A stretch of 64,000 nucleotides of DNA. Origin: Phycisphaeraceae bacterium. GTDB lineage: Bacteria > Planctomycetota > Phycisphaerae > Phycisphaerales > Phycisphaeraceae. Numbering within the stretch: the first letter of the stretch is position 1; every line of letters starts with the position of its first letter. A model generated the notes under the pieces. The model was not told where the DNA came from and did not search any database. It saw only the letters and a program-made list of their open reading frames with translations. Position numbers and translations under genes: made by a program. The stretch covers positions 230,912 through 294,911 of the forward strand of contig JAVKCD010000019.1 in NCBI GenBank assembly GCA_040222855.1, read 5' to 3'. Positions 1 through 64,000 of this stretch are shown here, in pieces.

Positions 1-706
1 AGCGATCACCACGCGAGACGGTGGTGTCCTCCGAGTCCGTCATGGTCGTGGCGCCAACGAGAAGCGTGGCGATCTCACGATCGGTTTCTTCAGTGAGCGT
101 CGCCAGCGTCGAGGGTGCCAGGCGGAGAGCTCGGGGGCGACTCCAGCCGCGTGCAATAGGGGTCTGCTGCCGGAGTTCGAGGATCAGTTGGTGGTGGCGG
201 TGAGACAACTCAACGCGAACAACGTACTGGATACGTCTGGGAGCCAGCAGGTCATCGACTTCGGGCTCGGTGTTCTCCATCGAACTGGGGCGGAGAAGGG
301 TCAGGCGCCCGGACCACTCGGGTTCTGAGCGAACCGGCGAGCGTGATTCTTCGGGGCGTTTACGCGCTCGTGGCGGCCGGACGCTCAGCTCCCGGATCTG
401 CCGGGCCAGCTCTGCGGTCCCCGCGATCGAGGGCCGGCTCTGGAGGTCCACCAGGCTGGCCCAGATGTGCCTGCAGAACAAACCGTTATCAAACACCTCG
501 CACCCGCATTCAGCGATCGCCGCCCGGTCCTCCTTGCGGAGGATAACCAGGTGCTCCCCGTCATCGTTGACGAGGAACCGGACCAGTTCGGTCTCGGTCT
601 CGGGTGTTGAGCGATCCACGGCACCAGCCTGCTGAAGCTGACGGCCACGGACCCGCTCATCACTCTGAAAGAAGGGTGACCACGACGTCACCAAGGACAT
701 AAGCAT
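1..706 (-). CDS. SWIM zinc-finger protein, N-terminal part (gene continues past the left edge of the window)
   Basis: This ORF is absent from the supplied track because it has no stop inside the window. My manual minus-strand translation from ATG 698-700 (or in-frame ATG 704-706) stays open to position 1. It reads ...LVILRKEDRAAIAECGCEVFDNGLFCRHIWASL..., which fits the CxCx(n)CxH SWIM signature. The listed ORFs 270..635(+) and 385..663(-) look like compositional shadows of this gene. Confidence 0.5.
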   Translation of the reverse strand, partial: MLMSLVTSWSPFFQSDERVRGRQLQQAGAVDRSTPETETELVRFLVNDDGEHLVILRKEDRAAIAECGCEVFDNGLFCRHIWASLVDLQSRPSIAGTAELARQIRELSVRPPRARKRPEESRSPVRSEPEWSGRLTLLRPSSMENTEPEVDDLLAPRRIQYVVRVELSHRHHQLILELRQQTPIARGWSRPRALRLAPSTLATLTEETDREIATLLVGATTMTDSEDTTVSRGDR

Positions 707-802
707 TCACCCCATCGTTCGGGACAGCGGTCTCTGAGTAAGAGGAACAAGGTTATCTCGCCAGCGTGTGCGGGGCAATCCGGCTCCCCGATCCAGCCGA
801 CT

Positions 803-1660
803 TTGACCTATCCTTCGCCGGTGGCTGAACCGGTGAACTTCCTGCTTGTACTTCCCTGGCTGTTGGGCTGGGCCCTGACGCTCGTCTGGTTCTGGCGGCG
901 CGGGGTGATCGGTCCGCGGGCTCGGCTGGTGGCCTCCGCAGGACCGATCTCGCCTCTGGATGGCCTGGTCGCGATCCTGCTGGTGATCGGGGGGTCAACG
1001 GCGTTCGGTCTGGTCGTCCAGCAACTCGGCCTGAACGCGGAATCATCCAGCGACCTGACCAAGGCGTTGCTGATCCCTGCGGGTCAGTTCGCGTTTCTGG
1101 GGATCGCGGGACTCTACGGGCTGGTTGTGATGATGCAGGGGGCTAAGCACACAGCGCCGACGATCCATCACCTGGTGTTGATTACGGCAGGCGGGTGCGT
1201 CGCCACGATCACGCTTGGGCAGGGGACGGTGGTGGTGATCGCGTGGATCGGATCGTTACTGGGATTTGAAGCCCCGACGATCGCGCACAAGGGGCTGGTT
1301 GAGATCATTGCGGCTTCGGACCCACTGGTGCTGACCATCCGGCTGGCCTCGGCGTTGCTATTGGCACCGGTCTTCGAGGAACTGGTGTTTCGCGGAATTA
1401 TCCAGCGGGCGATTCACAGCGCAATCGGGAGCATCTGGCCGACGCTGATCCTGACCTCACTGTTCTTCGGGCTCGTGCACGCTTCACTCGTTCCGTTGCA
1501 GGGATTGCCCGGACTGGTTGTGCTTGGTGTTATTTTCGGTTGGCTTTACGCGCGCACCGGGCGGCTGTGGGTTGCGATCGTCGCACACGTTGTCTTCAAC
1601 GCATTCAATGTCGCGATGGCCTTCATCTTCTACGCGGCCTCAGTGCCGCCAGCTTCTTAG
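803..1660 (+). CDS. CPBP (CAAX/Abi) family intramembrane metalloprotease
   Basis: Polytopic membrane protein with the EExxxR-type motif (FEELVFRG) and the distal HxxxN motif (HVVFNAFN). The track start at 803 is TTG and the true start is uncertain. Confidence 0.8.
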   Translation: MTYPSPVAEPVNFLLVLPWLLGWALTLVWFWRRGVIGPRARLVASAGPISPLDGLVAILLVIGGSTAFGLVVQQLGLNAESSSDLTKALLIPAGQFAFLGIAGLYGLVVMMQGAKHTAPTIHHLVLITAGGCVATITLGQGTVVVIAWIGSLLGFEAPTIAHKGLVEIIAASDPLVLTIRLASALLLAPVFEELVFRGIIQRAIHSAIGSIWPTLILTSLFFGLVHASLVPLQGLPGLVVLGVIFGWLYARTGRLWVAIVAHVVFNAFNVAMAFIFYAASVPPAS

Positions 1661-1669
1661 GATGAGCCT

Positions 1670-2689
1670 ATGAACAAGACCATCGAATGGATTGGCGACG
1701 CTGACTCAGGATTCCTGCGACTCCTCGATCAGACCAGACTTCCTGGTGAGACGGTTTTTCTCGACTGTGCTGATGTTGATGCGGTCTGGCACGCGATCAA
1801 ACGACTCTCGGTGCGTGGGGCACCGGCGATCGGAATCTCTGCAGCGTATGGCTGCGTGCTCGGGGCACGCGAGGGTAAGCTCGCCGAGTCGATTGCCTAC
1901 CTCCGCACCTCGCGGCCGACGGCGGTCAATCTCTTTTGGGCCCTCGACCGCATTGAATCACTCGGTGACGCCGATGCCCACCGGGTGCTGAACGAGGCCA
2001 GGGCGATTCACGCGGAAGACGAGGCGATGTGCCAGCGTATCGGCGAGCACACCCTCGATATCCTCCAGAAGCTGACCGGTCAGAACCAGGATCGAGACCT
2101 GCGGCTGATTACCCATTGCAACACCGGTCGGCTGGCCACGGGTGGGATCGGAACCGCCGTCGCCGGGGCCTATCTGGCCAAGCAGGCAGGCCGGAACGTG
2201 GTGGTCTTCGCTGACGAGACTCGCCCGCTGCTGCAAGGCGCACGACTGACGGCGTATGAGCTGGGCGAAGCGGGCATCGACGTTCGGGTTGGTTGTGATG
2301 GAGCCGCCAGCGAGGTCATGCGGTGCGGGATGGTCGATGCGGCAATCGTGGGCGCTGATCGCATCGCCGCCAACGGCGACACGGCCAACAAGGTCGGCAC
2401 CTGCGGACTCGCCGCTCTGGCGCGACACCACGGTATCCCTTTCCTGGTTGCAGCGCCAGTGACGACCTTCGATCTCAAGACCGCCAGCGGAGCCGAGATC
2501 CCGATCGAACAGCGAGCCGGAGAAGAAGTCACCGAGGGGATGGGACGACGAACCGCGCCACCGGGTGTCGCTGTCTTCAACCCGGCTTTCGACATCACAC
2601 CCGCTGAGTTGATCACGGCGATCGTGACCGATCGTGGCGTTATCTCGCCCGTGAACGAAGTCGAAGTACGCCAACTCATCGGGGATTAA
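1670..2689 (+). CDS. mtnA: S-methyl-5-thioribose-1-phosphate isomerase
   Basis: The N-terminus (LRLLDQTRLPGE...VRGAPAIGISAAYG) and the core (TRPLLQGARLTAYEL, GADRIAANGDTANKVGT) are typical of the eIF-2B/MtnA family. The length of 339 aa also fits. Confidence 0.9.
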   Translation: MNKTIEWIGDADSGFLRLLDQTRLPGETVFLDCADVDAVWHAIKRLSVRGAPAIGISAAYGCVLGAREGKLAESIAYLRTSRPTAVNLFWALDRIESLGDADAHRVLNEARAIHAEDEAMCQRIGEHTLDILQKLTGQNQDRDLRLITHCNTGRLATGGIGTAVAGAYLAKQAGRNVVVFADETRPLLQGARLTAYELGEAGIDVRVGCDGAASEVMRCGMVDAAIVGADRIAANGDTANKVGTCGLAALARHHGIPFLVAAPVTTFDLKTASGAEIPIEQRAGEEVTEGMGRRTAPPGVAVFNPAFDITPAELITAIVTDRGVISPVNEVEVRQLIGD

Positions 2690-2721
2690 CTCATCACGAC
2701 ACCTCGATGAGACAGCGCCCT

Positions 2722-3207
2722 TCAGTCTCTCTCGCGCAGCGCGTGACAACCATCCCGCGCTTTTTCAAGGAGACGACTCAGCCGCTGGAGTTCGTTGTCG
2801 GAGAGCTGCCCGAGTTGCCTGTGGTGAATCTCGGTTTTCGACGCTTCAAGTTTATTCAGCAGGTCAAGGCCCTTGCGGGTGATGGACACCAGCACCAGCC
2901 GCCTGTCCTCTTCGGTGCGGTGACGCGCTGCAAAGCCATCATTGACCAGGCGATCGACCAGGCGCGTGACGTCCGGCACGCGGGCGACCAGTTGCTCGCC
3001 GATGTCCTGAGACGGAACCGGATCGGGGTGATGCCCACGGAGGATGCGCAGCGCGTTGTAAGTCGATTCGGACAGCCCCACGGACTTGAACAGCCTGCGA
3101 AACGCCTCCGAGAGCGTGTGATGGGTGCGGACTAGGTTGAGGTAGGCCTCCTCCGCGGGGTCATCGAAGGGACGCTTCTTGCCGATCTCGTCTTGCAGCC
3201 GCGCCAT
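2722..3207 (-). CDS. MarR family transcriptional regulator
   Basis: Winged-helix MarR pattern (LSESTYNALRIL...SQDIGEQLVARVPDVTRLVDRLVNDGF..R.R...DRRLVLVSITRKG). I chose the internal ATG at 3205-3207 (MARLQDE...) rather than the track start at 3273. Confidence 0.85.
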   Translation of the reverse strand: MARLQDEIGKKRPFDDPAEEAYLNLVRTHHTLSEAFRRLFKSVGLSESTYNALRILRGHHPDPVPSQDIGEQLVARVPDVTRLVDRLVNDGFAARHRTEEDRRLVLVSITRKGLDLLNKLEASKTEIHHRQLGQLSDNELQRLSRLLEKARDGCHALRERD

Positions 3208-3320
3208 AGCTCTTCCTCTCGTTGAAACAGGTCTCGATGAAATGATATGCATCAACGATATCTGTATCAACAAGTATCGGCTGCACTTCGCTCAAGCCCC
3301 GTGATTCGTATGCTGCTCGG

Positions 3321-4301
3321 ATGAGTGAGCCACCCGCCGCCACCGCCCCCCTGCCGCCCCGCGAGCCGATGATCGCCTTCGAGGCGAGTTATCGCGGCAA
3401 AGTCCGCGATCTCTATCGGGTTCAGCTGACCGATGGACGGCGAGCGGTGATGCTGGTCGCGACCGACCGCCTCTCGGCGTTCGATGTCGTCCTTCCCGAT
3501 CCGATCCCCGGACGCGGGATCATCCTGACGCAACTCACACGCTTCTGGCTCAACAAAATCGAACGCGAACTCGATGACGCCCCCGACCATCACCTGCTCA
3601 CCACCGATCCAAACGATGTCGAGGGTCTTAGCACAGACGACGCCGAGAAACTCCGTGGCCGCGTGACCCTCGGTCGCCCCTGCCGGACGATCCCGATCGA
3701 GTGCGTCGCCCGAGGCTATCTCGCCGGCTCGGGCTGGAAGAGTTATCAGCACGACCGGACCGTCTGTGGCGTGACACTCCCCGACGGCCTCCGCCTGGGT
3801 GATCGTCTGCCCGAACCGATCTTCACGCCCGCCACCAAAGCGGAGACCGGCCACGATGAGAACATCAGTTTCGATCAGGCCGTTGAAATCGTGGGCGGCG
3901 AGCGTGCAACTTGGCTGCGCGACACCACCCTGAACCTCTACCGTTTTATCGCTGCACACGCGGAGGCCCGCGGCCTCCTGCTGGCGGACACCAAGTTCGA
4001 GTTCGGCCTGCCACTGGATGAGCAGGACCATCCGATCGAGTCGGCGACGCCCATCCTGATCGATGAGGTCGCCACGCCCGACAGCTCGCGCTACTGGCCG
4101 GCGCAGGGCCACGAGCCGGGTCGTGAACCGGCGAGCTTCGACAAGCAGATTGTTCGCAATGCACTGGAAGCGATCGCCGCGCGGGGTGAATGGAACAAGA
4201 CCCACCCCGGGCCACGACTGCCGAGCGACGTACTCGACCAGACCGCCCAGCAGTACCGGCTCGTCTACGAACGACTGACCGGCTCAACAGCCCCCGCCTG
4301 A
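3321..4301 (+). CDS. purC: Phosphoribosylaminoimidazole-succinocarboxamide (SAICAR) synthase
   Basis: YRGKVRDLY...LVATDRLSAFDVVLPDPIPGRG and ADTKFEFG motifs of long-form PurC. Confidence 0.92.
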   Translation: MSEPPAATAPLPPREPMIAFEASYRGKVRDLYRVQLTDGRRAVMLVATDRLSAFDVVLPDPIPGRGIILTQLTRFWLNKIERELDDAPDHHLLTTDPNDVEGLSTDDAEKLRGRVTLGRPCRTIPIECVARGYLAGSGWKSYQHDRTVCGVTLPDGLRLGDRLPEPIFTPATKAETGHDENISFDQAVEIVGGERATWLRDTTLNLYRFIAAHAEARGLLLADTKFEFGLPLDEQDHPIESATPILIDEVATPDSSRYWPAQGHEPGREPASFDKQIVRNALEAIAARGEWNKTHPGPRLPSDVLDQTAQQYRLVYERLTGSTAPA

Positions 4302-4442
4302 GTCGTTGGGGGCATCAACCGCCCAGATTCTCATATTCAGCAGACCTCAAGGCCGTTCGGCATGAAGTCCGAAATCATGATTGTGACCTGAGGCGAGCGC
4401 GGGTATGCTTGCTCTTCCTGACCAGCACGGGCTGGATGACCT

Positions 4443-4516
4443 CGGGGTGTAGCTCAGCTTGGTAGAGCGCTTCGTTCGGGACGAAGAGGCCGCAGGTTCA
4501 AATCCTGTCACCCCGA
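4443..4516 (+). tRNA. tRNA-Pro (anticodon CGG)
   Basis: A 74-nt cloverleaf folded by hand. The acceptor arm cggggtg pairs with caccccg, the D arm is gctc/gagc, and the anticodon stem is cttcg/cgaag with loop ttCGGga. The T arm is gcagg/cctgt with loop ttcaaat, and the discriminator is A. Confidence 0.85.
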
Positions 4517-4528
4517 TTCACGTCTGAT

Positions 4529-5803
4529 TCACCCCCGCGACATCTGTATTCGCCAGAAACCAAGCCCCACAATCGCGTACACCCCGACCGGCTCGGGAAG
4601 ATTCGTCGGCGACCCGACGCCGAAGCTCATGGCGAGTTGTGACAGGTCGATCAGATCCACCAGGCCATCGGCGTTGAAATCGGCATCAGCCCAGCCATCA
4701 GCCGAGCCACCAAACCCACTCGCCAGGATGCTCAGGTCGATCAGGTCCACCGCCAGGTCGAGGTTGGCGTCGCCGCGTGCGCTCCCGGCGAGCACCAGCC
4801 ACGCGTCCACGTCCGCCGAAGTCACCAGCCCGCTGCTATTGAGGTCGAGCAACGGGTTCGCCGAGCCAAACCCCGCCGCGATCAGGTCGATGTCCGCCGC
4901 GGTGAGCAGGCCGTCACCATCGATGTCGCCGGGCAGCCCCAACGGGACGTAATCATCGATCCAGTCGAGGAACGCCGAGACGCGCGTCAGCCCGCTCAGG
5001 TCGCCATACCCGCTGAAGATGCCGTCGAACGACAGGCCGACCGACACCACACCCGCGACGTGGGGGACACCGTCGATGTCGATGTACCCCGGCCCGCCGG
5101 AGTCGCCGATCGCGCTGAGGCCTTCAAACGCCGTGGGCGTCCCCAGCCCCGTCGGATTCGACGCCGAGGTACCCGGCACCGGATCGAAATCCATGAACAT
5201 CACCGAGGCCTGGTACGCCGAGAGATTAAACGGGCTCGCCGGCTCCCCGCCGAACACATCGACGGTGTTGGTGACCGCTGAGGGCACACCGTTGCTGTTG
5301 ACCAGACCACCCGAAAAACCATTCCCAAACTGACCGTACCCGACGATCGTGATCTGCTCCCCAAGCTCCGCGCCATCATTCATAAACAGCGGCGCTGGCG
5401 TGATCCCGACCAACGGCGCATCCAGATGGATCAGCCCGATGTCGAGATTGAACGCCGACGCGAACGGGTTGAACCCCGGAAAAGGAATCCACGCGCTCGC
5501 CGAAGCGACGACCGGGGCGCCGTTGTCCCGATCGGTGAAGCTCAGGTCGATCGCCGTGATCGTCGGCGACGTCAGAGGGTGGGCCGCCGTCAGCACCCAC
5601 TCAGGGTGAATCAGTACGCCGGAGGCCAGCGCGTTGCCCAGCGCAGGATTTGTGATGCTTAGCTGCCCGGCCGACTCATAACCCACCCCCGCCGCGAGCC
5701 CGCGGACATCGGCCAGTTGTAGGTCATGCCGGTAGGTCACCGCCATCGACGCCGGCGTGACGGTCAACACGGAACACAGAGCAAGGATCGACGACGCACG
5801 CAT
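4529..5803 (-). CDS. Secreted trypsin-like (S1) serine protease with dockerin-like repeats and a PEP-CTERM anchor
   Basis: Signal peptide, a His motif (VLTAAH), a catalytic Ser motif (GDSGGP), a C-terminal D-x-D-x-DG repeat module ([59 protein letters not shown]) and LPEP + TM + basic tail. Confidence 0.8.
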   Translation of the reverse strand: MRASSILALCSVLTVTPASMAVTYRHDLQLADVRGLAAGVGYESAGQLSITNPALGNALASGVLIHPEWVLTAAHPLTSPTITAIDLSFTDRDNGAPVVASASAWIPFPGFNPFASAFNLDIGLIHLDAPLVGITPAPLFMNDGAELGEQITIVGYGQFGNGFSGGLVNSNGVPSAVTNTVDVFGGEPASPFNLSAYQASVMFMDFDPVPGTSASNPTGLGTPTAFEGLSAIGDSGGPGYIDIDGVPHVAGVVSVGLSFDGIFSGYGDLSGLTRVSAFLDWIDDYVPLGLPGDIDGDGLLTAADIDLIAAGFGSANPLLDLNSSGLVTSADVDAWLVLAGSARGDANLDLAVDLIDLSILASGFGGSADGWADADFNADGLVDLIDLSQLAMSFGVGSPTNLPEPVGVYAIVGLGFWRIQMSRG

Positions 5804-5830
5804 GTCTCTCTCCGCTCCAAAGACCCGGAA

Positions 5831-6721
5831 TCAGTTGCCCGCAATAAAGTACTGCTCGAGCGTTTCACCACGGGTATCTAGCCAGCTATAAAGATCCGCG
5901 ATCCCGCGGACATTCGTCGGGTCATCTCTGAAAACCTGATTAAACGAAAGAAAGCTCCCGCTTCCATCACCGTACGCCACATTCACACCCTTGCCCTTGT
6001 GCGCTCCGAGACTGTCATTGAACTGATGCTGACACCAGGACAGCGCCAAAGCCGCGTTGTCGCTGAATCGCAGTGAGCCGAAGTAAACATTCTTCTCGTT
6101 GACGCCCTGAGATGCCGCGTATCCCGACTTCTGCTCTTTCGATACCATCTCAGACCGGTTCGCATAGGTGCCAAGCCCCACCCGCTTGCCGGGATTGAAC
6201 CCCAGCGTCCCCCAGTTCTGAGCGCCGAAGTTCTCATCCGCCTCCGTGACCTGCCTGGCCTCACCCGAGCCACCAAAGGCGCTGACCTCTGCGACCGCAG
6301 GCTCAGGACAGAAGAAAAACTCAAGGTCCCCGATGTACTGCTCCTCGTACAGAATTCCGTGCCCCGAAGGACCGCCCACGTTCCAGAGAAAGACGCCCCC
6401 AACCTGCGTACTCCCGGGAAGATCCCGGTCTGCTGAATAGACGTTCAATGTGTACCCCCCAAAGGTCACGTTATAAGTCCGTGGCTGAGTATCCAGTGGC
6501 GGCACCGTCGCCACAAACATTTTATCGTTGTAGTCCACCGCATAAGCATTTCGTGCGATCGCAACCTGCCGCTGATTCGACAGGCACTGAATCGACCGCG
6601 CACTGTCACGCGCCGCGCCCAACGCCGGCAGCAGAATCCCGATCAACAGGGCGATGATCGAGATCACCACCAGCAGTTCGATCAGTGTGAAGCCTCGGCC
6701 AACATGAGATCGATGGTCCAT
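5831..6721 (-). CDS. Prepilin-type N-terminal cleavage/methylation domain protein (DUF1559-like)
   Basis: [34 protein letters not shown]-terminus and a C-terminal ...NVAYGDGS... motif. I took the start at ATG 6719-6721 ([15 protein letters not shown]); the track ORF extends to 6763. Confidence 0.85.
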
Positions 6722-6759
6722 GACAGAGTCCTTGCCGTCTGGGTAATTACAGACAGTCA

Positions 6760-7839
6760 TCATGCCCGCCGACGCAACGCGGCCAGCACACCGAGCCCGA
6801 GCAAGGTCACCCCCGCTGGTTCCGGAGCCGCGGCCGTCGAGCCGAAGTTGCTCGCCAGCGTCGAGAGATCGATCAGATCAACCGCGCCATCGAGATTAAA
6901 GTCCCCCTGATCCCAGAACGCGCCGGAAGTTGTGCCGAAGTTCGACGCCAGCGTCGAGAGATCAATCAGATCAACCGAGAAATCCAAGTTCGCGTCCCCG
7001 CCGAACGTCCCGTAGGCATCGGTCACCCACAGCAACGCGTCCTCCACCGTGATATCCCCATCCGTGTTGAAGTCATCCTCGCCCAGCGGATCATTCCCAA
7101 TGATCGAAACCATGTACTGCAGATCACTCAACCCTAGCGAAGAGCTGGCGTCAAAGTCTCCCCGCTGGAGGCTTGTCACCGTCTCACCCGCGAGGAGCGG
7201 CCGGCCATGCTCAGTCTCATACGCCCACTGCGTAATGATGAACTCGCCCAGACCGTTGCCGGTCGGCGGAGTGTTGATCTGGAACTCGATCCAGCCATAG
7301 CGAAGCATCCGATTGCCGAACGCATCATTTTCGCCCTGGAAAGACACTCCGATCTTCGCCGTCAGTGACTCACCATCCGGAACATAGAACTCACCGGTCT
7401 GCTCACCTCGCAGCGCCAGAGTCCCACGGAAGTCCGTACCAATAGTCCCGACCGTCAGCGGGCTGATCGCGTCGCCATTCTCCAACTTCGACACCATCGG
7501 GTAGGTCTCGGTCTGCTCGCTGCTCGTGCCAGCAAAATACGTAACTTCCTCGACCGTACCGTTGAGCACGACGGTTCCAGGAAAGCCCCGAATCGCGACG
7601 CTGTAATAGGTCGAAAAATCGGGCGCAAACCAGTGATTGACAAATACATCCCAAGGTGGCGTACCCCCCAACTCAGGATCGAAGAGCGGGAAGCCATCCA
7701 TCTCGAGCTGCTGGGTGAAGCCGGGCATCACCGCGATCGGCTCTTCAAGCACCACATGATCGATCTCGGCAAATGTCGATCCAGCACCGAGCGCAGTAGC
7801 CAAAACCACGCCCAAAAACACAGAAGGACGCATCAACAT
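6760..7839 (-). CDS. Secreted protein of unknown function with dockerin-like repeats and a PEP-CTERM anchor
   Basis: Signal peptide from ATG 7837-7839 ([24 protein letters not shown]). It has an internal YGWIEF...[10 protein letters not shown] signature, two GD(A/F)[17 protein letters not shown] repeats, and [22 protein letters not shown]. Confidence 0.75.
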
Positions 7840-8216
7840 GATGAGGGTTCTCCAGACCCGGTCACCCGCACACACGGCTCCGGGTTTCTAGTGGATAGCA
7901 GGCCGAGAACGCTTACTACTTAGCGGCTCGTAGCACTGCGAGTATACCCCCGGATTGATGCCAATCCAGCGCATGACCTCATAACGATGACCCAGCCCGA
8001 ATCTTATAGAAGAATGGGCGGTTCGATGGCATTCTCTCACTTACCGCTCTTGCCCGGGTTCAACCGCAACGTGGGCAGTCGAGCCAAAACCGCTCAGATT
8101 CCCTTCTGCTGGCCCTTGACCGGGAAACGAACGGGCGTCATTCTTAGCTACCCGCAGCAGCGACCTATCGTGCTGCGCCACCGCCTGCCCACCCCTTCGA
8201 AGAGGAGAAACCGACC

Positions 8217-8849
8217 ATGTCCCATCGTGACAGCGATCACGCCCTGCAGAACCGCCTGATGACCTATTCCCTCGCCGCTGGTGCCTCGGCTCTTGGCCTT
8301 GCCGGTCAGAGCGCCGACGCTCAGATCGTCTACTCCGGCGTCCAGGACATCGCCATCAGCCAGTCCAGCTCGCAGGACCTCAACCTCGACGGCGACGCCT
8401 ACAACGACATCCTGCTCAAGAACTACGTCTTCGGCGGGAACTACCAGGGAGCCACCGTCAACTTCTTCCCCGGCAAGGTCGTCGGCTTCTTCTCCGGTCT
8501 CGCTTACGCCAGCGCCCTCTCGGCAGGCGACCCGATCGACGCAGCCGCCACCGCAGGCGGTCCCTTCGCCGTCTCGCTGGCCTATGCCAACAACCCCAAC
8601 TCGGAGTTCGACAACGCCACCAGCGCTTACATCGGCCTCGAGTTCCCGATCAACGCCACAAGCCACTTCGGCTGGATCCGCGTAACGATCGACAATGCCG
8701 CAGGCACCTTCGTCATCAACGACTGGGCCTACGAGAGCACCCCGGGCGCTGGCATCGCCGCCGGTGCCATCCCCGAGCCCGGTGCCCTTGGCCTGCTCGC
8801 CGCCGGTGCCTTGGGTCTGGCTGGCTACCGAGGTCGCCGCACGGCCTGA
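8217..8849 (+). CDS. PEP-CTERM sorting-domain protein of unknown function
   Basis: GAGGAG Shine-Dalgarno 8-13 nt upstream, a signal peptide, an FGWIRV...FVINDWAYESTPG signature and an IPEPGALGLLAAGALGLAGYRGRRTA tail. Confidence 0.8.
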   Translation: MSHRDSDHALQNRLMTYSLAAGASALGLAGQSADAQIVYSGVQDIAISQSSSQDLNLDGDAYNDILLKNYVFGGNYQGATVNFFPGKVVGFFSGLAYASALSAGDPIDAAATAGGPFAVSLAYANNPNSEFDNATSAYIGLEFPINATSHFGWIRVTIDNAAGTFVINDWAYESTPGAGIAAGAIPEPGALGLLAAGALGLAGYRGRRTA

Positions 8850-8878
8850 TCAGGCTCGATAACCCTTGCTTTTCTGAC

Positions 8879-8904
8879 ACGGCCCCGGCTTCCCCCGGGG
8901 CCGT
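8879..8904 (+). terminator. GC-rich hairpin downstream of the PEP-CTERM gene (putative intrinsic terminator)
   Basis: acggccccgg (8879-8888) pairs perfectly with ccggggccgt (8895-8904) around a 6-nt loop. It is followed by the T-rich tgtcgtttgtcg. Confidence 0.5.
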
Positions 8905-8940
8905 TGTCGTTTGTCGCTCAACCCTGCCGATGACCCTGAC

Positions 8941-10938
8941 ATGACCCACGACAAACCCCGCCGCGTCCTGCTGATCGGCTGGGACGCCGCCGACTGGCGC
9001 TTCGCCGATCCGCTGATCGAGCAAGGGCAGATGCCCACGCTCGCCAACCTCCGCGCTCGTGGGGCATGGGGCAAGATGGCCACCCTCCAGCCCATGCTCT
9101 CGCCGATGCTCTGGACCTCCATCGCCACCGGCAAGACCGCGCGCCACCACGGCATCTGCGGGTTCACCGAACCCATACCCGATGGCTCGGGCATCCGCCC
9201 GGTCTCCAGCGTCTCCCGTCAGTGCCAGGCCATCTGGAACATGCTCACGCAACGCGGCAAGCGATCCCACGTCGTCGGCTGGTACGCCTCTCACCCCGCC
9301 GAACCGATCCTCGGGACGATGGTCTCTAACCAGTTCGAGCTGCCCGTCGGCCCGCCCGACAAAGCCTGGCCAGCCCCGCCCGGTTCGATCCACCCCCCTG
9401 AACGCGCCGAGGAACTCAAGCAGCTCAGAGTTCACCCCGCTGAGATCACCGCCGAAGCAATCCTGCCTTTCGTGCCTGATGCCGCGCGTGACGCCCGGCG
9501 AGAGGGCAACCGCATCGGCAAGCTCCGCACGCTGCTGGCACAGACCGCCTCGATCCATACCATCGCCACCCACCTCATTCAGCAGGATGACTGGGACCTG
9601 ATGGCGGTCTACTACGAAGGCATTGATCGCTTCGCCCACGAGTTCATGGAGTTCCACCCACCCCGAATGGACCACGTCAGCGACGACGACTTCCATGCCT
9701 ACCAGCACGTCATGACCGGCGTCTACCGCTTTCACGACATGATGCTCCAGACCCTGCTGACCCTCGCTGGTGAGGACACCGCCGTCATCCTCATCAGCGA
9801 CCATGGCTACCTCGATGACCAGCGTCGGCCGGACCCCGAGAAAGCAGGGCCTGTTGACTGGCACCGGCCCTTGGGCATCGCCACCATCACGGGATCGGGC
9901 ATCCAATCCGGGGGGCGGCTCATGGGTCCGACCCTCCTCGACGTGACACCAACGATCCTCAGCCTGCTGGGCCTGCCGATCGGCCTGGACATGCCCGGAC
10001 GCGCCTGGGCCGAAGCGATGACCCAAGCCCCGAAGACGGAACGCATCCTCACCTGGGAGAACCCAACCACCCCCGATGGCCGGCACCCAGCCGATATTGA
10101 AGAAGATTCAGAATCTGCCCGCGCAGCACTCCAGCAACTCATCGACCTTGGCTATGTAGAGGCACCCTCCGAGGACACCGAAACAACCGTCCGCGACACC
10201 CGGGCTCACAATGATCTGACACTTGCACGCTCCATGCTCAGCTCCGGCGACACCGCCGAGGCACTCGCGGTCATGGAAAGACTTCCTCAGTCTTTCCGCG
10301 ACGACCCCGGGATCCGCAGCGCCATCGCCCAATCACGACTCTTGTTAGGTGACCTCAAGGGCTGCAGAACAGAACTCGATGCGATGGCCAATGACCCCGA
10401 CGCCACCGCAAGACGTGAACTACTCCTTGGCGCGATCGCCCTGCGCGAAGCCGACAAGCCACTAGCCCTAAAGCACTACGAAGCCGCCTTGTCAGCACAA
10501 CCCGACGATGCCGCCCTGCTGAATCGCCTCGCTGGCCTTCACCTTCTGCTCGATCAACTCGACCGTGCTGAGACACTCTATCGCCTGGTCGTTGAGCTGA
10601 TGCCCGAGGACGCCACCGCCTGGGACGGTCTGGCCGAAACACTCCTTCGCCTGGATCGCCCTGCAGAAGCACTCGAAGCGGCTCTCGAAGCCGTTGGCCT
10701 CGCCTTCGGGCTCGCCCGCGCCCACCTCCGACTGAGTAAAGCCCTGTTCGCCGTCGGCGACCCGGAGCGCGCCGCCGAAGCCGTCGAGGCCTGCCTGCTC
10801 CGCTCACACGGTTTTGTTGCCGCCCATCAGCACGCTGCCAAGGTCTACGAACAACTGAATCAGCCAGAGAAGGTCTCCGAGCAAGAAAGGCTCACCACGG
10901 AGGCCAAGATCGCCCAGTCCCGATCGGCCAGAAGCTGA
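8941..10938 (+). CDS. Alkaline-phosphatase-superfamily (type I phosphodiesterase/nucleotide pyrophosphatase-like) protein fused to C-terminal TPR repeats
   Basis: The N-terminal core (VLLIGWDAADW...MLSPMLWTSIATGK...HGI; ISDHGY) is typical of AlkP-core enzymes. The last ~250 aa are Ala/Leu-rich TPR-like helices. I took the start at ATG 8941 (MTHDKPRR); the track start 8911 is TTG and falls just after the terminator hairpin. Confidence 0.75.
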   Translation: MTHDKPRRVLLIGWDAADWRFADPLIEQGQMPTLANLRARGAWGKMATLQPMLSPMLWTSIATGKTARHHGICGFTEPIPDGSGIRPVSSVSRQCQAIWNMLTQRGKRSHVVGWYASHPAEPILGTMVSNQFELPVGPPDKAWPAPPGSIHPPERAEELKQLRVHPAEITAEAILPFVPDAARDARREGNRIGKLRTLLAQTASIHTIATHLIQQDDWDLMAVYYEGIDRFAHEFMEFHPPRMDHVSDDDFHAYQHVMTGVYRFHDMMLQTLLTLAGEDTAVILISDHGYLDDQRRPDPEKAGPVDWHRPLGIATITGSGIQSGGRLMGPTLLDVTPTILSLLGLPIGLDMPGRAWAEAMTQAPKTERILTWENPTTPDGRHPADIEEDSESARAALQQLIDLGYVEAPSEDTETTVRDTRAHNDLTLARSMLSSGDTAEALAVMERLPQSFRDDPGIRSAIAQSRLLLGDLKGCRTELDAMANDPDATARRELLLGAIALREADKPLALKHYEAALSAQPDDAALLNRLAGLHLLLDQLDRAETLYRLVVELMPEDATAWDGLAETLLRLDRPAEALEAALEAVGLAFGLARAHLRLSKALFAVGDPERAAEAVEACLLRSHGFVAAHQHAAKVYEQLNQPEKVSEQERLTTEAKIAQSRSARS

Positions 10939-11038
10939 TCTGATCGAGCTTTCTGATCATCCCGAGCCATCGCTGATCCATCGCCGAACACCCAGGGGAA
11001 CCACAGACTCCCTCGCCACCAGCCACTATCATCGCGGC

Positions 11039-12403
11039 ATGACCACCACACCCACCACCACCCATACGCTCAGCGTCTTTGAGACCGCCCGAGATACCAA
11101 AGACCCGATTGCCCCCGCCAGCCAACGCCCCTTTCAAACCCAACGCCCCGAGGCCTTGATCGATATCTCCATCGACCCAAGCCAGCGGTTCCAACCGATC
11201 ATCGGCTTTGGCGGGGCACTCACCGAAGCCTCCGCCATCAACTACCAGTTGATGACACCCGACAACCGCGAAGCCTTTCTCAAGCATTATTTTTCCTCGA
11301 CCGAAGGCCACGGCTACACCCTCTGCCGAACCCACATCCATGCCTGCGACTTCTCCCGCGGCCACTACACCTACGTCGATGATGGCGACACCTCCCTCAA
11401 CTCCTTCTCCCTCGACGCCGACCGGCAAACCCTTCTTCCCTTCATCCACGACGCCATCGCCGCCAGCGACCGCCCCATCAGCTTCCTCGCCTCACCCTGG
11501 AGCCCGCCTCCGTGGATGAAAACCACCGGCCGCATGGTCCGAGGCGGAAAACTCCTCCCCGAACACCGCCAGACCTGGGCCGACTACTACGTCCGCTACA
11601 TCAACGCCATGCGCGATGAAGGCATCGACATCTGGGGCGTCACCGTCCAGAACGAGCCCGACGCCGAGCAAACCTGGGAATCCTGCATCTACACCGCCGA
11701 AGACGAACGCGACTTCGTCCGCGATCACCTCGGACCGACCCTCGAAAAAGCCGGCCTTGGCGACATCAAGATCATCATCTGGGACCACAACCGCGACCGA
11801 CTCTTCGACCGCGCCTCGGTTGTCTACGACGACCCGCAAGCCAGCCACTACACCTGGGGCGCCGGCTTCCATTGGTACTGCGGAGACTTCTTCGAGAACC
11901 TCACCCGCACCCACGACGCCTACCCCGACAAGCACCTGATCTTCACCGAAGGCTGCCAGGAAGGCGGACCCCACGACGGCTCCTGGGCCACCGGCGAACG
12001 CTACGCCCGCTCCATCATCAACGACCTCAACCGCTGGACCGAGGGCTGGATCGACTGGAACCTCCTCCTCGACGAGACCGGCGGCCCGAATCACGTCAAC
12101 AACCTTTGCTCCGCCCCCATCCTCTACGACCGCCCCACCGGCGTCATGAAGCTCCAGAGCTCCTACCACTACCTGGGCCACTTCGCCCGCTTCATCCAGC
12201 CCGGCGCGACCCGCATCGGCTGCAACCCCAGCCACGCCGACCTCCCCGCCACTGCCGTCGAGAACCCCGACGGCTCCCTGGCCGTCGTCATCCTCAACAC
12301 CGGCGAATACGCCCTGAGCTACCGCTTGGAACTCGATGGCCGCTTCGCTGCTGGCTCAGTCCCCGCCCACGGCATCCAGACGCTCACCACACCAGCCAGC
12401 TAA
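11039..12403 (+). CDS. Glycoside hydrolase family 30 (glucosylceramidase-like), no signal peptide
   Basis: GFGGALTEASA, ASPWSPPPWMK, GVTVQNEP (acid/base Glu), IFTEGC (nucleophile Glu) and WIDWNLLLDETGGPNHVNN motifs. Confidence 0.88.
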   Translation: MTTTPTTTHTLSVFETARDTKDPIAPASQRPFQTQRPEALIDISIDPSQRFQPIIGFGGALTEASAINYQLMTPDNREAFLKHYFSSTEGHGYTLCRTHIHACDFSRGHYTYVDDGDTSLNSFSLDADRQTLLPFIHDAIAASDRPISFLASPWSPPPWMKTTGRMVRGGKLLPEHRQTWADYYVRYINAMRDEGIDIWGVTVQNEPDAEQTWESCIYTAEDERDFVRDHLGPTLEKAGLGDIKIIIWDHNRDRLFDRASVVYDDPQASHYTWGAGFHWYCGDFFENLTRTHDAYPDKHLIFTEGCQEGGPHDGSWATGERYARSIINDLNRWTEGWIDWNLLLDETGGPNHVNNLCSAPILYDRPTGVMKLQSSYHYLGHFARFIQPGATRIGCNPSHADLPATAVENPDGSLAVVILNTGEYALSYRLELDGRFAAGSVPAHGIQTLTTPAS

Positions 12404-12449
12404 ACGCCCAGAGCCTTCCAACCTCTCCATCCTGACAAATAACCGGGCT

Positions 12450-12481
12450 GGCCATGAAACAAAAATGTTTGTTTCATGGCC
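12450..12481 (+). terminator. Perfect 14-bp inverted repeat (hairpin or operator) in the AT-rich spacer after GH30
   Basis: ggccatgaaacaaa-aatg-tttgtttcatggcc; the arms 12450-12463 and 12468-12481 are exact reverse complements. There is no clean T-run, so a terminator role is uncertain and it could be a protein-binding palindrome. Confidence 0.4.
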
Positions 12482-12500
12482 AAGTTTATCTTGTTTTACA

Positions 12501-12529
12501 TTGACATCAGCGATTGTGATGTCATTATT
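12501..12529 (+). promoter_or_regulatory. Candidate sigma70-type promoter for the LacI/GH5 operon, with an embedded 7-bp inverted repeat
   Basis: TTGACA at 12501-12506, with CATTAT/ATTATT 16-17 bp downstream. The inverted repeat gacatca(12503-09)/tgatgtc(12517-23) lies in the spacer. This is the most AT-rich stretch of this part of the window. Confidence 0.35.
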
Positions 12530-12588
12530 TCATCTGGTTCCAGCTTGTTTCTGATTTTGTTTCGTACCGTTTCCCGTTTGGATCACTC

Positions 12589-13656
12589 ATGGCCACTGTC
12601 CGCGACATCGCGAGTTCCCTTGGCGTTTCGCCGGCGACGGTGTCGCGGTCGCTGAATAACGCGCCGGAGGTCAGTGACAAGCTCAAGCGGCGGGTGATCG
12701 ATGAGGCCAAGCGGATCGGGTACGTCGCCAGCCGGAGGACGCGGACGCGCACGGGGACCGTGGGGCTGATGTTTGTGAATGAGACGTCGGGGCCGATGTT
12801 CTCGGGGTACGACGCGATCATCTGGTCGGGCGTGGCCCGGGCGGCGGCGGCGGCGGGGTACGCGGTGTCGGTGTTCGACCCGCGCCAGCGGCGCGAGAAC
12901 GAGTCCCTCGACAGCCTGGCGACGCGGCTGCACCTCGACGGGCTCTTGGTGCGCAACGACTGGCACTCGCGCGAGTTTGTGCGCGAGATCGCCGAGACCG
13001 GGATGCCATCGGTGGTCATCGCGGATCGGTTTGAGGACAAGTCGGTCAACTACGTCTGCTGCAACTCTTACGCGCCGACGCGGCAGGCGATCGAGCATCT
13101 GCTTCACCTCGGGCACCGGCGGATCGCGCTGTGCCATCACGTTCTGGTGGACACCGATCACCGCGACCGCATCGACGCATACGAGGCCGCGATGACCGAC
13201 GCGGGGTTCGGGCCGGAAGAACAGATGCGCATCGCCATCCGCGCTGATGTTGACGGGGGTGGGGCGGCGCTGAGCCGGTTCCTGGCGATGCCGGACCCGC
13301 CTACGGCGATTTTCTTCACCGACCCCCCCGCCACCGTCGGGGCGCTGCGTCGAGCGGTGGAGCTTGGGCTGAGTGTTCCCGAGGACCTTTCGATCATTGG
13401 GGTGGACGACGAGGACCTGCGGCGGATGACGCACCCGGTCTATACCGCGGTGTGCCAGGACGCCGCGGAGATCGGCTATCAGGCGGCGCGGTGGCTGTGC
13501 CGGGCGCTGTCCGGGACCACCAGCTCGACCGAATCCGACGCCCGACTGCACCTTGAGCTGGACGCTGTGCTGGAGATCAACAAATCCACCGCGGCCCCGC
13601 CAGCGCGGGCGCTGCGGATGTCCCCCAACGGCCATCGCATCGAAAACCATGCATAA
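12589..13656 (+). CDS. LacI family transcriptional regulator
   Basis: N-terminal HTH (MATVRDIASSLGVSPATVSRSLNN...V....RV...A..IGY) followed by a periplasmic-binding-protein-like sugar-binding core. Confidence 0.9.
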   Translation: MATVRDIASSLGVSPATVSRSLNNAPEVSDKLKRRVIDEAKRIGYVASRRTRTRTGTVGLMFVNETSGPMFSGYDAIIWSGVARAAAAAGYAVSVFDPRQRRENESLDSLATRLHLDGLLVRNDWHSREFVREIAETGMPSVVIADRFEDKSVNYVCCNSYAPTRQAIEHLLHLGHRRIALCHHVLVDTDHRDRIDAYEAAMTDAGFGPEEQMRIAIRADVDGGGAALSRFLAMPDPPTAIFFTDPPATVGALRRAVELGLSVPEDLSIIGVDDEDLRRMTHPVYTAVCQDAAEIGYQAARWLCRALSGTTSSTESDARLHLELDAVLEINKSTAAPPARALRMSPNGHRIENHA

Positions 13657-13709
13657 AGTCGGTCTGAATCGCTTTGACTCGCTTTTCATCATCAGGATCG
13701 GAGCACCCC

Positions 13710-14456
13710 ATGCTGCCCGTCACCACAACCAGAGTCCCACGCCCCACGGCGTTCACGCTCATCGAACTGCTGGTCGTCATCTCGATCATCGCGCTGCTGA
13801 TCGGCATCCTGCTGCCAGCGCTGGGTGCGGCGCGGAACACGGCGCGAAATGCGTCTTGCGCCTCGAATCTCCGTCAGCAGGTTCTGGCGATTGTTTCGTT
13901 TGCGACTGACAATAACGATCAACTGCCTCTGGCCAAGAACTATCCGGCAAGCATTAACGGCAAGGAAACCTCGATTTCGGGTGTGACCGAGACGGTGGAT
14001 GTATACCAGCAGAATCTGCTGACGCCCTATGTCGGCGGGTCGGATGCTCAGGATGATTTTTCGGAGATTTTTGTTTGCCCGTCGATTGACGGCGGGGCGA
14101 GCCGTGAGTGGCTTCGTGAACTCGAACCGCAGCGGCATACTCACTACCGCTACAACACTTTCAGCGCCTATTGGTGGCCTTCGCTGATCAATCAGGTTCT
14201 TGTCAGTTCGAATCTTTCGACACCCACTTCCGCCTCTGAGGCGGTGATTCAGTACGACGTGGTGTGGCCGGATTGGCCAGCGGAGGATCATGCCCACGCT
14301 CAAGGCGGGGCGGGCATCAATGTGGGCTATCTCGATGGGCACGTCAGCGGCGTCGCGAGCGAGGCGTATTTGGAGCAGAGTGATCTTGGCAAGGCATTCG
14401 CGGAACAGGTCAATCCGTTCCTGACGGATGGTTGGCCGTACCCGCCGAGCAACTGA
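13710..14456 (+). CDS. Prepilin-type N-terminal cleavage/methylation domain protein (DUF1559-like)
   Basis: [38 protein letters not shown]-terminus and a C-terminal [12 protein letters not shown] motif. The start is ATG 13710; the track start 13674 is TTG. Confidence 0.85.
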
Positions 14457-14475
14457 GGTCACTCCAGGGAGACTG

Positions 14476-16839
14476 ATGCGGATCATGAGCACGACGAGCT
14501 CCATATTGACCACGCTGGTGCCTGCGACGCTTGTTGCGGGGGTGGTGATGGTGTCGTCGTTGGCGGGTGGGGTGTGCGCGCAGGTGGGATCGGGGGTTAT
14601 GCCGCTGCGGTATGACGATGCGACGGCGCGGTTTGTGGATGAGCGGGGGCGGGGGATGATTTTGCGGGGGGTGAATCTGGGGAACTGGTTTTTGCTGGAG
14701 CCTTGGATGCTGGGGCTGGATTCGTCGGCGTACCGGGATCAGCACGACATTCTGATGACGCTTGAGTCGCGGTTCGGGGCGGTGGCGGCGGAGTCGTTGC
14801 TGGATACGTATCGTGCTAACTGGATTACGGAGAGGGAGTTAGCTCAGGCCAAGGCGTTTGGGTTCAATGTTGTCAGGCTGCCGTTCCATTACAGTTTGGT
14901 GCTGGATTACGAGCGTCCCTACGGGATGCGGGAGGATGCGTTCCGGTGGCTGGACCACGCGATTAAGCTCTGTGAGGATCAGGGTTTGTATGTGATTCTG
15001 GACCTGCACGGGGCACCGGGCGGGCAGAGCCATGACATGCCGTCGGGTCGGGTGGGTGAGAACGCGTTGTGGACGGATGAGGTAGCGCAGCGGCAGATGG
15101 TGGCGCTCTGGCGGGCGGTGGCGGAGCGTTACGCGGGGCGGGCTTCGGTGGTGGGGTATGACCTGGTGAATGAGCCGTGGGGGGATTTTCAGCAGGACCT
15201 GCGTGAGGATATCGTCAGGCTGGTCAACAGGTTGCATGATGCGGTGCGAGAGGTGGACCCGGAGACGGTGATCTATGCGCCGGGGCTGCTTAACGGGGTG
15301 CTGTTTTATGGCGACCCGCGGGAGCGGGGGTGGACGAACACGGGCTACACGATCCACACGTATCCGGGGCTTTTTGGGAATGGCGAGCCGACGCTGGCGA
15401 CGCATCAGCAGTTTTTAGAGAAGGAGATGCCGGCGTTGGCGGCGGCTGTGGCACGGGTTCGTGTGCCGGTGCTGGTGGGTGAGTTCAACCCAGTGTTTGC
15501 GGAGGTGGATCGTCCGGCGATGCTGCGGCGTCATTTCGATGTGTTTGCCGAGTTGGGCTGGCACGCGACGGTGTGGTCGCTGCGTAAGATCAATCCTGAG
15601 GGTGGTTTAGGGGCGAGTGACTGGTGTCTGCTGACGAACGCTGAGCCCTTCCGGCTGCCTGATCCTGCGACCGCGACGGCGGTGGAACTGGACGAGGCGT
15701 TTGAGCAACTTGGGCGTCAGCGGCTGGCGGTGGACCCGTATCTTGTTGCTGAGCCGTTGGTTGCGGCGTATGACGATGGGAATCGAGAGGCTGTGGCGGA
15801 GGCGGCCTGGCCGTCGGACGCAGCGCCTGCGGGGTGGTCGATGACGGCGGTGGGGAATGGGGCGAAGGCAGGTCTTGGCGTCGATGGCGAGGGTAAGTCT
15901 TTTACTGTTCACGCTTTGGGTCAGGACATCTGGGGCGGTTCGGATGCGTTTGCGTATCTGAGTCGTCCTGTGGCGGGGCTGGATGAGGTGTCGGTGGTGG
16001 TGGAGGGGTTTGATTCGCCGGGGCGTTACGGGAAGGCGGGGGTGATGCTACGGGGGTCGGAGGGGGTGGACGCGGCGCATGTGCTGGTGCATATCTTCCG
16101 TGATGGCAGGGTGTTGCTGGCGCAGCGGGATCGTGATGGCGGTCCGACGCGGGAGCAAGTGGTTGGTTTTGGGGGGATGCCGGTGGGTCTGGCGGTTCGG
16201 CGGGATGGGGAGCGGGTGAGCTGGCGGGTGGGGTATCCCGAGACGGGGTGGGGTGCGTGGCAAGTGGTTGATGGGGAAGGATTTGCGGCGGATGCGCGGA
16301 TTGGGGTGGCGGTGTCGTCGAACGCGGAGGCGGGTCGGGCGGCCTTGCGGGCGCGGTTTGGCGATGAGCTGGGGTCGGGGGCGCCGGCTGGGGAACGGGT
16401 TGACCTGGGATCGGGTTCGTGGGGGTCTTGGGGTGAGGGTTTTGAGTTTTTAAGTGATTCTGATTCTTTAGTTTACCGTCCTGATGGGGGTGGTGCGGGG
16501 ATGTTCCGGGATGTGTCGGGTCTGGGTGAGGGTGTGGTGACTTTACGGATGGGGTTGCGAGGGCTGGAGGGTTTGACGGGTGAGGGGACGGTCGAGTTGC
16601 GGCTGGAGTCGGTGGGTGAGGAGGGTCGATTGCTGCGGATTTCGAGTCGGAACTACGCGGTTTCGGACCTGAAAGCGGCCGCGGTCGTCAATCAAACGTG
16701 GTTAACGGGGCCTCAACGACGCGACACTGTGCGCGCGCTGGTGGTGGTGGACGGCGTGACGGGCGTTGCGGGGGCACCGGGGGCGCGGCTGATTTTTGAG
16801 AATCCGGAGCTTGTTTGGTCGCCGGCGCGTGGCTGGTGA
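14476..16839 (+). CDS. Secreted glycoside hydrolase family 5 (beta-glucanase-like) with a large C-terminal non-catalytic region
   Basis: Signal peptide from ATG 14476. Motifs are RGVNLGNWFLLEPWM, HGAPGGQS, YDLVNEPW (acid/base) and VLVGEFN (nucleophile). The C-terminal half contains a concanavalin-like ...GQDIWGGSDAFAY...GKAGVMLR... segment. There is no dockerin or PEP-CTERM. Confidence 0.85.
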   Translation: MRIMSTTSSILTTLVPATLVAGVVMVSSLAGGVCAQVGSGVMPLRYDDATARFVDERGRGMILRGVNLGNWFLLEPWMLGLDSSAYRDQHDILMTLESRFGAVAAESLLDTYRANWITERELAQAKAFGFNVVRLPFHYSLVLDYERPYGMREDAFRWLDHAIKLCEDQGLYVILDLHGAPGGQSHDMPSGRVGENALWTDEVAQRQMVALWRAVAERYAGRASVVGYDLVNEPWGDFQQDLREDIVRLVNRLHDAVREVDPETVIYAPGLLNGVLFYGDPRERGWTNTGYTIHTYPGLFGNGEPTLATHQQFLEKEMPALAAAVARVRVPVLVGEFNPVFAEVDRPAMLRRHFDVFAELGWHATVWSLRKINPEGGLGASDWCLLTNAEPFRLPDPATATAVELDEAFEQLGRQRLAVDPYLVAEPLVAAYDDGNREAVAEAAWPSDAAPAGWSMTAVGNGAKAGLGVDGEGKSFTVHALGQDIWGGSDAFAYLSRPVAGLDEVSVVVEGFDSPGRYGKAGVMLRGSEGVDAAHVLVHIFRDGRVLLAQRDRDGGPTREQVVGFGGMPVGLAVRRDGERVSWRVGYPETGWGAWQVVDGEGFAADARIGVAVSSNAEAGRAALRARFGDELGSGAPAGERVDLGSGSWGSWGEGFEFLSDSDSLVYRPDGGGAGMFRDVSGLGEGVVTLRMGLRGLEGLTGEGTVELRLESVGEEGRLLRISSRNYAVSDLKAAAVVNQTWLTGPQRRDTVRALVVVDGVTGVAGAPGARLIFENPELVWSPARGW

Positions 16840-16923
16840 CTATGGTTCATCCAGGAGGAGAACCCTGTCTTGTTTTAAGGATGCCATTCGGCACGAGTCA
16901 CTCTTGAAAGGGAGGAACGGATC

Positions 16924-17529
16924 ATGATGAAGACGACAGTTGGAACGGCGATGGTGTTGGGTGCGGCGCTGGCGATGCCGGCGTCGGGCCAGGAGTTGTT
17001 GACGAACCCGACGTTTGACGGCCCGCCTGTGGGCGATGGTTGGGGTTCGTTTGGCGCGGCGGGATTTCATAGTTTCTTCGGTCCCAATGGTCACGCGAGT
17101 CTGTTTGCGGACAACGCCGGGAACTTTGGTGGCGTGTTCCAGACGGGGATTGCCGGCAGCGAGGGCACGGAGTATCTGTTTGAGTTGCTGGACGTGCGGA
17201 TCGAGTCGAGCTTTGACGCGAGTCTTCGGTTCGGCCTTGAGTATTACGACGGTGCGGACAGCAGCAAGCTGGGCGAGACGATCGTGTCGATTGACACGTC
17301 AACGACGGGTGATGGGCTGAGTTTTTCGATGACGGGTACGGCTGTGCCGGGCACGGTGTTCGTGCGGCCGATCGTGTTGTTTGACAACGTCAATCCTGGG
17401 TATGCCGGTCAGGGGCAGGCGAATGTGTTTGTGTTTGATTCGTCGCTGACGGTGGTGCCTACGCCTACGGCTCTGAGTGCGTTGGTGGTGATGGCTGGTC
17501 TGATGCTGCGTCGGACGCGGATGGCGTGA
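16924..17529 (+). CDS. Secreted single-module CBM4/9-like protein with a degenerate PEP-CTERM-type tail
   Basis: GGAGGA Shine-Dalgarno, a signal peptide, then ELLTNPTFDGPPVGDGWGSFG...YLFELLDVRIE...FVRPIVLFDN, a jelly-roll CBM-like pattern. The tail VVPTPTALSALVVMAGLMLRRTRMA has PTP in place of PEP. Confidence 0.75.
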   Translation: MMKTTVGTAMVLGAALAMPASGQELLTNPTFDGPPVGDGWGSFGAAGFHSFFGPNGHASLFADNAGNFGGVFQTGIAGSEGTEYLFELLDVRIESSFDASLRFGLEYYDGADSSKLGETIVSIDTSTTGDGLSFSMTGTAVPGTVFVRPIVLFDNVNPGYAGQGQANVFVFDSSLTVVPTPTALSALVVMAGLMLRRTRMA

Positions 17530-17542
17530 TGATGATCTGATG

Positions 17543-17576
17543 CGATCGGGGCGTTAGCGCGTCCCGATCGTTTTTT
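17543..17576 (+). terminator. Rho-independent terminator
   Basis: cgatcggggcg-ttag-cgcgtcccgatcg stem-loop (8 bp + 2-3 bp with one bulge), followed immediately by TTTTTT at 17571-17576 and 14 nt after the stop codon. Confidence 0.7.
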
Positions 17577-17621
17577 GACTGTTTTTTGATCTGCTTACCG
17601 GCTTGCCTGGAGGATTTCGAG

Positions 17622-19055
17622 ATGACTGGACGCCTGCTTACCGTTGCTCTGCTTGCTGCCGGGCTTGCTTCGCCTGCTTTGGCGCGGACGAACTTGCTCG
17701 TGAACCCGACGCTGGATGGCCCGCCAGCGGGTGATGGGTGGGGTGTGTTTGGCGCGGCGGATTTCAACAGCTTCTTTGGCGCGAACGTGCACATCAGTCT
17801 GTACGCGGACTTCGTGGGCAATGAGGGTGCTGCTTTTCAGCTGGGCATCCCGGGTATGGCGGGGGCGTCGTACACGTTTGAGCTGCTGGACACGCGGGTG
17901 GAGAGTAGCTGGGACGCGGACCTGATCGTGGGTCTGGAGTATTACGGGGCGGACGACACGACGAAGCTGGGTGAGTCGGTGGAGATTGTTGACACGTCGT
18001 CTTTGGCTGCGGTGGACGGTAACTTTTTCAGCGTGTCGGGGACGGCGGTCCCGGGGACATCGTTTGTGCGGCCGATTGTTCGTTTTGACAACGTGAACTT
18101 CGGTTATGCGGGTCAGTCGCAGGCGAATACGTTTGTGTTTGATACTTATCTGTCGGAGACGCCTGGGGCTGGGGGTGAGTTGCTGCGGAACCCGGGGTTC
18201 GGTGGTGATGGCGGGCCGGTGGGTCATGCGTGGAGCCAGTTTGGCAACACGGGTTACAACGACTTTTTTGGCGGGAATGCGCACCTGAGTTTGTTCGGCG
18301 ATTTTGTTGGTAATGAAGGGTTTGCGTGGCAGTCGAAGATTGAGGGTGAGGCGGGGACGGAGTATCGGTTTGAGTTGGCGGATGTTCGTATCGAGGACAA
18401 CTGGGACGCGGACCTGTTTTTCGGTCTTGAGTACTACGATGCGGATGACGGCATCAAGCTGGGTGAGACGATTGTTGAGGCCGATACGTCGATCACGGGC
18501 GATGGGCTGAGTTTTGATATGACGGGCACGGCGGTGGCGGGCACGGCGTTTGTGCGGCCTGTGGTGTATTTCAACAACGTGAACTTTGGTTATGCGGGCC
18601 AGTCACAGGCGGCGGCGTTTGTTTTCGAGACGAGCCTGACCGAGGCGCTGGGATTCCTGCTGGGTGATACGAACGAGGACGGGACTATTGATGCGGACGA
18701 CATCGATTTCCTGTTTGCCAATCTCGGATCGGCGGCCACGGTGTTTGATGTGGCGGAGAATGGCGGGAGTGCGGACAGCTCGGATGTGGACGCGTTGGTG
18801 CTGGGCGTGCTGGACACGTTCTATGGGGATGCGAATCTCGATGGGATGGTGGACCTGATTGATCTGTCGGCGCTGGCGAGCGGCTTTGATGGGGCTGCTG
18901 GCTGGGCGGGCGGTGATTTTTCGGGTGATGGGCTGGTGAACCTGGTCGATCTGTCGCTGCTGGCGACGAATTTTGGTTCGGCTCGGGCGGTACCGGAGCC
19001 AGCGGCGGCGGTGCTGCTGGGTGTGGGAGCGTTGGCGCTGCGGCGTCGAGTCTGA
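17622..19055 (+). CDS. Secreted protein with two tandem CBM4/9-like modules, a dockerin-like module and a PEP-CTERM anchor
   Basis: GGAGGA Shine-Dalgarno before ATG 17622. Two copies of the NLL(V/R)NP...GDGWG.FG...Y.FEL.D.R.E..WDADL..GLEYY..DD..KLGE...FVRP.V.F.NVNFGYAGQSQA module are present. These are followed by GDTNEDGTIDADDID, GDANLDGMVDLIDLSALASGF, GDFSGDGLVNLVDLSLLATNFG and VPEPAAAVLLGVGALALRRRV. Confidence 0.8.
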   Translation: MTGRLLTVALLAAGLASPALARTNLLVNPTLDGPPAGDGWGVFGAADFNSFFGANVHISLYADFVGNEGAAFQLGIPGMAGASYTFELLDTRVESSWDADLIVGLEYYGADDTTKLGESVEIVDTSSLAAVDGNFFSVSGTAVPGTSFVRPIVRFDNVNFGYAGQSQANTFVFDTYLSETPGAGGELLRNPGFGGDGGPVGHAWSQFGNTGYNDFFGGNAHLSLFGDFVGNEGFAWQSKIEGEAGTEYRFELADVRIEDNWDADLFFGLEYYDADDGIKLGETIVEADTSITGDGLSFDMTGTAVAGTAFVRPVVYFNNVNFGYAGQSQAAAFVFETSLTEALGFLLGDTNEDGTIDADDIDFLFANLGSAATVFDVAENGGSADSSDVDALVLGVLDTFYGDANLDGMVDLIDLSALASGFDGAAGWAGGDFSGDGLVNLVDLSLLATNFGSARAVPEPAAAVLLGVGALALRRRV

Positions 19056-19084
19056 GATTATTCTTCAGTAAGTGAGACGTTCAT

Positions 19085-20926
19085 ATGGGTTTGTTTGACC
19101 CTACCTCCTCCTTGTGGCTCCGGGCGTTAGCGCTCGGGGCCATCTTGTTGCCTGGTGATGCGCTGGCGATCGGCCCGGTGCGGAGTTGGGTAACGCGTGG
19201 TGACCAGTCGTTGTTGCTGGCGGAGCAGACGCCGGTGTTTTTTGGTGCAAGTGGGTCGGCGCCGTTGACGGTGGTGGTCGATCCTGGGGTGACGTATCAG
19301 ACGATGGAGGGGTTTGGTGCGGCGATGACGGATGCGTCGTCGATCATTTTGAATCAGCGGATGAGTTCGTCAGCGCGGGATGCGTTGATGACGGATTTGT
19401 TTTCGCCGGTGGACGGGATTGGGCTGAGTTATTTGAGGCTGCCGATGGGGGCATCGGATTTTTCGACGAGTCATTACACGTATCACGATCTGCCGGTGGG
19501 TCAGAGTGATGTGACGCTGGGGTCGTTTTCGATTGCGGCGGATGAGGTGGATCGGATTCCGTTGTTGCAGCAGGCGGAGGCTTTGAATCCGGGGTTGCAA
19601 CTGATGGCGTCGCCTTGGTCGGCGCCGGCGTGGATGAAGAACAATCAGTCGCTGTATGGGGGTTCGCTGCGGTCGCAGTATTTCGGCGCTTATGCGTTGT
19701 ACTTCAAGAAGTTTATTGAGGCGTATGGGGCGCATGGGTTGGAGATCGATACGCTGACGGTTCAGAACGAGCCGCTGCATAGCAACAGTAGTTATCCGAC
19801 GATGTTGATGAGTACGTTTCAGCAGAGCACTTTTATCGGGGATCATTTGGGTCCGATGCTGGCTGGGAGTGGGATCGAGACGGGGATATTGGCTTATGAC
19901 CACAACTGGGATGAGTGGAACTACCCGTTGGTGGTGATGAATGATCCGGAGGCGGACCCGTTTATTGTCGGTGCGGCGTTTCACGGTTATGCGGGGGTGG
20001 TGGAGAATCAGTCGTTGTTGCAGGGGTTTCGGCCGGACAAGGGGATTTACTTCACGGAGATCTCGGGGGGTGATTTTGCGCCGAACTTCAATAACAACCT
20101 GATCTGGAACTTTGACAATCTGATCATCGGGGCGACGCGGAACTGGTCGAAGACGGTGATCATGTGGAATCTGGCGTTGGATGAGGATCATGGCCCGCAT
20201 CTGGGGGGTTGCAGTGATTGTCGGGGTGTGGTGACGGTGGATTCGGAGACGGGTGAGGTGACGCGGGAGGTTGAGTATTACTCGTTGGCGCACGCGAGTA
20301 AGTTTGTGCAGCCGGGTGCGGTGCGGATTGATTCGACGACGTTTGAGGGTCAGTTGGAGACGGTGGCGTTTATGAATCCGGATGGGTCGGAGGTGTTGAT
20401 TGCGATGAACCCGACGCAGTCGACGAAGAGTTTTGTGGTGGAGCGAGATGGTCAGGTGTTTACGTACAGTCTGGCGCGGCGGTCGGTGACGACGCTGACA
20501 TGGTCGCCTTTTGAGGGGCTGATCGTGGGGGATGTGAATCTGGATGGGGTGGTGGATGATCTGGATATTGATGAGTTATTTGCATCGCTGGGGAGCGCGG
20601 AGGGTCGGTTTGATGTGGAGGGAGATGGCGGGTTGGCGGACGAGGGGGATGTGGATGTGCTGATTGAAGATGTATTGGGGACGCGTCGTGGGGATGCGAA
20701 TCTGGATTTGCGGGTGGATTTGATTGATCTGTCGCTCTTGGCGGTGAACTTCCAGACGTTTGGTCCGTGGGCGGAGGGGGATTTTTCGGGTGATGGGATC
20801 GTGAATCTGGTGGACTTGTCGTTGCTGGCGGCGAACTTTGGGTATGTGGGTCAGGCGGTGCCGGAGCCGGTGGTGGCGGGGTGGCTGGTTGGGTTGGTGG
20901 TGATGGGGCGGCGGCGCGCGTCGTAA
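19085..20926 (+). CDS. Secreted glycoside hydrolase family 30 with a dockerin-like module and a PEP-CTERM anchor
   Basis: MEGFGAAMTDASS, MASPWSAPAWMK, LTVQNEP, IYFTEISGG and WNLALDEDHGPHLGGC motifs. The C-terminus matches the same dockerin-like repeats plus VPEPVVAGWLVGLVVMGRRRAS. Confidence 0.85.
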   Translation: MGLFDPTSSLWLRALALGAILLPGDALAIGPVRSWVTRGDQSLLLAEQTPVFFGASGSAPLTVVVDPGVTYQTMEGFGAAMTDASSIILNQRMSSSARDALMTDLFSPVDGIGLSYLRLPMGASDFSTSHYTYHDLPVGQSDVTLGSFSIAADEVDRIPLLQQAEALNPGLQLMASPWSAPAWMKNNQSLYGGSLRSQYFGAYALYFKKFIEAYGAHGLEIDTLTVQNEPLHSNSSYPTMLMSTFQQSTFIGDHLGPMLAGSGIETGILAYDHNWDEWNYPLVVMNDPEADPFIVGAAFHGYAGVVENQSLLQGFRPDKGIYFTEISGGDFAPNFNNNLIWNFDNLIIGATRNWSKTVIMWNLALDEDHGPHLGGCSDCRGVVTVDSETGEVTREVEYYSLAHASKFVQPGAVRIDSTTFEGQLETVAFMNPDGSEVLIAMNPTQSTKSFVVERDGQVFTYSLARRSVTTLTWSPFEGLIVGDVNLDGVVDDLDIDELFASLGSAEGRFDVEGDGGLADEGDVDVLIEDVLGTRRGDANLDLRVDLIDLSLLAVNFQTFGPWAEGDFSGDGIVNLVDLSLLAANFGYVGQAVPEPVVAGWLVGLVVMGRRRAS

Positions 20927-20978
20927 GCGCAGGATTTTATCGACGGTGATTGTTGGTGGCCACTGCGATATCGGGTTG

Positions 20979-21013
20979 TTGCACATAGCACGCCTATGGC
21001 GTGCAATGTGGCA
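20979..21013. terminator. Imperfect hairpin between convergent genes (possible bidirectional terminator)
   Basis: ttgcacata-gcacgcc-tat-ggcgtgc-aatgtggca: a 7-bp perfect core stem with a 3-nt loop and partially complementary extensions. Confidence 0.3.
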
Positions 21014-21039
21014 CCCGGCGATGGTGTAGCTGCGGTAAT

Positions 21040-24000
21040 CTATCGGCGTTGGGAAGCGATGGGGATGGTGGTTTGATGGGGGAGGGACGGGAAGGTGATG
21101 GTTTGTTCGCCGTGGCCGGAGAGGTCGGGGAGGATGAGTTTGAAGCCGTTGGGGGGTGTGGCGTCGCCGGCGGCGGAGAAGTGGAGGGTGTCGCCTTGGC
21201 GAACGAGGTTGTAGGCGATGTGTCCGTAGCGGGTGGGTGCGTTGTGGACGCGGACGCCTGGGGCGTCGAGCCATTCGGGTTTGAGTCCGAGTCCGAGGAG
21301 GAGGGTGTTGTTGGGTTCGTCTTCGGTGACGAAGATGGCGCGGGCGGCGTTGACGAAGCCGGCGCCGACCCAGGTGTGGGGCATGTCGCCTATGAAGCGG
21401 GGTGCGCGGTCGTCGCGGTAGGCGATCTCGGCCCAGTGGAGCCATCCGGCGGGGAGCTGGTCCTGTGCGAGCCAGTCGAACATGGCGTGGGCGCGTTGGC
21501 GGTGTCCGGTGCGGAGCATGGTGGTGATGACGCGGAGTTCGTAGGGGGTGTAGTCGAACCAATCGCGGTCGTCGGAGATGCGGAGGGCAAAGTCGTTCCA
21601 GTAGCGCTCGAAGGTGTTGGCGAGGAGTTGTTGGGGGAGGTCTTTGGTGAGTTCGCCGATGGAGATGGCGATGGCGGTGGAGGGCGGGTCGAAGTCGCCG
21701 AGTTCGACGCAGCCGGGGATGAAGTTGATGCCTTGCTCTTTGGCGGCCATCTCGATGGAGCGGACGAGGGCGGCTTTGTGGTCATCGGCGAGTTGCTGGA
21801 AGTGATTGGCGTCGTCGTGGAAGCCGAGTTGTCGGGCGATGGCTGCGGCGTCGTCGAATCCGCGGACGACGAAGACGTTGTCCCAGTAGCTGTGCATGGG
21901 TTTTTCGGAGTAGCCTTCGTGGCTGATGGATTCGGGGACGAGTCCTTCGTATGCGGTGCCGATGTATTGGGGGGTGAGTCGCTGGTTGCGGAGGTTTTCC
22001 ATGTAGGCGACGCCAGCGCGGATGTGGTGGTAGTGCTCGCGGGCGAAGTCTTCATCGTGGGTGTGTTCGAGGAGGAGTCTGGCGAGGTAGATGAGTTGTC
22101 CGGTGGAGTCGTGTTCGTCGACGGGGTCGGGTCCGCGGTGGTCGACGACGCAGGGGACTTTGCCGTTGTCGTACTGATAGGGTGCGTACCAGGCGAAGTA
22201 GTCGGCGACGGCGTTGGCCTGGCCCATGTTGATGAGGGCTTTGCCGGTGAGTGCGCCATCGCGGATCCAGGAGCGTTGGTAGGTTCGTGAGCCGGGTTGG
22301 ATTCGGACGCCGTCCATGTTGATGAGGATGTAGGCGAGTTGGGCGTTGAGGCTGTCGAGAATGAGCTTGGCTGAGGGGTGAGCCACCTCGAACATGGGTG
22401 GTCCGAGGAGGGTTTGCCATGCGGCAGCGTGGGCTTCGAGTCGTTTGTCGAAGGGTTGTTCGGCGAGGGCGAGCTTGATGGCTGAGGCGTCGGGCATGCG
22501 GGTCGGTGGGCCGAGGGGTGTGGCGATGATGATGTCGGTGTGGGCATCGGGGAGGAGTGATCTCTTGAAGGTCATGGCGGCGGAGGTGAAGCCTTGATCA
22601 TCGTGAGCGGCGGTGTTGGCAGGGTAGGTGTCGGCGGCGATCCATTCGGAGGCGTCGCCGGCGGTGAGGTTGGCGGTGGCGAGTTTGTCGGGGTCGTTGA
22701 TGGCGATGACGGGTGTTGTGTGGTTGATGAGGAGGGTATTTTGTTGTGGTCGGGTTTCGATGGTGTGGATGGGGCTGTGTCCGCCATCGAGGTTGAGGGT
22801 CTGCCAGGGCGGGAGGACCTGGAAGGGTCGGATGGCGATGGCGAGTGTGGCGTCGATGGTCTGGTTGGAGAGGTTGTGCCAGCGGTAGCGGGTGAGGAGG
22901 AGTTCCTGGCCGTCGATGACTTCGGCGAGGGGTGTGATGTCGAGTTGCATGTCGGTGTGGTGGCGCTTGACGGTGCTGATGGGGAGGTGATCGCGGGCGA
23001 GGGATTGGGTGTGGGTGGCGTCGGCCCAGGTGAGGAGGTTGTTGTTTCGGTGGATGAAGGGTTCGAGGGTGAAGGAGCCGATGTCGGGTTCGATGACGCC
23101 ATGCTCGCTGATGAGGGCTTCGTGGTTGCTGGCGGGGTTGCCGGCGACGTTCCAGAAGACCTGGCGGTTTTCGAGGGTCATGGGCCAGTGACCGCGGGGC
23201 TGTTTGGCGGCGTAGGCTTTGAGCAGGGTGTTGGCGGGGTGCGCGGCTTCGACGGGGAGGAGTTGGATGGCAGCGAGGTTGACACCGGCGGCGCGGTGGG
23301 TGGCGTTGGTGGTGATGCGGAGGTGGCGTGCTTCGGACTCGGGTGCGAGGAAGGCGTCGGTCTCGCCGTTGCCTTGTTCGGTGGTGGCGAGGGTTTGCCA
23401 GGTGTTGGCGTCGCGGGAGGTTTCGAGGGTGTACTGGGTGGGGAATCGCTGGTCGTGCCAGTTGAGGAGGATGGCGGAGAACTCGCGGGGTTCGGAGAGG
23501 TCGAGGTTGATGGTGTGCTGGTCGCCTGGGGTGGTCAGTAGGTTGAGTTGGGTGGGGTCGGCGACGACGGAGGGTGTGCGGCGTTCGGGGGTGAGAGCGG
23601 TGCGTGAGGAGGCGATGAGTTTGAGGGGTCCGGTGGCGGGTGGTGGTGTGGCTTCGAGTTTGAGGTTGTCGATCCAGATGGTGCCTTTGCCGCCGGTGGA
23701 GGCGGTGACGACGATTTCTATTGCGCCGAGTTGGTCGTGGATTTTCTCGCTGCCTGCGGGCCCCCATGCGAAGGAGAAGTGGCGACGTTTGAGTCGGATG
23801 GTCTGGGAGGTGGTGGGGAAGTTGATGTTGCGACGGTTGACCCACCAGACGTTTTCGTAGGAGGTGTCGAGGAGTTTGACTTCGAGGGTGTTGGGTGGGA
23901 TGTCGCCTTCGAGGTCGAAGCTGAGGGTGAAGTGTCCGGGGAGTTCGAGGGGCGGGTCGAAGGGGATCCTGGTGACGGCGTAGCCGGAGCCTGCGGCGAA

Positions 24001-24189
24001 GTTGACATCGACTCGGAGTCGGGTGTCGCCTGTGGCGGTGGTTTCGTAAGCGAGGGATTGTTCGACGCCGTCGGCGGGGTGTGCGGACCAGGGTTGGTCG
24101 GCACCGTCGAAGAGAGTGGTAGCGAGGGTGGGTAGGGTGAGGAGGAGCGAGAGGAGAGGCGCGAGGCGGAGAGGGAGGGGTCTTGGCAC
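21040..24189 (-). CDS. Large secreted glycoside-hydrolase candidate: N-terminal beta-sandwich/discoidin-like domains plus a GH15-like (alpha/alpha)6 catalytic region
   Basis: Signal peptide MPRPLPLRLAPLLSLLLTLPTLA. An F5/8-type-C-like segment is present (FSAILLNWHDQRFPTQYTLETSRDANTWQTLA...ARHLRITT). The C-terminal region has YQRSWIRDGALTG...VDEHDSTGQLIYL..., reminiscent of GH15/glucoamylase-like folds. Confidence 0.7.
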   Translation of the reverse strand: MPRPLPLRLAPLLSLLLTLPTLATTLFDGADQPWSAHPADGVEQSLAYETTATGDTRLRVDVNFAAGSGYAVTRIPFDPPLELPGHFTLSFDLEGDIPPNTLEVKLLDTSYENVWWVNRRNINFPTTSQTIRLKRRHFSFAWGPAGSEKIHDQLGAIEIVVTASTGGKGTIWIDNLKLEATPPPATGPLKLIASSRTALTPERRTPSVVADPTQLNLLTTPGDQHTINLDLSEPREFSAILLNWHDQRFPTQYTLETSRDANTWQTLATTEQGNGETDAFLAPESEARHLRITTNATHRAAGVNLAAIQLLPVEAAHPANTLLKAYAAKQPRGHWPMTLENRQVFWNVAGNPASNHEALISEHGVIEPDIGSFTLEPFIHRNNNLLTWADATHTQSLARDHLPISTVKRHHTDMQLDITPLAEVIDGQELLLTRYRWHNLSNQTIDATLAIAIRPFQVLPPWQTLNLDGGHSPIHTIETRPQQNTLLINHTTPVIAINDPDKLATANLTAGDASEWIAADTYPANTAAHDDQGFTSAAMTFKRSLLPDAHTDIIIATPLGPPTRMPDASAIKLALAEQPFDKRLEAHAAAWQTLLGPPMFEVAHPSAKLILDSLNAQLAYILINMDGVRIQPGSRTYQRSWIRDGALTGKALINMGQANAVADYFAWYAPYQYDNGKVPCVVDHRGPDPVDEHDSTGQLIYLARLLLEHTHDEDFAREHYHHIRAGVAYMENLRNQRLTPQYIGTAYEGLVPESISHEGYSEKPMHSYWDNVFVVRGFDDAAAIARQLGFHDDANHFQQLADDHKAALVRSIEMAAKEQGINFIPGCVELGDFDPPSTAIAISIGELTKDLPQQLLANTFERYWNDFALRISDDRDWFDYTPYELRVITTMLRTGHRQRAHAMFDWLAQDQLPAGWLHWAEIAYRDDRAPRFIGDMPHTWVGAGFVNAARAIFVTEDEPNNTLLLGLGLKPEWLDAPGVRVHNAPTRYGHIAYNLVRQGDTLHFSAAGDATPPNGFKLILPDLSGHGEQTITFPSLPHQTTIPIASQRR

Positions 24190-24223
24190 GGGTTGTCTCC
24201 GGAGTGGCTGATGTCGTGAGATG

Positions 24224-26509
24224 TCAGTGCGAGCGGCGGCGGAGCATCAGGAGGGCGAGCAGCGGTAGGGCTGCGGGCTCGGGGATGGTGATGCTCTGGC
24301 CGAAGTTGGAGGCGAGGAATGAGAGGTCGATGAGGTCGATGAGGCCGTCGGTGTTGACGTCGCCCTGGGCCCATCCGCCGGTGCTGTCGAAGTTGGTGGC
24401 GAGGATGGAGAGGTCGATGAGGTCGACGGTTCCGGAGAGGTCGGTATCGCCGAAGAGGGCTCCGGTGGCGCTTCCGAGGGAGGTGTCGACGAGGGTGGTG
24501 ACGAGGGTTTCGTAGTCGGCAGCGGTGACGGCGCCGTCGGTGTTGAGGTCGTACATGAGGGCGGAGTCGGCGACGAGGAGTCCGAGTTGGGAGGTGAGTT
24601 GGTCGATGTCGTCGGCGTTGACGAGTCCATCGCGGTTGAAGTCGCCGGGGACGAGGGGGAGGAAGACTTTGTCGAGGGCGGCGGCGATGTCGGGGAGGTC
24701 GGCGAAGGCGGCGGCGTCGTTGTAGAGGTATTCGAAGAGGGCCATGGTGGAGAGCGCGGTGTTCCAGAGGTCGTGGAAGGCCCGGACCTCGGAGGGTGTG
24801 TTGGCACCGGTGGTCCAGCGGGCAGCGTCGGAGAGTCCGAAGGGGCCTTCGAGGTTATTGATGAGGTGGTGTCGGATGGCGGCGTCGGCGGCGGCTTCAT
24901 CGCCTAAGAGTGCGAATGCGGCGGACCATGGCATGAAGAGTTCGGGGCTGCCCTGGTCGTTGTAGGGGGAGTACTGTTCGTAGGAGGAGCCATCGGTGTC
25001 GGCGCCGGCGTCGGGCTGGAGGAAGAAGGGTCTGCCGATGGAGGCGAAGTAGGCGGCGACTTCCTGCTGGTAGAGGGTGGCGTTGCGTTGCGGGTTCCCG
25101 GCGAGGGAGGGGATGGGGTAGGTGTCGTTTCCGCGGTCGGAGGTGTCGGCGAAGAGGGGCATGAGCCATTGGGTGAAGGGTGGTCGGAACTGCGAGAAGG
25201 TGGAGACGAGGTGCTCGTTTTCGGGATCAACGAGGTGGTCTTTGGTGCGGAAGATGGCGGAGTGGTATTGCTCGGTGATGGGGACGTGGTTGTCGGTGGA
25301 GAGGTGGGCGGCGAGTGAGATGAGCCAGGGTTCGCCGGAGTAGGAATCGTAGGTTCCCGGGGTCATCTGGTTGGTGTCAGTTTTGTAGGCGAGGCTCCAG
25401 CCACGGGTGGGTCCGGTGGTGTCGGAGAAGGCGTCCCAGTCGAATCGGTTCTGGAGGGTGTTGATGTCGTCGCGGAGGGTGGTGGAGGTTTCGGGTCGGT
25501 TGGCGAAGCGGTGGAGGCCGAGGGAGAGGAAGGCGGTGTCGATGTTGGTTTCTTCGGGGACGAGATCGTTGGCGAGGGTGGTCCAGTTGAAGTAGCGGCC
25601 GGGGGCGTGGTCGGCGGAATCCATGATGGTGTTGAAGGAGTTGACGATGGTGTTGATGTACTGGTCGGCGGTGGCGGGGTTGACCCAGCCGTTGTCGACG
25701 GCGCGGGGGAGCATGGTGACGACGGCGGCGGTGGCGTTGATGGCGCCGTGTCCTGAGGTGGTGGAGTGGACGGGGATGAGGCCGTTGACGCGGTTGCGTG
25801 ATCCCCAGAGGGCGTCCCACTGTCGTTTGGCGAGTCGTTCGGCGAGGGTGTGGGTGGGTGTGGTGGCGACATCGAGTGGCCCGCCGGGTTCGACGAGACT
25901 CATGTCGTCGATGTAGACGGAGCCGTTGACGGCGGTGCCCTGGTTGGCCTGGATGACGAGGTCGAGGGACTTGGTGCGGTCGAGGTAGTTGGTTTCGGTT
26001 CCGGGCTGGATGCCGGAGAGGGACCAGCCGGGAGCGGTGAGGTCGAGGGGGATGGAGACCTGCTGCCAGGTGCCGGAGGCGGGGATGACGGAGGTGTAGG
26101 AGGCGATGGCTCCGGCGCCGTCGCGGTAGTCTTTGATTTCGAAGTTGAGGGAGAAGGGGTCGCCGGTGCTGTTGCGGAGTTGGAAGTCGACGGACTGGTA
26201 ACCGGCGAGGCTGCGGCTGGTGGCGAACTCGCCGGTGGGTCCGTAGGGGGCGAGGGGGTGCTGGACGAAGCCGATGTCGTTTTGTGGGATGGAGGTTGCG
26301 ATGCGGTAGCCGTAGCGGCCGGAGGTGCGGACGGCGGTGGATCGTGCGAGGGAGGTGTTGAAGGTGAGGGGTGATCCGCCGAAGCGGTTGATGAAGGGCT
26401 CAACGGTCTCGCCGTCCCAGAAGGGGACGATTGCGAGGTCATCGGCGGGCGCAGCGACTCCGAGGAGGAGGGTAAGTGCGATGGGGATGGTGGGGCTTGA
26501 TGACGCCAT
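24224..26509 (-). CDS. Secreted (alpha/alpha)6-like glycoside-hydrolase candidate with an N-terminal CBM-like domain, a dockerin-like module and a PEP-CTERM anchor
   Basis: Signal peptide. The central region ends with ...LEGPFGLSDAARW...FHDLWNTALSTMALFEY, analogous to the GPYGF.DAFN...IDQG tail of the putative-glucoamylase/GH144 superfamily seen in 33237..34586. The C-terminus is GDFNRDGLVNADDID ... GDTDLSGTVDLIDLSILATNF ... GDVNTDGLIDLIDLSFLASNFG ... IPEPAALPLLALLMLRRRSH. Confidence 0.7.
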   Translation of the reverse strand: MASSSPTIPIALTLLLGVAAPADDLAIVPFWDGETVEPFINRFGGSPLTFNTSLARSTAVRTSGRYGYRIATSIPQNDIGFVQHPLAPYGPTGEFATSRSLAGYQSVDFQLRNSTGDPFSLNFEIKDYRDGAGAIASYTSVIPASGTWQQVSIPLDLTAPGWSLSGIQPGTETNYLDRTKSLDLVIQANQGTAVNGSVYIDDMSLVEPGGPLDVATTPTHTLAERLAKRQWDALWGSRNRVNGLIPVHSTTSGHGAINATAAVVTMLPRAVDNGWVNPATADQYINTIVNSFNTIMDSADHAPGRYFNWTTLANDLVPEETNIDTAFLSLGLHRFANRPETSTTLRDDINTLQNRFDWDAFSDTTGPTRGWSLAYKTDTNQMTPGTYDSYSGEPWLISLAAHLSTDNHVPITEQYHSAIFRTKDHLVDPENEHLVSTFSQFRPPFTQWLMPLFADTSDRGNDTYPIPSLAGNPQRNATLYQQEVAAYFASIGRPFFLQPDAGADTDGSSYEQYSPYNDQGSPELFMPWSAAFALLGDEAAADAAIRHHLINNLEGPFGLSDAARWTTGANTPSEVRAFHDLWNTALSTMALFEYLYNDAAAFADLPDIAAALDKVFLPLVPGDFNRDGLVNADDIDQLTSQLGLLVADSALMYDLNTDGAVTAADYETLVTTLVDTSLGSATGALFGDTDLSGTVDLIDLSILATNFDSTGGWAQGDVNTDGLIDLIDLSFLASNFGQSITIPEPAALPLLALLMLRRRSH

Positions 26510-26569
26510 CAGGTTCTCACAGCATGAACGATGGGTCGGGGGGAGGCGAGGTTCGTTCGTGAAAAGAGG

Positions 26570-27391
26570 TCAGTTGACGTTGCCGTAGGGGTGACCCCAG
26601 TTGAACCAAGGCCCGTTACCAAGGGGATCGAGGGGGGTTGGGCTGCCTTGGTAGGACTTGTATTCGCGGACGGCTTTGTATTCGCTGTGGCCGTCAAGGA
26701 AGCTCATGTTGAGTCCCTGGCCGTTGCCGTGGCGGAGGATTTCTTTGCCAGCTTCAGGCCCTGCAGGTAACGGCGTATCGAGGTCCATAGCGATGACGGT
26801 CCAGGTAGTAAGGGGCAGTGCGCTGATTCTGAAGTTCAGTACACCCTCTCCAGCGGTCGGTACATAGGTGTTGTCGTTGTACTTGTAGTCGGTGAAACGT
26901 GCTTCACCATTGACTAGGTCAATTTTACCGTTCTCGTCAGTTTTAGACTCGTACCATCCCCACCCATAGTTGTTGGTTGAGAAGATATTGGGCGAGACAA
27001 ACTGATCTCCACCGGTGCTGGATCGTTCGGCCGAGGGGCATTTGAAGGCTTCGAAGGTCCCGATATAGGGCATGATCAGGGGGATCTGGATGCCCTGCCA
27101 TGCAAACCCTATGTTGACGTTCTGACTGAACCCGCTGGGGAGCGTGATTTTGATTGCGCTTGGGAGGAAGTCCTTGTGGTCATGGGCGTAGAACTGGGCA
27201 CCGAGGGCGATCTGTCGGAGTCCGGAGAGGCACTTGACGTCTTCGGCGGTGCGTCGAGCGGCACCGAGGGCGGGGAGGAGGATGCCGATGAGGAGGGCGA
27301 TGATGGAGATGACGACGAGGAGTTCGATGAGGGTGAACCCGCCCCGCATCGGGGTCAGAGGGTTTGGGGCCGTTGAGGGGTTGGCGTCCAT
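26570..27391 (-). CDS. Prepilin-type N-terminal cleavage/methylation domain protein (DUF1559-like)
   Basis: [39 protein letters not shown]-terminus and a C-terminal GLNMSFLDGHSEY motif. Confidence 0.85.
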   Translation of the reverse strand: MDANPSTAPNPLTPMRGGFTLIELLVVISIIALLIGILLPALGAARRTAEDVKCLSGLRQIALGAQFYAHDHKDFLPSAIKITLPSGFSQNVNIGFAWQGIQIPLIMPYIGTFEAFKCPSAERSSTGGDQFVSPNIFSTNNYGWGWYESKTDENGKIDLVNGEARFTDYKYNDNTYVPTAGEGVLNFRISALPLTTWTVIAMDLDTPLPAGPEAGKEILRHGNGQGLNMSFLDGHSEYKAVREYKSYQGSPTPLDPLGNGPWFNWGHPYGNVN

Positions 27392-27473
27392 GTCGGGTCT
27401 CCGTGTGTGACGCGGCGTGGCGCGGCCTCGCGGGGCCGGGGAGAGGGTTTGCCGTGTCTGGATCGAGGAAGGC

Positions 27474-27499
27474 GGTGCACCCCCGTTGAGGGGTGCACC
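27474..27499 (-). terminator. GC-rich hairpin downstream of the 27519..28289 gene
   Basis: ggtgcacccc (27474-27483) and ggggtgcacc (27490-27499) are exact reverse complements around a 6-nt loop. The hairpin lies 20 nt after the minus-strand stop. There is no strong U-run. Confidence 0.45.
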
Positions 27500-27518
27500 G
27501 GGTGGTAGACAAGAGGGA

Positions 27519-28289
27519 TCAGGCGATGACCCGGCGGCGGGTCAGGGCGAGGGCACCGAGGGCCAGGAGGCTGGCGGCGGCGGGTTCGGGGACGATGCGG
27601 ATGTCGGCGAAGGTGGCGGTGGCGAACTCGGCGGTGTTCTGGCCATCGGGCGAGAACTGGCCGTAGAAGCCGACGTTGTACTGGAGGGGTCCGCCTTCGA
27701 GGTTGGCCCAGTCGAGGAGACCGGAGGACTCGAGGCCGGCGCCGCGTTCGATGACGTACTCGACCTTGCCGGGGACGCCGAAGGTCCCGCTGGGCGTGTA
27801 GTTCATCTGCATGAAGATGGTGTCGCCGGGGGTGTAGGAGCCCGAGAAGATGTAGAAGGGTGCGCCTCCGCCGAAGGCGACGATTTCGCCGGCGTCGGAG
27901 TTGATGAGGAAGAGGGCGTCGCCTGAGATGCCGGAGTTGACACGGATGCCGGCTTCTTTGCGTGGTGCGACGGAGCCGACTTCGAGGGTGACGTTGGCGC
28001 TGATGGAGAAGCCATCGGTGAGGTCGAACTGGGCTTCGGTGGCTCCGCCGTCGGTTGACGCCATGGCGTCGTGACGGTTGGCAAAGCCCGCGCCGGTGTA
28101 GCCGGATTCGGCGAACTGGACGACGGATGGGAAGTTATTGGTGGTGGTGAGGGACGTTCCGGGGAAGTCGTTGAAGACTCGTTCCTGGATGTTCATGCCG
28201 TTGGTCTGTTCGGCACCGGCGAAGGCGGGTGCGGAGCAGGCGAGGGCGATTCCGAGGGTTGCTAGGGTACGAATGATCTTTCTCTCCAT
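27519..28289 (-). CDS. Secreted PEP-CTERM protein of unknown function (paralog of 28425..29585)
   Basis: Start at ATG 28287-28289 (MERKIIRTLATLGIALACSAPAFA signal peptide). It shares QER(V/I)FND...F(A/T)NRH(D/A)A...STD...LE(V/I)GS..P.KE.GI...GEI(V/A)AFG with its neighbour. The tail is VPEPAAASLLALGALALTRRRVIA. Confidence 0.75.
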   Translation of the reverse strand: MERKIIRTLATLGIALACSAPAFAGAEQTNGMNIQERVFNDFPGTSLTTTNNFPSVVQFAESGYTGAGFANRHDAMASTDGGATEAQFDLTDGFSISANVTLEVGSVAPRKEAGIRVNSGISGDALFLINSDAGEIVAFGGGAPFYIFSGSYTPGDTIFMQMNYTPSGTFGVPGKVEYVIERGAGLESSGLLDWANLEGGPLQYNVGFYGQFSPDGQNTAEFATATFADIRIVPEPAAASLLALGALALTRRRVIA

Positions 28290-28424
28290 GATGATCCTCC
28301 TGGGGTTGGTGAAACGAGATGCGAATCCGGCGTGGCGTGTGCCGCGTCGGTTTGGGACATACGGCTTGTTGGCCGTTGAGAACGCGACTGGTGGGTTGCT
28401 GTTGTGCATGATTTCTATCGACGA

Positions 28425-29585
28425 TCAGGCGCGGCGGCGGGTAGCGGCGACGCTTGCGAGGGCGAGGAGTGTGAGTCCTGCGGGCTCGGGGATGGCGGCG
28501 GACGAGCCGAAGTTCGAGGCGAGCAGCGAGAGGTCGATGAGATCGACGACGGTGTCGGTGTTGAAGTTTCCGCCAGCCCATCCGGCGGTGTTGCCGAAGT
28601 TGGAGGCGAGTGCGGAGAGGTCGATGAGATCGACCTCGAAGTCGAGGTTGGCGTCGCCGAAGAAAGTTCCGACGAGGACGCCTACGAGTTCGTCGAGGTC
28701 GCCGGCGTCCACGGTGGTGGAGCCATCGACGTCGTAGAGGGTGTCGGTGGAACCGGCGCGGATGGCCGCGGTGAGGAGGTCGATGTCGTCGGCGTTGACG
28801 AGGGTGTCGGCGTTGAAGTCGCCGGGGATGCCTGGGGCGTCGCCGGTGATCTGCCAGTTGGTGAAGGTTCCGCGGCCGAAGTCGGCGGGGAATGCTGCGA
28901 GGTTTGGCGGGAACTGGGCGTAGGCACCGAGGTTCGAGTTGGGGATGATTCCGTTTTCGAGGTTACCGAAGTCGCGGGGCCCGCTGGAGACGCCATCGAC
29001 GAGATACTCCATCGTGGAGGGTGTTGACCCGCCTGGGCCGTCGCCTGGGGTGTAGATGATGCGGAGGTTGATGGTTTCGCCGGTGACGTAGGTTCGTCCG
29101 CCGAACTCTGGGCCGTCCCCGTCGAGGGCGGTTGAGCTGACGAAGGGGAACTGTCCGAAGGCGGCGATTTCGCCGTTGGGCTTGATGATGAACTGGCCTT
29201 GCCCGCCTACGAAGGTTTCCATATAGATGCCGACTTCTTTGGTCGGGTTGAGAGAGCCGATTTCGAGTTTGATGTCGATGGAAAGGTCGAAGGCTTCGTC
29301 GGTCTGGAAGGCGTAGGGGGTGGAATCATCGGTTGACAGCCAGGCGGCGTGTCGGTTGGTGAAGCTTCCGCCGACATCGTCTGGGATGAAGTCGGTTTCA
29401 AAGATGACGAACTCGGCGAGGTCATTGTCGGTGACGTTGAGCGTGGAGACCTGGTAGTCGTTGAAGATTCGTTCCTGGAAGACAACGCTGTTGATGTCGT
29501 TGATGGCTGCATGTGCGGTCATCGGCACGAGGGTGGCGATGAGGGCAGCGGGCAGCAGCAGGCGAGTTGGGTGGGCGATTCTCAT
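28425..29585 (-). CDS. Secreted protein of unknown function with a dockerin-like module and a PEP-CTERM anchor (paralog of 27519..28289)
   Basis: Start at ATG 29583-29585 (MRIAHPTRLLLPAALIATLVPMTAHA). It has the same N-terminal domain as its neighbour. This is followed by GDFNADTLVNADDIDLL, GDANLDFEVDLIDLSALASNFG, GNFNTDTVVDLIDLSLLASNFG and IPEPAGLTLLALASVAATRRRA. Confidence 0.75.
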   Translation of the reverse strand: MRIAHPTRLLLPAALIATLVPMTAHAAINDINSVVFQERIFNDYQVSTLNVTDNDLAEFVIFETDFIPDDVGGSFTNRHAAWLSTDDSTPYAFQTDEAFDLSIDIKLEIGSLNPTKEVGIYMETFVGGQGQFIIKPNGEIAAFGQFPFVSSTALDGDGPEFGGRTYVTGETINLRIIYTPGDGPGGSTPSTMEYLVDGVSSGPRDFGNLENGIIPNSNLGAYAQFPPNLAAFPADFGRGTFTNWQITGDAPGIPGDFNADTLVNADDIDLLTAAIRAGSTDTLYDVDGSTTVDAGDLDELVGVLVGTFFGDANLDFEVDLIDLSALASNFGNTAGWAGGNFNTDTVVDLIDLSLLASNFGSSAAIPEPAGLTLLALASVAATRRRA

Positions 29586-29669
29586 AACTCCGGGCTCCTT
29601 GGGGTGACGTGTTCTTTGATGCATGATTCGAAGAGAATCAGTTGGTTGTAGACGAGTTGAGGCGGGCCT

Positions 29670-29683
29670 TGAAAGCGCTTACA
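29670..29683. promoter_or_regulatory. LacI-type operator candidate (site A)
   Basis: TGAAAGCGCTTACA is a 14-bp near-palindrome with a central CG and one mismatch between half-sites. It lies ~85 nt upstream of the 28425..29585 gene. Confidence 0.5.
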
Positions 29684-29758
29684 CGAGGCATGGAATACGG
29701 GGAGAGTCGGGCTATTCTCGCCTTGTTTGTTTTGGTCGGTGACACTTCCTTGAGACTA

Positions 29759-29772
29759 TGGAAACGCTTACA
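29759..29772. promoter_or_regulatory. LacI-type operator candidate (site B)
   Basis: TGGAAACGCTTACA shares the AA(A/G)CGCTTACA core with sites A, C and D. It lies in the same spacer between the GH94 stop and the PEP-CTERM paralog genes. Confidence 0.4.
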
Positions 29773-29834
29773 TGGTACCTCATGGCTGGCGGGTGTCAAG
29801 CATTTCGTGCGTAAGTCGGTGGGAAGAAAAACCC

Positions 29835-32800
29835 TCATGGGAGGTGAACCTCGAGTTTGAGGGCGGTGCCGGGGGAGGTTTTGAGACGATCCCACGGGAT
29901 GAGGAGGCCGCCTTGGCGGTAGGGGTGGGGCTGGCGGGTGAGGTTGGGGATTTTTTCGCCGTTGAGGAGGACGGTTTGTGGGCCGTAGCCCTGGGTGCCG
30001 ACGCGGTAGGTGCAGGTGATGCGTTGGTTGTTTCTTGTGAAGGTGTGCTGGAGGCCGTCGAGGCGGTCTGGGAGGACGGGGTCGAGGAGTAGGGCCTGGT
30101 GGGTTTGGTTCCAGCCGAGGAGGCTGCGGAGGACGACGCTGACGAAGATGCCGGGCCCGCTGGAGTAGATTCGCCATCCGCCATGGACGGGGACTTTGCC
30201 GGCCATGATGTCGGGGTAGCGTCTGGAGGCTTCGTGTCGGTCGGCGACATCGGCGTCGGAGCTGCTGAAGTAGGCGTTGGCTTGCCTGGGGTTGGCGTTG
30301 GGGACGGTGTGGTTGAGGCCGATGGGGTTGATCTGGAGGAGGGCGTGGAGGAGTTGGTCAGCGCGACCGAGTCGAGCGAGGGCTTCGGCGTAGCGGAGGT
30401 GGGCGTGGACGTACATGAGTCCGATTTCGCGGCTGAAAGCGGAGGCGGACTCGGCGCGTTGGAAGAATCGTTCGAGGCCGCCGTGGTAATCGGGCGGGCA
30501 GTCCATGAGGCGGGCGCCGTCGGGCGCGAGGAGGTGTTCTTCGATGAGGTCGAGGTGGTGGAGGGCTTCTTCGCGATTGAGGACTCCGCTGAGAATCCCG
30601 CGGGTCATGGCGATAAGGCTGAGGCGTTGTCCGGTGCGGGTGTCTTCGGGGTGAAGAATGGGCTCAAAGCGGAGGGGGTTTTCGTGAGCGTAGCCGAGGC
30701 CGGCGACGACGCCTGAGGGCCTGAGGTGTTTGGCGAGGTCGCGGCGGATGTTGCTGGAGAGGGTGTCGAGTTCTTCGGCGAGCGGGAGGTCGGGGCGGAG
30801 CTGGTGGAGTGTGTCGGCGAGTTCGGCGGCGGCCTGAGCGAGGAGTTCGCAGGTCCATGTGCTGACGAGGTGATCGCGGAGTTCGGGTCGTGCGGGTTGG
30901 AGGCTGTCGTTCCAGTCGCCGTGACCGTAGCGGACGAGAGCGGTGCCATTGACCGTCTGATTGTTGATCTTGCTGAGAGCTCGTTTGATGTGCTGGAGGA
31001 TGGTGGCAGGCGGTTGGTTGTCTTCGCCGTAGAAGGGGAGGGTTTGGTCGAGGATGGCATGGTCGCCGGAGGCTTCGAGGTATGCGGCGAGTGCTTTGAG
31101 GGGCCAGACGATGATGTCGCCGTGGCTGTCGGCGGTGCGGATGTGTTCGTAGCCGTCGAACATGAACCACTGCGGCCAGTCGCCATCGGGCTGTTGCTGG
31201 GCGAAGACGCGGAGGAGGATATCGCGGACTTCGTGGGTTTTTCCGAGTGCGAGGAGGAGTTCGACGGGTCCCTGGCAGACATCGCGGACGCCCCAGGCTC
31301 CGCCTGTGTACTGCTCGAGTCCGTGGGGTGAGGCGAGGTGGATGACGGCGTTGTGGATCATCCAAGGGAGGGCATCGTTGAGTCGGGTGATGGCGGGGTC
31401 ACTGTGGGTGAGGGTTCTGTCGGCATCGAGTGTGGACCAGAGATCGTGTTGGGGATTGTTCGAGGTGTCGTGACCGGCTGCGTTGTGGTCGGCGCTGAGG
31501 GTGATGGCGAAGTTGTTCGTAGGTTTGGTGGTGATGGCGACGACGGGGAGATTTCTGGAGCGGCCATCGGCGAAGAGCAGTTCGTCTCCGCCTATGTTGT
31601 CGATGGTCGATGGGTCCTGAGTCTGGAGGATGAGGCGGAGATCGGATGTTGTTGTGGCGGGGGAGAGTGCTAGTTGGCCGGCTTCGGGATCGATATCGAG
31701 TTGGATCGTGTTTTCGTTTTCGATGTTGCCGAGGATGGGGTCTGCGAAGAGCAGCAGGCGGACGGGTTCGCCTTGGGCCTGGATCTCGCAGTTGATGTCG
31801 GGGCCGTTGTTGTTGGCGTAGGTGCGGATGGTGAGGATGGTTTGCGGGGCCTTGTAGATCCAGCGCGATTGCTGGCGACGGATTTCCATGGCGGAGGGGA
31901 CGGCGAGGAGTTGCCATTCGTTGCCGGTATGAATGGCGATGCGTAGCCCGCCTCGTCGGGTGATGTCGAGTGGACTGCGTGCGACGGGGAGGAGTTTGTG
32001 GAAGACGGTGTTGCCGATTGTGAGGTGCGAGGCGAAGACACCGTGCATCCAGACGGTGGTGGAGAGCTCTTTGCGTGTGGGCATCAGGCTGGATGCGGCA
32101 CGGAGGATGTGGCCGTGGGGGCGTTCGGTGAGCATCTCCTTGGCACGGGTCACGACGTGGGCATCGTGGTCATGGAAGAAGGAGAGGAGGGTTTGGTTGT
32201 GGTGTTCTTCGTGTCGCCAGGGGCCGGGGAAGTGGTCGGCGAGTTCACTGTCGGTCATCGACTGGGCCTGGAGGATCGAGAGTTGGTCGAGACGATGGCG
32301 GTCGATGCGTGCGGTTGAAACGGGGGACCTGGGTGATGCTTGCTGAGCCCAAATACTGAGGTTGGTCAGGAGATTGAGATCATCCTCGGATGAGATCTGA
32401 GGGTGATCGGGAGAGAAGCTGGCGGCGAAGAGCCATTGGGCGGGGTTGTTGTTGGTGACTTCGGCGGGAGCGGCTTGCTGGGCAAGGCAGGCGGACTCGT
32501 GCTGGCGGACGGCGGTGCCGATGAGGTTGGCGTTGAGTCGTTCGGGTTGTCCGGTGGCACGGCTGGTGCGGCCAAAGAACTGGTGGGTATCGGTGAGGCA
32601 TCCGACGGCGCCGGTGATGCAGGCTTGTGCGAGCCAGGGGTGGCGACGACCCTTCTGAGGCCGGTTTTGTCGTGTGAGGAGGACGGGGCCGAGATTTGCG
32701 TCGCTGTGGATCTGGTGGTCGAGGTACTGGCTGGCGTAGGCCTCGTTGATGAGGACGGCGTCGCGCATGGTGAGGGCGATGTCCTGGACGAGGATGACGT

Positions 32801-33233
32801 CGCAGGTGTGCGGTGTGGAGCTGGTGTTGGCTTCGATGCGCCAGCACCAGGCGGTGTCGTTGGGGTGGAGGTGGAGGGTGCAGTTGATGTCGAGGTCATG
32901 GGAGCGGAGTGACCAGCGGGCGTGGTCTTCGGCGACGGCGAAGGAGCTGTTGGAGGCGGGGCCGGTGAGTGGGACGGCGTGGATGCCATCGGGCTTGTGG
33001 ATGCGGAGGTAGAGTCGGCTGATGGCCCCGCGGAGCGGATCGGCGAGCATCTGATTGATGAGCAGGCCATCGTGTTCGATGGCGTGGATGACGCCGTTGG
33101 GCTGGAAGGTGATGCTCAGGCCGGCGGCGTTCTCGATCCGGCGTAGGGGCATGGTGGCTTCGGAGCGCAGGGTGCGCCGCGAGCGGACTGGCTCGGTCGT
33201 GGTGGTGTTCGGGATGTCGGCGACTGGTTTCAT
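29835..33233 (-). CDS. GH94 family glycoside phosphorylase, long form (candidate 1,2-beta-oligoglucan phosphorylase)
   Basis: 1132 aa with no signal peptide. The GH94 catalytic-centre motif RYGHGDWNDSL is present, along with an (alpha/alpha)6 region (GGAWGVRDVCQGPVELLLALG...PDGDWPQWF) and ...HGGWRIYSSGPGIF.... Its size matches the long GH94 sophoro-oligosaccharide phosphorylases rather than ~800-aa cellobiose phosphorylases. Confidence 0.8.
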   Translation of the reverse strand: MKPVADIPNTTTTEPVRSRRTLRSEATMPLRRIENAAGLSITFQPNGVIHAIEHDGLLINQMLADPLRGAISRLYLRIHKPDGIHAVPLTGPASNSSFAVAEDHARWSLRSHDLDINCTLHLHPNDTAWCWRIEANTSSTPHTCDVILVQDIALTMRDAVLINEAYASQYLDHQIHSDANLGPVLLTRQNRPQKGRRHPWLAQACITGAVGCLTDTHQFFGRTSRATGQPERLNANLIGTAVRQHESACLAQQAAPAEVTNNNPAQWLFAASFSPDHPQISSEDDLNLLTNLSIWAQQASPRSPVSTARIDRHRLDQLSILQAQSMTDSELADHFPGPWRHEEHHNQTLLSFFHDHDAHVVTRAKEMLTERPHGHILRAASSLMPTRKELSTTVWMHGVFASHLTIGNTVFHKLLPVARSPLDITRRGGLRIAIHTGNEWQLLAVPSAMEIRRQQSRWIYKAPQTILTIRTYANNNGPDINCEIQAQGEPVRLLLFADPILGNIENENTIQLDIDPEAGQLALSPATTTSDLRLILQTQDPSTIDNIGGDELLFADGRSRNLPVVAITTKPTNNFAITLSADHNAAGHDTSNNPQHDLWSTLDADRTLTHSDPAITRLNDALPWMIHNAVIHLASPHGLEQYTGGAWGVRDVCQGPVELLLALGKTHEVRDILLRVFAQQQPDGDWPQWFMFDGYEHIRTADSHGDIIVWPLKALAAYLEASGDHAILDQTLPFYGEDNQPPATILQHIKRALSKINNQTVNGTALVRYGHGDWNDSLQPARPELRDHLVSTWTCELLAQAAAELADTLHQLRPDLPLAEELDTLSSNIRRDLAKHLRPSGVVAGLGYAHENPLRFEPILHPEDTRTGQRLSLIAMTRGILSGVLNREEALHHLDLIEEHLLAPDGARLMDCPPDYHGGLERFFQRAESASAFSREIGLMYVHAHLRYAEALARLGRADQLLHALLQINPIGLNHTVPNANPRQANAYFSSSDADVADRHEASRRYPDIMAGKVPVHGGWRIYSSGPGIFVSVVLRSLLGWNQTHQALLLDPVLPDRLDGLQHTFTRNNQRITCTYRVGTQGYGPQTVLLNGEKIPNLTRQPHPYRQGGLLIPWDRLKTSPGTALKLEVHLP

Positions 33234-33236
33234 GGA

Positions 33237-34586
33237 TCAGGGTTTGCGGATGTCAGCGGGGATGGGTTCGTCGGTGAAGATCGAGATGCTCTGGGTCTGC
33301 TGTCGTTCGGCTTCGGTGAGTGGTCGGAAGCCGGCTCGGTCCATGCCGCGTTGGACTTCGGGGTTGCGCTGGAAGAGTTCCCAGACGAAGCCGGTGCGGT
33401 GGTTTTCGACCATGAGGAGGGTGATGCCGATGTCGATGCCGATGACCTGCTCGTTGTACCAGTCGGTGTGGGGGTTGAAGGCATCGACGAAGCCGTAGGT
33501 GGTCCAGGATTTGGGGAAGCGATCTTTCATCTCGCGGAGGGCGGGGATGGTGGCATCGGGTGCCATGGGGATGGAGCCAGCGGGGGCGCAGGGGACGATG
33601 ACGCCATCGATGGGTCCGTCGTAGGGCGGGGCGCCGACGACGCGGTAGCCGTCGGGTCCGTCGGCGGCGGTGAGTCCCCACATGGTTTTGCTGTAGAGGG
33701 GGAAGCGGTCGGCGAGATCGACGACGGCTTGTTGCTGGGCGAGTGTGGCGAGGATGGAGTTGCGCCAGTAGTCGGCGTAGTCATCTCGTTTGTCGCGGAA
33801 GTCGTACCAGGCTTGTGAATACTGGTGGGTGAAGAGGGGCGGGCAGGAGAGGAAGGTTCGCCCGCCATAGGTGACGACGTATTTTCGTTCCCAGGCGTGC
33901 CAGGCTTGTTCGTCGAGGGGATGTGTTTTGGAGCCGAGTCCCAGGAGGTAGAGGATTTTTAGTTCGTTGTAGTCTTTCCAGTGGTGGGGTAGGAAGCCGG
34001 ACTCGGGTTTCCATCCCATGCTGAGGGTGGCCTGGCCATCGTGCATCCAGGGCCATTCGACGCGGTCGTAGATTTTCTGGGCGATTTCGGCGGCTTCGGT
34101 GTCGGCAAAGTAGGCCTTTGAGGTGAGGACGCCGGCGATGAGGAGGGCTGTGTCGATGGAGGAGAGCTCACACTCCCAGACGCGTTTGCCGGTCTCCATG
34201 CTGATGAAGTGGTAGTAGAAGCCGTGGACATTTTCGAGTTCATCGTGGACATAGCGGAGCGTGTTGAGGGTGCGGTCGTAGGCCTGGTCGTGTGAGACCC
34301 AACCGCGTTCGGCGGCGATGGTGTAGGCGGTGAGTCCGAAGCCGACGGATGCGATGCTGGCGACGTCGCCGGCGGCGGAGCCGTCGGCCATGGCGCGGTC
34401 GGGGACGAGTCCGGTGACGGGGTCGCCGGTGCGCCAGAAGAAGTCGAAGCTCCTGCGGCCGAGTTCTTCGAGGAAGGCGTCGTCGGCGGGGTCGATGGTG
34501 GGTTGAACGACGGCCGACACCGAGGTGACGGCGAGGGTGAGGATCATGAGCAGGCAGAGGGCGTTGCGGATCAAGGTGAACCTCAT
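33237..34586 (-). CDS. Secreted putative-glucoamylase-fold / GH144-like protein (candidate endo-beta-1,2-glucanase)
   Basis: Signal peptide from ATG 34584-34586. Motifs are FDFFWRTGDPVTGLVPDR, SIASVGFGLTAYTIAAERGW, HGFYYHFISMETGKRVWECELSSIDTALLIAGVL, PLFTHQYSQAWYDFR and YGFVDAFNP...VIGIDIGITLLMVENHRTG. The stop lies 3 nt from the GH94 start codon. Confidence 0.7.
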   Translation of the reverse strand: MRFTLIRNALCLLMILTLAVTSVSAVVQPTIDPADDAFLEELGRRSFDFFWRTGDPVTGLVPDRAMADGSAAGDVASIASVGFGLTAYTIAAERGWVSHDQAYDRTLNTLRYVHDELENVHGFYYHFISMETGKRVWECELSSIDTALLIAGVLTSKAYFADTEAAEIAQKIYDRVEWPWMHDGQATLSMGWKPESGFLPHHWKDYNELKILYLLGLGSKTHPLDEQAWHAWERKYVVTYGGRTFLSCPPLFTHQYSQAWYDFRDKRDDYADYWRNSILATLAQQQAVVDLADRFPLYSKTMWGLTAADGPDGYRVVGAPPYDGPIDGVIVPCAPAGSIPMAPDATIPALREMKDRFPKSWTTYGFVDAFNPHTDWYNEQVIGIDIGITLLMVENHRTGFVWELFQRNPEVQRGMDRAGFRPLTEAERQQTQSISIFTDEPIPADIRKP

Positions 34587-34596
34587 CTGTAGAAGG

Positions 34597-34610
34597 AGAA
34601 ACCGCTTACA
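34597..34610. promoter_or_regulatory. LacI-type operator candidate (site C, weak left half)
   Basis: AGAAACCGCTTACA lies 11 nt upstream of the GH144-like start codon. The right half-site GCTTACA is identical to sites A and B. Confidence 0.35.
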
Positions 34611-34651
34611 TCTAGAGACACATGGACAGAGCGATTGGTTGATGCGTTGAT

Positions 34652-35650
34652 TCAGGAGCAACCGCAGGTTTTTCGGGCGACGAAGCGAGTCGGGACGGAG
34701 GGGGTCCAGTCGTCATCGGGCGACTGTTTACGGAGTTGCATGAGGGCGGCCTGGACGGCTAGTTCGCCGAAGGCGCGCATGGGGACGTTGACGGTGCTGA
34801 GGTCGAGGTGTCGTGCCATGGGTTCGTCGTCGAAGCCGATGAGTTTGATGTCTTCGGGGACGCGGACGCCGGCGTGGCGGAGGGCGTCGAGGGCACCGAT
34901 GGCCATGCGGTCGTTGAGGGCGAAGATGGCGTCAGGCATGGGCTTTCCGGCTTCGAGTCGCTCGCTGACGGCGCGGTACCCGCTGTCTTCGCGGAAGGAG
35001 CCGTGCCAGAGGGCATCGGGTGGGAGTCGGATGTCGGCTTCTTTGGCGGCTTTTCGGCAGCCGAGGATGCGTTGGCGAGAGTCGGAGGAGTCGGAGGGTC
35101 CGGTGATGACGGCGACGGATTGGCAGTGGTGTTGCACGAGAAGGTGGCGCATGGCCTGGTAAGCGCCGGTGGCGTTGTCGATCTCGACGACGAGGCTGTC
35201 GCAGTGGTCTGCGGGTCGGTCCATGAGGACGACGGGGACGCGGGAGGTGTCAAGGTTTTCGAGTAGTTCGCCGGGGAGCTGGAGGTTCATGACGACGAGG
35301 GCATCGACGCGGCGTTCCATGACGTATTGGCGGACGAGTCGGACGCCGTCGGTCGGGCTGTGGCCGAAGGCGAAGACGGCTTCGTAGCCTTCGCGGGAGG
35401 CTTCTGCGGAGATGCCTTTGAGGACCTCGGCGAAGAACCCGCTGTCGAGGTCGGGGAAGATGACGCCCAGGGTGTTGGTGGCGTGGCTGGCGAGGGATCG
35501 GGCGGCGTAGCTGGGGGCGTAGTTGAGGTCGGCGATGGCTTTGAGGACGCGTTGTTTGGTGGCATCGGAGACGGGGGCGGTTCCGTTGAGGACACGGGAG
35601 ACGGTGGCGATGGAGACGCCGGCGCGTTTTCCGACCTGCTCGAGGCTCAT
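34652..35650 (-). CDS. LacI family transcriptional regulator
   Basis: MSLEQVGKRAGVSIATVSRVLNG...V....RV..A...L.Y HTH followed by a sugar-binding core. Confidence 0.9.
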   Translation of the reverse strand: MSLEQVGKRAGVSIATVSRVLNGTAPVSDATKQRVLKAIADLNYAPSYAARSLASHATNTLGVIFPDLDSGFFAEVLKGISAEASREGYEAVFAFGHSPTDGVRLVRQYVMERRVDALVVMNLQLPGELLENLDTSRVPVVLMDRPADHCDSLVVEIDNATGAYQAMRHLLVQHHCQSVAVITGPSDSSDSRQRILGCRKAAKEADIRLPPDALWHGSFREDSGYRAVSERLEAGKPMPDAIFALNDRMAIGALDALRHAGVRVPEDIKLIGFDDEPMARHLDLSTVNVPMRAFGELAVQAALMQLRKQSPDDDWTPSVPTRFVARKTCGCS

Positions 35651-35698
35651 GGGTGTCGGTCCGGGTGGAGACAGAGAATCATCGCGGGCCGGGGCTCG

Positions 35699-35712
35699 CG
35701 TAAGCGTTTACA
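35699..35712. promoter_or_regulatory. LacI-type operator candidate (site D, autoregulatory position)
   Basis: CGTAAGCGTTTACA (reverse complement TGTAAACGCTTACG) lies ~50 nt upstream of the LacI start codon at 35650. Confidence 0.5.
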
Positions 35713-35804
35713 TTGTGAGTGTACCCCGGAATGGGTCGTCCGCAAGGGCGTTCTGAAAAAGAGTGGCTGGGGCCAAGGGGATCGAGCGGCGAGCTGTATG
35801 AAGG

Positions 35805-36347
35805 TCAGGTGCCCGAGGGGTAGCGGAGGCGGACTCTGAGTCCCTGGCCCTGGAAGATGGCACCGGAGGCGTCGATGCGGAGGAGGGTGAAGCCGTCGAG
35901 CTGGTCGCCGGGGCGGAGGCGTTGGTTGTCGATGAGGACGATCCCCCCTCGGGCGTCGCGGAGGAGGGCCTGGAGTTTTCGGGTGGAGAGGAACTGGCGT
36001 GCGCGGTCTTCGGGTGTCTGGGTGGCGTTGTAGGTCTGGGGTCCTGGGGTCTGTTGGGCGGCTGGGTCGGTGAGGGCCGAGACGGCGAAGGGGTTGCGGG
36101 GCTGGTCGGTGTCGGGTTGCTGAATGCGACCGGCGACCCGGAGCAGTTCGGCGAGGGAGCCGATCGACTCGGTGAGGGTTGGCGTCGCTGGTGACGTGTT
36201 GGGTGAGGTGGGGGTGGCTGAGCTGAGGATCGAGATCGCTTCGGCGGGTTGGGGGTCGCTGGCTCCGCGGAGGACGAAGTGATCCAACCCGAGGGCGCTG
36301 ACGGCGAGTGTCATGACGGCGATGAGGATAGAGCGTTGTCGGGTCAT
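35805..36347 (-). CDS. Membrane-anchored GspC/PilP-like protein (last gene of the secretion/pilus operon)
   Basis: N-terminal TM (ILIAVMTLAVSALGL), a Pro/Thr-rich linker, and a C-terminal ...GGIVLIDNQRLRPGDQLDGFTLLRIDASGAIFQ... beta-domain pattern like the GspC-HR/PilP secretin-interacting domains. Its start overlaps the upstream stop by 4 nt. Confidence 0.5.
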   Translation of the reverse strand: MTRQRSILIAVMTLAVSALGLDHFVLRGASDPQPAEAISILSSATPTSPNTSPATPTLTESIGSLAELLRVAGRIQQPDTDQPRNPFAVSALTDPAAQQTPGPQTYNATQTPEDRARQFLSTRKLQALLRDARGGIVLIDNQRLRPGDQLDGFTLLRIDASGAIFQGQGLRVRLRYPSGT

Positions 36348-36955
36348 GGGGTGGCCTCCGGGTTGGTGGCCGTGATGAGGCCGGAGGCGATTCTGTCGGT
36401 TGGCGGGGTGGCGTACCAGGTCATGCCGAGGGTGAGGGTCATGGGGCTGTCGGATGCGGTGGGCGTGTCGCTGGCTGTGGAGAGGTTGAACTCGGTGATG
36501 CGTAGGTCGGGGAAGTCGGAGCCGAGGCGGTCGAAGAGCTTGCGGGCGTTGGTGTAGGTCGCGCTGGTTTGGGTCTGCAGGGGAACGATGACAAAACCAT
36601 CCTGCAGAGCTGGGTCGGCGGGTTCGATGCGTTCGGCGCGGTGGTCGAGTTGTTTGAGGAGATTGGCGAGGTCGCGGAGTCTTCGGTTGAGGGCGTCGGC
36701 GGTCAGGAGTTGGTTGGAGCCTTCCTGAGTCAGCAGCAGCAGGTCATCGCGTTGTTTTTCGACGCTGCGGAGTTCGGTCTGCGATGTGGCGAGGGCTGCT
36801 TCGGTTTCCTGTTGCTGTTGGCGGGCGATCTCTGCGGCGGTGTTGCTGAGGATGGACGAGATGACAAACCCGCCTGTGACGAGGATGGCCAGGAGGATGA
36901 CCGCGCCCAGGGCGTCGAGTTGCGAGATTTTGAGGGGTGGGTTGTGTTTGGTCAT
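36344..36955 (-). CDS. PilO/GspM-like bitopic membrane protein
   Basis: Short cytoplasmic N-terminus, one TM (LGAVILLAILVTGGFVISSIL), a coiled coil (EIARQQQQETEAALATSQTELRSVEKQRDDLLLL) and a C-terminal alpha/beta domain. The call rests on position and architecture only. Confidence 0.5.
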   Translation of the reverse strand: MTKHNPPLKISQLDALGAVILLAILVTGGFVISSILSNTAAEIARQQQQETEAALATSQTELRSVEKQRDDLLLLTQEGSNQLLTADALNRRLRDLANLLKQLDHRAERIEPADPALQDGFVIVPLQTQTSATYTNARKLFDRLGSDFPDLRITEFNLSTASDTPTASDSPMTLTLGMTWYATPPTDRIASGLITATNPEATP

Positions 36956-37530
36956 TGCTCGCCTCCGCGTTCTGCCATGAGCGCGAGGATTCGGAATCGG
37001 ACGCGTTCGTCATTGGGATCGAGGCGTCGTGATTCGTCGATCATCACGCGTTGGAAGAGGCCGGTTGCTTCGAGGCGTACGGCGTAGTCGGAGACCGAGG
37101 CGGTGTCGCTGGCGTTGCCTTCGAGGTCGATGCGGGCTTGTTGGAGCGGTTCGGTGGGTGAGGCTTCGGATGGTGTTGCCAGGCGCAGGGAGCGGAGGAC
37201 GATGAGATCGCCCTGGACGGCGGCTAGGGCGTCGAGGAGGAGGCCCCAGTTGGGGTGGTGCCGGATGATTCTCGCGCTGGCCGTCTGCTCGTGGAGGCGG
37301 GCGTGTTCGGCGCGGACGGTGATGATCTGGGCGTTGACCTTGGAGAGTTTTGACTGGAGGTTGGCGAGGGTGGCTCCCTGCTCGGGTTGTTGCTGGGAAG
37401 CCCAGACGACGCCTACGGTGGCGGCTGTGCCGGCGAGCGCGATGATGGTGATGGAGGTCCATCGCTGGAGCCTGCGGCGGAAGCGGCGTAGCTCGATTCG
37501 GTATTTCGGGATGAGGTTGCCGTTGCTCAT
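36952..37530 (-). CDS. PilN-like (fimbrial assembly) protein
   Basis: NLIPKYRIELRRFRRRLQRW followed by a TM and a coiled coil, the canonical PilN N-terminus. The ATG at 37528-37530 overlaps the pilM stop (ATGA). Confidence 0.6.
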   Translation of the reverse strand: MSNGNLIPKYRIELRRFRRRLQRWTSITIIALAGTAATVGVVWASQQQPEQGATLANLQSKLSKVNAQIITVRAEHARLHEQTASARIIRHHPNWGLLLDALAAVQGDLIVLRSLRLATPSEASPTEPLQQARIDLEGNASDTASVSDYAVRLEATGLFQRVMIDESRRLDPNDERVRFRILALMAERGGEQ

Positions 37531-38528
37531 GCGGCGGCCCTCCATCCGGATGCAGCCAGGGCGAAGGCGAGCTCGGTGCCGGGTTGCGGGTCGTTGGTGT
37601 TCTGGGAAATGTCGGCTTCGATGGTGCGTGCGAGGTGCTCGGCGACTTGCGGGTAGCGTGCTCCGCCGCCGGTGAGAATGATTCTCGGTCGATCATCCTG
37701 GCTGCCGAGACGGCTGACGTAGTTTTTGCAGACGGCGGTTTCTTCGGTGACGAGTCCGGCGTACTGCCTGATGGCTTTGGTCAGGGTGGGATCATCTTGC
37801 GTTGGGGTTTCGCTGGATTGAGTCTGCTTGAGTAGTTCGTGGACGGTGGCGAAGGGTTGTCCGGCGGTCTCGGCGACGGTGGCGAAGAGGGTTTCTAGGC
37901 CGGCGGGTTCGATGGTGCGTTCGTAGACCACGCTGCCTGAGAGGCAGGCGATGACGCGGCAGGCGCTCCAGCCGAGGTCGACCAAGAGGGTCAGGCCGCG
38001 CTCGGTGTTGTCGTTGACCAGGGTCGTGGCGAGCGCGAGGGCGGGGACTTCGATGCGCTGGGTGTCGAAACCGGCCTGGGTCATGCTTTCGATCAGCTTG
38101 TCTGCGTGCGCGTGTTCGAGCACGTAGGACATGATCTGCTTGCGGCCTTTGGCGCCTTCGGCTGGTTCAGCGCGGTGCAGGGCATACTCGAAGCCGGTGG
38201 GCTCGATGCGGTGAAGCCTTGACAGGGCCATCCGCGCGGCTTGTTCGGCGGCGACGGGGTCTGACGCTGAGGGGAGTTCGACGATCGAGCTGTGCAGGTG
38301 TTCGATGGGTGCGGCGAGGACGCATGATCGACCGTGGAAGCCACGGAGTGTCATCAGGCTATCGAGCTTGCGGTACCAGGTGGCATCGTCGGTGTGGTCG
38401 GGCCGTGTGATTGAGAGTGAGGCGGAGATGCGCGGGTTGGTCGCGCTGCCTGAGAGTTGGACGGCTTTCACCTGACGGGTGCCGAGGTCGAGGCCGATGG
38501 GTGATCGTCGTGAGAGGTGGAGGTTCAT
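37527..38528 (-). CDS. pilM: PilM-like actin-fold pilus/secretion assembly protein
   Basis: The IGLDLGTRQVKAVQL phosphate-1-like motif, a length of ~330 aa, and a position directly after gspF and before the pilN-like gene. Confidence 0.75.
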   Translation of the reverse strand: MNLHLSRRSPIGLDLGTRQVKAVQLSGSATNPRISASLSITRPDHTDDATWYRKLDSLMTLRGFHGRSCVLAAPIEHLHSSIVELPSASDPVAAEQAARMALSRLHRIEPTGFEYALHRAEPAEGAKGRKQIMSYVLEHAHADKLIESMTQAGFDTQRIEVPALALATTLVNDNTERGLTLLVDLGWSACRVIACLSGSVVYERTIEPAGLETLFATVAETAGQPFATVHELLKQTQSSETPTQDDPTLTKAIRQYAGLVTEETAVCKNYVSRLGSQDDRPRIILTGGGARYPQVAEHLARTIEADISQNTNDPQPGTELAFALAASGWRAAA

Positions 38529-39754
38529 CAGTTACCTCCTGCGCTGGCGGTGAGGTCGAACAGCGGGAGGAAGAGACTCACGGCGACGGCGCCGACGAGC
38601 AGGCCGATGAAGACGAGGACGGCGGGGCCGAGCATGTTAAGGACGGCTTTGAGAACGATCTCGTTGTCTTCGTCCATAAACTCGGCGACGGTGATCAGGA
38701 GTGTGTCGGTGGTGCCGGTCTCTTCGCCGTTCTTGAGGGCTTCGTAGAGCGAGACGGGGATGAGTTCGGTGCGGCCAAAGGATGTGCTCAGGGGTGATCC
38801 CTGGGCGGTGGCTTCTTCGGCGCGTTCGAGGAGGGCCTGGTAGTGATGGTTGCTGACGGTGGTTCGTGTGAGTCTTAGGGCGTCGAGGAGATCGACGTGG
38901 CTGGCGAGCAGGACGCCGAGGAGTCTCGCGATCCGAGCGCTGACGAAGCCTTGTGTGACGGTCTTGACCAGAGGGGCTCGGACCAAGAGGGTCTGGACGT
39001 GGCTGCGGCCGATGTCGGAGGCGAAGTAGCGGACGATCCCCGCCACGATCACCAGCAATGCGGGGACGATTCCCCACCAGTAGGCGGTGAAGAGTTCGCT
39101 GGAGACGATCATGGCTTTGGTGAGTGGCGGGAGCGGGACGTTCATGGTTTCAAAGAGGGTCGAAAACCTGGGCAGGACCACGCTGATGAGCATGGCGACC
39201 ATGCCGAAGCCGACGAAGAGGACCATGATGGGATAGGTCAGAGCGCCCTGGACCTGGCGGCGGAGGTGGAGTTGGTTGTGGGTGAGTGAGCCGAGGCGGG
39301 CGAACATGTCATCGAGTTTGCCTGAGCTTTCGCCAGCGGAGACGAGGCTGCAGGCGATGGCGTCGAAGTAGCGGGGGTGCTGCTCCATGGCTTCGGACAT
39401 CGGGATGCCTTCTTCGAGGCGTTCTCTGATCTTGACGAGCATGGCACGCCAGGCGGGATCGGTGGACTGTCGTTCGACGGCGTTGATGGCGGTAACCAGT
39501 GAAGCGCCGGACTTGAGAAGCACGTGGAGGTGTCGTGCGAAGGAGGCGACGAGTCGGAGCCGTTTGTTGGTAGAGACATACTGCCAGCCGGTCTTGCGCT
39601 TGGCGGTCTTTTTGCCGGCCTTGACCGGCTGGAGGTCGGTTGCGAAGAGGCCTTTGCGATGCAGGAGGTCAGCGGCCTGCATGGCGTCGTCGGCTTCGAT
39701 GATGTCGCTGACGACATGTCCGGAGGCGTTGAGGGCCTGGTAAGCGAGTTTCAT
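38528..39754 (-). CDS. gspF: Type II secretion system F family platform protein (GspF/PilC)
   Basis: Two T2SSF repeats (e.g. LLKSGASLVTAINAVERQ and LLASHVDLLDALRLT), three TM segments and a length of 408 aa. Confidence 0.9.
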   Translation of the reverse strand: MKLAYQALNASGHVVSDIIEADDAMQAADLLHRKGLFATDLQPVKAGKKTAKRKTGWQYVSTNKRLRLVASFARHLHVLLKSGASLVTAINAVERQSTDPAWRAMLVKIRERLEEGIPMSEAMEQHPRYFDAIACSLVSAGESSGKLDDMFARLGSLTHNQLHLRRQVQGALTYPIMVLFVGFGMVAMLISVVLPRFSTLFETMNVPLPPLTKAMIVSSELFTAYWWGIVPALLVIVAGIVRYFASDIGRSHVQTLLVRAPLVKTVTQGFVSARIARLLGVLLASHVDLLDALRLTRTTVSNHHYQALLERAEEATAQGSPLSTSFGRTELIPVSLYEALKNGEETGTTDTLLITVAEFMDEDNEIVLKAVLNMLGPAVLVFIGLLVGAVAVSLFLPLFDLTASAGGN

Positions 39755-41499
39755 GCGGCCCTCCGTTCCTGCTCGCCGGGAGACTGGGCGTCGAGCATGT
39801 CGTCCTGAGTGACGCGGAGGGCTTCTTCGAGGCTGGTTTGGCCTTCGACGGCGAGGCGGACGGCTTCATCGCGGAGGGTTTTTCCCCCGATTTCCCGCCA
39901 GGCTTCGCGGAGGACGTGGGTGGGTTCAGCGCGGTGGACCATGCGTCGGAGGGCGGGGACGATTTCCATGACTTCGTAGACGCCGAGGCGTCCTTTGAAG
40001 CCGGAGTTGTGGCAGCTCTCGCAGCCAGCGCCCATGTGGAAAGCGCGGCTCTTGTCGGGATCGAGCCCGGCGTCGCGGAGGACGTGGGGCTCGGGGTAGT
40101 AGCGGGTTTTGCAATCGGGACAGACGCGTCGTGCGAGGCGCTGGGCAACGACGCCATTGATCGCACCGGAGAGGAGGTAGGACTCGATGCCCATGTCGAG
40201 CAATCGGGAGACGGCGCCGGGCGCGTCGTTGGTGTGGAGGGTGGCGAGGACAAGGTGACCGGTGAGGGCGGCCTGAACGGCGACACGGGAGGTCTCGTCG
40301 TCGCGGATCTCACCGACCATGATGATGTCGGGGTCCTGTCGGAGAATACTGCGTAGGGCGCGTGCGAAGGTCATGCCGATCTGGGTGTGGACCTGGATCT
40401 GGTTGATGAGGTCGAGCTGGTATTCGACGGGGTCTTCGACGGTAACAAGGTTGGTCTCGGGGCTGCGGAGGAGTTCGAGGGCGGAATAGAGGGTCGTGGT
40501 CTTGCCGCTGCCGGTGGGACCGGTCACGAGGACGAGGCCGTGGGGCTGCTTGAGCATGCGTTTGAAGGCGTCGAGCTGTTCTTCCTGAAATCCGAGTTGT
40601 TCGAGACGGATGCGGAGATTTTCCTTGTCGAGGATTCGCATTACGAGCTTCTCGCCGAGGAGAGTCGGCATGCTGGACACACGGATATCGATCTCGCGGC
40701 GTTCGGCGACGATCCGGATTCGTCCTTCCTGGGGGAGTCGTTTCTCGGCGATGTCCATGGACGCCATGACCTTGATTCGTGAGGAGATGGCGGCGTGCAT
40801 GCCGGATGGCGGGCTCATGAGTTCGCGGAGCATGCCGTCGATGCGGTAGCGGATGCGTGTGCCTTTTTTCTCGGGCTCGACGTGGATGTCGCTGGCACCG
40901 TCGCGGATGGCGGTGAGGAGGGCGAGATTGACAAGGTTGATGATCGGGCTGCCGGTGGCCATCCGGTCGAGGTCGGTAACGGGGCCTTCATCGACGGCTT
41001 CCTGCTCAACGAGTGTGACGTCGGACTCGGCGAGTGAGGTGAGGAACTGGTCGACATTGACGTCGCCGGAGCTGTACTTGTCGATGAACTCGCGAATGTT
41101 GGCTTCGAGGGCGAGCACCGGGCGGACCTGGCAGCCGGTGATCTGGCGGATCCTGTCGATGGCTGGGAGAGAGTGCGGGTCGGCCATGGCGACGGTGAGG
41201 GTGCCGTGGACTTTGAACATCGGGATGGCGATGAGTCGTTCGCACTCTTCGACGCCAAGAAGCTCGAAGAGCTCGGGGTCGATCAGGCCGTGGCGGAGTT
41301 GGCAGCCGGGCATTCCCTGAACACGGGCGAGCGCGTTGATGAGGGTGTTGGCTTGGATGACGCCTTGTTCGACAAGCACTTCGCCGAGTTTTTTTCCGCC
41401 CGTCTGCCGGCGCAGCGCATCGGAGAGCTGCTGTTCGGAGAGGTGACCTCCGTCGAGCAGGACTTCGCCGATGCGCTTGGGTGGTCCTGTGTCACTCAC
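39751..41499 (-). CDS. gspE: Type II secretion / type IV pilus assembly ATPase (GspE/PilB family) with an N-terminal MshEN/T2SSE_N domain
   Basis: Walker A (GPTGSGKTTTLY), Asp box, Walker B, His box (TGHLVLATLHTND) and a tetracysteine cluster (CPDC...CESC). The N-terminus has RIGEVLLDGGHLSEQQLSDALRRQ / LGEVLVEQGVIQANTLINALARVQ repeats. Confidence 0.92.
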   Translation of the reverse strand: MSDTGPPKRIGEVLLDGGHLSEQQLSDALRRQTGGKKLGEVLVEQGVIQANTLINALARVQGMPGCQLRHGLIDPELFELLGVEECERLIAIPMFKVHGTLTVAMADPHSLPAIDRIRQITGCQVRPVLALEANIREFIDKYSSGDVNVDQFLTSLAESDVTLVEQEAVDEGPVTDLDRMATGSPIINLVNLALLTAIRDGASDIHVEPEKKGTRIRYRIDGMLRELMSPPSGMHAAISSRIKVMASMDIAEKRLPQEGRIRIVAERREIDIRVSSMPTLLGEKLVMRILDKENLRIRLEQLGFQEEQLDAFKRMLKQPHGLVLVTGPTGSGKTTTLYSALELLRSPETNLVTVEDPVEYQLDLINQIQVHTQIGMTFARALRSILRQDPDIIMVGEIRDDETSRVAVQAALTGHLVLATLHTNDAPGAVSRLLDMGIESYLLSGAINGVVAQRLARRVCPDCKTRYYPEPHVLRDAGLDPDKSRAFHMGAGCESCHNSGFKGRLGVYEVMEIVPALRRMVHRAEPTHVLREAWREIGGKTLRDEAVRLAVEGQTSLEEALRVTQDDMLDAQSPGEQERRAA

Positions 41500-41831
41500 A
41501 GGAAGCTCCTGGCGGCTGCGTTGACATCGACGTAGTGCTCGAACATCGAGTCGAGGTCGGTGAGGGTGAGGACTTCACGGATCAGGGCGTTGGCGGAGGC
41601 GAGCTTTAGGACGCGCCCGCTGGCGGACATTGACTCGGTGAGGTCGACGAGGGTTTCGAGGGCTTTGCTGTCGAGGAAGGGGACGGCGGTGAGGTCGACG
41701 ACCACGCGACCGAGACTGGATTTATTGAGGGGCTCGGCGGCTTTGCGGAGCGTCTCCCCTGCGTCGCCGGTGAGGGGTCCGTTCGGCGCCAGCACGGCGA
41801 CGGCCCCGACGTTGGTCTGAGCGATCTCCAT
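41496..41831 (-). CDS. STAS domain protein (anti-sigma-factor-antagonist fold)
   Basis: 111 aa with ...VVVDLTAVPFLDSKALETLVDL......LKLASANALIREVLTLTDLDSMFEHY, the canonical SpoIIAA/RsbV pattern including the DS(x) Ser position. Its stop overlaps the gspE start (ATGA). Confidence 0.85.
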   Translation of the reverse strand: MEIAQTNVGAVAVLAPNGPLTGDAGETLRKAAEPLNKSSLGRVVVDLTAVPFLDSKALETLVDLTESMSASGRVLKLASANALIREVLTLTDLDSMFEHYVDVNAAARSFL

Positions 41832-41843
41832 ACCTGGTCTCCT

Positions 41844-43313
41844 TTATCCCACGACCGCGGCGCCGACCACGGCGGGGAGGCTCAGGGTGAAGGTGCTGCC
41901 CTCGCCGGTAATCGAGGTGACGGTGATGTCCCCGCCATGGAGGCGTGCGATGTCCCGGGCGAGGCCCAGGCCGAGTCCGGTGCCGGTGATGCCCTTGGTG
42001 CGTGCATCGTCGGTGCGGAAGAAGCGATCGAAGATGCGCGGCAGGTTCTCTTCGCTGATACCGATGCCGGTGTCGACGACACGGACGGAGAGTTTGCCGT
42101 CGGCGACATCGGCTTCGACGGTGACGGTGCCAGACTCGGGTGTGTACTTGATGGCGTTGCCGACGAGGTTGTGGATGGCCATGAGGAGCTTGTCCTGATC
42201 GCCGGTGAGATTAGGAAGCCTTGGAGGGAGATCGAAGCGGAGGGTTTGCTTCTTGGATTCGGCCTGAGGTCGATGGTCCTTCTCGACCTGTTGGAGGATC
42301 TTTTCGAGGTGGACATCATCGCGGCGCAGGCTCATGGCACCGGCTTCGATCTCGGAAACCGAGAGCATGTCCTGGACGACCCGCTCGAGGCGGCCGGACT
42401 CGGTGTTGATGACGTTGAGGCACTCGCTGCGGGTTGCGGGGTCTTTGTCGCCGTGCTCGATCGCGGTGTCGATGTGCAGTCGGATGTTAGTCAGCGGGGT
42501 GCGTAGCTCGTGGGCGGCTTGGGCGAGGAAGGCGCTGTGGGCTTCCTGAGCGACGCGTTGCTGGGTGATGTCTTCGATGATGACGATGGCGGCTTCGTTG
42601 TCGGATCGTCGGGACGGGCGGGTGATAAAGCGGAGGACGCCGGTGCCGCCTTCTTCGCGCTGATCGACTTCCATGATGCCCCGGCTGTAGCCGCGACTGA
42701 GTGTTGCCCTGCGGGCGGCATCGAGTACGCCCTCGTAGGTGATCAACTCGGCCAGGGGTGTTCCGGTGCAGCCTTCGGCGTCTTTCTGTAGGAAGGCGGC
42801 GGCAGCGCCGTTGGCGTAGGTGACGCGGAGCTCATCGTTGATGAGGACCATCCCGCTTTCGATGGCTTCGCAGGCGGCACGGAGCGACCCGCCAGCGGCT
42901 TGGCGGCGGTCGGTTTGCTGCTGTGCCTCGTGAACGAGTTTGCCGCTGCGGAGTGCCTGGTACTCATCCAGGAGGCGGTTCCAGTTTTGCGCCTCGCGTC
43001 CAAAGGATTCGCCGAGTCGGAGTGTTTCGGTTTCGAGGTCATCGCCATCGAGGTCGGCGAGGGCTTTTCTCAGGAGTGCGGGGGCGAGGAGGTGCCTGCG
43101 TATGAGCAGAAGGCTCGTGGCTAAGCCCGCGAGTGCTAACCCGCCCAGGGCGGCGGGCATCCAGGCGCTGGTGCTGAACCAGCCCCAGGTGAGAGCGGCG
43201 ATCAGGACCAGCAAGCTGGCGATGGTGCTGATGATCGCAGCGGGCGGCTCGCCGGGCAGTAGCCAGCGTCCGAATAAATCTCCCAGGTTCTCTCGTCGGC
43301 CCTTGTGTGCCAC
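41844..43313 (-). CDS. Membrane sensor histidine kinase with a PAS domain
   Basis: Two N-terminal TMs, a PAS-like segment (IESGMVLINDELRVTYANGAAAAFL), the H-box AAHELRTPLT, the N-box LVGNAIKYT, and the G-boxes DTGIGI and GTGLGLGL. Confidence 0.9.
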   Translation of the reverse strand: MAHKGRRENLGDLFGRWLLPGEPPAAIISTIASLLVLIAALTWGWFSTSAWMPAALGGLALAGLATSLLLIRRHLLAPALLRKALADLDGDDLETETLRLGESFGREAQNWNRLLDEYQALRSGKLVHEAQQQTDRRQAAGGSLRAACEAIESGMVLINDELRVTYANGAAAAFLQKDAEGCTGTPLAELITYEGVLDAARRATLSRGYSRGIMEVDQREEGGTGVLRFITRPSRRSDNEAAIVIIEDITQQRVAQEAHSAFLAQAAHELRTPLTNIRLHIDTAIEHGDKDPATRSECLNVINTESGRLERVVQDMLSVSEIEAGAMSLRRDDVHLEKILQQVEKDHRPQAESKKQTLRFDLPPRLPNLTGDQDKLLMAIHNLVGNAIKYTPESGTVTVEADVADGKLSVRVVDTGIGISEENLPRIFDRFFRTDDARTKGITGTGLGLGLARDIARLHGGDITVTSITGEGSTFTLSLPAVVGAAVVG

Positions 43314-43547
43314 AGGGCATACCTCCTACAGGTCATGTCCTGAGCATCATCGACCCAAGTTCAAGGGTGCTTAATGGCCAGGCCAGTTATGCAGGACGAC
43401 TCGTAGAGGGAACCTGATCGAGAGAAAAGTTACAGGTGGACCTTAAGCGGTCAGGTTGAGCGGACGATCCTGAGCTAGCCGGGGGTAGGAAACTGCGAGT
43501 TGCAGTCCTTCCGGTGTGAAGTAGGGAACCGTTCGACTAGGAGCTAG

Positions 43548-43994
43548 ATGATGTTCAGGTACCGTGCGGGATTCAGTCTGATTGAACTGATTGTGGTGCT
43601 GGTGATTCTCGCGGTGATCGCGGCGATTGCGATCCCGAGGATGAGTCGAGGTGCGAACAACGCAGACATCACAGCGATGCAGGCTGACCTCGCGGTGCTG
43701 CGAGGAGCGATCGAGCTCTACCGTGTTGAGCACACCGGGTACCCGGTACTGGCGGACATCAAGTCTCAGCTCACGGGCAAGACGGACAAGGACGGGACGA
43801 TCAACACGTCGGGTGCTTATGGCCCATACATCGCGGTGATCCCGCCTCTGAAGACGGGAGCCAAGGCCGGCGAGGTTGATTTCGCGGCCCCGGCGGCGAT
43901 CCCGCCTGCGGCTGAGGTCGATGATGTCGGCTGGTTGTACGACGCGGCGTCGGGCTCGATCTGGGCGAATGACAGTACTCACTTCGATAAGTGA
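43548..43994 (+). CDS. gspG: Major pseudopilin (GspG-like) with a prepilin-type N-terminus
   Basis: AGGAG Shine-Dalgarno; FRYRAGFSLIELIVVLVILAVIAAIAIP...MQADLAVLRGAIELYRVEHTGYP. Confidence 0.85.
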   Translation: MMFRYRAGFSLIELIVVLVILAVIAAIAIPRMSRGANNADITAMQADLAVLRGAIELYRVEHTGYPVLADIKSQLTGKTDKDGTINTSGAYGPYIAVIPPLKTGAKAGEVDFAAPAAIPPAAEVDDVGWLYDAASGSIWANDSTHFDK

Positions 43995-44039
43995 TCCGGG
44001 CTTCCGGATCGCCTAACGGGGCGGACAGGGAGCGTAACC

Positions 44040-44531
44040 ATGGATGGTTTGACGGCCTCGATGCAGCGTGAGACCCGGAGTTCGCTCCGAGCCTTCACGC
44101 TCATCGAGGCCGTTTGCGTGCTGGTGATTATGGCGGCGCTGGTGGGTGTGGCTGCTCCACGGTACGCGGCGTCGCTGGAGCGGTATCGGTTGGATCTCGC
44201 GGCGCGGCGGATCGTGAGTGATCTGGCGTACGCCAAGACTCATGCACGCAGGACCAGCACCACCGTGAAGCTGACCTTTGATACGAGCACGGACCGGGTC
44301 CTGGGCACAGGCTTGCCTCAACCGGGCAAGCCAGGGGAGAGCTACAGCCTGTCGCTCGGAGATGATCCGTTTCTGGTGGGCTTCTCAGGGGTTGATCTGG
44401 GCGGGGACGTGGCGATTGTGTTCAATGGTTATGGGGACCCGGACTCGGGTGGTCAGATCAAGCTGATCGCGGGGAGCCGAGAGTTGATCATCGACGTGGA
44501 CCCCACGACGGGCCAGGGGGTAATCCAGTGA
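44040..44531 (+). CDS. Minor pseudopilin, GspH/FimT-like
   Basis: RAFTLIEAVCVLVIMAALVGVAAPRY...LDLAARRIVSDLAYAKTHA pattern of the GspH family. Confidence 0.7.
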   Translation: MDGLTASMQRETRSSLRAFTLIEAVCVLVIMAALVGVAAPRYAASLERYRLDLAARRIVSDLAYAKTHARRTSTTVKLTFDTSTDRVLGTGLPQPGKPGESYSLSLGDDPFLVGFSGVDLGGDVAIVFNGYGDPDSGGQIKLIAGSRELIIDVDPTTGQGVIQ

Positions 44532-44995
44532 GTTGTCGGTATCGTCGCGGACTGACGCTGATTGAGCTGATGCTGTCGTTGTCGATCGCCGGTCTGCTGG
44601 TGGCGGGGATGACGGCGTCGCTGACGTTGTCGATCGATGCTGCGGAGATGGCGACGATCGACTCGGCGGGTCCGGATCAGGCGGCGAGGGCGCTGGAACT
44701 GGTGCTGGCTGATCTTCAGCAGTCGATCCGGCTTGATGAGTATGGCAGCCAAGTATTCCTGATGACGCCTGATCGGACTGTGCCTGCGGACGGGTTGTCT
44801 GAGTCGGTGCTCTACCTCTGGTCGGGAACGGCTGGTGACTCACTGACGCGGGTCACCAACAACGGGACGACAGCGACGATCGCTGAGGACGTGAATCTGT
44901 TTGAGATCGAGATCGACACGCGGACGATCCCGGCCAAGGCGGTGACGGACACGGCCAACCCGCTGTCGTGGGGCTATTTCTTTACTGTTCGTTAG
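44528..44995 (+). CDS. Minor pseudopilin (GspJ/PulJ-like)
   Basis: RRGLTLIELMLSLSIAGLLVAGMTASL prepilin-type N-terminus; 4-nt overlap with the upstream gene. Confidence 0.65.
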   Translation: MSCRYRRGLTLIELMLSLSIAGLLVAGMTASLTLSIDAAEMATIDSAGPDQAARALELVLADLQQSIRLDEYGSQVFLMTPDRTVPADGLSESVLYLWSGTAGDSLTRVTNNGTTATIAEDVNLFEIEIDTRTIPAKAVTDTANPLSWGYFFTVR

Positions 44996-45003
44996 GGTCG
45001 AGG

Positions 45004-46176
45004 ATGAATACGCCAGCCAGCTTGGATGAGCGACGCGAGCCACGCCGTAGGCCTCGGGCGGGGCGAGGGTTCACGCTGGTGGAGACGATTCTGGCGGCGG
45101 TGATCGTGAGCCTGACGGTGGTGGCTGCGCTGTCGTCGGTGGCTGCGGTGGCTCGGACCGAGCGGATCGGTCTGGACTCGGCGCAGGGTCACTTCCTGGC
45201 TCAGTTGCTGATGTCTGAGGTTCTCGCTTGCCATTATTCGGACTTGAGCTTTGCTCCGGGGAGCTTCGGGCTGGGTGCGGGTGAGAGCCAGAGCGATCGG
45301 ACGACGCTCGATGATATTGATGACTACCACGGCCTAGTGGAGTCGCCGGTGACGTATGCCGACGGCACGGCGGTACCGGGTGCAGCGGGATGGAGCCGGC
45401 GTGTCTCGGTGACTCGGGTCAATGGGAGTACCTTGGGACTGAGCGGGAGTGACACGGGGTTGCGGAAGATCGTGGTGCAAGCGGTGTCGCCGTCGGGGGC
45501 GGTGACTGAGCTGCAAGCACTGATGAACCTCAACTCGAATCTCAGCGAGAGGGGGTTGTATGAGCGCACGGTGCCGGCGGTGGCTCGTGTCCGGGTCCGA
45601 TCGGGCGACGCGAACAAGCTGACGCTGGCTGCGGCGCTGCCGCTGCTGAACGAGCCGACTGCAACCACCAACCTGCTGAAGAACCCGGGATGGGAATCGG
45701 GTGCGAGCAACTGGTATTCGCCGGAGACTTTGCAGGCGTACTTCGACCTCAACGGGATCACGGTGTCGGGCGGGTTGTATCGGGAGGTTGATGCCGCGTG
45801 CGATCTTGAGATCAAGGACGATGGTGAAGAGCATAGCGGGGCCTTCTACCTGAAAACCAAGAGCAGGTCATGGAACGATACTGGGCCTGCCCAGGTGATT
45901 ACCGACGTGTTTCAGGTCGGGGTGACGTACTACACGGAGGTCTGGGCATCGACGGACGACACGCAACGGGTCTATATGGTGCTGCTCTATGGCGACGACA
46001 AAGGGGACTACCGGCTGGAGACATCACAAACGCGTGTGGTCGAGAAGACAGGCTGGAAACGGGTGACGGGCAGTTTTACGGTTCCGAGTATCACGGGGAG
46101 TCTGCGGTACGCGGTCTGGCGGGTTGAGACGACGCTTGACAAAGACATCTTGTTCGATGATGCGGTGCTGCGATGA
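45004..46176 (+). CDS. Minor pseudopilin fused to a C-terminal CBM4/9-like carbohydrate-binding module
   Basis: Start at ATG 45004. GRGFTLVETILAAVIVSLTVVAALSSV prepilin-type N-terminus with a GspI-like body. From ~aa 222 it reads NLLKNPGWESGASNWYS...GAFYLKTKSR...VGVTYYTEVWAS...GWKRVTGSFTVP...ILFDDAVLR, the typical CBM_4_9 sequence pattern. Confidence 0.7.
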   Translation: MNTPASLDERREPRRRPRAGRGFTLVETILAAVIVSLTVVAALSSVAAVARTERIGLDSAQGHFLAQLLMSEVLACHYSDLSFAPGSFGLGAGESQSDRTTLDDIDDYHGLVESPVTYADGTAVPGAAGWSRRVSVTRVNGSTLGLSGSDTGLRKIVVQAVSPSGAVTELQALMNLNSNLSERGLYERTVPAVARVRVRSGDANKLTLAAALPLLNEPTATTNLLKNPGWESGASNWYSPETLQAYFDLNGITVSGGLYREVDAACDLEIKDDGEEHSGAFYLKTKSRSWNDTGPAQVITDVFQVGVTYYTEVWASTDDTQRVYMVLLYGDDKGDYRLETSQTRVVEKTGWKRVTGSFTVPSITGSLRYAVWRVETTLDKDILFDDAVLR

Positions 46177-47498
46177 GTGGTCCTGCCCCCCTGCTGAGGA
46201 AGTCTGCGTTGCCGCACCCCTGCGCGAGGCGTGGGGCGGTGTACATCCTGGTGATGATGGTGGCGGCGCTGGTGGCGGCGTTGGGGGTGGCGGCGGTTGG
46301 GAGCGCACGGCTGGGGCTCAAGAGTTCGGACGCGACGGCACGAGCCGGGAGCGCGCGGCTGCTGGCGTTGTCGGGGCTGGAGCAGGCAAGGTGGTTCATC
46401 GATCAGACCGTGGCGATTGAGGCTTCGGGCGGGGCGAGTTGGCGGAGCAGCTTCACCTCGGGTGCCTGGGTCTCAGACCGGACGATGGGTGAGGGGACAT
46501 TCACCTGGCGGCTGGTGGATGAGGATGGTGATCTTGAGGACGATCCTTCGGAGGCGTTCACGATCGAGGCGATCGGCACGATCGGGGAGAACCGGCACCT
46601 GATGAGCGTGCGGATGACGCCCGGCGAGAGTGATGAGCCGATCTCGGCGTTGAACGCGGCGGTCACGGTGGGCGGGAACATCCGTGTCGAGGATGACGTC
46701 TGGCGATCGGGATACACCATGCACGCCAACGGCAACTTCACGGCGAATAACAAGGACGTTCGACCGCAAGCAACCGCGAGCGGCAATATCTTTGGGAATA
46801 TTTTCTATGGCGGGGCCGCGAGCAACCAGACGGCGCTGACGATGCCTGATCCATCGAGCGTTTTTGATTTCTATATCGCGCACGGGACGGATATCCCGCG
46901 AACCTCACTGCCGATCTCAGGCGGGGCGCGGACGATCAAGGACCGGGTGCTGAGCCCGGCGTCGAACCCGTTCGGGAGCATCAACAGCCTGGGCATCTAT
47001 GTGATCGATCTGGAGAACCTCGACAAGATCTCGATCGAGGACAGCCGGATCGTCGGGACGCTGGTGGTGCTGAACAGCGCGGATGGTTCGGAGGTGGTCG
47101 AGACCGTGACCTGGGAGCCTGCCGTGTCGAACTATCCGGCGCTGATGGTGAAAGGGAACTTTGAACTGAGGTTCAGCAGTGACTCGACTCTGTCGGAGGG
47201 CCTGACCAAGAACTACAACCCTCCGGGCACACCTTATCGGGGCATCAGTGACATTCTCCCCCTGGGGTCATTTCCGTCGGTGCTGCGTGGGCTGGTGTAT
47301 GTGTCAGGAAATCTGACGATTGAGAACAACGACTGCTACACGGAGGGTCGATTCATCGTGGGCGGGGATCTGCTGGTAGATCGTGACTGGTATCACTACG
47401 CGTTGGCGCTCTGGCGGAACGACCCGCCGCCGGGCTTCAGGACGATGACGGGGCCGCCGGTGATGGTTCCCGGGAGTTTCACGCAGCAAATCGATTAA
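46173..47498 (+). CDS. GspK / PilX-N-terminal-like large minor pseudopilin
   Basis: RRGAVYILVMMVAALVAALGVAAVGSARLGLKSS....ARLLALSGLEQA matches the PilX_N/GspK N-terminal pattern. It is followed by a ~350-aa domain of unknown fold. Its start overlaps the upstream stop by 4 nt. Confidence 0.5.
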   Translation: MSGPAPLLRKSALPHPCARRGAVYILVMMVAALVAALGVAAVGSARLGLKSSDATARAGSARLLALSGLEQARWFIDQTVAIEASGGASWRSSFTSGAWVSDRTMGEGTFTWRLVDEDGDLEDDPSEAFTIEAIGTIGENRHLMSVRMTPGESDEPISALNAAVTVGGNIRVEDDVWRSGYTMHANGNFTANNKDVRPQATASGNIFGNIFYGGAASNQTALTMPDPSSVFDFYIAHGTDIPRTSLPISGGARTIKDRVLSPASNPFGSINSLGIYVIDLENLDKISIEDSRIVGTLVVLNSADGSEVVETVTWEPAVSNYPALMVKGNFELRFSSDSTLSEGLTKNYNPPGTPYRGISDILPLGSFPSVLRGLVYVSGNLTIENNDCYTEGRFIVGGDLLVDRDWYHYALALWRNDPPPGFRTMTGPPVMVPGSFTQQID

Positions 47499-49039
47499 GC
47501 GGCCTGGGGTACGGTCTCGAAGTCGCTGAGGCTCTTGTGCTCGTCGAGCATCATGTCATAAGGACGCAGGTCAATCCGGAGGAAAGCCTTGGCCATATCG
47601 GGGTCGAACTGGCTGCCCGCACAGCGTTCGATTTCCGCGATCACCTTCTCCCGATCCAAGGCGGCGCGATAAGAGCGGGTGGAGCTCATCGCGTCGAAGG
47701 TGTCGGCGAGGGCGAGGATGCGGCCATAGAGCGGGATGCTGTCACCCGTGAGGCCCTGGGGGTAACCGCGGCCGTCGTAGCGTTCGTGATGCGTGAGCAC
47801 GCCGTCGCGGACATCATCCAGTGGCGGGACGTCCTTGAGGATGCGGTAGCCGATCTCGGGGTGCTTCTTGATCTGCTCGAACTCCTCGTCGTCGAGACGG
47901 CCGTTCTTGAGGAGCACGCGTTCGGGGACGCCGATCTTGCCCACATCGTGCACCAAACCGGCGATGCGCACGCGCTCGGCCTCGTGCTCGGAGAGCCCGA
48001 TCTTCCGGGCGATCTGCTGGGAGATCAGTGCGACACGTTCGGAGTGACCGCGGGTGTAGGGGTCCTTGGCGTCCAGCGAGGCGGTGAGCGCCTTGAGGGT
48101 GCCGATGAACATCGCCTCCTGCTCGGCGAAGCGTGCGAGGTTCTCGTGATAGGTCCCGAGAAACTCGCTGGTGGCGTCGAAGAACTGCACCTCGACGCTG
48201 GAGACGTCTTCCTCATCACCCTTCCGGTTGCCCGCTGCGATGATCCCGACCACGTCGTCATCGTGATGGATCGGTTCGGCGAGGATGACGGTGTTGGCCA
48301 GCTCGGCCAGAGGGTGGGTGTCGGGGTCGAGGACCCGGCTCCATGAGTCGGCTTTGATCGAGTCCACGGTCTGCGTGAGTCGCTCGCGGAACTGCTCATG
48401 GTCACAGCCCATCTCGCCCGCGATGATCTGAAAGCCCGCCAGCTGGGGCACGGACGACTTGGTGCTGAATGCTAGCGCCACCCAGTCAAACGGCTGGATC
48501 GACAGGATCTGCCGTACCATGGCTTCGAGACTCTGGCGGGGTTCCTCGGTGGCGTTGAGCATCCGGGAGACGCGGTAGATCAATCGGGTTTCTTCGTAAG
48601 ACTGGATGAGCTTGCTGCTGAACTCGTCCATCGCCTCGATGTCGCTGAGGGATTCGGCCTGATCTTCGTAGAGCCATCCAAGCAGCGTGGAGAGTCTTGC
48701 GTTGTCGGGGGGATGGGTGCTGAGGAGTCGTTCCGCAGACGGGTCGATCGCCAGGCTCTTGTGGATTCGCTGGTCGAGGGCCACGGCGACCAGGGGTTTC
48801 GCGGCGTCTTGTCCGATCAGGAAGAGCGTGCAGCCGGGCCGGGGTTCGATGGTGCGCTGTGTGTCACCGGCCTGCCATCCGGTGATGGCTTCTTGGACAA
48901 AGACATCCAGTGAGTCCGGGAGAACGATGTCATCTGGCTCAGGCCAGAGACGCTGGGCGGCTTGATCACGAGCGGACCAGAGCGCGAGGCCCAGGGTGGA
49001 GCATCGTTCAATCAAGGTGTCGAGCATCATCTCGTGCAT
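47495..49039 (-). CDS. GAF-domain HD-GYP phosphodiesterase (c-di-GMP hydrolase family)
   Basis: HSERVALISQQIA...LVHDVGKIGVP...KKHPEIG...HHERYDGRGYPQGL are the HD and GYP motifs, with a GAF-like region upstream. The start is ATG 49037-49039 (MHEMML), 13 nt after the receiver gene's stop. Confidence 0.85.
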   Translation of the reverse strand: MHEMMLDTLIERCSTLGLALWSARDQAAQRLWPEPDDIVLPDSLDVFVQEAITGWQAGDTQRTIEPRPGCTLFLIGQDAAKPLVAVALDQRIHKSLAIDPSAERLLSTHPPDNARLSTLLGWLYEDQAESLSDIEAMDEFSSKLIQSYEETRLIYRVSRMLNATEEPRQSLEAMVRQILSIQPFDWVALAFSTKSSVPQLAGFQIIAGEMGCDHEQFRERLTQTVDSIKADSWSRVLDPDTHPLAELANTVILAEPIHHDDDVVGIIAAGNRKGDEEDVSSVEVQFFDATSEFLGTYHENLARFAEQEAMFIGTLKALTASLDAKDPYTRGHSERVALISQQIARKIGLSEHEAERVRIAGLVHDVGKIGVPERVLLKNGRLDDEEFEQIKKHPEIGYRILKDVPPLDDVRDGVLTHHERYDGRGYPQGLTGDSIPLYGRILALADTFDAMSSTRSYRAALDREKVIAEIERCAGSQFDPDMAKAFLRIDLRPYDMMLDEHKSLSDFETVPQAA

Positions 49040-49052
49040 CGGCGGTCCATCA

Positions 49053-49451
49053 TCAGGCCGCGGCGGCGGCCGAGCCTTCTTCCAGCCCCAGGGTCTCGCG
49101 GACTGCGGCATCGAGTTCCGAGCCGCTGAGGGGTTTATCCAGCAGCGTGCGGATGTTGGTTGAGACCATCTCGCTGTGGGAGAGCCGGTGGCTCCGGGCC
49201 GTCAGCATGATGACCGGGGTCTCGGCGGTGGCCTCTTCCTGCGCTAAAGCAACAGCTAGCTCGAGCCCGCTCATCAGCGGCATCTGGTAATCCGAGACCA
49301 CCAGCGAGGGTCGCTCGGCACGGATCAGATCCAGGGCCTCTTTTCCGTTGAACGCGGTCAAGACCTCCAGCCCGAGCTGCTTGAGCCGGAAGGCCAGGAT
49401 CTTGGTGATGTGCCGCTCGTCATCAACGACAATGACCTTGTGTGAAGCCAC
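49053..49451 (-). CDS. Stand-alone response-regulator receiver (CheY-like)
   Basis: KVIVVDDE...LVVSDYQMPLMSGLEL...PVIMLTA...K, i.e. the acidic pocket, phospho-acceptor Asp, and conserved Thr/Lys positions. Confidence 0.88.
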   Translation of the reverse strand: MASHKVIVVDDERHITKILAFRLKQLGLEVLTAFNGKEALDLIRAERPSLVVSDYQMPLMSGLELAVALAQEEATAETPVIMLTARSHRLSHSEMVSTNIRTLLDKPLSGSELDAAVRETLGLEEGSAAAAA

Positions 49452-49679
49452 GGGATCCTCCTGCAGTGAGCTCCACGATCAGGCCGTTGAGTACGGATAG
49501 CTCATGCTTTAACGGTTTCGGGCTGACGGGGCGACGACTCAAGAGCGAATCCACGAGCGTGCCATGATCCTCCTGGAATGCAGCGAGAACTCCGTTTGTA
49601 GCGATTGTGACGATGACATCCTTCAGAGTGGTTTACCTTAACTCTGGCTTCACGCTCAGTGGATTGATCCGTCCAAGGG

Positions 49680-51050
49680 CTAGGCTGTTTGGCCCGACCG
49701 ATCCTGATCCGGCAACTGCGTCTCGGGCCGAGCTGAGTGAATCGATGTACTGCGGTGGATGATTCTAGCCCCTTTCGTGTTCATGAGATAAGCCCAGACC
49801 CAACCTATGACCACGAACACCTTTGACCGAAAACCCACAAGTACCAGCACGTGGACCAGTGACCATGCCAACCAGGCGAGCAATCCCTTGAGATGTATCC
49901 CGTGCTTGAGGTCGGCAACCGCTTTAGCCTTCCCGATGGTGGCCATCATGCCACGGTCTTTGTAGATGAACTTCTTCCTGTTCTCCGGCGACAATCGTGT
50001 GCCTGACCTGACTTCGTCAGCGATCAACCGGCCGACATACTTGCCCATTTGAATGGCCGCTGGGGCGACTCCGGGTACCGAGGCGCCTTCGTCATCCACG
50101 ACTTGGGCCGCATCACCGATGACGAACACCTCGGGATGATCCTTGATCGACAGGTCTGACTGGACCTTGACCTGACCCCCTCGGTTCCGTTCGATATCGA
50201 GTGCGCCCGTTAGTTCATTGGCCTCGACGCCTGCGGCCCAGATGACGTTGCTGGTCGGGACCTTGTTGTCGCCGATCGTGATCTCTCCGCCGCTTATCTC
50301 GCGCACGCGATGCCCGAGGTGAACCTCAACACCCAGGCGTTCGAGTTGCTCCTGAGCACTATGCGACAGTGATTCGGGCAGAGCGCGCAGCAGACGATCG
50401 CCAGCGTCAACCAGAATCACTCGAGCCGCCCGCGTGTTGACGTTCCGGAAATCTTGAGGAATGGTGACGGCGGCGATCTCCATGATCGCCCCGGCCAGTT
50501 CCACGCCCGTGGGTCCGCCGCCTACCACAACAAACGTCAACCGGTCCTGCCGCCGCTTAGGGTCGGCCTCGCGTTCTGCATCCTCGAACGCCAGCAGTAA
50601 CCTTTGCCGTATCTCCAGGGCATCTTGAGCGTCTTTGAGACCCGGGGCGTGTTCCCGCCATGACTCGTTGCCGAAATAGGTCGTCCGAGCCCCACAAGCC
50701 ACGACGAGATAGTCGTAGTGACCTTCTCCACCATCAAAGATCACCCGCTTGCGGTCAAGGTCTATACCTTCCACCTCGGCCATATAGACTTCAGTGTTCC
50801 GCTGATTTCTGAGGATGTGTCGGATCGGTTGGGCAATATCCGAAGGGGAAAGAGCCGCAGTGGCGACTTGATACAACAGGGGCTGAAACAGGTGATAGTT
50901 TCGACGATCCAGGACCATGACCGTGCAGCGTGACCGTTTCAATGCCTTGGCGACGGCGAGCCCGGCGAAGCCTGCACCGACGACCACCACGGTGGGCTGG
51001 TCATGGGGATTATCACGAAAAAAAGCGTGTTCGTTGTTCTGCCGTTTCAT
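49680..51050 (-). CDS. ndh: Type II NADH:quinone oxidoreductase (NDH-2) family FAD-dependent oxidoreductase
   Basis: VVVVGAGFAGL and VVVGGGPTGVELAG dinucleotide-binding motifs, FQPLLYQVA, GDAA, and C-terminal amphipathic/TM helices. Confidence 0.85.
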   Translation of the reverse strand: MKRQNNEHAFFRDNPHDQPTVVVVGAGFAGLAVAKALKRSRCTVMVLDRRNYHLFQPLLYQVATAALSPSDIAQPIRHILRNQRNTEVYMAEVEGIDLDRKRVIFDGGEGHYDYLVVACGARTTYFGNESWREHAPGLKDAQDALEIRQRLLLAFEDAEREADPKRRQDRLTFVVVGGGPTGVELAGAIMEIAAVTIPQDFRNVNTRAARVILVDAGDRLLRALPESLSHSAQEQLERLGVEVHLGHRVREISGGEITIGDNKVPTSNVIWAAGVEANELTGALDIERNRGGQVKVQSDLSIKDHPEVFVIGDAAQVVDDEGASVPGVAPAAIQMGKYVGRLIADEVRSGTRLSPENRKKFIYKDRGMMATIGKAKAVADLKHGIHLKGLLAWLAWSLVHVLVLVGFRSKVFVVIGWVWAYLMNTKGARIIHRSTSIHSARPETQLPDQDRSGQTA

Positions 51051-51140
51051 GTACGATGCTAGGCTTCATCTCTGATGATTGGGTTCTGACGGTGGAGTCA
51101 TAATCCCACAACCTAGTAAACATCAACTGGAGATTAGCGT

Positions 51141-51347
51141 ATGAGCGAGCAGACAACTACTTGGCCTGATTTGGCCATAGACCTTTATGACCGCCTGACC
51201 GGGCGACAAGCCACTATCAGCTACACCTTTGAGGACATGAACATCAAAGTCCCCAGTGGGACAGGAGACAACGCCCAGCACGCACATTGGATCCTCTCAG
51301 GGACTGTGAAAATTACAACATCAGATGGCATCAACCGCCCAAACTAA
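51141..51347 (+). CDS. Small hypothetical protein (68 aa)
   Basis: ATG start and a balanced, non-repetitive composition, unlike the GC-shadow ORFs. No family was recognised. Confidence 0.4.
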   Translation: MSEQTTTWPDLAIDLYDRLTGRQATISYTFEDMNIKVPSGTGDNAQHAHWILSGTVKITTSDGINRPN

Positions 51348-51572
51348 ATCTGGTCGGCCATCTGCAGGGCACGCTCGAGAGCGTACCGGTGTCCATTCGC
51401 ATGGCCGACCAAGATGTTGTTCTTCGATTACCCCTTTCTTTCAAAGCGGGGCTGAGCCTCCTGCGATCCAAACGTGCTTCGCGTAGGCTCCCGCCACTCG
51501 GGCTCAATCTGAAGCTCCACTGCGGATTCCTTCCGGCCATAGCTCTGAGAATCTGACACTTGGCCGGAACTC

Positions 51573-53063
51573 ATGAATCATCATCGCCCCCAACGCATCT
51601 TCCTGACTGGAGCCACGGGCTACATCGGCGGTCGTCTGGCCCCGCGTCTGCTCGATGCGGGCCATCAGGTCACCTGCCTGGTTCGTGATGCCCGCAAACT
51701 TGTCGAGAGGCCCTGGTCACACCACGCGAATCTGCGGATCATCGAAGGGAATGTGGTCCACACCGACTGGCTCGCTGAGCAGATGGCCGGGCACGACGCG
51801 GCGTATTACCTCGTGCACTCGATGGTCGCGACGGGCGGGAAGTACGCTGAGCACGACAGGAAACTTGCCGAGAGTTTCACCAGGGCTTCGGACATGGCGG
51901 AGCTCAGGCGCATCATCTACTTAGGTGGGCTCGGCGAGCTTGGGACGGGATTGAGCCAGCACCTTCGTTCGAGACGAGAGGTCGAGGACATACTCGCCGC
52001 AGGTGCTGTCCCGCTGACGAGCTTCCGGGCGGCGATGATCATCGGCTCAGGTTCGGCGTCGTTCGAAATCCTGCGTTATCTCGTTGATCGTTTACCTGTG
52101 ATGATTACGCCTCGCTGGGTGCGTACCGAATCGCAGCCGATCGGCATCGCCGACACTCTTCATTACCTGGTGCGTTGCCTCGACGTGCCCGAGACGACCG
52201 GGCAGACGCTGGAGATCGGTGGGCCCACGGTCCATACCTACATCGATCTGATGCAGATCATGGCCAAGGAACTCGGGCTGATGCGGCGCATCATCCTGCC
52301 CGTTCCGGTTCTGACGCCTCGACTTAGTTCGCACTGGATCGGTCTGGTGACGCCAGTCTCATCGCGGCTGGCGCGTCCGCTCGCTGAGGGCCTGCGGAAT
52401 CGTGTGGTGGTCACTAACGACCTTACGGATCAGTTGATGCCGCACGAGCCTCTGAGTGCTGCGGAAGCGATCCGCCGGGCTGTTCGCAAGACCACGCTGG
52501 CCGACGTCGAGACCCGCTGGTCCGCCGCTGGCGTGATCCCTGGCGATCCCGACTGGGCAGGAGGGTCCACACTCGTCGATCGTCGTGAGATCGAAATCAC
52601 GGCTGGCCCTACTGAGGTGTTTACGGCGGTGTGCCGGGTTGGTGGGGGCCACGGCTACTACGCGGCCGACATTCTCTGGAAGATCCGCGGGTGGATGGAC
52701 CAACTCGTAGGCGGACCCGGCCTGCGTCGCGGGCGACGGCACCCCGAAAACGTCGAGTACGGTGAGACCCTGGACTTCTGGCGCGTGATCGATGTCCAGC
52801 ACGACAAGCGGCTCGCGCTGTTTGCCGAGATGAAACTCCCCGGCGAAGCGGGTCTTGAGTTCACCCTCGACCCGATCTCCGAAACGACGACACGACTCAC
52901 CATGACCGCTCGCTTCCGCCCGCGCGGGCTGCCCGGACTCGCCTACTGGTACGCCGTGCTGCCGCTGCACCACATTGTCTTCTCGGGGATGCTGCACGGG
53001 ATGAAGCGGGCGGCGGAAGAACTCAGCAGCCAGCCCCTTCAGCCCAAAACCTCGTCCTCTTGA
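51573..53063 (+). CDS. NAD(P)-binding SDR/epimerase-like protein with a C-terminal DUF2867-like domain
   Basis: RIFLTGATGYIGGRLAPRLL Rossmann motif. The C-terminal ~160 aa (...GGGHGYYAADILWKIRGWMD...WRV...) resemble DUF2867. Confidence 0.8.
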   Translation: MNHHRPQRIFLTGATGYIGGRLAPRLLDAGHQVTCLVRDARKLVERPWSHHANLRIIEGNVVHTDWLAEQMAGHDAAYYLVHSMVATGGKYAEHDRKLAESFTRASDMAELRRIIYLGGLGELGTGLSQHLRSRREVEDILAAGAVPLTSFRAAMIIGSGSASFEILRYLVDRLPVMITPRWVRTESQPIGIADTLHYLVRCLDVPETTGQTLEIGGPTVHTYIDLMQIMAKELGLMRRIILPVPVLTPRLSSHWIGLVTPVSSRLARPLAEGLRNRVVVTNDLTDQLMPHEPLSAAEAIRRAVRKTTLADVETRWSAAGVIPGDPDWAGGSTLVDRREIEITAGPTEVFTAVCRVGGGHGYYAADILWKIRGWMDQLVGGPGLRRGRRHPENVEYGETLDFWRVIDVQHDKRLALFAEMKLPGEAGLEFTLDPISETTTRLTMTARFRPRGLPGLAYWYAVLPLHHIVFSGMLHGMKRAAEELSSQPLQPKTSSS

Positions 53064-53311
53064 AACGTGTCAATCCCGACACGAAATCCACCGGTGAGTC
53101 GTCCATACACGTTGAACAGAACAGCCAGCACCACACCAATAATGAACCCCTGCAATGGCAACTGGATAAGCAGATAACCAAAGCTATTAATCCATCCGTC
53201 CAGATATATCAGCGCATAACCGAAACCAAAAAGCCCTTGCACCAGATGGAGTAGCATCACAAAAACACCACCATCCACCAGAGAGATCCGCCGCAGCTTG
53301 TAGTTGTGCAT
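53039..53311 (-). CDS. Small hydrophobic membrane protein (90 aa), hypothetical
   Basis: Two to three predicted TM stretches (VFVMLLHLVQGLFGFGYALIYL; GFIIGVVLAVLFNVY). It has locally lower GC and a 25-nt convergent overlap with the upstream gene's end. Confidence 0.4.
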   Translation of the reverse strand: MHNYKLRRISLVDGGVFVMLLHLVQGLFGFGYALIYLDGWINSFGYLLIQLPLQGFIIGVVLAVLFNVYGRLTGGFRVGIDTFQEDEVLG

Positions 53312-53343
53312 ACCCTGCTCCTTTCAGACATAAGCCCACAACA

Positions 53344-54006
53344 TCACCCTGCCTCCACCATCATGCGACCTGCCGTGGTCATACCGATACCAAACGAGTC
53401 CTTGCCGTCCTCGATTCTCAGCAGCAACGTGCCCGCGAAGGCATCGCGTTTCTCGATCTGAACATTGACGCCGGGATGGAGTCCGCGACCGGTCAGCCAG
53501 GTCAGGAAGGCCGGGTCATCGCCGAGGATGCGCACCAGCCGGTACGAGCCGACACCACATTCCGAGAGCGCGGTGAGATCGAGGGTCGGGAGTTCGCCGG
53601 AGGACGAGGGGATCGGATCGCCATGGGGATCGTGTGTTGGATGGCCGAGCATCTCGTCCATCCGTTCGAGCATGCGTTCGGAAACGACATGCTCCAGAAG
53701 CTCGGCCTCAGCGTGCACCTCGGACCAGTCGAGTCGCATGACCTCGACGAGGAACAGTTCGACCAGCCGGTGCCTGCGGAGCACGTCCAGCGCCACCGCC
53801 CTGCCCTTATCTGAGAGGCGGACGCCCTGCCGGGCCCGGTAGTCGACGAGCTTGCGATCGGCGAGCTGCTTCATCATCACGGTCGCGGTCCCGGGCGTGA
53901 TGCCCAGACGCTGGGCGAGAGCGCCGGTGGCCACCCGGTCAGAACCCGAGGACTGACCCAGCCCGTAGATCGCCTTGAGATAGTTCTCCGTCGTGCTGGT
54001 CGCCAT
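53344..54006 (-). CDS. DtxR/IdeR/SirR family metal-dependent transcriptional repressor with a C-terminal SH3/FeoA-like domain
   Basis: TENYLKAIYGL..., RRHRLVELFL, HAEAELLEHV and PHGDPIP motifs; 220 aa. Confidence 0.9.
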   Translation of the reverse strand: MATSTTENYLKAIYGLGQSSGSDRVATGALAQRLGITPGTATVMMKQLADRKLVDYRARQGVRLSDKGRAVALDVLRRHRLVELFLVEVMRLDWSEVHAEAELLEHVVSERMLERMDEMLGHPTHDPHGDPIPSSSGELPTLDLTALSECGVGSYRLVRILGDDPAFLTWLTGRGLHPGVNVQIEKRDAFAGTLLLRIEDGKDSFGIGMTTAGRMMVEAG

Positions 54007-54021
54007 GAGGACAGTCTATTT

Positions 54022-54035
54022 TTTGATTAATCAAA
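54022..54035. promoter_or_regulatory. Perfect palindrome TTTGATTAATCAAA (operator candidate 1)
   Basis: Lies 16 nt upstream of the DtxR-family gene start. The same sequence recurs at 54141-54156. Confidence 0.55.
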
Positions 54036-54140
54036 GTCAAGCCTCGGACAAGTGTTCCTAGAATGGAAAAACCATGCCACGCCACGACGATCCGACTTGA
54101 TAAAATATGAAGCATGGGATATGGTTATCCAAACACTTGT

Positions 54141-54156
54141 TTTTGATTAATCAAAA
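54141..54156. promoter_or_regulatory. Perfect 16-bp palindrome TTTTGATTAATCAAAA (operator candidate 2)
   Basis: Lies immediately upstream of the lipoprotein-type start (ATG 54158) of the metal-binding protein. A possible TTGATA(54097-102)-17 bp-TATGGT(54120-125) promoter lies upstream of it. Confidence 0.55.
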
Positions 54157-54157
54157 T

Positions 54158-55138
54158 ATGATCCGATTACTCACCCCCCTGTTGATCCTCTTGTTGACCG
54201 CCTGCGGACCCGCACCGGAGCCGCCCACCTCGACGGGGACCTACCGGATTGTCGCCACCATCGGCATGGTCGCGGACGTCGCCCGGAACATCGCTGGCGA
54301 CCGCGCGGTGGTCGAGAACGTCATTGGCGAAGGCGTTGACCCTCATCTCTACAAGCCATCGCGTGCCGATGTCGCGCGGTTTCAATCCGCCGACGTGGTT
54401 CTCTACAACGGCCTGATGCTCGAAGGGAAGATGGGCGACGTGCTCGTCCGCCTGGCCCGGTCGGGCAAGCCGGTCTACGCCGTCACCGAGAAGCTACTTG
54501 ACAGTAGCAACTACGTGATGACGGATGAAGCGGAGCATCACGACCCTCATGTCTGGATGGATGTGCAAGGCTGGATGCGCGCCGCCGAAGTGATCGCTGA
54601 GGCCCTTTCGGAGTACGACCCACAAGGCAGAGTCGTCTACCAACAGAATCTCGCGGCGTACCTGATCCAACTCCAGGCACTCGACGACTACGCACGCTCA
54701 ACCCTCGCGACGATCCCGGACAATCAGCGTGTTCTCGTGACTGCGCATGACGCCTTCGGCTACCTCGGCCGTGCCTATGGCGTCGTGGTCCTTGGCATCC
54801 AGGGGCTCTCAACCGAATCCGAAGCGGGGCTGCTCGACCTTGAGCGATTGATCCAGCGCATCGTCACGGACAAGATCCCCGCCGTTTTCGTCGAGACCTC
54901 CGTGGCGGACAAGAACGTCCGGGCCTTGGTCGAGGGTGCTCGCGCTGCAGGACACGATGTGCGCATCGGCGGGTCACTCTTCTCTGATGCCATGGGGCAA
55001 AGCGGCACCTACGAGGGCACGTACATCGGCATGATCGATCACAACGTCACTACGATCGCCCGCGCCCTTGGCGGGACCGCCCCGAAACGCGGGCTCAACG
55101 GCCTACTTGCCTCGCAGAAGATCGATCACACGCCATGA
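54158..55138 (+). CDS. Metal ABC transporter substrate-binding lipoprotein (TroA/MntC/ZnuA cluster-9 family)
   Basis: [18 protein letters not shown] lipobox from ATG 54158. Motifs are [24 protein letters not shown] and VFVETS. The track start at 54107 would place the operator inside the coding sequence. Confidence 0.88.
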
Positions 55139-55947
55139 GCCCCATCCGATACCACCGCCAGCGATCGCCCGGCGACCATGAGCACGCCGCAGAGAACCCG
55201 CTGGCGATCCACGACCTCACCGTCGCCTACCAGCGCAAACCCGTGCTCTGGGACGTCGATCTCGATATCCCCGAAGGCTCACTTGTCGGCGTCATCGGAC
55301 CCAACGGCGCCGGCAAATCGACACTGCTCAAGGCCTGCCTCGACCTGATCCCGCGAGTCTCCGGGGAGGTCTCGATCTATGGCGAGCCGTATCGAAAGCA
55401 GCGTCACCTCGTTGGTTACGTCCCTCAGCGAGAGTCGGTTGACTGGGACTTCCCGGTCAGCGCGCTCGATGTCGTTGCGATGGGTACCTACGCCCGACTC
55501 GGCTGGTTCCGCAGGGTCGGCAAAGTCCAGAAAGCCGAGGCGCTCGACGCCCTGGAGCGTGTCGGCGTGGCCCACCTCGCGCGCAGGCAGATCAGCCAGC
55601 TCTCAGGCGGTCAGCAGCAGCGCGTCTTCCTCGCCCGTGCGCTCGTCCAACAGGCGCGCCTCTACTTTATGGATGAGCCGTTCGCCGCTGTGGATGCCGC
55701 CACCGAACGTGCGATCGTCGAACTTCTCCGCGAGCTGCGAGCCCAAGGCGGGACCTGTCTGGTGGTTCATCACGACCTGGCCACCGTCGCCCAGTACTTC
55801 GACCACGTTGTGCTGCTGAACATGCGTGTGGTCGCGTCGGGATCGACCCGCGAGGTCTTCACGCCTGAAAACCTGCACAAGACCTATGGCGGGAAGCTGA
55901 CCCTCCTGGACCAGGCCACCGAGGCGGTCCGCGTCGCATCGAGCTGA
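55135..55947 (+). CDS. Metal ABC transporter ATP-binding protein
   Basis: [12 protein letters not shown] Walker [10 protein letters not shown] signature and LYFMDEPF Walker B. Confidence 0.9.
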
Positions 55948-55951
55948 CACC

Positions 55952-57343
55952 ATGACCACCGTGCTCACACAACTCGCCGGGGAGGGTGCCAGCCTCGCCG
56001 ATGCTCTGCGCGTCCTGCTGCTGGAGGATTACAACACCCGACTGGTTGTGCTCTCGACTGCCATGCTCGGGCTCGCTTCCGGCTTCATCGGGTCGTTTCT
56101 CCTGCTGCGCGAACGCTCGCTGATGGGCGATGCATTGTCGCACGCGACACTCCCCGGCATCGGGATCGCCTTCATGCTGATGGTCGTGGCTGGGGGATCG
56201 GGCAAGAATCTGCCGCTGCTGCTCGCCGGGGCCGCGATCTTCGGCGTGCTCGGCGTCGGATTGGTGCTGGCCATCCGTGAGACGACCCGCCTCAAGGACG
56301 ACGCCGCGATGGGCATCGTGCTGTCGGTGTTCTTCGGCGCAGGCGTCGCGATTCTTGGGATGGCTCAGGCCATGCCCGAGGGCTCCGCCGCTGGTCTCGA
56401 ATCGTTTATCTACGGCAAGACCGCGTCGATGGTGCTGGCTGATTTCACGCTGATTGCGGTCGTCGCCATCATCGTGCTCATCGCCTGTCTGTTGATGCTC
56501 AAGGAGTTCACGCTGCTGGCGTTCGATGAAGGCTATGCGGCCGCACAAGGCTGGCCTGTGCGCACGCTCGACATGCTGATGCTCGCTCTGGTCGCCGCGG
56601 TCACCGTCATCGGGCTCCAGGCGGTCGGATTGATCCTGGTGATCGCGTTGCTGATCACACCCGCCGCCGCGGCACGCTTCTGGACGCATGATCTCCGACG
56701 GATGCTACTCATCGCGGGGTTCATCGGTGCCGCCTCCGGCTGGATCGGTGCGTCGCTGAGTGCTCTTGCTCCAAGGATGCCCGCAGGAGCGGTCATTGTG
56801 CTTGTCGCCGCAGGGCTCTTTGCCCTCAGCATGGCCTTCGGGCCAGCGCGAGGCGTGCTGATCCGTGGACTCCGACATCTGCACGTCAAACGCAAAATCG
56901 GCCGCCAGCACCTGCTGCGCGCCGCCTACGAACTACTCGAGTCCAGGCGACACCCCGAGACCGAACTCGTGCACAACACACCGATCGCCGTCGCAGAACT
57001 CCAGACGTACCGATCGTGGTCCCCCAGCGAACTGCGCAGGCTTCTCCGCACTGCGCTATGGGAAGACCACGTTGACCAACTCGATCCGCGCACCATCCGC
57101 CTCTCCGAGTCGGGCTTCGGCGAAGCTGCCCGAATCACCCGCAACCACCGCCTGTGGGAGCTCTTCCTGATCCACTACGCCGACATCGCGCCGTCGCACG
57201 TTGATCGTGACGCCGACATGGTCGAGCACGTCCTGGGACCGGACATCGTCAGGCAGCTCGAAAGCAATCTCGACGGTCCGATTCAGCCCCTCGCCGTGCC
57301 GCCCAGTCCGCACGACCTGAGCGCAGCGGGAGCCACACCATGA
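55952..57343 (+). CDS. ABC-3 family metal transporter permease fused to a C-terminal DtxR-like winged-helix + metal-binding/dimerisation domain
   Basis: An N-terminal ~300 aa polytopic ABC-3 permease. The last ~159 aa read ...LRAAYELLE...ELRRLL...LSESGFGEAARITRNHRLWELFL...SHVDRDADMVEHVLGP..., which parallels RRHRLVELFL...HAEAELLEHV of the adjacent repressor. Confidence 0.85.
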   Translation: MTTVLTQLAGEGASLADALRVLLLEDYNTRLVVLSTAMLGLASGFIGSFLLLRERSLMGDALSHATLPGIGIAFMLMVVAGGSGKNLPLLLAGAAIFGVLGVGLVLAIRETTRLKDDAAMGIVLSVFFGAGVAILGMAQAMPEGSAAGLESFIYGKTASMVLADFTLIAVVAIIVLIACLLMLKEFTLLAFDEGYAAAQGWPVRTLDMLMLALVAAVTVIGLQAVGLILVIALLITPAAAARFWTHDLRRMLLIAGFIGAASGWIGASLSALAPRMPAGAVIVLVAAGLFALSMAFGPARGVLIRGLRHLHVKRKIGRQHLLRAAYELLESRRHPETELVHNTPIAVAELQTYRSWSPSELRRLLRTALWEDHVDQLDPRTIRLSESGFGEAARITRNHRLWELFLIHYADIAPSHVDRDADMVEHVLGPDIVRQLESNLDGPIQPLAVPPSPHDLSAAGATP

Positions 57344-58272
57344 TTGAGTGGATGCCCCTCGATACCTGGATCGTGGTCGTCGGAGCGCTCTGCGCTATGG
57401 CGTGTGCGCTGCCCGGATGTTTCCTGCTGCTCCGACAGATGAGCATGATGGGCGACGCCATCAGCCACGCGGTGCTCCCCGGACTCGCTGTTGCTTTCCT
57501 GGTCTCCGGAAGCCGATCGAGCTTCGGGATGTTCGTCGGGGCGGCCATTGTCGGCGTGCTCACCGCCCTGTTCACACAGTGGGTCTCGCGGTTCGGCCAG
57601 GTTGATCGTGGAGCCTCCATGGGCGTGGTGTTTACGACGCTCTTTGCGATCGGGCTCCTGATTCTTGTCCAGGCCGCCGACAAGGTCGATCTCGACCCAG
57701 GTTGTGTTCTCTACGGTGCCATCGAGTTCACACCCCTTGACACGGTTGCGATTTTTGGCTTCGACATCCCCCGTGCCGCCGCCGTGCTGGCGAGTGTTCT
57801 GGTCATCAACCTGGCCGTCGTCCTCCTGCTCTTCAAGGAGCTACGCCTGAGCGCCTTCGACCCTGAACTCGCGACCACCGTGGGCGTCAACGCCACAGCC
57901 ATGCACTACCTGCTGATGACCCTCACCGCCATCACGACCGTCGCGTCCTTCGAGGCCGTGGGCAGCATCATCGTCATTGCGATGCTCATCGTCCCCCCCG
58001 CCACGGCCTTCCTGCTCACCCGTTCGCTTCCTGCGATGCTGATCATCAGCCTGATCACCGCCGCCGTCAGCGCGTGGCTCGGTCATGTCATGGCCCTCAC
58101 CGTCCCCACCTGGTTCGGCTTCGAGGGCACTTCCACAGCAGGCATGATGGCACTCGCCGCGGGCCTTCTGTTCCTCGCCGCCTGGGTCTTGGCGCCCTCG
58201 GATGGACTGCTCAGCAGACTCCGCCAGAACCACCGGAGCCTCCGGACCCCCGACTTTCCGACTACCGGATAA
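57340..58272 (+). CDS. ABC-3 family metal transporter permease
   Basis: Polytopic protein with MMGDAISHAVLPGLA, the canonical ABC-3 motif; 4-nt overlap with the upstream gene. Confidence 0.9.
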   Translation: MIEWMPLDTWIVVVGALCAMACALPGCFLLLRQMSMMGDAISHAVLPGLAVAFLVSGSRSSFGMFVGAAIVGVLTALFTQWVSRFGQVDRGASMGVVFTTLFAIGLLILVQAADKVDLDPGCVLYGAIEFTPLDTVAIFGFDIPRAAAVLASVLVINLAVVLLLFKELRLSAFDPELATTVGVNATAMHYLLMTLTAITTVASFEAVGSIIVIAMLIVPPATAFLLTRSLPAMLIISLITAAVSAWLGHVMALTVPTWFGFEGTSTAGMMALAAGLLFLAAWVLAPSDGLLSRLRQNHRSLRTPDFPTTG

Positions 58273-58324
58273 GGATTCACCCTCAGTCCCACACGGCGTG
58301 CCGCTTTGGTGATAGAAACAGGTC

Positions 58325-58888
58325 ATGGAATTTGCCTGGTACCTGCCGCTGCTAATCTTCTTTGCTCGCATCGCCGACGTCTCCCTCGGGACCGTCCGGA
58401 TGATCTTGGTCATCTCCGGCAGACGATGGATTGCCGGTTTCATCGGTTTTGTCGAGGTCACAATCTGGGCCCTGGCCATCGGCGGGCTCGTCGCCAACCT
58501 GTCCAACCCGATCATCCTTGTGTTCTACGCCAGCGGCTTTGCAGCGGGCACGGTTCTGGGTATCTACATTGAGGAGTGGATCGCTCTGGGCGTCCGCCTG
58601 GTTCGCATCATCAACCGCGAACCGAGCATCAACCTCTGCCGTGAACTCAGGAAACACGGCTACAGGGTCACTCGCGTCGAGGGCACCGGCAAGGACGGTC
58701 CCGTCGAGATCGGCTTCTCCCTGGTTAATCGCTCTGAGCTGCCAACCTTCCAGAGACTCGTCTACAGCATCACCCCCGACGCCTGGATGTCCATCGAACG
58801 CGCCGAACACGCCTCCGCCACACCCTCCGGTTCAGAAGCCAACCATCATCGATTCAGGCTGTTTGGGCTGGGGGCAGTGAGGAAATAA
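58325..58888 (+). CDS. UPF0316 / DUF2179-domain membrane protein
   Basis: IFFARIADVSLGTVRMILVISGRRWIAGFIGFVEVTIWALAI N-terminal TM pattern plus a C-terminal GYRVTRVEGTGKDGP DUF2179-like domain. Confidence 0.8.
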   Translation: MEFAWYLPLLIFFARIADVSLGTVRMILVISGRRWIAGFIGFVEVTIWALAIGGLVANLSNPIILVFYASGFAAGTVLGIYIEEWIALGVRLVRIINREPSINLCRELRKHGYRVTRVEGTGKDGPVEIGFSLVNRSELPTFQRLVYSITPDAWMSIERAEHASATPSGSEANHHRFRLFGLGAVRK

Positions 58889-59011
58889 CGCCTGCAGCCC
58901 CAGAGGCCCCCTCGTTTGGCCGGATCAGGCTATTCCACTAGAATACTCGGTCCGCTGGCGCAATCCGTGCGCCCGCCCTGGGACGGCACCTGTCCCACAT
59001 TGGAGCCGCGG

Positions 59012-60271
59012 ATGACCCGAGCCGCCACCTACGCAGAGCCTGCGCCAAAAACCTTCCTCAAACCCGCCGTTCACCAGAGCAAGCTGTTCTCGCGCAAGGG
59101 CCTCAACGAACGCCTCTTTACCGCCTGGTTTGGCGGGTTTGTCTACAACCAGATCTGGGAAGACCCCCGCGTCGATCTGCAGGCTCTCCGCATCACCCCC
59201 GATGAGTCGAAGATCCTCCAGATCTCCTCCGGCGGGTGCAACGTCCTCAACTACCTTGTCGCTAAGCCCGCTCGCATTGTCGCTGTCGATCTCAACCGGC
59301 ATCACATGTATTTGACACGCCTCAAACTCGCGGCGGCTCAGCACCTCCCGGACCACGCGGCCTTCTTCCAGTTCTTCGGCTGTGGTGACACCAAGCCCAA
59401 CGTCGCCGCCTACCACCAGCACATCAAGCACCACCTCGACCCCGGCACCCGAGCCTACTGGGAACGACGGCCGAAACTCACCGGCCCATTCCGTAAGCCA
59501 AGGATCGAGTACTTCGGCAAGAACTTCTACAACCAGTCCAAACTCGGTCTGCTGCTGCGCGTGACCCACGCCCTGAGCCACTTCACCCGCATGAACCCGG
59601 CCCGCATCCTCGAGCTCAAGACCGTCGAGGAGCAGAAGGCCTACTTCGACGAGCACATCGACCCGTTCTTCAACCGCAAGGTCGTCCGGTTCCTTGGCCG
59701 CGTCCCACTTGTCGGCTTCTCACTCGGCATCCCGCCTCACCAGCACGACGCCATGATGAAAGAGTGCGACGGCCAGGTCATCGACCTCTACCGCGAGCGT
59801 GCCCGCAAACTGCTCTGCGACTTCCCGATCAAGGACAACTACTTCGCCTGGCAGGCCGTCTCACGACGCTACGACCGCGAGAACCGCGAGGGCATCCCCG
59901 ACTACCTCAAGGCCGAAAACTTCGAGACCGTCCGTGCTATGGCGCCTCGTGTCGAGACCCACGTCACCTCTCTCACCGAACGCCTCCACCGCGAAGACGT
60001 TGGCGGCCTCGACCGCTTCGTCTTTCTCGATTCCCAGGACTGGATGCCGCCGGAAGTGCTTACCGAACTCTGGACCGAGATCGCTCGCGTCGCTCCCGTC
60101 GGGGCCCGCGTGGTTTTCCGCACCGCGTCCTCCGTCTCACCCCTGGAAGACGGACTCCCCGCTGAGTTGCTCGCTCGCTTCACCGCTCACCGCGACGAAG
60201 CCGACGAACTCTTCAAGCAGGACCGCTCGGCCATCTACGGCGGCTTCCACATCTACGAGAAAACGGCCTGA
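59012..60271 (+). CDS. btaA: DUF3419 / BtaA-like S-adenosylmethionine:diacylglycerol 3-amino-3-carboxypropyl transferase
   Basis: ...FVYNQIWEDPRVDLQAL...ILQISSGGCNVLNYL...VAVDLN..H..L..LKL... is the pattern of the DUF3419 family. It is followed 5 nt later by a small SAM-methyltransferase gene, as in btaAB operons. The start is ATG 59012. Confidence 0.7.
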   Translation: MTRAATYAEPAPKTFLKPAVHQSKLFSRKGLNERLFTAWFGGFVYNQIWEDPRVDLQALRITPDESKILQISSGGCNVLNYLVAKPARIVAVDLNRHHMYLTRLKLAAAQHLPDHAAFFQFFGCGDTKPNVAAYHQHIKHHLDPGTRAYWERRPKLTGPFRKPRIEYFGKNFYNQSKLGLLLRVTHALSHFTRMNPARILELKTVEEQKAYFDEHIDPFFNRKVVRFLGRVPLVGFSLGIPPHQHDAMMKECDGQVIDLYRERARKLLCDFPIKDNYFAWQAVSRRYDRENREGIPDYLKAENFETVRAMAPRVETHVTSLTERLHREDVGGLDRFVFLDSQDWMPPEVLTELWTEIARVAPVGARVVFRTASSVSPLEDGLPAELLARFTAHRDEADELFKQDRSAIYGGFHIYEKTA

Positions 60272-60276
60272 ACCCC

Positions 60277-60993
60277 GTGACCGACGCAGCTCCCTCCAAC
60301 CACCAGCCATCCAAGCTGGACCACCAGACCCATCAGGCAGGTGGTGATCCGGCAGCGTCGATGGACCGGATGTACCGCTACACACGGCACGTTTACGACG
60401 CCACCCGCAAGTTCTATCTCTTCGGCCGCGACCAGCTCCTGCGTGACCTCGACACCCGCCCCGGCGACAACGTCATCGAGATCGGCTGCGGCACCGCGCG
60501 CAACCTCATCAAGCTCGCGAAAATGCGCCCCGACATCACGCTCTTTGGTATCGACGCCTCCGATCAGATGCTCGAAACCGCACGCACCCGCATCCAGGCC
60601 GCGGGCCTCGCCGATCGCATCACCGTCCGCCAGGGCCTCGCTCAGGAACTCGACGCAGCCCACTTCGGACTGGATAAGCCCTTTGACGTGCCCTTCTTTT
60701 CCTACTCGCTGTCGATGATCCCGCCCTGGAAGGAATCCATCGACGCGGCCCTGCACCATCTCGCGCCGGGACGCAGCCTCTACGCCGTCGACTTCTGGGA
60801 CCAGCAGGCCCTGCCCGCCCCCTTCCGCTGGGCCCTGACCCGCTGGCTACACCTCTTCCACGTCCACCACCGCCCCGAGATGCTCGCCTACCTCGAACGA
60901 CTCGGCGACACTCAGGACTTCCAACTCGACCTCACCTCCATCATGGGCCGCTACGCCTACATCGCACGATTGACACCCGCGACTCAACCCTAA
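60277..60993 (+). CDS. btaB: Class I SAM-dependent methyltransferase (BtaB-like)
   Basis: VIEIGCGTARNL motif I and the YSLSMIPPW post-II region; ~210-238 aa. The start is uncertain: GTG 60277 or ATG 60361. Confidence 0.65.
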   Translation: MTDAAPSNHQPSKLDHQTHQAGGDPAASMDRMYRYTRHVYDATRKFYLFGRDQLLRDLDTRPGDNVIEIGCGTARNLIKLAKMRPDITLFGIDASDQMLETARTRIQAAGLADRITVRQGLAQELDAAHFGLDKPFDVPFFSYSLSMIPPWKESIDAALHHLAPGRSLYAVDFWDQQALPAPFRWALTRWLHLFHVHHRPEMLAYLERLGDTQDFQLDLTSIMGRYAYIARLTPATQP

Positions 60994-61029
60994 GAGCGCG
61001 TCTCGCAAGCACAGTCAGGGAGAGCCACC

Positions 61030-62403
61030 ATGACCACCGCGACCACTCGCCGCCTCACGCTCGCGTCCTACGACCCCGCCAACGGTCAACAACTCGGTGA
61101 GGTCGAGATCACGCCTGTGGATCAGATCACGAGCATCGTCGCCAGCGCCCGCCGAGCCCAGGAAGACTGGGGGGCCCACCACCTCGACGCCCGTGCCGAT
61201 GCGCTCCGCCCGCTCGCCGACCGACTGCGCGACCGCCGGGATGAAGCCGCCAACCTCATCACCGCCGAAATGGGTAAGACCCTCCGCGAGGCTCAAGGCG
61301 AGATCGACGCCATGACCGAGGGCCTCAACGCCGAACTACGCTCCATCACTCAGGCGCTTCAGCCCGAGCACTTCGAGTCCGATGGCATCCGCTCGATTCA
61401 GCATCAGGACCCGCTTGGCGTCGTCGCTGCGATCACGCCCTGGAACTACCCGATGATGATGCCCCACTGGCTCCTCATCCCCGCGCTGGTCGCTGGCAAC
61501 GCCGTCATCCTCAAGCCCTCCGAAGAAACCCCGCTGTGCGGAGCGTTCTACGCCAGCCTCTTCGACGGATTGCTCCCCGCCAATGTTCTTCAAACCGTGC
61601 AGGGTGCCGACGATCAGGGTAAGGCTCTGGTTGAAGCCGACATCGACCTCATCGCCTTCACCGGCTCGCGCGAGACTGGCCGCAAAGTCCTCGCCGCCGC
61701 CGCTCAGGGCATCAAACGAGCCATCCTCGAGCTCGGCTCGAAAGACCCACTGATCGTCCTCAATGACGCCGACATCGACGATGCTGTGGCCTTCGCCGCA
61801 CGAAGCTCCTTCGCTAACGCCGGCCAGGCCTGCGTGAGCACCGAACGTATCTATGTCCACCACACCCTCTACAATACCTTCCTCGACAAGCTTGTCAGCG
61901 CCGCCGTCGCCACACACGCGGGCGACGGTCGCAACCCCGACCACACCCTCGGACCCATGGTCAACGCCCGCCAGCGCGACCATGTCCTCGCCCAGATCGC
62001 CGACGCCAAGGCCCGCGGGGCCCGAGTCCTCCATGGCGTCACCACCCAAGGCAACACCCTCCAGCCCGTCGTCATCGCCGACTTCACCCACGAGATGGAC
62101 CTCGCCCGCATCGAAACCTTCGGGCCAGTTGCCGCCGTACGATCGTTTAATGACGACGAGCAAGCCATCCAACTCGCCAACGATTCTGACCTCGGCCTTG
62201 GCGCCGCCGTCTTCGGCGAGCCCGAACACGCCGAAACCATCGCCGCCCGACTCAAGGTGGGTATGGTCGGCATCAACAAGTCCGTCGGCAGCGCCCACGG
62301 CTGCCCCTGGGTCGGAGCCCGGCAATCAAGCTATGGTTTCCACTCTTCTCGAGAAGGGCATCGACAGTTCGCCCAGACCCGCGTAGTGAGCCGATTGATA
62401 TGA
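61030..62403 (+). CDS. NAD(P)-dependent aldehyde dehydrogenase family protein
   Basis: ITPWNYP, FTGS..TG, ELGSKDP (catalytic Glu), NAGQACVSTERIYV (catalytic Cys) and ETFGPV motifs. Confidence 0.9.
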   Translation: MTTATTRRLTLASYDPANGQQLGEVEITPVDQITSIVASARRAQEDWGAHHLDARADALRPLADRLRDRRDEAANLITAEMGKTLREAQGEIDAMTEGLNAELRSITQALQPEHFESDGIRSIQHQDPLGVVAAITPWNYPMMMPHWLLIPALVAGNAVILKPSEETPLCGAFYASLFDGLLPANVLQTVQGADDQGKALVEADIDLIAFTGSRETGRKVLAAAAQGIKRAILELGSKDPLIVLNDADIDDAVAFAARSSFANAGQACVSTERIYVHHTLYNTFLDKLVSAAVATHAGDGRNPDHTLGPMVNARQRDHVLAQIADAKARGARVLHGVTTQGNTLQPVVIADFTHEMDLARIETFGPVAAVRSFNDDEQAIQLANDSDLGLGAAVFGEPEHAETIAARLKVGMVGINKSVGSAHGCPWVGARQSSYGFHSSREGHRQFAQTRVVSRLI

Positions 62404-63662
62404 CCCACACACCCACGCTGTTCCTGACCCTCTTCCTCTCGATCTGGATTGGTTCCATGACAAGCCCCACCGACGCATCCAATGCCCTCACCCCCGAAGT
62501 CGATGTCGATGAAGAGAACGTCACCACCGGCGAGATCCGCCGCGGCGTGGTCGTCGGCTCAACCGACGGCAAGTCCCGCGAGCAGCGCATCTACGAACGC
62601 GCCATCGCCGTCGTCGAACCTAGCCTCATCGGCAACCCCGCCCGGCTCGACGCCTACATCGACCTCTTCAAACTCAAGTTCGTCGGCGACAACCGCTTGT
62701 TCTTCTTCGACGCCAAAGCCACCTGGGACCCCCAGACCGCCACCCTCACCATCAACGGTCAGGCCGAATACGAAGAACACCATGAGAGCATCGAAAAATA
62801 CTTCCGCTATATGGGCTTCGAGAAGATCGACAACCAGGTCGAGCTCCTGCCCGCAGCCTCTCTCGGCGAGCAACGCTTCGCCATTCTCAACACCCATCAG
62901 GCCTTCATCTACTCCGCCCCCACTGAACCCCGCGAGACCATCACCCAGACCGTCCTCGGCGACCCGCTCTACCTTCTATCGCCCGCCGACAACAACCACT
63001 ACCTTGTTCACGGACCCGATGGCTACACCGGCTACATCGCCGCCGACAACCTGGTCCGCGTCGATGCCGAACGATTCAATGGTTGGCGGTCACGGGATCA
63101 GGCCGTGCTGCACACCAGTATCAAGGTCAACGACATTCCCTTGAGCCTCGGCATCTCGCTGCCCATCGTCGCTCAGTCCGCCGACCACGTCCGCGTCGAA
63201 CTCCCCGATGGCTCACAGACCCTTCTCCCCTTCGACGCCATCGACATCCATCCCAACCTGCCCGACCCCCGCTCCGAAGCCACCATCACCGTCGCCCACC
63301 AACTCCTCGGCGTCCCCTACGTCTGGGGCGGCATCGCCGCCGATGGTCTCGACTGCTCCGGCTTCGTCCAGATCACCCACCGCTCTCAGGGCGTCCTGCT
63401 GCCCCGCGACGCCGACATGCAGGGCACGATGGGCTCTCTCTCCGGCACCCGCTGGCACCGCGATAACATCCGCCGCGGCGACCTCATGCTCTTCCTAGGC
63501 TCTCGCGGACGGATCAACCACGTCGGCATCTACCTCGGCGACGGCCAGTACATCGAGTCCGCAGGCGGCGGCGTCCAGATCACCTCCATCGATCCAAAAG
63601 ATGACAACTACAACGAGCGCCGCGACAAAGCCTTCTGCTTCGCGAAAAGACTGTTCCGCTAA
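62400..63662 (+). CDS. NlpC/P60 (C40) family peptidoglycan hydrolase with N-terminal accessory/SH3-like domains
   Basis: C-terminal YVWGGIAADGLDCSGFVQ (catalytic Cys), GDLMLF and INHVGIYLGDGQYIES (His) motifs. It has a signal/TM N-terminus. Confidence 0.85.
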   Translation: MTHTPTLFLTLFLSIWIGSMTSPTDASNALTPEVDVDEENVTTGEIRRGVVVGSTDGKSREQRIYERAIAVVEPSLIGNPARLDAYIDLFKLKFVGDNRLFFFDAKATWDPQTATLTINGQAEYEEHHESIEKYFRYMGFEKIDNQVELLPAASLGEQRFAILNTHQAFIYSAPTEPRETITQTVLGDPLYLLSPADNNHYLVHGPDGYTGYIAADNLVRVDAERFNGWRSRDQAVLHTSIKVNDIPLSLGISLPIVAQSADHVRVELPDGSQTLLPFDAIDIHPNLPDPRSEATITVAHQLLGVPYVWGGIAADGLDCSGFVQITHRSQGVLLPRDADMQGTMGSLSGTRWHRDNIRRGDLMLFLGSRGRINHVGIYLGDGQYIESAGGGVQITSIDPKDDNYNERRDKAFCFAKRLFR

Positions 63663-64000
63663 CGAGATCTGCCGATCACCGGCGCCTCCACCGAGCCCTT
63701 GACCTCAAACGTCAACAGCCGATCTGTTACTTCCTCCTGCACCTCACGACGCACCCGACGCCCGAGGTCCCCCAGCAGCCCACCCAACTCACCGCCAACC
63801 CGATCCGCCACCCGGCCGATCTCGTCATCAACCTTCTGACCCAACTTATCCTGCGCCTTGAGCTTCACGCTCACCACCGTGTCCAGCGTCTGATCAAACC
63901 CCACCGTCCCATGCCCCTCTACCACCGCCAGCGACGTATCAATCTGTACATCGCCTAGCCGCACCCGGTTGCCCTCCAGCGTAAACGCCACGTCCGCCGC
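63659..64000 (-). CDS. C-terminal part of a larger protein, possibly AsmA-like (gene continues past the right edge)
   Basis: The frame stays open to position 64000. The track 'start' at 63991 is an internal GTG. The tail ...LLTFEVKGSVEAPVIG resembles the end of AsmA-family C-terminal domains. The family call is weak. Confidence 0.35.
   Translation of the reverse strand, partial: AADVAFTLEGNRVRLGDVQIDTSLAVVEGHGTVGFDQTLDTVVSVKLKAQDKLGQKVDDEIGRVADRVGGELGGLLGDLGRRVRREVQEEVTDRLLTFEVKGSVEAPVIGRSR

Follow-up and report, generated by a model that had tools for sequence, protein, structure and literature searches.

Why should genes for pilin-like proteins stand, one to a locus, among the genes for secreted hydrolases of a planctomycete? 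The question is raised by the 64,000 nucleotides analysed here (the window), whose source is a marine MAG of the Phycisphaerae, a relative of Mucisphaera. In many planctomycete genomes no paralogue family is larger than that of the prepilin-like proteins of the DUF1559/H-X9-DG type, of which Planctopirus has 68 (PMC10632474) and Tuwongella 91 (PMC8567305) and which have no assigned function; that family genes are flanked by signal-peptide genes in Tuwongella has been remarked earlier (PMC8567305). The CAZyme gene clusters of the Planctomycetota are functionally uncharacterised, about one third of their genes being unassigned (PMC11131199). The three genes at issue are:

5831..6721, reverse strand: g1, prepilin-type protein of 296 aa with N_methyl and PF07596 matches; C-terminal YGDGS
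13710..14456, forward strand: g2, prepilin-type protein of 248 aa with an N_methyl match and Ala at -1; C-terminal YLDGH
26570..27391, reverse strand: g3, prepilin-type protein of 273 aa with an N_methyl match; C-terminal FLDGH

The shared helix and the heads

All three open reading frames of the preliminary description were confirmed at these positions, together with its C-terminal motif (Y/F)(G/L)DG(S/H), and the near-identity it had seen in their processing signals is borne out by a 28-residue mature N-terminus that is identical in g1, g2 and g3. Leaders of 10, 14 and 18 residues, ending in G, A and G (GRG/F, PTA/F and RGG/F, with the slash at the junction), precede F+1, E+5 and P+22, a canonical prepilin signal; judging from this signal, a prepilin peptidase presumably cleaves after the G or A, one of which occupies position -1 in all 25 orthogroup members. 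The start sites at 6721 (g1) and 13710 (g2) agree with two database entries, P0226 of 296 aa and P0121 of 248 aa, as well as with the leader lengths of orthologues. A six-frame motif scan of the window returned exactly g1-g3 and one GspG-like pseudopilin at 43569.

Between pairs of genes, the 28 codons of the identical segment carry 12, 15 and 20 synonymous differences, with third positions that follow the skew of the strand at each site (rich in G for g1 and g2, only C for g3), and whole-protein identity among the three is only 31-40%. Thus, g1-g3 are not recent copies of one another, and the retention of all 28 residues despite 12-20 differing codons argues for selection on the shared helix, which we refer to as the handle. 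This alpha1 helix is 98% identical both within and between orthogroups, whereas the globular heads share 37% identity within orthogroups and 17% between them.

All three proteins exceed the cutoffs of PF07963 (N_methyl; 26.0, 23.6 and 28.6 bits for g1, g2 and g3, cutoff 21.2) and TIGR02532 (27.1, 17.8 and 26.0 bits, cutoff 16.3). For PF07596 (DUF1559, SBP_bac_10), the scores are 30.4, 19.1 and 17.1 bits at a cutoff of 23.3, over profile positions 2-31, 2-67 and 2-61 of 268, and 18 of the 25 orthogroup members match at E <= 0.01. TIGR04294 (H-X9-DG) gives 17.0 bits for g1, below the cutoff of 19, and no match for g2 and g3; the spacing from H to DG is X10, X12 and X11 instead of X9, with H, N and D-G invariant or nearly so in the 25-sequence alignment. 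The earlier designation as DUF1559-type thus stands for g1 by the Pfam threshold, but g2 and g3 fall below it, the profile is only partially covered and the H-X9-DG spacing is off. With hhalign, canonical DUF1559 members are matched at a probability of 100% over 108 columns, ending at the CP motif, and close homologues are named DUF1559/H-X9-DG-type by JGI and NCBI. We propose that g1-g3 represent a Phycisphaerae branch of the planctomycete N_methyl/DUF1559/H-X9-DG superfamily. The GspG equivalog TIGR01710, with a cutoff of 88.85 bits, matches no more than the alpha1 helix, at 30.2, 27.4 and 26.5 bits.

The AlphaFold2 model of g3 (pLDDT 92.5) comprises an alpha1 helix of about 50 residues (21-71) and about eight strands, and the head modelled alone is likewise confident (pLDDT 92, pTM 0.88). 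This head of about 200 residues is a real, large domain family, matching 16,112 cluster representatives, nearly always directly after a pilin N-terminus. In Foldseek searches, the full-length model matched only the alpha1 helix of 1ay2 (E 0.24, best TM-score 0.19), and the head alone found no solved relative (best E 0.54, best TM-score 0.14); a solute-binding-protein fold was absent among the 50 best matches listed for either model, and among these matches the head resembled neither a pilin head nor any known solute-binding protein, lectin or CBM. The polar residues that are invariant across orthogroups, two Cys, Y, H, N, D-G and W, look structural. As a confidently predicted fold without a solved relative, the head is a good structural target.

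The three loci and their conservation

Each of the three genes belongs to an orthogroup of its own. The sample is confined to Phycisphaerae, with three to five genomes for each orthogroup, and comprises Mucisphaera calidilacus, a Mucisphaera sp. MAG, Poriferisphaera corsica and two larger genomes. Orthologues are 37-66% identical and keep the same partners. In each of the three loci of the window, several proteins end in GDFNxDGxVDLxDLSxLAxNFG plus PEP-CTERM. The neighbours of g1 are:

4529..5803, reverse strand: trypsin-like S1 protease bearing a signal peptide, a dockerin-like repeat and a PEP-CTERM tail, the downstream partner of g1
6760..7875, reverse strand: upstream of g1, a secreted 371-aa protein that has a dockerin-like repeat and a PEP-CTERM tail; its true start may be internal
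8217..8849, forward strand: small PEP-CTERM protein of 210 aa, divergent from the g1 unit
8911..10938, forward strand: type I phosphodiesterase and TPR protein, recurring near g1-type loci

The narrow gaps reported for g1 were recovered, with 38 nt from the preceding stop codon (6760-6762) to the g1 ATG at 6721 and 27 nt from g1 to the protease. In loci L005, L006 and L011, too, the gene that immediately follows the g1 orthologue encodes a protease, an order kept in every genome examined. In L005 and L006, counterparts of the 371-aa protein stand upstream of the g1 orthologues and a 205-209-aa counterpart of the 210-aa protein is present; the phosphodiesterase and TPR gene is found near the g1 orthologue in the window and in L005, L006 and L011, and again in L093. 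A link to glycans alone is not supported, g1 being tied to a protease.

The g2 locus comprises:

11039..12403, forward strand: GH30 without obvious signal peptide, in a conserved GH30-LacI-g2 arrangement
12449..12482, forward strand: perfect 15+15 palindrome with a T-rich tail, terminator-like, after GH30
12501..12528, forward strand: sigma-70-like promoter TTGACA-16-CATTAT, a consensus match only, upstream of LacI-g2-GH5
12589..13656, forward strand: LacI-family regulator, 53 nt upstream of g2
14476..16839, forward strand: secreted GH5, downstream of g2
16924..20926, forward strand: 201-aa protein (PEP-CTERM-like tail), 489-aa protein (dockerin and PEP-CTERM) and GH30 (dockerin and PEP-CTERM), part of the g2 unit

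As described before, g2 lies between LacI and GH5, with 19 nt to the GH5 ATG at 14476 and the ribosome-binding site GGGAG. The palindrome includes TGAAACA...TGTTTCA, which recurs ahead of LacI in orthologous loci, and the putative promoter overlaps the inverted repeat TGACATCA-N7-TGATGTCA. In L003, L004, L010 and L012 the gene immediately before the g2 orthologue is LacI, at a distance of 30-53 nt in four genomes and of 157 nt in P. corsica, and the three secreted proteins at the end of the unit keep their order in L003, L004 and L010. The orthogroup retains LacI and GH30 with or without GH5, which comes after the g2 orthologue in L004 and L012, is relocated in L003 and is absent near L010; in L003 and L010 a protein of about 200 aa follows instead. 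Thus, g2 tracks the locus rather than one enzyme.

Around g3, the following features were found:

21040..24189, reverse strand: secreted 1049-aa protein combining an F5/8 type C domain and a glycosidase-like domain of the (alpha/alpha)6 six-hairpin kind
24224..26509, reverse strand: secreted 761-aa protein with dockerin-like repeat and PEP-CTERM tail, the downstream partner of g3
27473..27500, reverse strand: GC-rich hairpin with a 12-bp stem and without a U-tract, after the stop of a PEP-CTERM gene and upstream of g3
27519..29624, reverse strand: 296-aa PEP-CTERM protein and 399-aa dockerin/PEP-CTERM protein, upstream of g3
29670..29799, reverse strand: control region, by sequence match, with promoter-like TTGACA-16-TACCAT (29799..29772) and two LacI-type operators (29759-29772 and 29670-29683)
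29835..35650, reverse strand: GH94 1,2-beta-oligoglucan phosphorylase (SOGP), GH144-type PF10091 glucanase and LacI regulator
35699..35712, reverse strand: LacI-type operator upstream of the LacI-GH144-GH94 unit

Within the window, LacI-type operators occur only in this locus, at three distinct sites where 0.01 would be expected by chance, and two other genomes (L001, L007) have them in the same places. The 761-aa gene, whose product weakly matches XCC2207 (E 0.004), begins 60 nt after g3; L001, L007 and L009 encode counterparts of it with 765-792 aa, and the g3 orthologue precedes this gene in every genome examined. The orthogroup further keeps LacI, the PEP-CTERM proteins, GH144 and GH94, the LacI/GH144/GH94 trio being present also in L001 and GH144 with GH94 in L009. 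The 399-aa, PEP-CTERM, g3, 761-aa and 1049-aa genes form a co-directional string, and the placement of g3 as the first gene of its operon is uncertain: a strong hairpin precedes it, matched by hairpins of different sequence at the same position in L001, L007 and L009, but the only operators and promoter-like site of the string lie upstream of the 399-aa gene. The g3-type locus L009 also encodes a classical ABC solute-binding protein and an ABC transporter, so the pilin-like protein is not simply a transporter's binding protein; the three loci of the window contain no ABC transporter.

In M. calidilacus, the g1, g2 and g3 loci lie 0.65, 1.11 and 2.85 Mb apart, and the linkage has therefore survived rearrangement. 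Two paralogues that had not been selected for their surroundings both sit in glycoside-hydrolase loci: P0306 lies between ROK and GH94, both cytoplasmic, in a GH20/SSF/glucosamine-isomerase locus, and a bystander in L006 precedes a GH99/71-like gene. As a trait of the whole family, adjacency to CAZymes was not upheld, since none of 24 scanned family neighbours in the metagenome sample has a GH catalytic domain; the downstream partners in 80 metagenome loci are tandem family copies, small lipoproteins and assorted genes. The suggestion of substrate-specific roles fared better, supported by partners that are conserved per orthogroup, by the conserved operators of the g3 locus and by heads that are orthogroup-specific on an invariant helix. 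Family members can now be paired with loci whose substrates are predictable: GH144/GH94 (beta-1,2-glucan) for the g3 orthogroup, GH5/GH30 (beta-glucan) for the g2 orthogroup, GH20/GH94 (GlcNAc type) for P0306 and, for g1, a locus with a secreted protease. This fidelity to loci across genera makes a substrate-specific role of the family directly testable, and M. calidilacus Pan265 is a cultured, fully sequenced representative of the lineage (PMC8882080).

Possible roles of the heads

What could such proteins do for their loci? Our tentative proposal, which we would not yet call probable, is that g1-g3 are locus-dedicated pilin-like proteins in which an invariant handle bears a head recognising the substrate of the locus. 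The handle, a class III (prepilin) signal with the 28-residue alpha1 helix, would hold the protein in the cytoplasmic membrane and present it to an assembly platform of the T2SS/T4P type. Each pilin-like gene would be co-expressed with one set of hydrolases, in the g2 and g3 cases under control of the LacI of the locus, and its head would bind the substrate as a polymer or in the form of oligomers. Carried by a pilin stalk at the envelope or across it, the head could capture the substrate near the PEP-CTERM-anchored enzymes and an uptake route. For g1-g3 themselves, we infer processing, fibre assembly, a ligand of the head and co-transcription. No RNA run was found to contain this sequence. 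There are precedents: sugar-binding proteins of Sulfolobus bear class III signals and depend on an assembly system resembling that of pili (PMC3047682), glycan uptake via fibres has been proposed for planctomycetes earlier (the "fishing fibre" model; PMC5394234, discussed in PMC12673574), and a minor pseudopilin encoded in the window itself includes a CBM4_9 domain.

The preliminary description had considered alternative pseudopilus subunits, and in this sense the genes could encode cargo-specific adaptors: g1-g3 would enter the tip or body of a T2SS pseudopilus, where their heads would select the adjoining hydrolases for transport across the outer membrane. T2SS pseudopilins contact substrates, and all three genes stand 19-60 nt upstream of a large hydrolase with a signal peptide, the order of g1 before the protease and of g3 before the ~770-aa protein being constant. 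The reading covers proteases and glycosidases alike, and the window holds a GspE/F platform and a G-H-I-J-K-like pseudopilin set:

35805..41499, reverse strand: half of a T2SS/T4P-like platform, with T2SSB-like, PilN-like, GspF, GspE and unassigned genes
43548..47498, forward strand: pseudopilin operon with GspG-like, GspH-like and a third pseudopilin, an N_methyl+CBM4_9 protein (a minor pseudopilin, 44968-46176) and a 441-aa protein

The proposed coupling to this machine finds no support, however. In M. calidilacus the cluster is not adjacent to the g3 locus, neither a secretin nor a prepilin peptidase is among the window genes scanned, and the alpha1 helices of the cluster's own pseudopilins are quite different from those of g1-g3, strongly so in the GspG-like protein. 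Moreover, the ~200-aa protein that stands in place of GH5 behind the g2 orthologue in L003 and L010, the cytoplasmic neighbours of P0306 and the PEP-CTERM sorting tails that the supposed cargo already bears speak against adaptors, and we know of no precedent for per-cargo pseudopilins. We therefore regard this reading as unlikely.

Quite unlikely, too, is that the proteins never polymerise and are periplasmic accessories, for which the prepilin signal would serve as export signal and membrane anchor and the head as a sensor, chaperone or inhibitor. In Tuwongella, N_methyl+SBP_bac_10 proteins are found in detergent- and SDS-soluble membrane fractions, unlike plain pilins (PMC8567305), the essentiality of 2 of 68 paralogues in Planctopirus (PMC10632474) fits housekeeping roles in the envelope, and g1-g3 are linked neither to a major pilin of their own nor to a dedicated machine. 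Yet the 98% conservation of a 28-residue alpha1 that includes E5 and P22 exceeds the needs of a plain anchor and suggests that the helix packs against others or contacts a machine common to all three.

That the genes have no locus-specific function, an expanded family landing anywhere and three members falling by chance into a CAZyme-rich island, was already disfavoured and appears very improbable. The family is certainly very large, as its 16,112 head clusters attest, its metagenome neighbours are heterogeneous, and the three adjacencies are not independent because the region from 4.5 to 35 kb is one CAZyme island. Chance placement is at odds, however, with orthologues that keep their neighbours in three to five genomes each despite megabase relocation, with short gaps between co-directional genes, with conserved operators and with the glycoside-hydrolase loci of both unselected paralogues. 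Least probable of all are cohesin-like heads that tether neighbouring secreted proteins to the envelope through the dockerin-like repeats that nearly all of these carry: several proteins with such a repeat and PEP-CTERM occur in each of the three loci and no cohesin is among the annotated genes, but the repeat is near-uniform across loci whose heads are locus-specific (17% identity), partners without dockerin matches occur in L093 and L012, and Foldseek returned no cohesin-like match.

Relation to known systems

How do locus-dedicated pilin-like proteins compare with systems already described? With the planctomycete DUF1559/H-X9-DG family, g1-g3 share the prepilin signal and its LLPA..AAR continuation, the C.SN.RQ motif, a Cys pair, the CP motif and a C-terminal RH...N..F.DG(H/S). 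They differ in matching only the first 30-67 of the 268 PF07596 positions, in a central head that is lineage- and orthogroup-specific, and in occurring as one copy per hydrolase locus, where the family elsewhere forms tandem arrays and pairs with small lipoproteins. With T2SS pseudopilins and type IVa pilins they have in common the class III signal with F1, E5 and P22 and the long alpha1 helix, which gives sequence matches to alpha1 of PilA, geopilin and GspG. However, their head is about twice the size and without structural match to any pilin or pseudopilin head, the modelled disulfide joins alpha1C to the alpha-beta region and does not form a C-terminal D-region, and their genes lie in catabolic loci instead of a machine operon.

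The bindosome of Sulfolobus (Bas system, PMC3047682) resembles the proposed arrangement in its substrate-specific extracytoplasmic proteins, which carry a pilin-type signal and are encoded with sugar-utilisation genes. Its proteins are classical solute-binding proteins of ABC transporters, whereas the head of g1-g3 lacks that fold and no ABC transporter is found in the window loci; the relation is thus a functional analogy only, not homology.

Finally, the SusD-like and surface glycan-binding proteins of Bacteroidota likewise provide one dedicated non-catalytic gene per polysaccharide locus, co-regulated and diversified by substrate. In sequence and fold they are unrelated to g1-g3, they are held by a lipoprotein anchor rather than a pilin helix and partner with the TonB-dependent SusC, and binding is a proposal in the case of g1-g3. 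As a speculation that we put forward with considerable doubt, the expanded prepilin/DUF1559 family may be the counterpart of SusD and of solute-binding proteins in Phycisphaerae, perhaps in Planctomycetota: a library of substrate-specific recognition heads on one invariant stalk, with one head gene per catabolic locus, presented by a single retractile or piston-like machine of the T2SS/T4P type that would capture polymers and draw them into the periplasm. If true, this SusD-like head library would explain in molecular terms how planctomycetes take up macromolecules by fibres, a mode of uptake long under discussion.

The three pilin-like genes and their family

What do the three pilin-like genes g1, g2 and g3 (296, 248 and 273 residues) have in common? 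In a six-frame motif scan of the window, the prepilin signature is confined to these genes and a GspG-like gene at 43569. Their mature N-termini are identical over 28 residues and their C-terminal motifs read YGDGS, YLDGH and FLDGH, respectively, confirming the near-identical processing signals and the C-terminal motif of the preliminary description; its gaps of 38 nt (dockerin protein to g1), 27 nt (g1 to protease) and 19 nt (g2 to GH5) are likewise correct. Ribosome-binding sites, the leaders of orthologues and database entries all support the chosen start codons.

Genes of the window, from a crude gene call with Pfam and NCBIfam scans
4529-5803 (-), S1 protease
5831-6721 (-), g1
6760-7875 (-), dockerin/PEP-CTERM protein
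8217-8849 (+), PEP-CTERM protein
8911-10938 (+), phosphodiesterase-TPR protein
11039-12403 (+), GH30
12589-13656 (+), LacI of the g2 locus
13710-14456 (+), g2
14476-16839 (+), GH5
16924-20926 (+), three secreted proteins, GH30 among them
21040-24189 (-), F5/8C and six-hairpin protein
24224-26509 (-), 761-residue protein
26570-27391 (-), g3
27519-29624 (-), two PEP-CTERM proteins
29835-33233 (-), GH94 SOGP
33237-34661 (-), GH144-type glucanase
34652-35650 (-), LacI of the GH144/GH94 unit
35805-41499 (-), T2SS/T4P-like platform genes
41496-43313 (-), STAS protein and histidine kinase
43548-47498 (+), pseudopilin operon of five genes

Overall identity among g1, g2 and g3 is 31-40% and stems mostly from the N-terminus. 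Of the 28 codons for the identical residues, 12, 15 and 20 differ in the three pairwise comparisons, so the shared N-termini do not go back to a recent duplication or to gene conversion. Third codon positions in this stretch follow the strong local strand skew, with much G in g1 and g2 and nothing but C in g3. The identity has been preserved by selection rather than by recent copying.

The GC skew of the window is very strong, sawtooth-shaped and independent of gene orientation. Per kilobase, (G-C)/(G+C) sinks gradually from 0 to -0.31 between 1 and 12 kb, leaps to between +0.23 and +0.44 right after the GH30-LacI intergenic region (about 12.4-16 kb), then declines near-linearly, crossing 0 near 49 kb and reaching -0.31 at 64 kb. 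Skew of equal magnitude is seen in the related Phycisphaerae loci L001 (g3 type, Mucisphaera calidilacus), L004 (g2 type) and L012 (g2 type, Poriferisphaera corsica, about 8 kb), the last with a sign change just upstream of the orthologous LacI-pilin-GH5 unit. Replication, an inversion or the assembly are possible origins of the sawtooth.

The label 'DUF1559-type' holds in part. All three proteins score above threshold with N_methyl models, while the PF07596 (DUF1559) match is limited to 30-75 residues after the helix and passes the cutoff in g1 only. At a permissive E-value, TIGR04294 (H-X9-DG) gives g1 a sub-threshold 17.0 bits (cutoff 19) and g2 and g3 no match, the true C-terminal spacing being H-X10-12-DG. 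PF07596 matches 18 of 25 orthogroup members, and a profile of these 25 matches canonical DUF1559 proteins with 100% probability, over only 108 columns ending at a conserved CP motif. With conserved ends and a different middle, g1-g3 are thus divergent members of a known superfamily, one that forms the largest paralogue group in Planctopirus, where two members are essential (PMC10632474).

Fidelity of the genes to their loci

By sequence, the window corresponds to contig JAVKDK010000034.1 (assembly GCA_040222295.1). The closest named relatives of the window proteins are found in M. calidilacus and a Mucisphaera sp. MAG (class Phycisphaerae, phylum Planctomycetota); among sequencing runs, only two marine/seawater metagenome DNA runs contain the locus sequence, at 6-7% of its words each, and none of the RNA runs does. 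Orthologues of g3 (47-61% identity) occupy, in M. calidilacus, a locus of LacI, GH144, GH94, a 378-residue protein, a PEP-CTERM protein, the pilin-like gene and proteins of 770 and 1042 residues, the core of which recurs in the Mucisphaera sp. MAG; in a 5.76-Mb genome, the locus comprises LacI, two PEP-CTERM-type proteins, the pilin-like gene, a 792-residue protein, GH144 with CBM9, an ABC transporter and GH94. For g2 (37-66%), the order LacI, pilin-like gene, GH5 and/or a protein of about 200 residues, a protein of about 450-480 residues and GH30 is kept in M. calidilacus, Mucisphaera sp., the 5.76-Mb genome and P. corsica. In three other genomes, g1 orthologues (43-63%) have a trypsin-like protease directly downstream and a phosphodiesterase-TPR gene nearby. 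The three loci fit within 22 kb of the window and map to 0.65, 1.11 and 2.85 Mb in M. calidilacus, so the pilin-like genes have travelled with their neighbours. Two paralogues that were not chosen by context sit similarly: one, in the g1-type locus L006, precedes a GH99/71-like gene with an AraC regulator alongside, and P0306 of M. calidilacus has a ROK gene on one side and a GH94 gene on the other, its locus also encoding GH20, SSF and glucosamine isomerase.

The phosphodiesterase (type I)-TPR protein, of about 640-675 residues, recurs beside pilin-like loci (8911-10938 (+) in the window; the g1-type loci L005, L006 and L011; L093, the P0306 locus): near the g1-type gene in the window and all three other genomes examined, and also in the GlcNAc-type locus of M. 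calidilacus.

The stretch 21040-35650 (-), conserved in L001 and in L009 (the g3-type locus of the 5.76-Mb genome), constitutes a putative beta-1,2-glucan utilisation locus with LacI, GH144-type glucanase, GH94 1,2-beta-oligoglucan phosphorylase and two large, unassigned secreted proteins. In PDB sequence searches, the 761-residue partner marginally matches XCC2207 (E 0.004), and the 1049-residue partner, which contains a six-hairpin domain, marginally matches a CBM-like glucanase module. Nine signal-peptide proteins of the hydrolase island (4529-29624) end in a PEP-CTERM tail, one as a VPTP variant, and in six of them a single dockerin-like repeat (GDFNxDGxVDLxDLSxLAxNFG) immediately precedes the tail; the annotated window genes include neither a cohesin nor an exosortase.

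A metagenome search with the three-paralogue alignment gave 80 loci, many on short contigs and most from other planctomycete lineages, so that they provide a family-wide contrast rather than a test within Phycisphaerae. Tandem family neighbours number 10; otherwise the downstream ORF is small in 9 cases, lipoproteins in several of these, and large in 12. Among 24 downstream neighbours scanned with Pfam, none has a GH catalytic domain; xylose-isomerase-like barrels, PSD/PSCyt proteins, FGE-sulfatase, MFS and CBM9 were among the matches, as was CarboxypepD_reg. CAZyme adjacency is thus not a general family trait, and a literature search of limited scope found nothing linking the family to CAZyme loci. 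Unlike the one-per-locus pattern of the window, some of these contigs carry tandem arrays of 4-5 family copies (L060, 7836-11719; L084, 7974-12539) or a small lipoprotein (135-170 residues) after the family gene (L013, L042, L062 and L079 among those listed).

Regulation and the T2SS-like cluster

Allowing up to one mismatch, the motif TGTAARCGYTTWCA has three distinct sites in the window, where chance would give 0.01: two just downstream of a promoter-like TTGACA-16-TACCAT site before the gene for a 399-residue protein, the third upstream of the LacI-GH144-GH94 unit. Operator sites occupy identical positions in M. calidilacus and Mucisphaera sp. As g3 is without an operator of its own, and a GC-rich hairpin without U-tract, differing in sequence, follows the PEP-CTERM stop upstream of it in four of four genomes, g3 would either be read through from the LacI-controlled promoter or start a sub-unit. 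At the g2 locus, a promoter-like site lies upstream of LacI, and the LacI-g2 gap, free of hairpins, measures 30-53 nt in four genomes and 157 nt in P. corsica; no clean shared palindrome was found upstream of this LacI, only a recurring TGTTTCA/TGAAACA motif that defines no operator. This motif, repeated upstream of LacI in orthologous loci, also lies within a perfect palindrome between GH30 and LacI (12449-12482 (+); arms of 15+15, 4-nt loop, T-rich tail), which may serve as terminator, as operator or as both.

The proposed coupling to the T2SS-like machine is not supported. The cluster is not adjacent to the g3 locus in M. calidilacus, which rules out a conserved physical link; gene scans of the window revealed neither secretin nor prepilin peptidase; and the helix of the GspG-like protein is clearly unlike that of g1-g3. 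A minor pseudopilin of the T2SS-like operon (44968-46176 (+), N_methyl, 402 residues) carries a CBM4_9 module (E 5e-10), which suggests a glycan-binding pseudopilus or pilus tip. The STAS-domain protein and PAS histidine kinase (41496-43313 (-)), lodged between GspE and the pseudopilin genes that run the other way, are possible regulators of the T2SS/T4P-like machine.

The head domain and its possible role

The confident AlphaFold2 model of g3 (pLDDT 92.5 at full length; 92.2 with pTM 0.88 for the head alone) has an alpha1 helix of about 50 residues followed by an alpha/beta head. Against the PDB, Foldseek matched the full model only to the gonococcal pilin helix, not significantly, and the head to nothing significant (best E 0.54, TM at most 0.14); the matches listed include neither a pilin head nor a solute-binding protein, CBM, lectin or cohesin, and a solute-binding-protein fold was rejected. 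PDB sequence searches with the pilin-like proteins returned alpha1 helices only. A head-only profile found 16,112 cluster representatives (E at most 0.001) among 1.84 billion, nearly all matching from residue 34-70 of 200-310-residue proteins; thus, a pilin N-terminus nearly always precedes the head. In the 25-sequence alignment, identity within and between orthogroups is 98% and 98% for the alpha1 helix, 37% and 17% for the head, and 38% and 12% for the C-terminal tail, with two Cys, one Tyr and, in the C-terminal region, His, Asn, Asp and Trp invariant in every orthogroup.

An invariant handle, a locus-specific head, co-location and probable co-regulation together point to a recognition module, which we infer would be delivered via a shared pilin-processing and assembly route; processing, assembly and binding of g1-g3 are predicted steps. 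Tentatively, the head may recognise the substrate of its own locus. This reading is favoured because g2 stays with its locus and not with GH5, because the genes on both sides of P0306 are cytoplasmic and because a CBM4_9 domain sits on a minor pseudopilin of the same window. A role as cargo adaptor, which we regard as unlikely, would fit the short distances to the secreted enzymes downstream and the protease case of g1. The remaining explanations rank below these two. A non-polymerising membrane accessory is rather doubtful; chance placement is very improbable next to the conserved gene orders, and so, despite the dockerin-like repeats, is a cohesin-like anchor.

The original interpretation is partly supported: the fidelity of orthogroups to loci within Phycisphaerae speaks for substrate-specific roles in distinct operons; T2SS adjacency is not conserved, and the CAZyme arrangement is not family-wide. 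This fidelity is the new element in a known but uncharacterised family, and it yields defined pairs of protein and substrate that can be tested in an organism available in culture. Substrate recognition by pilin-like proteins is further favoured by precedents: archaea have the bindosome (PMC3047682), and for planctomycetes a model of glycan uptake by fibres has been put forward (PMC5394234, PMC12673574).

Follow-up and report, generated by a model that had tools for sequence, protein, structure and literature searches.

The window, as the 64-kb stretch of DNA analysed is called throughout, contains eight minus-strand open reading frames between 35805 and 43313, confirmed at the coordinates first claimed for them and ordered PAS-histidine kinase (HK), STAS, PilB/MshE-type ATPase, PilC/GspF, PilM, PilN, PilO and PilP-like (Table 1). 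HK and STAS are separated by a 12-nt gap with AGGAGA inside; STAS and ATPase overlap by 4 nt (GTGA), ATPase and PilC at ATGA, PilC and PilM by 1 nt, and PilN/PilO and PilO/PilP at ATGA each. PilM and PilN overlap by 19 nt from the first PilN ATG and at ATGA if the second (37530) is used, the latter in agreement with orthologue gene calls. The same overlaps occur in independent gene calls of the related loci L081, L082, L084 and L088. The gene identities, order and tight start/stop overlaps reported in an earlier note on this DNA are borne out by open reading frame coordinates, domain matches and junction reading, its divergently encoded T2SS-like pilin block by the plus-strand G-H-I-J-K genes, and its PilMNO(P)-type platform by domain matches and orthologue profiles. 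The eight-gene operon is real and, judged by its sequence, probably encodes the type IV pilus-like machinery of a planctomycete in the Phycisphaerae.

Table 1 Features of the pilus-like locus and its signalling genes, with window coordinates and profile matches.
Feature	Position	Strand	Evidence
PilP/GspC-HR/GspB-like periplasmic protein (secretin-contact domain)	35805-36347	-	T2SSB 7.7e-6, 25.9 bits, cutoff 28.4
PilO (GspM-like)	36344-36955	-	weak alone; GspM model 3e-5
PilN	36952-37530 (second ATG; 37545 from first ATG)	-	PF05137 26.3 bits, cutoff 22.8
PilM-like cytoplasmic actin-fold protein	37527-38528	-	TIGR01175 3e-8
PilC/GspF platform protein	38528-39754	-	T2SSF 1.5e-51
PilB/MshE-class assembly ATPase	39751-41499	-	T2SSE 6e-140; N-terminal MshEN 3e-19
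STAS protein, 111 aa	41496-41831	-	PF01740 6e-12
Membrane-anchored PAS histidine kinase (HK), 489 aa	41844-43313	-	PAS_4 1e-6, HisKA 9e-15, HATPase_c 2e-30; two TM helices
GspG-like major pilin/pseudopilin, 148 aa, cysteine-free	43548-43994	+	N_methyl 3e-8; T2SSG weak, 0.054
GspH/FimU-like minor pilin	44040-44531	+	GspH 9e-5, N_methyl; signal RA/FTLIE
Minor pilin, GspI/PilV position	44528-44995	+	N_methyl 1.3e-6; signal RG/LTLIE
Large minor pilin, GspJ/PilW position	44968-46176	+	N_methyl; signal RG/FTLVE
Large GspK/PilX-position pilin-like protein	46173-47498	+	weak GspK match NF037980, 0.0069
HD-GYP phosphodiesterase, 514 aa	47495-49039	-	HD_5 2e-39, HD 2e-23; directly follows REC
Single-domain CheY-like response regulator (REC), 132 aa	49053-49451	-	PF00072 2.7e-22

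The ATPase, in which a CxxC...CxxC motif is readable, has an N-terminus that matches PilF, PilB and VcMshEN (5htl, 1.4e-12) and reaches 51.2 bits with the MshE-related c-di-GMP motif model NF053729 (cutoff 38). Its two tandem 24-residue half-sites (R9...Q32, then the second site) lie at the same residue numbers as in MshE; the binding motif is defined in PMC5013675. Half-motif 1 has His at position 11 and half-motif 2 a one-residue shift ahead of the final Gln; the signature is near-canonical, and because each half-motif departs at one position from both the strict and the relaxed pattern as published, c-di-GMP binding is predicted only. The PilB and GspE models score 603 and 586 bits with the ATPase, the GspF and PilC models 307 and 258 bits with the platform protein, all below their own equivalog cutoffs, so that model scores do not tell a pilus from a secretion pseudopilus. 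Among the smaller proteins, the PilM-like one groups with PilM_2-positive orthologues of L021, L082 and L084 (iterative HMM); the PilO orthologue profile finds PilO of M. xanthus (3jc8_O, 2.9e-20) and P. aeruginosa (5e-9), and that of the PilP-like protein finds PilP (3jc8_P, 0.0023), GspB (0.085) and GspC (0.12). In L009, L021, L033, L041, L055, L054, L056 and L059, members of the PilP-like family are flanked by PilO and a secretin.

In the divergent block, the GspG-like protein has the class III signal RAG/FSLIE, and the GspK/PilX-position protein, with orthologues in the equivalent place in L004-L007, L082 and L088, has a hydrophobic N-terminus that lacks Glu5. The GspJ/PilW-position pilin ends in a carbohydrate-binding module (CBM_4_9, 5e-10, residues 284-374), which suggests a filament able to bind glycans. 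The window is rich in genes of secreted CAZyme type.

These parts would also fit type II secretion: a short pseudopilus of GspG-K subunits in the periplasm would drive folded exoproteins, e.g. the glycoside hydrolases encoded nearby, out through a secretin whose gene lies elsewhere, with PilM/N, PilO and PilP replacing GspL, GspM and GspC. We consider this possible, at perhaps one chance in four: homologues of E, F, G, H, I, J and K are present in tightly coupled operons, the pilin block is exactly G-H-I-J-K in content and order with a cysteine-free, GspG-like major subunit and a K-position protein devoid of Glu5, the best NCBIfam model of the platform protein is GspF, the PilO-like and last open reading frames match GspM and T2SSB (GspB/GspC-HR-like), PilT is absent from the window, and secreted CAZyme-type genes are many. 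However, PilM and PilN are separate genes in GspL's place; GspC (PDZ), GspL, GspN and GspD are all missing from the locus; PilO and PilP find their best matches in M. xanthus T4aP proteins; the PilB model fits the ATPase slightly better by score, and the ATPase has a PilB/MshE-type N-terminal domain of the c-di-GMP type; the CBM-bearing minor pilin is better suited to an exposed adhesive fibre; and the neighbouring glycan genes are a lineage-specific feature.

The T4aP machine of M. xanthus and Pseudomonas is among the closest known systems. It shares with the locus a PilB-class ATPase whose N-terminus is a GSPII/MshEN domain, as well as PilC and, as separate proteins, PilM, PilN, PilO and PilP; the best solved-structure matches of the window proteins are M. 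xanthus PilO, PilP and PilB. The locus differs from this system in lacking PilQ, PilT and PilD, in the GspG-K-like order of its pilin block, in ATPase and PilC scores below the equivalog cutoffs, and in its regulators, which are HK, a stand-alone REC, HD-GYP and STAS, not PilS/PilR. A sensor kinase gene also adjoins pilB/pilC in the myxobacterial loci retrieved; these kinases resemble PilS. To our knowledge, no HK, REC, HD-GYP or STAS genes are adjacent to the MSHA locus.

All four regulatory genes lie in the window, HK and STAS at the head of the operon, REC and HD-GYP apart from it, on the strand of the operon but 5.7 kb upstream, past the inverted pilin block. The earlier note's statement that a cognate response regulator is missing is therefore wrong, and the c-di-GMP layer, i.e., the MshEN domain of the ATPase and the HD-GYP enzyme, was overlooked. 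HK is a standard HisKA kinase, with the H-box (HELRTP) and the N, G1, F and G2 boxes readable, and REC, its probable partner, has an intact acidic pocket (DD10-11, D53, T84, K105). REC is 40-45% identical to the receiver encoded directly after HK in L021, L033 and L055, and the same position as in the window is also occupied in Mucisphaera L081. The HD-GYP enzyme, which probably starts at the ATG at 49039 given the 513-aa length of its L081 orthologue, has intact HDVGK and HHERYDGRGYP motifs and an uncharacterised, weakly GAF-like N-terminal region of ~340 aa; it is 38% identical to the L021 enzyme encoded between REC and STAS. In Pirellulales-type clusters, the orthologues of both window genes separate HK from STAS. 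Diguanylate cyclase genes are absent from the cluster.

Synteny was compared across 26 related loci with ATPase identities of 44% to 70%. The 111-aa STAS gene lies directly upstream of an MshEN-bearing ATPase gene in every one of them, HK is within the cluster in 24 (the exceptions, L010 and L020, are contig-truncated), and in all 14 type-A loci HK is upstream of STAS and HK-STAS-ATPase are contiguous. In a neighbour-joining tree of 90 PilB-like proteins, the ATPases linked to STAS fall into a single clade. In Pirellulales-type (type-B) loci the order is PilMNOP-secretin-HK-REC-HD-GYP-STAS-PilB-PilC, contiguous in L021, L033, L055, L085, L086 and L089. The layout of the window recurs identically in the complete genome of Mucisphaera sp. 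(L081; independent gene calls, Pfam matches); among type-A clusters, REC and HD-GYP were seen nearby in just four (window, L081, L002, L007), L009 having REC without HD-GYP and L041 no HD-GYP. In other type-A loci with sequence past PilP, PilP is followed by pilin genes or, in L009, by a secretin. Clearly, the block of pilins, HD-GYP and REC was relocated in the window lineage, splitting the signalling cassette. The LacI glycan regulon into which the operon was said to run adjoins it only in the window and in L081, where the block has moved; that this adjacency is meaningful is not supported.

This move and the lineage-specific LacI neighbour speak for a chance or recent local juxtaposition of functionally unlinked sensory and pilus genes. 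Against this stand the STAS-ATPase pairing in all loci across that identity range, the retention of HK apart from two truncated contigs, and a tight STAS family of thousands of members; juxtaposition by chance is effectively refuted by the synteny data and is left with a negligible probability. The HK-STAS-ATPase linkage, whose synteny the earlier note had proposed as its own test, is not chance, and the cassette is conserved across the phylum. No description of a conserved kinase-receiver-HD-GYP-STAS pilus cassette was found in the literature.

The STAS family is a Planctomycetota-wide tight group of 111-aa proteins; its profile retrieved 2665 clusters at 90% identity. Its best PDB match is TM1442 (68 bits, vs at least 142 bits among the 120 family members listed), and no solved structure of a member was found in this comparison. 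The AF2 model of the window protein (pLDDT 94.5) has SpoIIAA/RsbV-type anti-sigma antagonists as best Foldseek matches. D54 is invariant and S55, at the position of SpoIIAA Ser58, is shared by at least 90% of sequences; a C-terminal tail, [RK]SF[LA], is conserved within the family, and since [RK]SF persists even without an overlap between STAS and pilB, the constraint acts on the protein.

On the reading suggested by the earlier note, the machine would be novel and secretin-less, and the kinase would act directly on the ATPase through STAS, with no response regulator. The contiguity of the three genes in type-A loci, the conserved STAS phospho-site and the position of HK as the only GHKL ATPase-fold protein nearby favour this, as does the failure to find a secretin in the window (Pfam scans of all large ORFs, secretin HMM, tblastn) or in any of the 12 Phycisphaerae-type loci. 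Yet a REC with intact phospho-acceptor residues lies 5.7 kb upstream, and in type-B clusters the orthologous gene comes straight after that of the kinase; HK is of the standard H-box type, and we know of no HisKA kinase with an H-box that phosphorylates STAS serines. What STAS invariably adjoins is the ATPase; from the kinase it is separated by REC and HD-GYP in type-B clusters. The retained PilP-like secretin-contact domain further favours a secretin partner. Direct control of a secretin-less machine thus appears improbable. Within the 64-kb window the reported lack of a secretin and a prepilin peptidase (PilD) holds (PilT and a second ATPase were likewise not found by Pfam scans of all large ORFs and tblastn), but as a property of the system the missing secretin is not borne out: L009 and every type-B relative with the PilP-HK stretch on its contig encode one directly after the PilP-like gene. 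To cross the outer membrane, the filament probably uses a secretin whose gene lies in another part of the genome.

We therefore favour, with a probability of about 0.6, a single PilMNOP-based type IV filament machine (PilB/MshE-class ATPase, PilC platform, PilM-N-O-P alignment complex, five-gene G-H-I-J-K pilin set) with a dedicated four-protein signalling cassette (membrane PAS histidine kinase, stand-alone CheY-like receiver, HD-GYP c-di-GMP phosphodiesterase, 111-aa STAS) in which c-di-GMP would gate the ATPase via MshEN. The PAS domain of HK would sense a cytoplasmic or membrane cue, HK would phosphorylate REC, and REC would modulate the HD-GYP enzyme and so set the local c-di-GMP level; c-di-GMP on the MshEN domain would license pilin polymerisation, as in MshE and PilB. 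Overlapping stop and start codons may keep STAS production in step with that of the ATPase. Given its conserved Asp-Ser site, as used in partner-switching systems, STAS may act as an adaptor, switched by phosphorylation, with the ATPase or the HD-GYP enzyme as its binding partner.

RpfC/RpfG is a two-component system of HK and REC-HD-GYP tied to surface behaviour, and here too sensor kinase, receiver and HD-GYP output form one signalling unit; in the window, however, REC and HD-GYP are separate proteins, the enzyme has the long uncharacterised N-terminal region, and the unit lies inside a cluster of pilus genes. STAS proteins are known to control c-di-GMP enzymes (HsbA-HsbD, BgrV-BgrR, and STAS-like SiaC with SiaD; PMC8457831), and the partner switch HmpUVW is needed for hormogonium development and motility and is listed alongside T4P genes required for the same process (PMC6495340). 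The window STAS resembles these as a single-domain SpoIIAA-fold protein with a conserved Ser predicted to be phosphorylatable, its gene lying next to those of a c-di-GMP enzyme and a motility/adhesion apparatus. It differs in that the loci viewed, the window among them, all lack genes for an RsbW-type serine kinase and a PP2C phosphatase, in that the neighbouring enzyme is an HD-GYP phosphodiesterase and not a cyclase, and in its invariable coupling to a pilus ATPase gene and its own C-terminal tail.

A gene for a 111-aa STAS protein lies directly upstream of the gene for an MshEN-bearing ATPase in 26 of 26 loci, mapped by an ATPase scan of the genome collection, six look-ups of STAS homologues, and local tblastn/HMM searches (related loci compared with the window are numbered L001–L089; HK-STAS-PLAN-7 and HK-STAS-MYXO-34, which occur as isolate names, are codes for samples and say nothing on gene content). 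The ATPases linked in this way form one clade in a neighbour-joining tree of 90 PilB-like proteins, separate from the PilBs of myxobacteria, Nitrospirota, Omnitrophota, and Bacillota. Conservation of the kinase-STAS-ATPase linkage in relatives, proposed as a check in the earlier note, is confirmed, and a chance juxtaposition of sensory and pilus genes is excluded by the synteny data. The best relatives of the window (GC about 63%) are Phycisphaeraceae and Mucisphaera genomes (Planctomycetota); ATPase identity to L001–L007 is 65–70%. Two gene orders were found: type A, HK-STAS-PilB-PilC-PilM-N-O-P-pilins (the window, L001–L009, Mucisphaera L081, L082, L084 of the cultured strain ZRK34, and L088); type B, pilin-PilM-N-O-P-secretin-HK-REC-HD-GYP-STAS-PilB-PilC (L021, L033, L055, L085, L086, L087, and L089; in part L020, L041, L042, and L010). 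HK, PAS histidine kinase; REC, CheY-like receiver.

Of the earlier note, the observation is confirmed and the interpretation is borne out in part. All eight minus-strand ORFs described for the operon are present at the coordinates given there (ORF check and Pfam/NCBIfam), with the junctions originally described: a 12-nt gap containing AGGAGA between the kinase and STAS genes, then GTGA, ATGA, a 1-nt overlap, ATGA, ATGA, and ATGA. At the PilM/PilN overlap the second pilN ATG is used, in agreement with the gene calls of orthologues. The kinase has two transmembrane segments and PAS, HisKA, and HATPase_c domains (Pfam), and is followed by the STAS-domain protein, a T2SSE ATPase with an MshEN N-terminal domain (Pfam/NCBIfam), a platform protein (T2SSF, 1.5e-51), a PilM-like protein (TIGR01175, 3e-8), and a PilN scoring above the Pfam cutoff. 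Taken alone, the PilO ORF is weakly PilO/GspM-like (GspM 3e-5, 23.7 bits vs a cutoff of 60) and the PilP-position ORF has a T2SSB match below threshold. As an alignment of 15 orthologues, PilO matches Myxococcus xanthus PilO (PDB 3jc8_O, 2.9e-20) and Pseudomonas aeruginosa PilO (5e-9); 19 orthologues of the PilP-position gene match M. xanthus PilP (0.0023), then GspB and the HR domains of GspC. When built iteratively from the window proteins, HMMs pick up the genes of relatives at the PilM, PilN, PilO, and PilP positions, Pfam-positive ones included, and in nine relatives the PilP-position gene lies between pilO and a secretin gene. The PilN-, PilO-, and PilP-like nature of the small downstream ORFs, on which the earlier note had made its reading depend, thus stands on iterative HMMs, profile matches to PDB, and gene order, the putative PilP being the weakest of the three assignments.

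Location of features discussed in the text (window coordinates except for L037).
Feature	Position	Strand	Remarks
PAS histidine kinase	41844-43313	-	first gene of the operon
STAS protein	41496-41831	-
PilB/MshE-type ATPase	39751-41499	-
PilP-like protein	35805-36347	-	last ORF of the operon
J-position (fourth) minor pilin	44968-46176	+	CBM_4_9 carbohydrate-binding module
HD-GYP protein	47495-49039	-	starts 13 nt after REC; HD_5 2e-39
REC, 132-aa receiver	49053-49451	-	PF00072 2.7e-22; acidic pocket, D53, T84, and K105 intact
LacI regulator, PF10091 'glucoamylase'-family hydrolase, SOGP/GH94-type beta-1,2-oligoglucan phosphorylase	29835-35650	-	154-nt gap downstream of the operon
Three pilin-like N_methyl proteins	5831-6763 (-), 13674-14456 (+), 26570-27391 (-)		one with DUF1559
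Metal-uptake locus	53344-58272		DtxR-family repressor with FeoA domain, ZnuA, ABC ATPase, two ABC-3 permeases
First ABC-3 permease	55952-57343		fused to Fe_dep_repr_C dimerisation domain
Possible STAS-PilB fusion ORF, 698 aa	L037, 1604-3700	+	3.7-kb contig; a 511-aa ORF precedes

Five pilin-type proteins, bearing class III signal peptides, are encoded divergently on the plus strand (43548-47498) in the order G-H-I-J-K, in accordance with the pseudopilins reported originally; scores are GspH 9e-5, GspG 0.054, and GspK 0.0069. Glu5 is missing from the protein at the K position. PilC and a PilM/N/O/P alignment complex, as in type IVa systems, are encoded in the window; further likenesses to type IVa pili (T4aP) are the split PilM/PilN, the best structural matches of PilO and PilP, which are in Myxococcus T4aP, and the PilB/MshE-type N-domain of the ATPase. 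A type II secretion system (T2SS) would account for the G-H-I-J-K order, the major subunit, which is GspG-like and has no cysteines, the platform protein, whose best model is GspF, and the lack of a PilT gene nearby, but the G-H-I-J-K set does not discriminate between T2SS and pilus, since T4aP minor pilins are homologous, and of the GspD/GspC/GspL/GspM set typical of T2SS no GspL, PDZ-GspC, or Secretin match was found in the window; this reading is rather unlikely. The ATPase scores below cutoff on both models, the PilB model being the best (TIGR02538, 603 bits, cutoff 675.65; GspE, 586 bits, cutoff 630.25). A T4aP-like surface filament is preferred, with a probability of roughly 0.6.

The carbohydrate-binding module on the J-position pilin, together with Laminin_G_3 (lectin-fold) proteins beside the pilin blocks of four relatives (L082, L084, L085, and L089), suggests that such filaments may bind glycans. 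The three pilin-like N_methyl proteins encoded elsewhere in the window could be substrates or passengers of a type IV filament machine; their N-terminus is near-identical among them (29 residues, not shown), and each adjoins GH5, GH30, dockerin, or PEP-CTERM genes. Opposite the major pilin gene, a 179-aa minus-strand ORF (43443-43982) is probably a shadow ORF, given its low GC3 (0.59 vs about 0.8 in real genes) and the lack of a Pfam match.

The absence of a secretin, as first noted, holds for the window and the Phycisphaerae-type loci, and does not extend to L009 and the type-B clusters, which encode one after PilP. A secretin HMM found no PilQ in the 64-kb window or in 12 Phycisphaerae-type loci; built from the secretins of relatives, it found none in the window, L001–L007, L081, L082, L084, and L088, and a gene directly after the PilP-like gene in L009, in L021, L033, L041, L055, and L085, and in others. 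The class Phycisphaerae is not secretin-free, since L042 and L089, from MAGs labelled Phycisphaerales, have type-B clusters with a secretin, and type A and type B may be paralogous systems coexisting in one genome. That the PilP-like domain for secretin contact has been kept speaks for a secretin partner whose gene lies elsewhere in the genome. No PilT, PilD, second T2SSE-type ATPase, or peptidase A24 was found among the window ORFs, which confirms the lack of a prepilin peptidase in the window; this result covers the window, and PilT and PilD genes are often unlinked.

The claim that the operon has no cognate response regulator is incorrect: a receiver with all residues of its phosphorylation site is encoded in the window and is orthologous to the REC of type-B clusters, as follows from its intact sequence, type-B synteny, and a relocation of the block in the window. 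The window REC and HD-GYP proteins are 38–45% identical to the products of the genes that separate HK and STAS in type-B clusters. HK and REC genes are neighbours in those clusters and 5.7 kb apart in the window; compared with L002 and L007, the block of pilins, HD-GYP, and REC is inverted and relocated upstream of the kinase in the window and in L081. In L002, L007, and L081 the REC-HD-GYP pair lies against the pilin block at its 3' end. In the window the K-position pilin gene (+) meets the HD-GYP gene (-) tail to tail, their stop codons overlapping by 4 nt (47495-47498), and this abutment of pilin block and HD-GYP is retained in the same three relatives. Since the block was moved upstream of the kinase, the operon abuts the LacI/PF10091/SOGP set; this adjacency, pointed out in the earlier note, is not borne out as meaningful, being confined to the window and L081 and absent from the other type-A loci. 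With the H-box HELRTP and the N, G1, F, and G2 boxes present in the kinase and a phospho-acceptor aspartate in the receiver encoded with it, HK and REC are predicted to form a two-component system. The HD-GYP protein, with intact motifs HDVGK (residue 388) and HHERYDGRGYP (about residue 441), has the HD and HHExxDGxGYP signatures of a putative c-di-GMP phosphodiesterase. A consensus scan of 34.5–50 kb, uninformative for this phylum, gave no promoter-like sites (0) and terminator-like sites at chance level. Rfam at relaxed thresholds gave no match in the divergent intergenic region, a c-di-GMP riboswitch included.

Regulation of type IV filament machines usually acts on the ATPase, via c-di-GMP or accessory proteins that vary by clade. 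The N-terminus of the window ATPase scores above cutoff on the NCBIfam model of an MshE-related c-di-GMP motif (NF053729, 51.2 bits, cutoff 38) and matches the c-di-GMP-binding GSPII domains of Thermus thermophilus PilF and of M. xanthus and Geobacter PilB, as well as Vibrio cholerae MshEN (PDB 5htl, 1.4e-12). The published receptor consists of two tandem 24-residue motifs, RLGxx(L/V/I)(L/V/I)xxG(L/V/I)(L/V/I)xxxxLxxxLxxQ, and MshE and PilB are already known to be gated by c-di-GMP (PMC5013675). Two putative half-sites are recognisable (R9–Q32 and K37–Q61), and neither the strict nor the relaxed MshEN regular expression matches; the MshEN call was kept from the HMM with these deviations flagged, and c-di-GMP binding by the ATPase is something we infer only, since each half-site differs in one position from the motif as published. 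Given the MshEN-type N-terminus together with the HD-GYP enzyme, c-di-GMP would be the most economical link from the sensory genes to the motor.

An AF2 model of the STAS protein (41-sequence alignment, pLDDT 94.5) superposes on anti-sigma-factor antagonists, among them TM1081, SpoIIAA (SpoIIAB-bound), and RsbV (RsbW-bound) (Foldseek; TM-scores 0.80–0.87 for almost all of the twelve best chains). Across two alignments, of 19 and 41 members, Asp54 never varies and at least 90% of sequences have Ser55; the pair aligns with the SpoIIAA phosphorylation site, Asp57-Ser58. By this RsbV/SpoIIAA pattern, a phosphorylatable-type serine after a conserved aspartate, the protein is a predicted STAS antagonist. 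Its C-terminal tail, A-V-[RK]-S-F-[LA], is conserved and is retained in type-B clusters with a STAS-pilB spacing of 18–125 nt, which argues for a constraint at the protein level beyond the overlapping GTGA start of pilB in type A. No RsbW-type kinase or PP2C phosphatase was seen in any locus viewed, and no strong HATPase_c_2-only protein or SpoIIE/PP2C domain in the window or the gene calls of L081, L082, L084–L086, L088, and L089. A profile search returned 2665 clusters at 90% identity (E ≤ 1e-8); among the members listed nearly all are 111 aa long and the few named by organism are from Planctomycetes or Phycisphaerales. Identity of the window STAS protein is 99% to a Phycisphaeraceae MAG protein and 71% to a protein of a complete Mucisphaera sp. 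genome. PDB holds no solved structure for any member; the Planctopirus STAS protein 3t6o was rejected as one (36.6 bits vs at least 142 bits for the 120 members listed). Large multi-STAS proteins in a search of representative sequences were likewise rejected as STAS-ATPase fusions, being unrelated SpoIIE or HATPase_c_2 fusions, and because of them the counts of that search overstate the family below about 1e-30. In locus L037 a degenerate STAS-like N-terminus (family HMM 35.5 bits, no Asp of the Asp-Ser site) is in frame with MshEN and T2SSE; this ORF reflects either a natural fusion of STAS and PilB or misassembly, and, if natural, would fit direct binding and be suggestive of STAS-ATPase contact.

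To our knowledge, no gating of the motor by a STAS protein has been described for any T4P or T2SS, and the full-text literature search gave no description of a STAS gene fixed, phylum-wide, to a pilus ATPase gene with HK, REC, and HD-GYP. Control of c-di-GMP cyclases by STAS proteins, as on or off switches, has precedents in HsbA with HsbD, BgrV with BgrR, and the STAS-like SiaC with SiaD (PMC8457831), and in Nostoc the HmpUVW partner switch is needed, as are T4P genes, for hormogonium development and motility (PMC6495340). In a bolder reading than the T4aP-like filament alone, the dedicated STAS protein would accompany the PilB/MshE-class motor throughout the phylum Planctomycetota as an obligate partner, a partner-switch-type protein gating the type IV filament ATPase directly and integrating kinase, receiver, and c-di-GMP input. 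The Phycisphaerae version would in addition have lost the cluster-encoded secretin and carry a G-K filament tipped with a carbohydrate-binding module, which would make possible a secretin-independent periplasmic endopilus capturing or handling glycans in the enlarged planctomycetal periplasm. That the STAS protein gates the motor directly and that the Phycisphaerae type is such an endopilus, both together, is quite improbable.

In two classes of Planctomycetota the motor gene is firmly tied to one compact cassette, made up of PAS kinase, CheY-like receiver, HD-GYP enzyme, and STAS protein, and the STAS family alone has thousands of members. The cassette offers a testable wiring diagram for when planctomycetes build pili. 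Its STAS proteins form a subfamily that was not described in the literature searched. Planctomycetes are environmentally abundant polysaccharide degraders, and the module-bearing minor pilin and the lack of a local secretin in Phycisphaerae bear on glycan binding and uptake by these bacteria.

Third-codon-position GC skew on the plus strand lies between +0.6 and +0.8 in every gene from about 14.4 to 36 kb, regardless of gene strand; it jumps from -0.69 to +0.63 across 12.4–14.4 kb and decays gradually to about -0.6 by 62–63 kb (11000–63700). The polarity thus changes twice within 50 kb, and there is no DnaA-box cluster. The sole Rfam match in the whole window at gathering thresholds is a tRNA (4443-4516), and the metal-uptake locus with its fused permease is listed in the table.

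Follow-up and report, generated by a model that had tools for sequence, protein, structure and literature searches.

The window, by which we mean the whole stretch of 64,000 nucleotides that was analysed, contains a pseudopilin operon on the forward strand, with genes at 43548-43994, 44040-44531, 44528-44995, 45004-46176 and 46173-47498. The operon is tightly packed, with 4-base stop/start overlaps between neighbours, and its fourth gene joins a minor pseudopilin to a module of the carbohydrate-binding (CBM) type. The place of this gene as the fourth of the operon is that given by the initial annotation. Its partners are G-, H-, J-like and K-like pseudopilins, and GspE/F/PilMNO-like genes adjoin. 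The first gene encodes a GspG-like major pseudopilin of 148 aa (N_methyl, 33 bits; TIGR01710 GspG, 48.9 bits, which is below the cut-off), and its best PDB match is the PulG/GspG pseudopilus 5wda (7e-9, N-terminal half only). It is followed by a GspH-like minor pseudopilin of 163 aa (Pfam GspH, 23.3 bits against a cut-off of 21) and by a third minor pseudopilin of 155 aa in the J-like position (N_methyl, 28 bits), which has weak matches to Verru_Chthon C and HpsC; in other loci this position is taken by proteins of 148-600 aa. A pseudopilin-like protein of 441 aa comes fifth, in the K-like position; it lacks Glu5 and gives a weak GspK N-terminal match. This position is kept in the orthologous locus (L001) and in a related locus (L002).

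Profile matches place a cluster of type-4-filament assembly genes on the reverse strand at 35805..41499. It comprises a GspE/PilB ATPase with an MshEN c-di-GMP domain (39751-41499), GspF/PilC (38528-39754), a PilM-like protein (37527-38528), PilN (36952-37545), a GspM/PilO-like protein (36344-36955) and a T2SSB-like protein (35805-36347). The c-di-GMP motif of the MshEN domain scores above its cut-off. For the ATPase, the PilB model gives a slightly higher score than GspE, and both are under cut-off. An HD-GYP phosphodiesterase (47495-49111) and a response regulator (49053-49451), both on the reverse strand, adjoin the operon; they are probably c-di-GMP control elements, and in L002 this pair comes after the operon as well. 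Among the window ORFs that were scanned, neither a secretin nor a prepilin peptidase gene turned up, and the surroundings of the operon showed no PilT-type retraction ATPase. In L002 a secretin is present, with 11 periplasmic N-domains. A classical T2SS would be recognised by a full Gsp set, with secretin GspD, GspC and GspL/M and with the GspG-K equivalogs above cut-off; here all Gsp equivalog scores lie below, and PilM/PilN-type proteins stand in place of GspL. Pilins and GspE/F-type assembly genes occur together, as is expected of true pilin loci, and likewise in L001, L002 and other Planctomycetota loci. Beta-glucan-active genes (GH94 SOGP, PF10091 glucanase, GH5 and GH30) adjoin the locus, an adjacency that is not kept in L002.

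The fourth gene lies in an uninterrupted ORF spanning 44968..46176 on the forward strand, with candidate starts at GTG 44968, ATG 45004 and TTG 45022. The ATG at 45004, which is kept in L001, is the probable start and gives 390 aa plus stop (45004..46176); in the 95%-identical orthologue (P0001) the TTG is annotated as the start. The predicted protein begins with an Arg-rich class III (prepilin) leader (aa 1-22; 45004..45069) whose last residue is Gly22. The boundary between leader and mature protein reads RAGRG followed by FTLVETILAAVIVSL, with Gly at -1, Phe at +1, Glu at +5 and then a hydrophobic helix; in a longer view it reads RPRAGRG followed by FTLVETILAAVIVSLTVVAAL, with the cleavage site between G22 and F23 and the glutamate at E27. 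A short basic leader ending in Gly and a hydrophobic alpha1N of ~20 aa with Glu at +5 are what defines type IV pilins, so the prepilin-type N-terminus proposed earlier can be read directly. Of the profile models, both Pfam N_methyl PF07963 (19.4 bits against 21.2) and TIGR02532 (14.3 bits against 16.3) narrowly miss their cut-offs. PF07963 is matched by 10 of 13 fusion relatives at E < 0.01, and the prepilin motif was found in 126 of 150 representatives of the pilin-body family, in which the leader has a median of about 15 aa ahead of the motif. E27 is near-invariant in the fusion-family alignment and invariant in the pilin-body alignment.

The mature pilin module covers aa 23-216 (45070..45651) and was delimited from an AF2 model, the HMMER family and the matches of relatives to PilV, GspI and XpsI. 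In the model, alpha1 extends over about aa 25-79, with Glu27 at +5, and is followed by a small beta-sheet (131-175) and by a hairpin (aa 177-216), which is conserved but poorly modelled and ends in LLNEP. An acidic motif, D-D-I-D-D-Y (aa 103-108; 45310..45327), is the hallmark of the family: motifs of this type occur in 140 of 150 pilin-body representatives, D104, D106 and D107 are invariant in the fusion-family alignment, and the motif might form a metal site.

The body had been called GspI-like, a description that is weakly supported. Among 62 family members, 33 match PilV, 17 GspI and 11 XpsI at E < 0.01, with best E values to the PilV/GspI models of only about 1e-6 and mostly the N-terminal helix covered. 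The protein itself falls short of the curated equivalog models (TIGR01707 GspI and TIGR02523 PilV): TIGR01707, which has its cut-off at 44.35, gives 16.3 bits and aligns aa 22-52 only. Searched against PDB sequences, the pilin-body profile reached only alpha1N helices from assorted pilins and did not detect any solved I subunit, which leaves the choice between I and J a tentative one. The Foldseek output for the whole AF2 model was saturated by CBM matches.

An exhaustive HMMER search collected 1,192 representatives at E < 1e-10, with matches to aa ~14-220. Judged by these profile matches, the pilin body is a member of a large Planctomycetota family with more than 1,000 representatives, some 2,200 in all. 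In Planctomycetota loci its members always come fourth, in the order G-H-J-like-I/V-like-K-like. Most of them have no C-terminal module, and some carry PKD or unassigned modules. The CBM fusion is rare (about 12 of the top 150 representatives) and is found in about 11 divergent relatives (50%-identity clusters; 26-36% identity). L002 belongs to a second genome with the fusion, and its operon order is identical. The family was recovered by the exhaustive search, whereas a word-indexed homologue search gave only the 95% orthologue, plus P0035 when a profile was used. A locus search with a 5-sequence alignment returned mostly short members without a module and one more fusion, that of L002. On metagenome contigs, a degenerate DNA pattern for DDxDDY...NLLxN...E gave two chance matches and no fusion. 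A neighbour-joining (NJ) tree of the pilin bodies is poorly resolved with respect to single versus repeated fusion, and the CBM forms fall in it among 'mid-length' forms of ~210-220 aa.

A linker of six residues, EPTATT (aa 217-222; 45652..45669), connects the pilin module to the C-terminal domain; it is of variable length and low conservation and lies where pLDDT changes from low to high. The domain itself (aa 223-390; 45670..46173) is a beta-sandwich of the CBM_4_9 superfamily, CBM22/CBM16/CBM4-like, as indicated by Pfam, profile comparison with PDB, Foldseek and dN/dS. The CBM4/9-like C-terminus proposed earlier at 45667..46173, that is aa 222-390, agrees with it. Pfam CBM_4_9 (PF02018, which we take to be integrated in InterPro IPR003305) is matched at 40.3 bits against a cut-off of 25.9 (E = 5.1e-10), and in 12 of 13 fusion-family members, with a best E of 2.2e-21. 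Against PDB, the fusion-family profile found the CBM22 4xup (5.2e-22), the CBM16 2zex (9e-15) and CtCBM22-2 1dyo (3e-7), and it also reached solved CBM4. The AF2 model, built from a 13-sequence alignment, has a pLDDT of 83-90 over aa 221-390, while single-sequence AF2 gave an unusable pLDDT of 35. Using Foldseek, the modelled domain matched 4xup/4xun/4xuo with E ~4e-9, TM(target) 0.75-0.79 and rmsd 2.2-3.0 A, a jelly-roll fold, followed in rank by CBM16, CBM4-2 and CBM61. By sequence and by predicted fold, the identity as a CBM is far beyond chance.

Alignments show a lineage-specific insertion of about 22 aa after the first strand of the module (~aa 241-262; 45724..45789), which is shared with P0001 and absent from the other fusion-family members. 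The cleft of CBM16-1, which we take to be lined by the aromatic pair W20/W125 together with Q81, Q93 and Q121, is partly conserved. With these roles presumed, the equivalent of W125 is W372, aromatic in 7 of 11 relatives; the equivalent of W20 is Pro240, beside the insertion, in a position that is aromatic in 6 of 11; and the equivalents of the three glutamines vary across the fusion relatives. The same CBM pattern had also been noted three times in secreted proteins at 16924..19055, and these copies were rejected. A Pfam scan of that region found no CBM, BLASTP gave nothing significant, and hhalign aligned about the first 25 residues only ('NLL.NP...W') at a probability of 11-18%.

The two halves belong to one gene. 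P0001 is a syntenic orthologue from an independent assembly and shows the same unbroken architecture, and the junction 'LLN.P...NLL.N' between pilin and CBM is common to this orthologue and the ~11 divergent clusters. Compared with the orthologue, dN/dS is 0.16 for the whole gene, 0.18 for the pilin half and 0.13 for the CBM half, and both halves are under purifying selection. The single-gene fusion of a prepilin-type minor pseudopilin with a CBM_4_9-superfamily beta-sandwich, as first described, thus stands on an intact ORF, the orthologue, the relatives and dN/dS.

From sequence and model, we favour with moderate confidence a reading in which the gene product is a minor pseudopilin of two modules (a 'modular' pilin) in a Planctomycetota type-4-filament machine of the T2SS-like or T4P-like kind, with a putative glycan-binding module presented near the tip. 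Its most likely function would be to bind glycan at, or close to, the tip of a type-4 filament under c-di-GMP regulation. Its processing, its position at the tip, the binding of glycan and the identity of the ligand are all inferred, as follows. Prepilin peptidase would cut the 22-aa leader between Gly22 and Phe23, and the alpha1 helix would hold the protein in the inner membrane. It would then enter a priming complex with the H, J-like and K-like minor pseudopilins, beneath which the GspE/F/PilMNO machine would polymerise the GspG-like major subunit, so that the complex would end at the filament tip. Tethered to the tip complex by six residues, the CBM22/CBM16/CBM4-type beta-sandwich would therefore be displayed at or just under the tip. 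There it would most likely bind a glycan chain, probably a beta-linked one, leading to adhesion to, or capture of, polysaccharide by the filament. It is probable that c-di-GMP controls when the filament is assembled, acting by way of the ATPase's MshEN domain and of the HD-GYP protein, response regulator and histidine kinase encoded nearby.

For this reading we count the operon coupling and position, the Glu5 motif, the PilV/GspI matches of the relatives, the CBM_4_9 match, the fold, the purifying selection and the MshEN domain. We also count the recurrence of the fusion in ~11 divergent clusters and in L002, the precedent of the lectin pilin PilC of S. sanguinis (PMC9934059), the dextran-binding fibres of Planctomycetes (PMC5394234) and the adjoining beta-glucan-active genes. 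The PKD and other modules borne by the same pilin body in other lineages also fit a carrier pilin. Against it we count the partial set of cleft residues, the occurrence of the fold in non-lectins, the N_methyl, GspI and GspG scores under cut-off and the rarity of the fusion, as well as the lack of secretin and prepilin peptidase in the scanned ORFs, the CBM16-like domains with no shown sugar binding and the fact that the glycan-gene adjacency is not kept in L002.

Should this be a classical T2SS, its pseudopilus may stay periplasmic throughout. The module would then act within the envelope, on a short pseudopilus confined to the (enlarged planctomycetal) periplasm, and would be no surface adhesin; its targets might be periplasmic glucans or peptidoglycan, or else cargo that is glycosylated or bound to glycan, for instance the dockerin/PEP-CTERM glycoside hydrolases encoded nearby. 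The nearest relative of the major subunit is GspG/PulG, the best match of the platform protein is GspF, and GspM-like and T2SSB-like proteins accompany it, all of which point this way, as do the lack of a PilT-type ATPase near the operon, the 11 N-domains of the L002 secretin and the adjoining beta-1,2-glucan genes, periplasmic glucans being of the beta-1,2 type. However, the ATPase is slightly closer to PilB than to GspE, the PilM/PilN/PilO-type alignment proteins are T4P-like, and a c-di-GMP ATPase of the MshEN type is characteristic of adhesive MSHA pili. Moreover, the carbohydrate-binding pilin modules known so far are adhesins (PMC8179133, PMC9934059). We regard the periplasmic role as unlikely, though worth keeping in mind.

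The beta-sandwich could also be a CBM by ancestry only, which now serves a non-glycan role interchangeable with that of PKD and other modules, such as protein-protein contact in the tip complex, docking of substrate or secretin, or priming or stabilisation of the filament. Cleft residues do vary across the fusion family, but such variation is normal among CBMs of differing specificity. Other members of the carrier family have PKD or unassigned modules, most of them having none at all, and Foldseek also found the fold in Fbs1, Stig cyclases and Cry/Vip toxins, which do not bind glycans; sugar binding has not been shown for some CBM16-like domains (PMC5651945). Against this stand the strong CBM_4_9 membership of the family (2.2e-21) and the nearest solved relatives (CBM22, CBM16, CBM4 and CBM61), all true glycan binders. 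We consider this reading improbable.

A frameshift in sequencing or assembly that joined a pilin gene to a neighbouring secreted CBM gene, or an ORF that is not expressed, is barely credible and was rejected: the GC-rich window does hold many spurious long ORFs and nothing else was found in favour of an artefact, while the architecture is uninterrupted in an independent 95%-identical assembly and in ~11 divergent clusters of the fusion-family alignment with the junction kept, gene order is matched in L002, and dN/dS is 0.13-0.18 across both halves.

Returning to the proposed glycan-binding tip pilin, a wider hypothesis can be offered tentatively, and we consider it doubtful at present. The locus might represent a phylum-specific, c-di-GMP-gated Planctomycetota filament in which the I/PilV-class tip pilin is a 'socket' for exchangeable modules (CBM, PKD and others); the CBM versions would underlie the polysaccharide-binding fibres known from Planctomycetes and feed the adjacent glycoside hydrolases and phosphorylases, with glycan chains captured at the tip being delivered to the cell surface or periplasm. 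One carrier pilin family does appear with several alternative modules. If the module binds glycan at the tip, the gene would be a clonable candidate for glycan attachment or fishing in Planctomycetota that degrade polysaccharides (Phycisphaerae). It would also address a question that has stood since dextran-binding fibres were described in Planctomycetes (PMC5394234), and would take the 'modular pilin' principle, known from Gram-positive pili of host-associated bacteria, into a phylum of environmental diderms.

Compared with known systems, the pilin part resembles GspI/PilV in its prepilin N-terminus with Glu5, its small alpha/beta body and its operon with H-, J- and K-like pseudopilins. It differs in gene order (H-J-like-I-like-K instead of H-I-J-K), in the size of the mature body (~195 aa against ~100-120) and in the additional family-specific DDxDDY motif, extra hairpin and C-terminal module. 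The C-terminal module shares the beta-jelly-roll and recognisable sequence homology (14-22% identity) with CBM22 of Xyn10C/Xyn10B (4xun, 4xuo, 1dyo) and CBM16 of Man5A (2zex, 2zew), including the 'NLL.NPGFE.G..W' start and the 'DD..L' end. Those modules hang on glycoside hydrolases, whereas here the module hangs on a pilin, carries the ~22-aa insertion and has a partly conserved cleft.

The concept of a fibre that mediates attachment to polysaccharide is shared with the pili-like fibres of Planctomycetes, which bind dextran and were seen in Planctomycetia, not in Phycisphaerae (PMC5394234). Pilins of Ruminococcus albus, Fibrobacter succinogenes and Caldicellulosiruptor follow the same concept, namely attachment of type-4 filaments to polysaccharide. 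To our knowledge, binding in these cellulolytic organisms is credited to the pilins or fibres themselves, with no recognisable CBM on a minor pilin.

The novelty implied by the initial annotation was overstated, since modular pilins that carry a lectin or carbohydrate-binding domain are already established. They were defined by Raynaud et al. 2021 (PMC8179133), and the present protein, with pilin at aa 23-216, linker at 217-222 and CBM at 223-390, has the defining arrangement. Dataset S1 of the same study lists IPR012902-IPR003305 (prepilin plus 'Carbohydrate-binding, CenC-like') seven times, a two-signature architecture identical to that described here, the likeness being read from a listing in which the proteins are counted. 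A biochemically characterised counterpart is PilC of S. sanguinis, a minor pilin that carries a lectin module and belongs to a tip complex (PMC9934059). Both proteins have a class III signal and a pilin moiety, a short linker and a C-terminal beta-sandwich of a carbohydrate-binding superfamily (PMC9934059, PMC8179133), and both are minor pilins encoded among minor pilins with an expected position in the tip complex. However, the module of PilC is ConA-like (SSF49899) instead of CBM_4_9 (CBM22/16/4-like), and PilC belongs to the T4P of a monoderm, host-associated bacterium, whereas the present protein would belong to a T2SS-like filament of diderm Planctomycetota. The pilin moiety of PilC is atypical and is partnered by the I-like PilA, while here the carrier itself is of the I/PilV class. 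PilC has been demonstrated to bind sialylated glycans and GAGs, whereas the CBM-pseudopilin is known from its sequence and model. In summary, the gene does not reveal a system of a new type: architectures of this class are known, and the exact domain pair has already been catalogued.

Five prepilin-type genes form one compact plus-strand operon in our ORF reading of the window. The first three encode, according to Pfam and NCBIfam, a GspG-like pseudopilin of 148 aa (43548-43994, +), a GspH-like one of 163 aa (44040-44531, +; PF12019 at 23.3 bits, cut-off 21) and a generic one of 155 aa (44528-44995, +), and the fifth is K-like, with a weak GspK-like N-terminus only (46173-47498, +; 441 aa). 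The fourth gene (44968 or 45004 to 46176, +) encodes the CBM pilin, a protein of 402 or 390 aa depending on the start, for which a modular minor pseudopilin is the best-supported reading. The ATG at 45004 is kept in the orthologous locus, but the NCBI annotation of the orthologue begins 6 codons downstream at a TTG, so the start is uncertain by a few codons, a choice affecting the length of the leader only. The prepilin-type N-terminus claimed by the initial annotation is readable in the protein (...RPRAGRG followed by FTLVETILAAVIVSL), which has the class III signal-peptide layout of basic leader, Gly at -1, Phe at +1, Glu at +5 and then a hydrophobic helix, although the N_methyl HMM falls marginally short (19.4 bits vs 21.2).

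The assembly genes are divergently transcribed from this operon, and comprise a GspE/PilB ATPase (39751-41499, -) together with GspF/PilC, PilM-like, PilN, GspM/PilO-like and T2SSB-like genes. The ATPase has an MshEN N-domain, in which the model of the c-di-GMP-binding motif scores above cut-off (51 vs 38 bits). A histidine kinase (41844-43313, -) lies between assembly genes and operon, and genes for an HD-GYP phosphodiesterase and a response regulator (47495-49451, -) lie 3' of the operon. In L002, a second locus with the same fusion from a Planctomycetota MAG, the order is E-F-PilM-...-T2SSB-like-G-H-J-like (551 aa)-CBM pilin-K-like-response regulator-HD-GYP. The MshEN ATPase with its flanking kinase, HD-GYP and response regulator genes, the latter two also present in L002, suggests that filament assembly is c-di-GMP-gated.

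The machine may build either a secretion pseudopilus or a surface pilus, and this bears on a rival reading, in which its CBM pilin acts in the periplasm in a T2SS role. The major subunit is nearest to PulG/GspG, over its N-terminal half only; the ATPase scores 603 bits for PilB and 586 bits for GspE, both below cut-off; and the window ORFs scanned yielded neither a secretin nor a prepilin peptidase. L002 has, near its homologous pseudopilin operon, a giant 1,303-aa secretin containing 11 Secretin_N repeats (13145-17056, -), which may form a periplasmic conduit of unusual length.

The C-terminal module had been placed at 45667-46173, which is exactly the module (aa 222-390), and Pfam detects CBM_4_9 (PF02018) in the window protein at 40.3 bits (gathering threshold 25.9; E = 5e-10). 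Among PDB sequences, the fusion-family profile matches the tandem CBM22-1/CBM22-2 modules in Paenibacillus Xyn10C (4xup, 5e-22), Man5A CBM16 (2zex, 9e-15) and C. thermocellum CBM22-2 (1dyo, 3e-7); weaker matches are CBM4-2, CBM61 and the laminarinase 16A CBM4. Built on a 13-sequence alignment, the AF2 model of the window protein averages pLDDT 70 and reaches 83-90 over aa 221-390, and the jelly-roll fold expected for this half is recovered by Foldseek against the PDB (CBM22, CBM16, CBM4-2 and CBM61; E 4e-9 to 2e-6, target TM up to 0.79, rmsd 2.2 A). Given the profile and Foldseek matches, the CBM assignment is solid in sequence and in predicted fold.

For cleft mapping, the CBM16-1 sequence was added to the family alignment, with residue roles that we assumed, including W125 and W20 as cleft residues. 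The equivalent of W125 is W372 in the window protein (aromatic in 7 of 11 relatives), and that of W20 is Pro240 (aromatic in 6 of 11), immediately followed by a ~22-aa insertion (aa ~241-262) seen in this lineage only. The polar cleft positions vary across the family, and ligand specificity cannot be read from the sequence. A second rival gives this CBM-type module a non-glycan role: the lower-ranked Foldseek matches include Fbs1, Stig cyclases and Cry toxins, and sugar binding is not demonstrated for some CBM16-like domains (PMC5651945), so the fold by itself is no proof of sugar binding.

The word-indexed search returned one close relative, P0001, an orthologue of 384 aa with 95% identity, recorded as 'MAG: carbohydrate binding domain-containing protein [Phycisphaeraceae bacterium]', on a 226 kb contig with gene order identical to the window. 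Between the codons of the window gene and P0001, dN/dS is 0.18 in the pilin half and 0.13 in the CBM half. An exhaustive HMMER search of 1.84 billion representatives gave 2,210 matches at E < 1e-3 (1,192 at E < 1e-10), nearly all of which cover aa ~14-220 alone in proteins of 165-230 aa. Both halves are matched by about 11 representatives of 342-371 aa, which align over their whole length with the window protein (26-36% identity). Across the fusion relatives, the junction is kept ('LLN.P', 3-5 residues, 'NLL.NPGFE.G...W'), as is the C-terminal 'DD..L', and CBM_4_9 is found by Pfam in 12 of 13 fusion proteins (best E = 2.2e-21). A frameshift or assembly artefact joining two genes, an objection raised in the initial annotation, is therefore excluded.

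In the pilin body, the AF2 model has an alpha1 helix (aa 25-79) and then a small beta-sheet (131-175; pLDDT 75-85), and the hairpin segment at aa 177-216 is conserved and of low model confidence. The acidic motif D-D-x-D-D-Y (aa 103-108; window 45310-45327, +) is the family hallmark, found in 140 of 150 representatives, and the prepilin motif is found in 126 of 150. Ca2+ binding is a possible role of this motif. The 62-member body profile matched the alpha1N helix of solved pilins and nothing else. The GspI-like body proposed earlier is weakly supported: in the NCBIfam scan of individual members (E < 0.01), PilV was matched by 33 of 62, GspI by 17, XpsI by 11 and GspH by 10, but the window protein itself reaches 16 bits on the GspI model vs a cut-off of 44, so that 'I/PilV-class' is the best label, short of established membership.

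Scanning species-representative genomes gave 30 loci, about 26 of which are named as Planctomycetota (Phycisphaerae, Pirellulaceae, Planctomycetaceae and the cultured Botrimarina colliarenosi); the four weakest are from other phyla, and one record has no classification. In these loci, the family member is always immediately 3' of another pseudopilin, and a K-like protein is downstream in the loci checked for it. This J-like-position pseudopilin ranges from 148 to ~600 aa (L002, 6311-7966, +; window, 44528-44995, +; and loci L005, L010, L012, L018, L021-L023 and L025); the L002 protein has 551 aa with a C-terminal extension of no assigned family, its window counterpart only 155 aa. Among Planctomycetota, extra mass is thus gained and lost in another minor pilin of the set too. 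The pilin body of the family has other C-terminal modules elsewhere: PKD domains in P0019, P0052 and P0076 (lowest E 1e-20), and a module of ~110-220 aa without assigned family ('ILFVV...SPTPQE...') in P0112 and P0140. In an NJ tree of pilin bodies, whose resolution is too poor for counting fusions, the CBM forms lie among forms of ~210-220 aa.

Integrity and conservation of the gene, its prepilin motif and genomic setting, and the CBM in sequence and fold are shown. H-I-J-K minor-pilin complexes are well established. From these and from the precedent of PilC, a Streptococcus sanguinis minor pilin with a lectin module (PMC9934059), we infer that the CBM pilin would be processed and that its pilin module would join the minor-pilin priming complex, destined for the filament tip. 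The CBM, on a six-residue linker, would be exposed there and bind a glycan chain as its ligand, with filament assembly probably under c-di-GMP control.

Glycan genes (29835-35650, -) directly abut the filament assembly genes. A GH94 SOGP-type beta-1,2-oligoglucan phosphorylase (29835-33233, -), a PF10091 'glycoamylase' (33237-34661, -) and a LacI regulator (34652-35650, -) look like a beta-1,2-glucan utilisation unit, and GH5, GH30, dockerin and PEP-CTERM proteins lie farther out. This adjacency is common to the window and the near-identical syntenic locus of P0001, but absent in L002. More prepilin-like proteins of N_methyl/DUF1559 type (5831-6763, -; 13674-14456, +; 26570-27391, -) are scattered among the dockerin/PEP-CTERM proteins and GH5/GH30 genes of this glycan island. 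GC skew is very strong at 14000-48000 and independent of coding strand (+ strand G:C ~2:1, skew +0.2 to +0.44; at 22001-24000, G 914 and C 356, even though the gene with Pfam support in that stretch is minus-strand), and negative on both flanks (2000-13000 and 50000-64000).

The CBM pattern was also said to occur three times at 16924-19055 (+), which our searches did not bear out. In the two proteins encoded there (16924-17529 and 17586-19055), Pfam finds no CBM, BLASTP against the pilin's CBM module gave nothing significant, and hhalign against the family profile aligned the first ~25 residues only, at 11-18% probability. As far as can be claimed, what they have in common with the pilin's CBM is a short 'NLL.NP...W' opening motif. 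Both look secreted and contain repeated units of ~150 aa that start with this motif and end with 'R[VI]E..WDADL', and one of them also bears a PEP-CTERM tail and a weak dockerin; the unit, which matches no Pfam family, may be an undescribed beta-sandwich repeat.

IPR003305, named 'Carbohydrate-binding, CenC-like' in InterPro, is the entry for PF02018. The definition of modular pilins comes from Raynaud et al. 2021, who counted > 1,200 in 264 architectures, including carbohydrate-binding modules PF13385, PF13620 and PA14; 'IPR012902 - IPR003305' appears seven times in their Dataset S1 (PMC8179133). No characterised pseudopilin bearing CBM4/9/16/22 was described in our full-text literature search, in line with the initial annotation, but the prepilin/CenC-like pairing was already catalogued and PilC is characterised. 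The CBM pilin is an uncharacterised addition to the known modular pilins, and what it adds is an environmental diderm phylum as source, a widespread carrier pilin that swaps C-terminal modules, and a testable candidate for glycan-binding fibres. Gold-labelled dextran was observed on pili-like fibres of two Planctomycetia, with the mechanism left open (Boedeker et al. 2017; PMC5394234); we consider it rather unlikely that a module-swapping tip 'socket' pilin underlies planctomycetal polysaccharide capture. The lectin module of PilC binds glycans and was placed in a tip complex by modelling (Shahin et al. 2023; PMC9934059); glycan binding is thus demonstrated for that lectin-bearing minor pilin, whereas for the window protein it is predicted.
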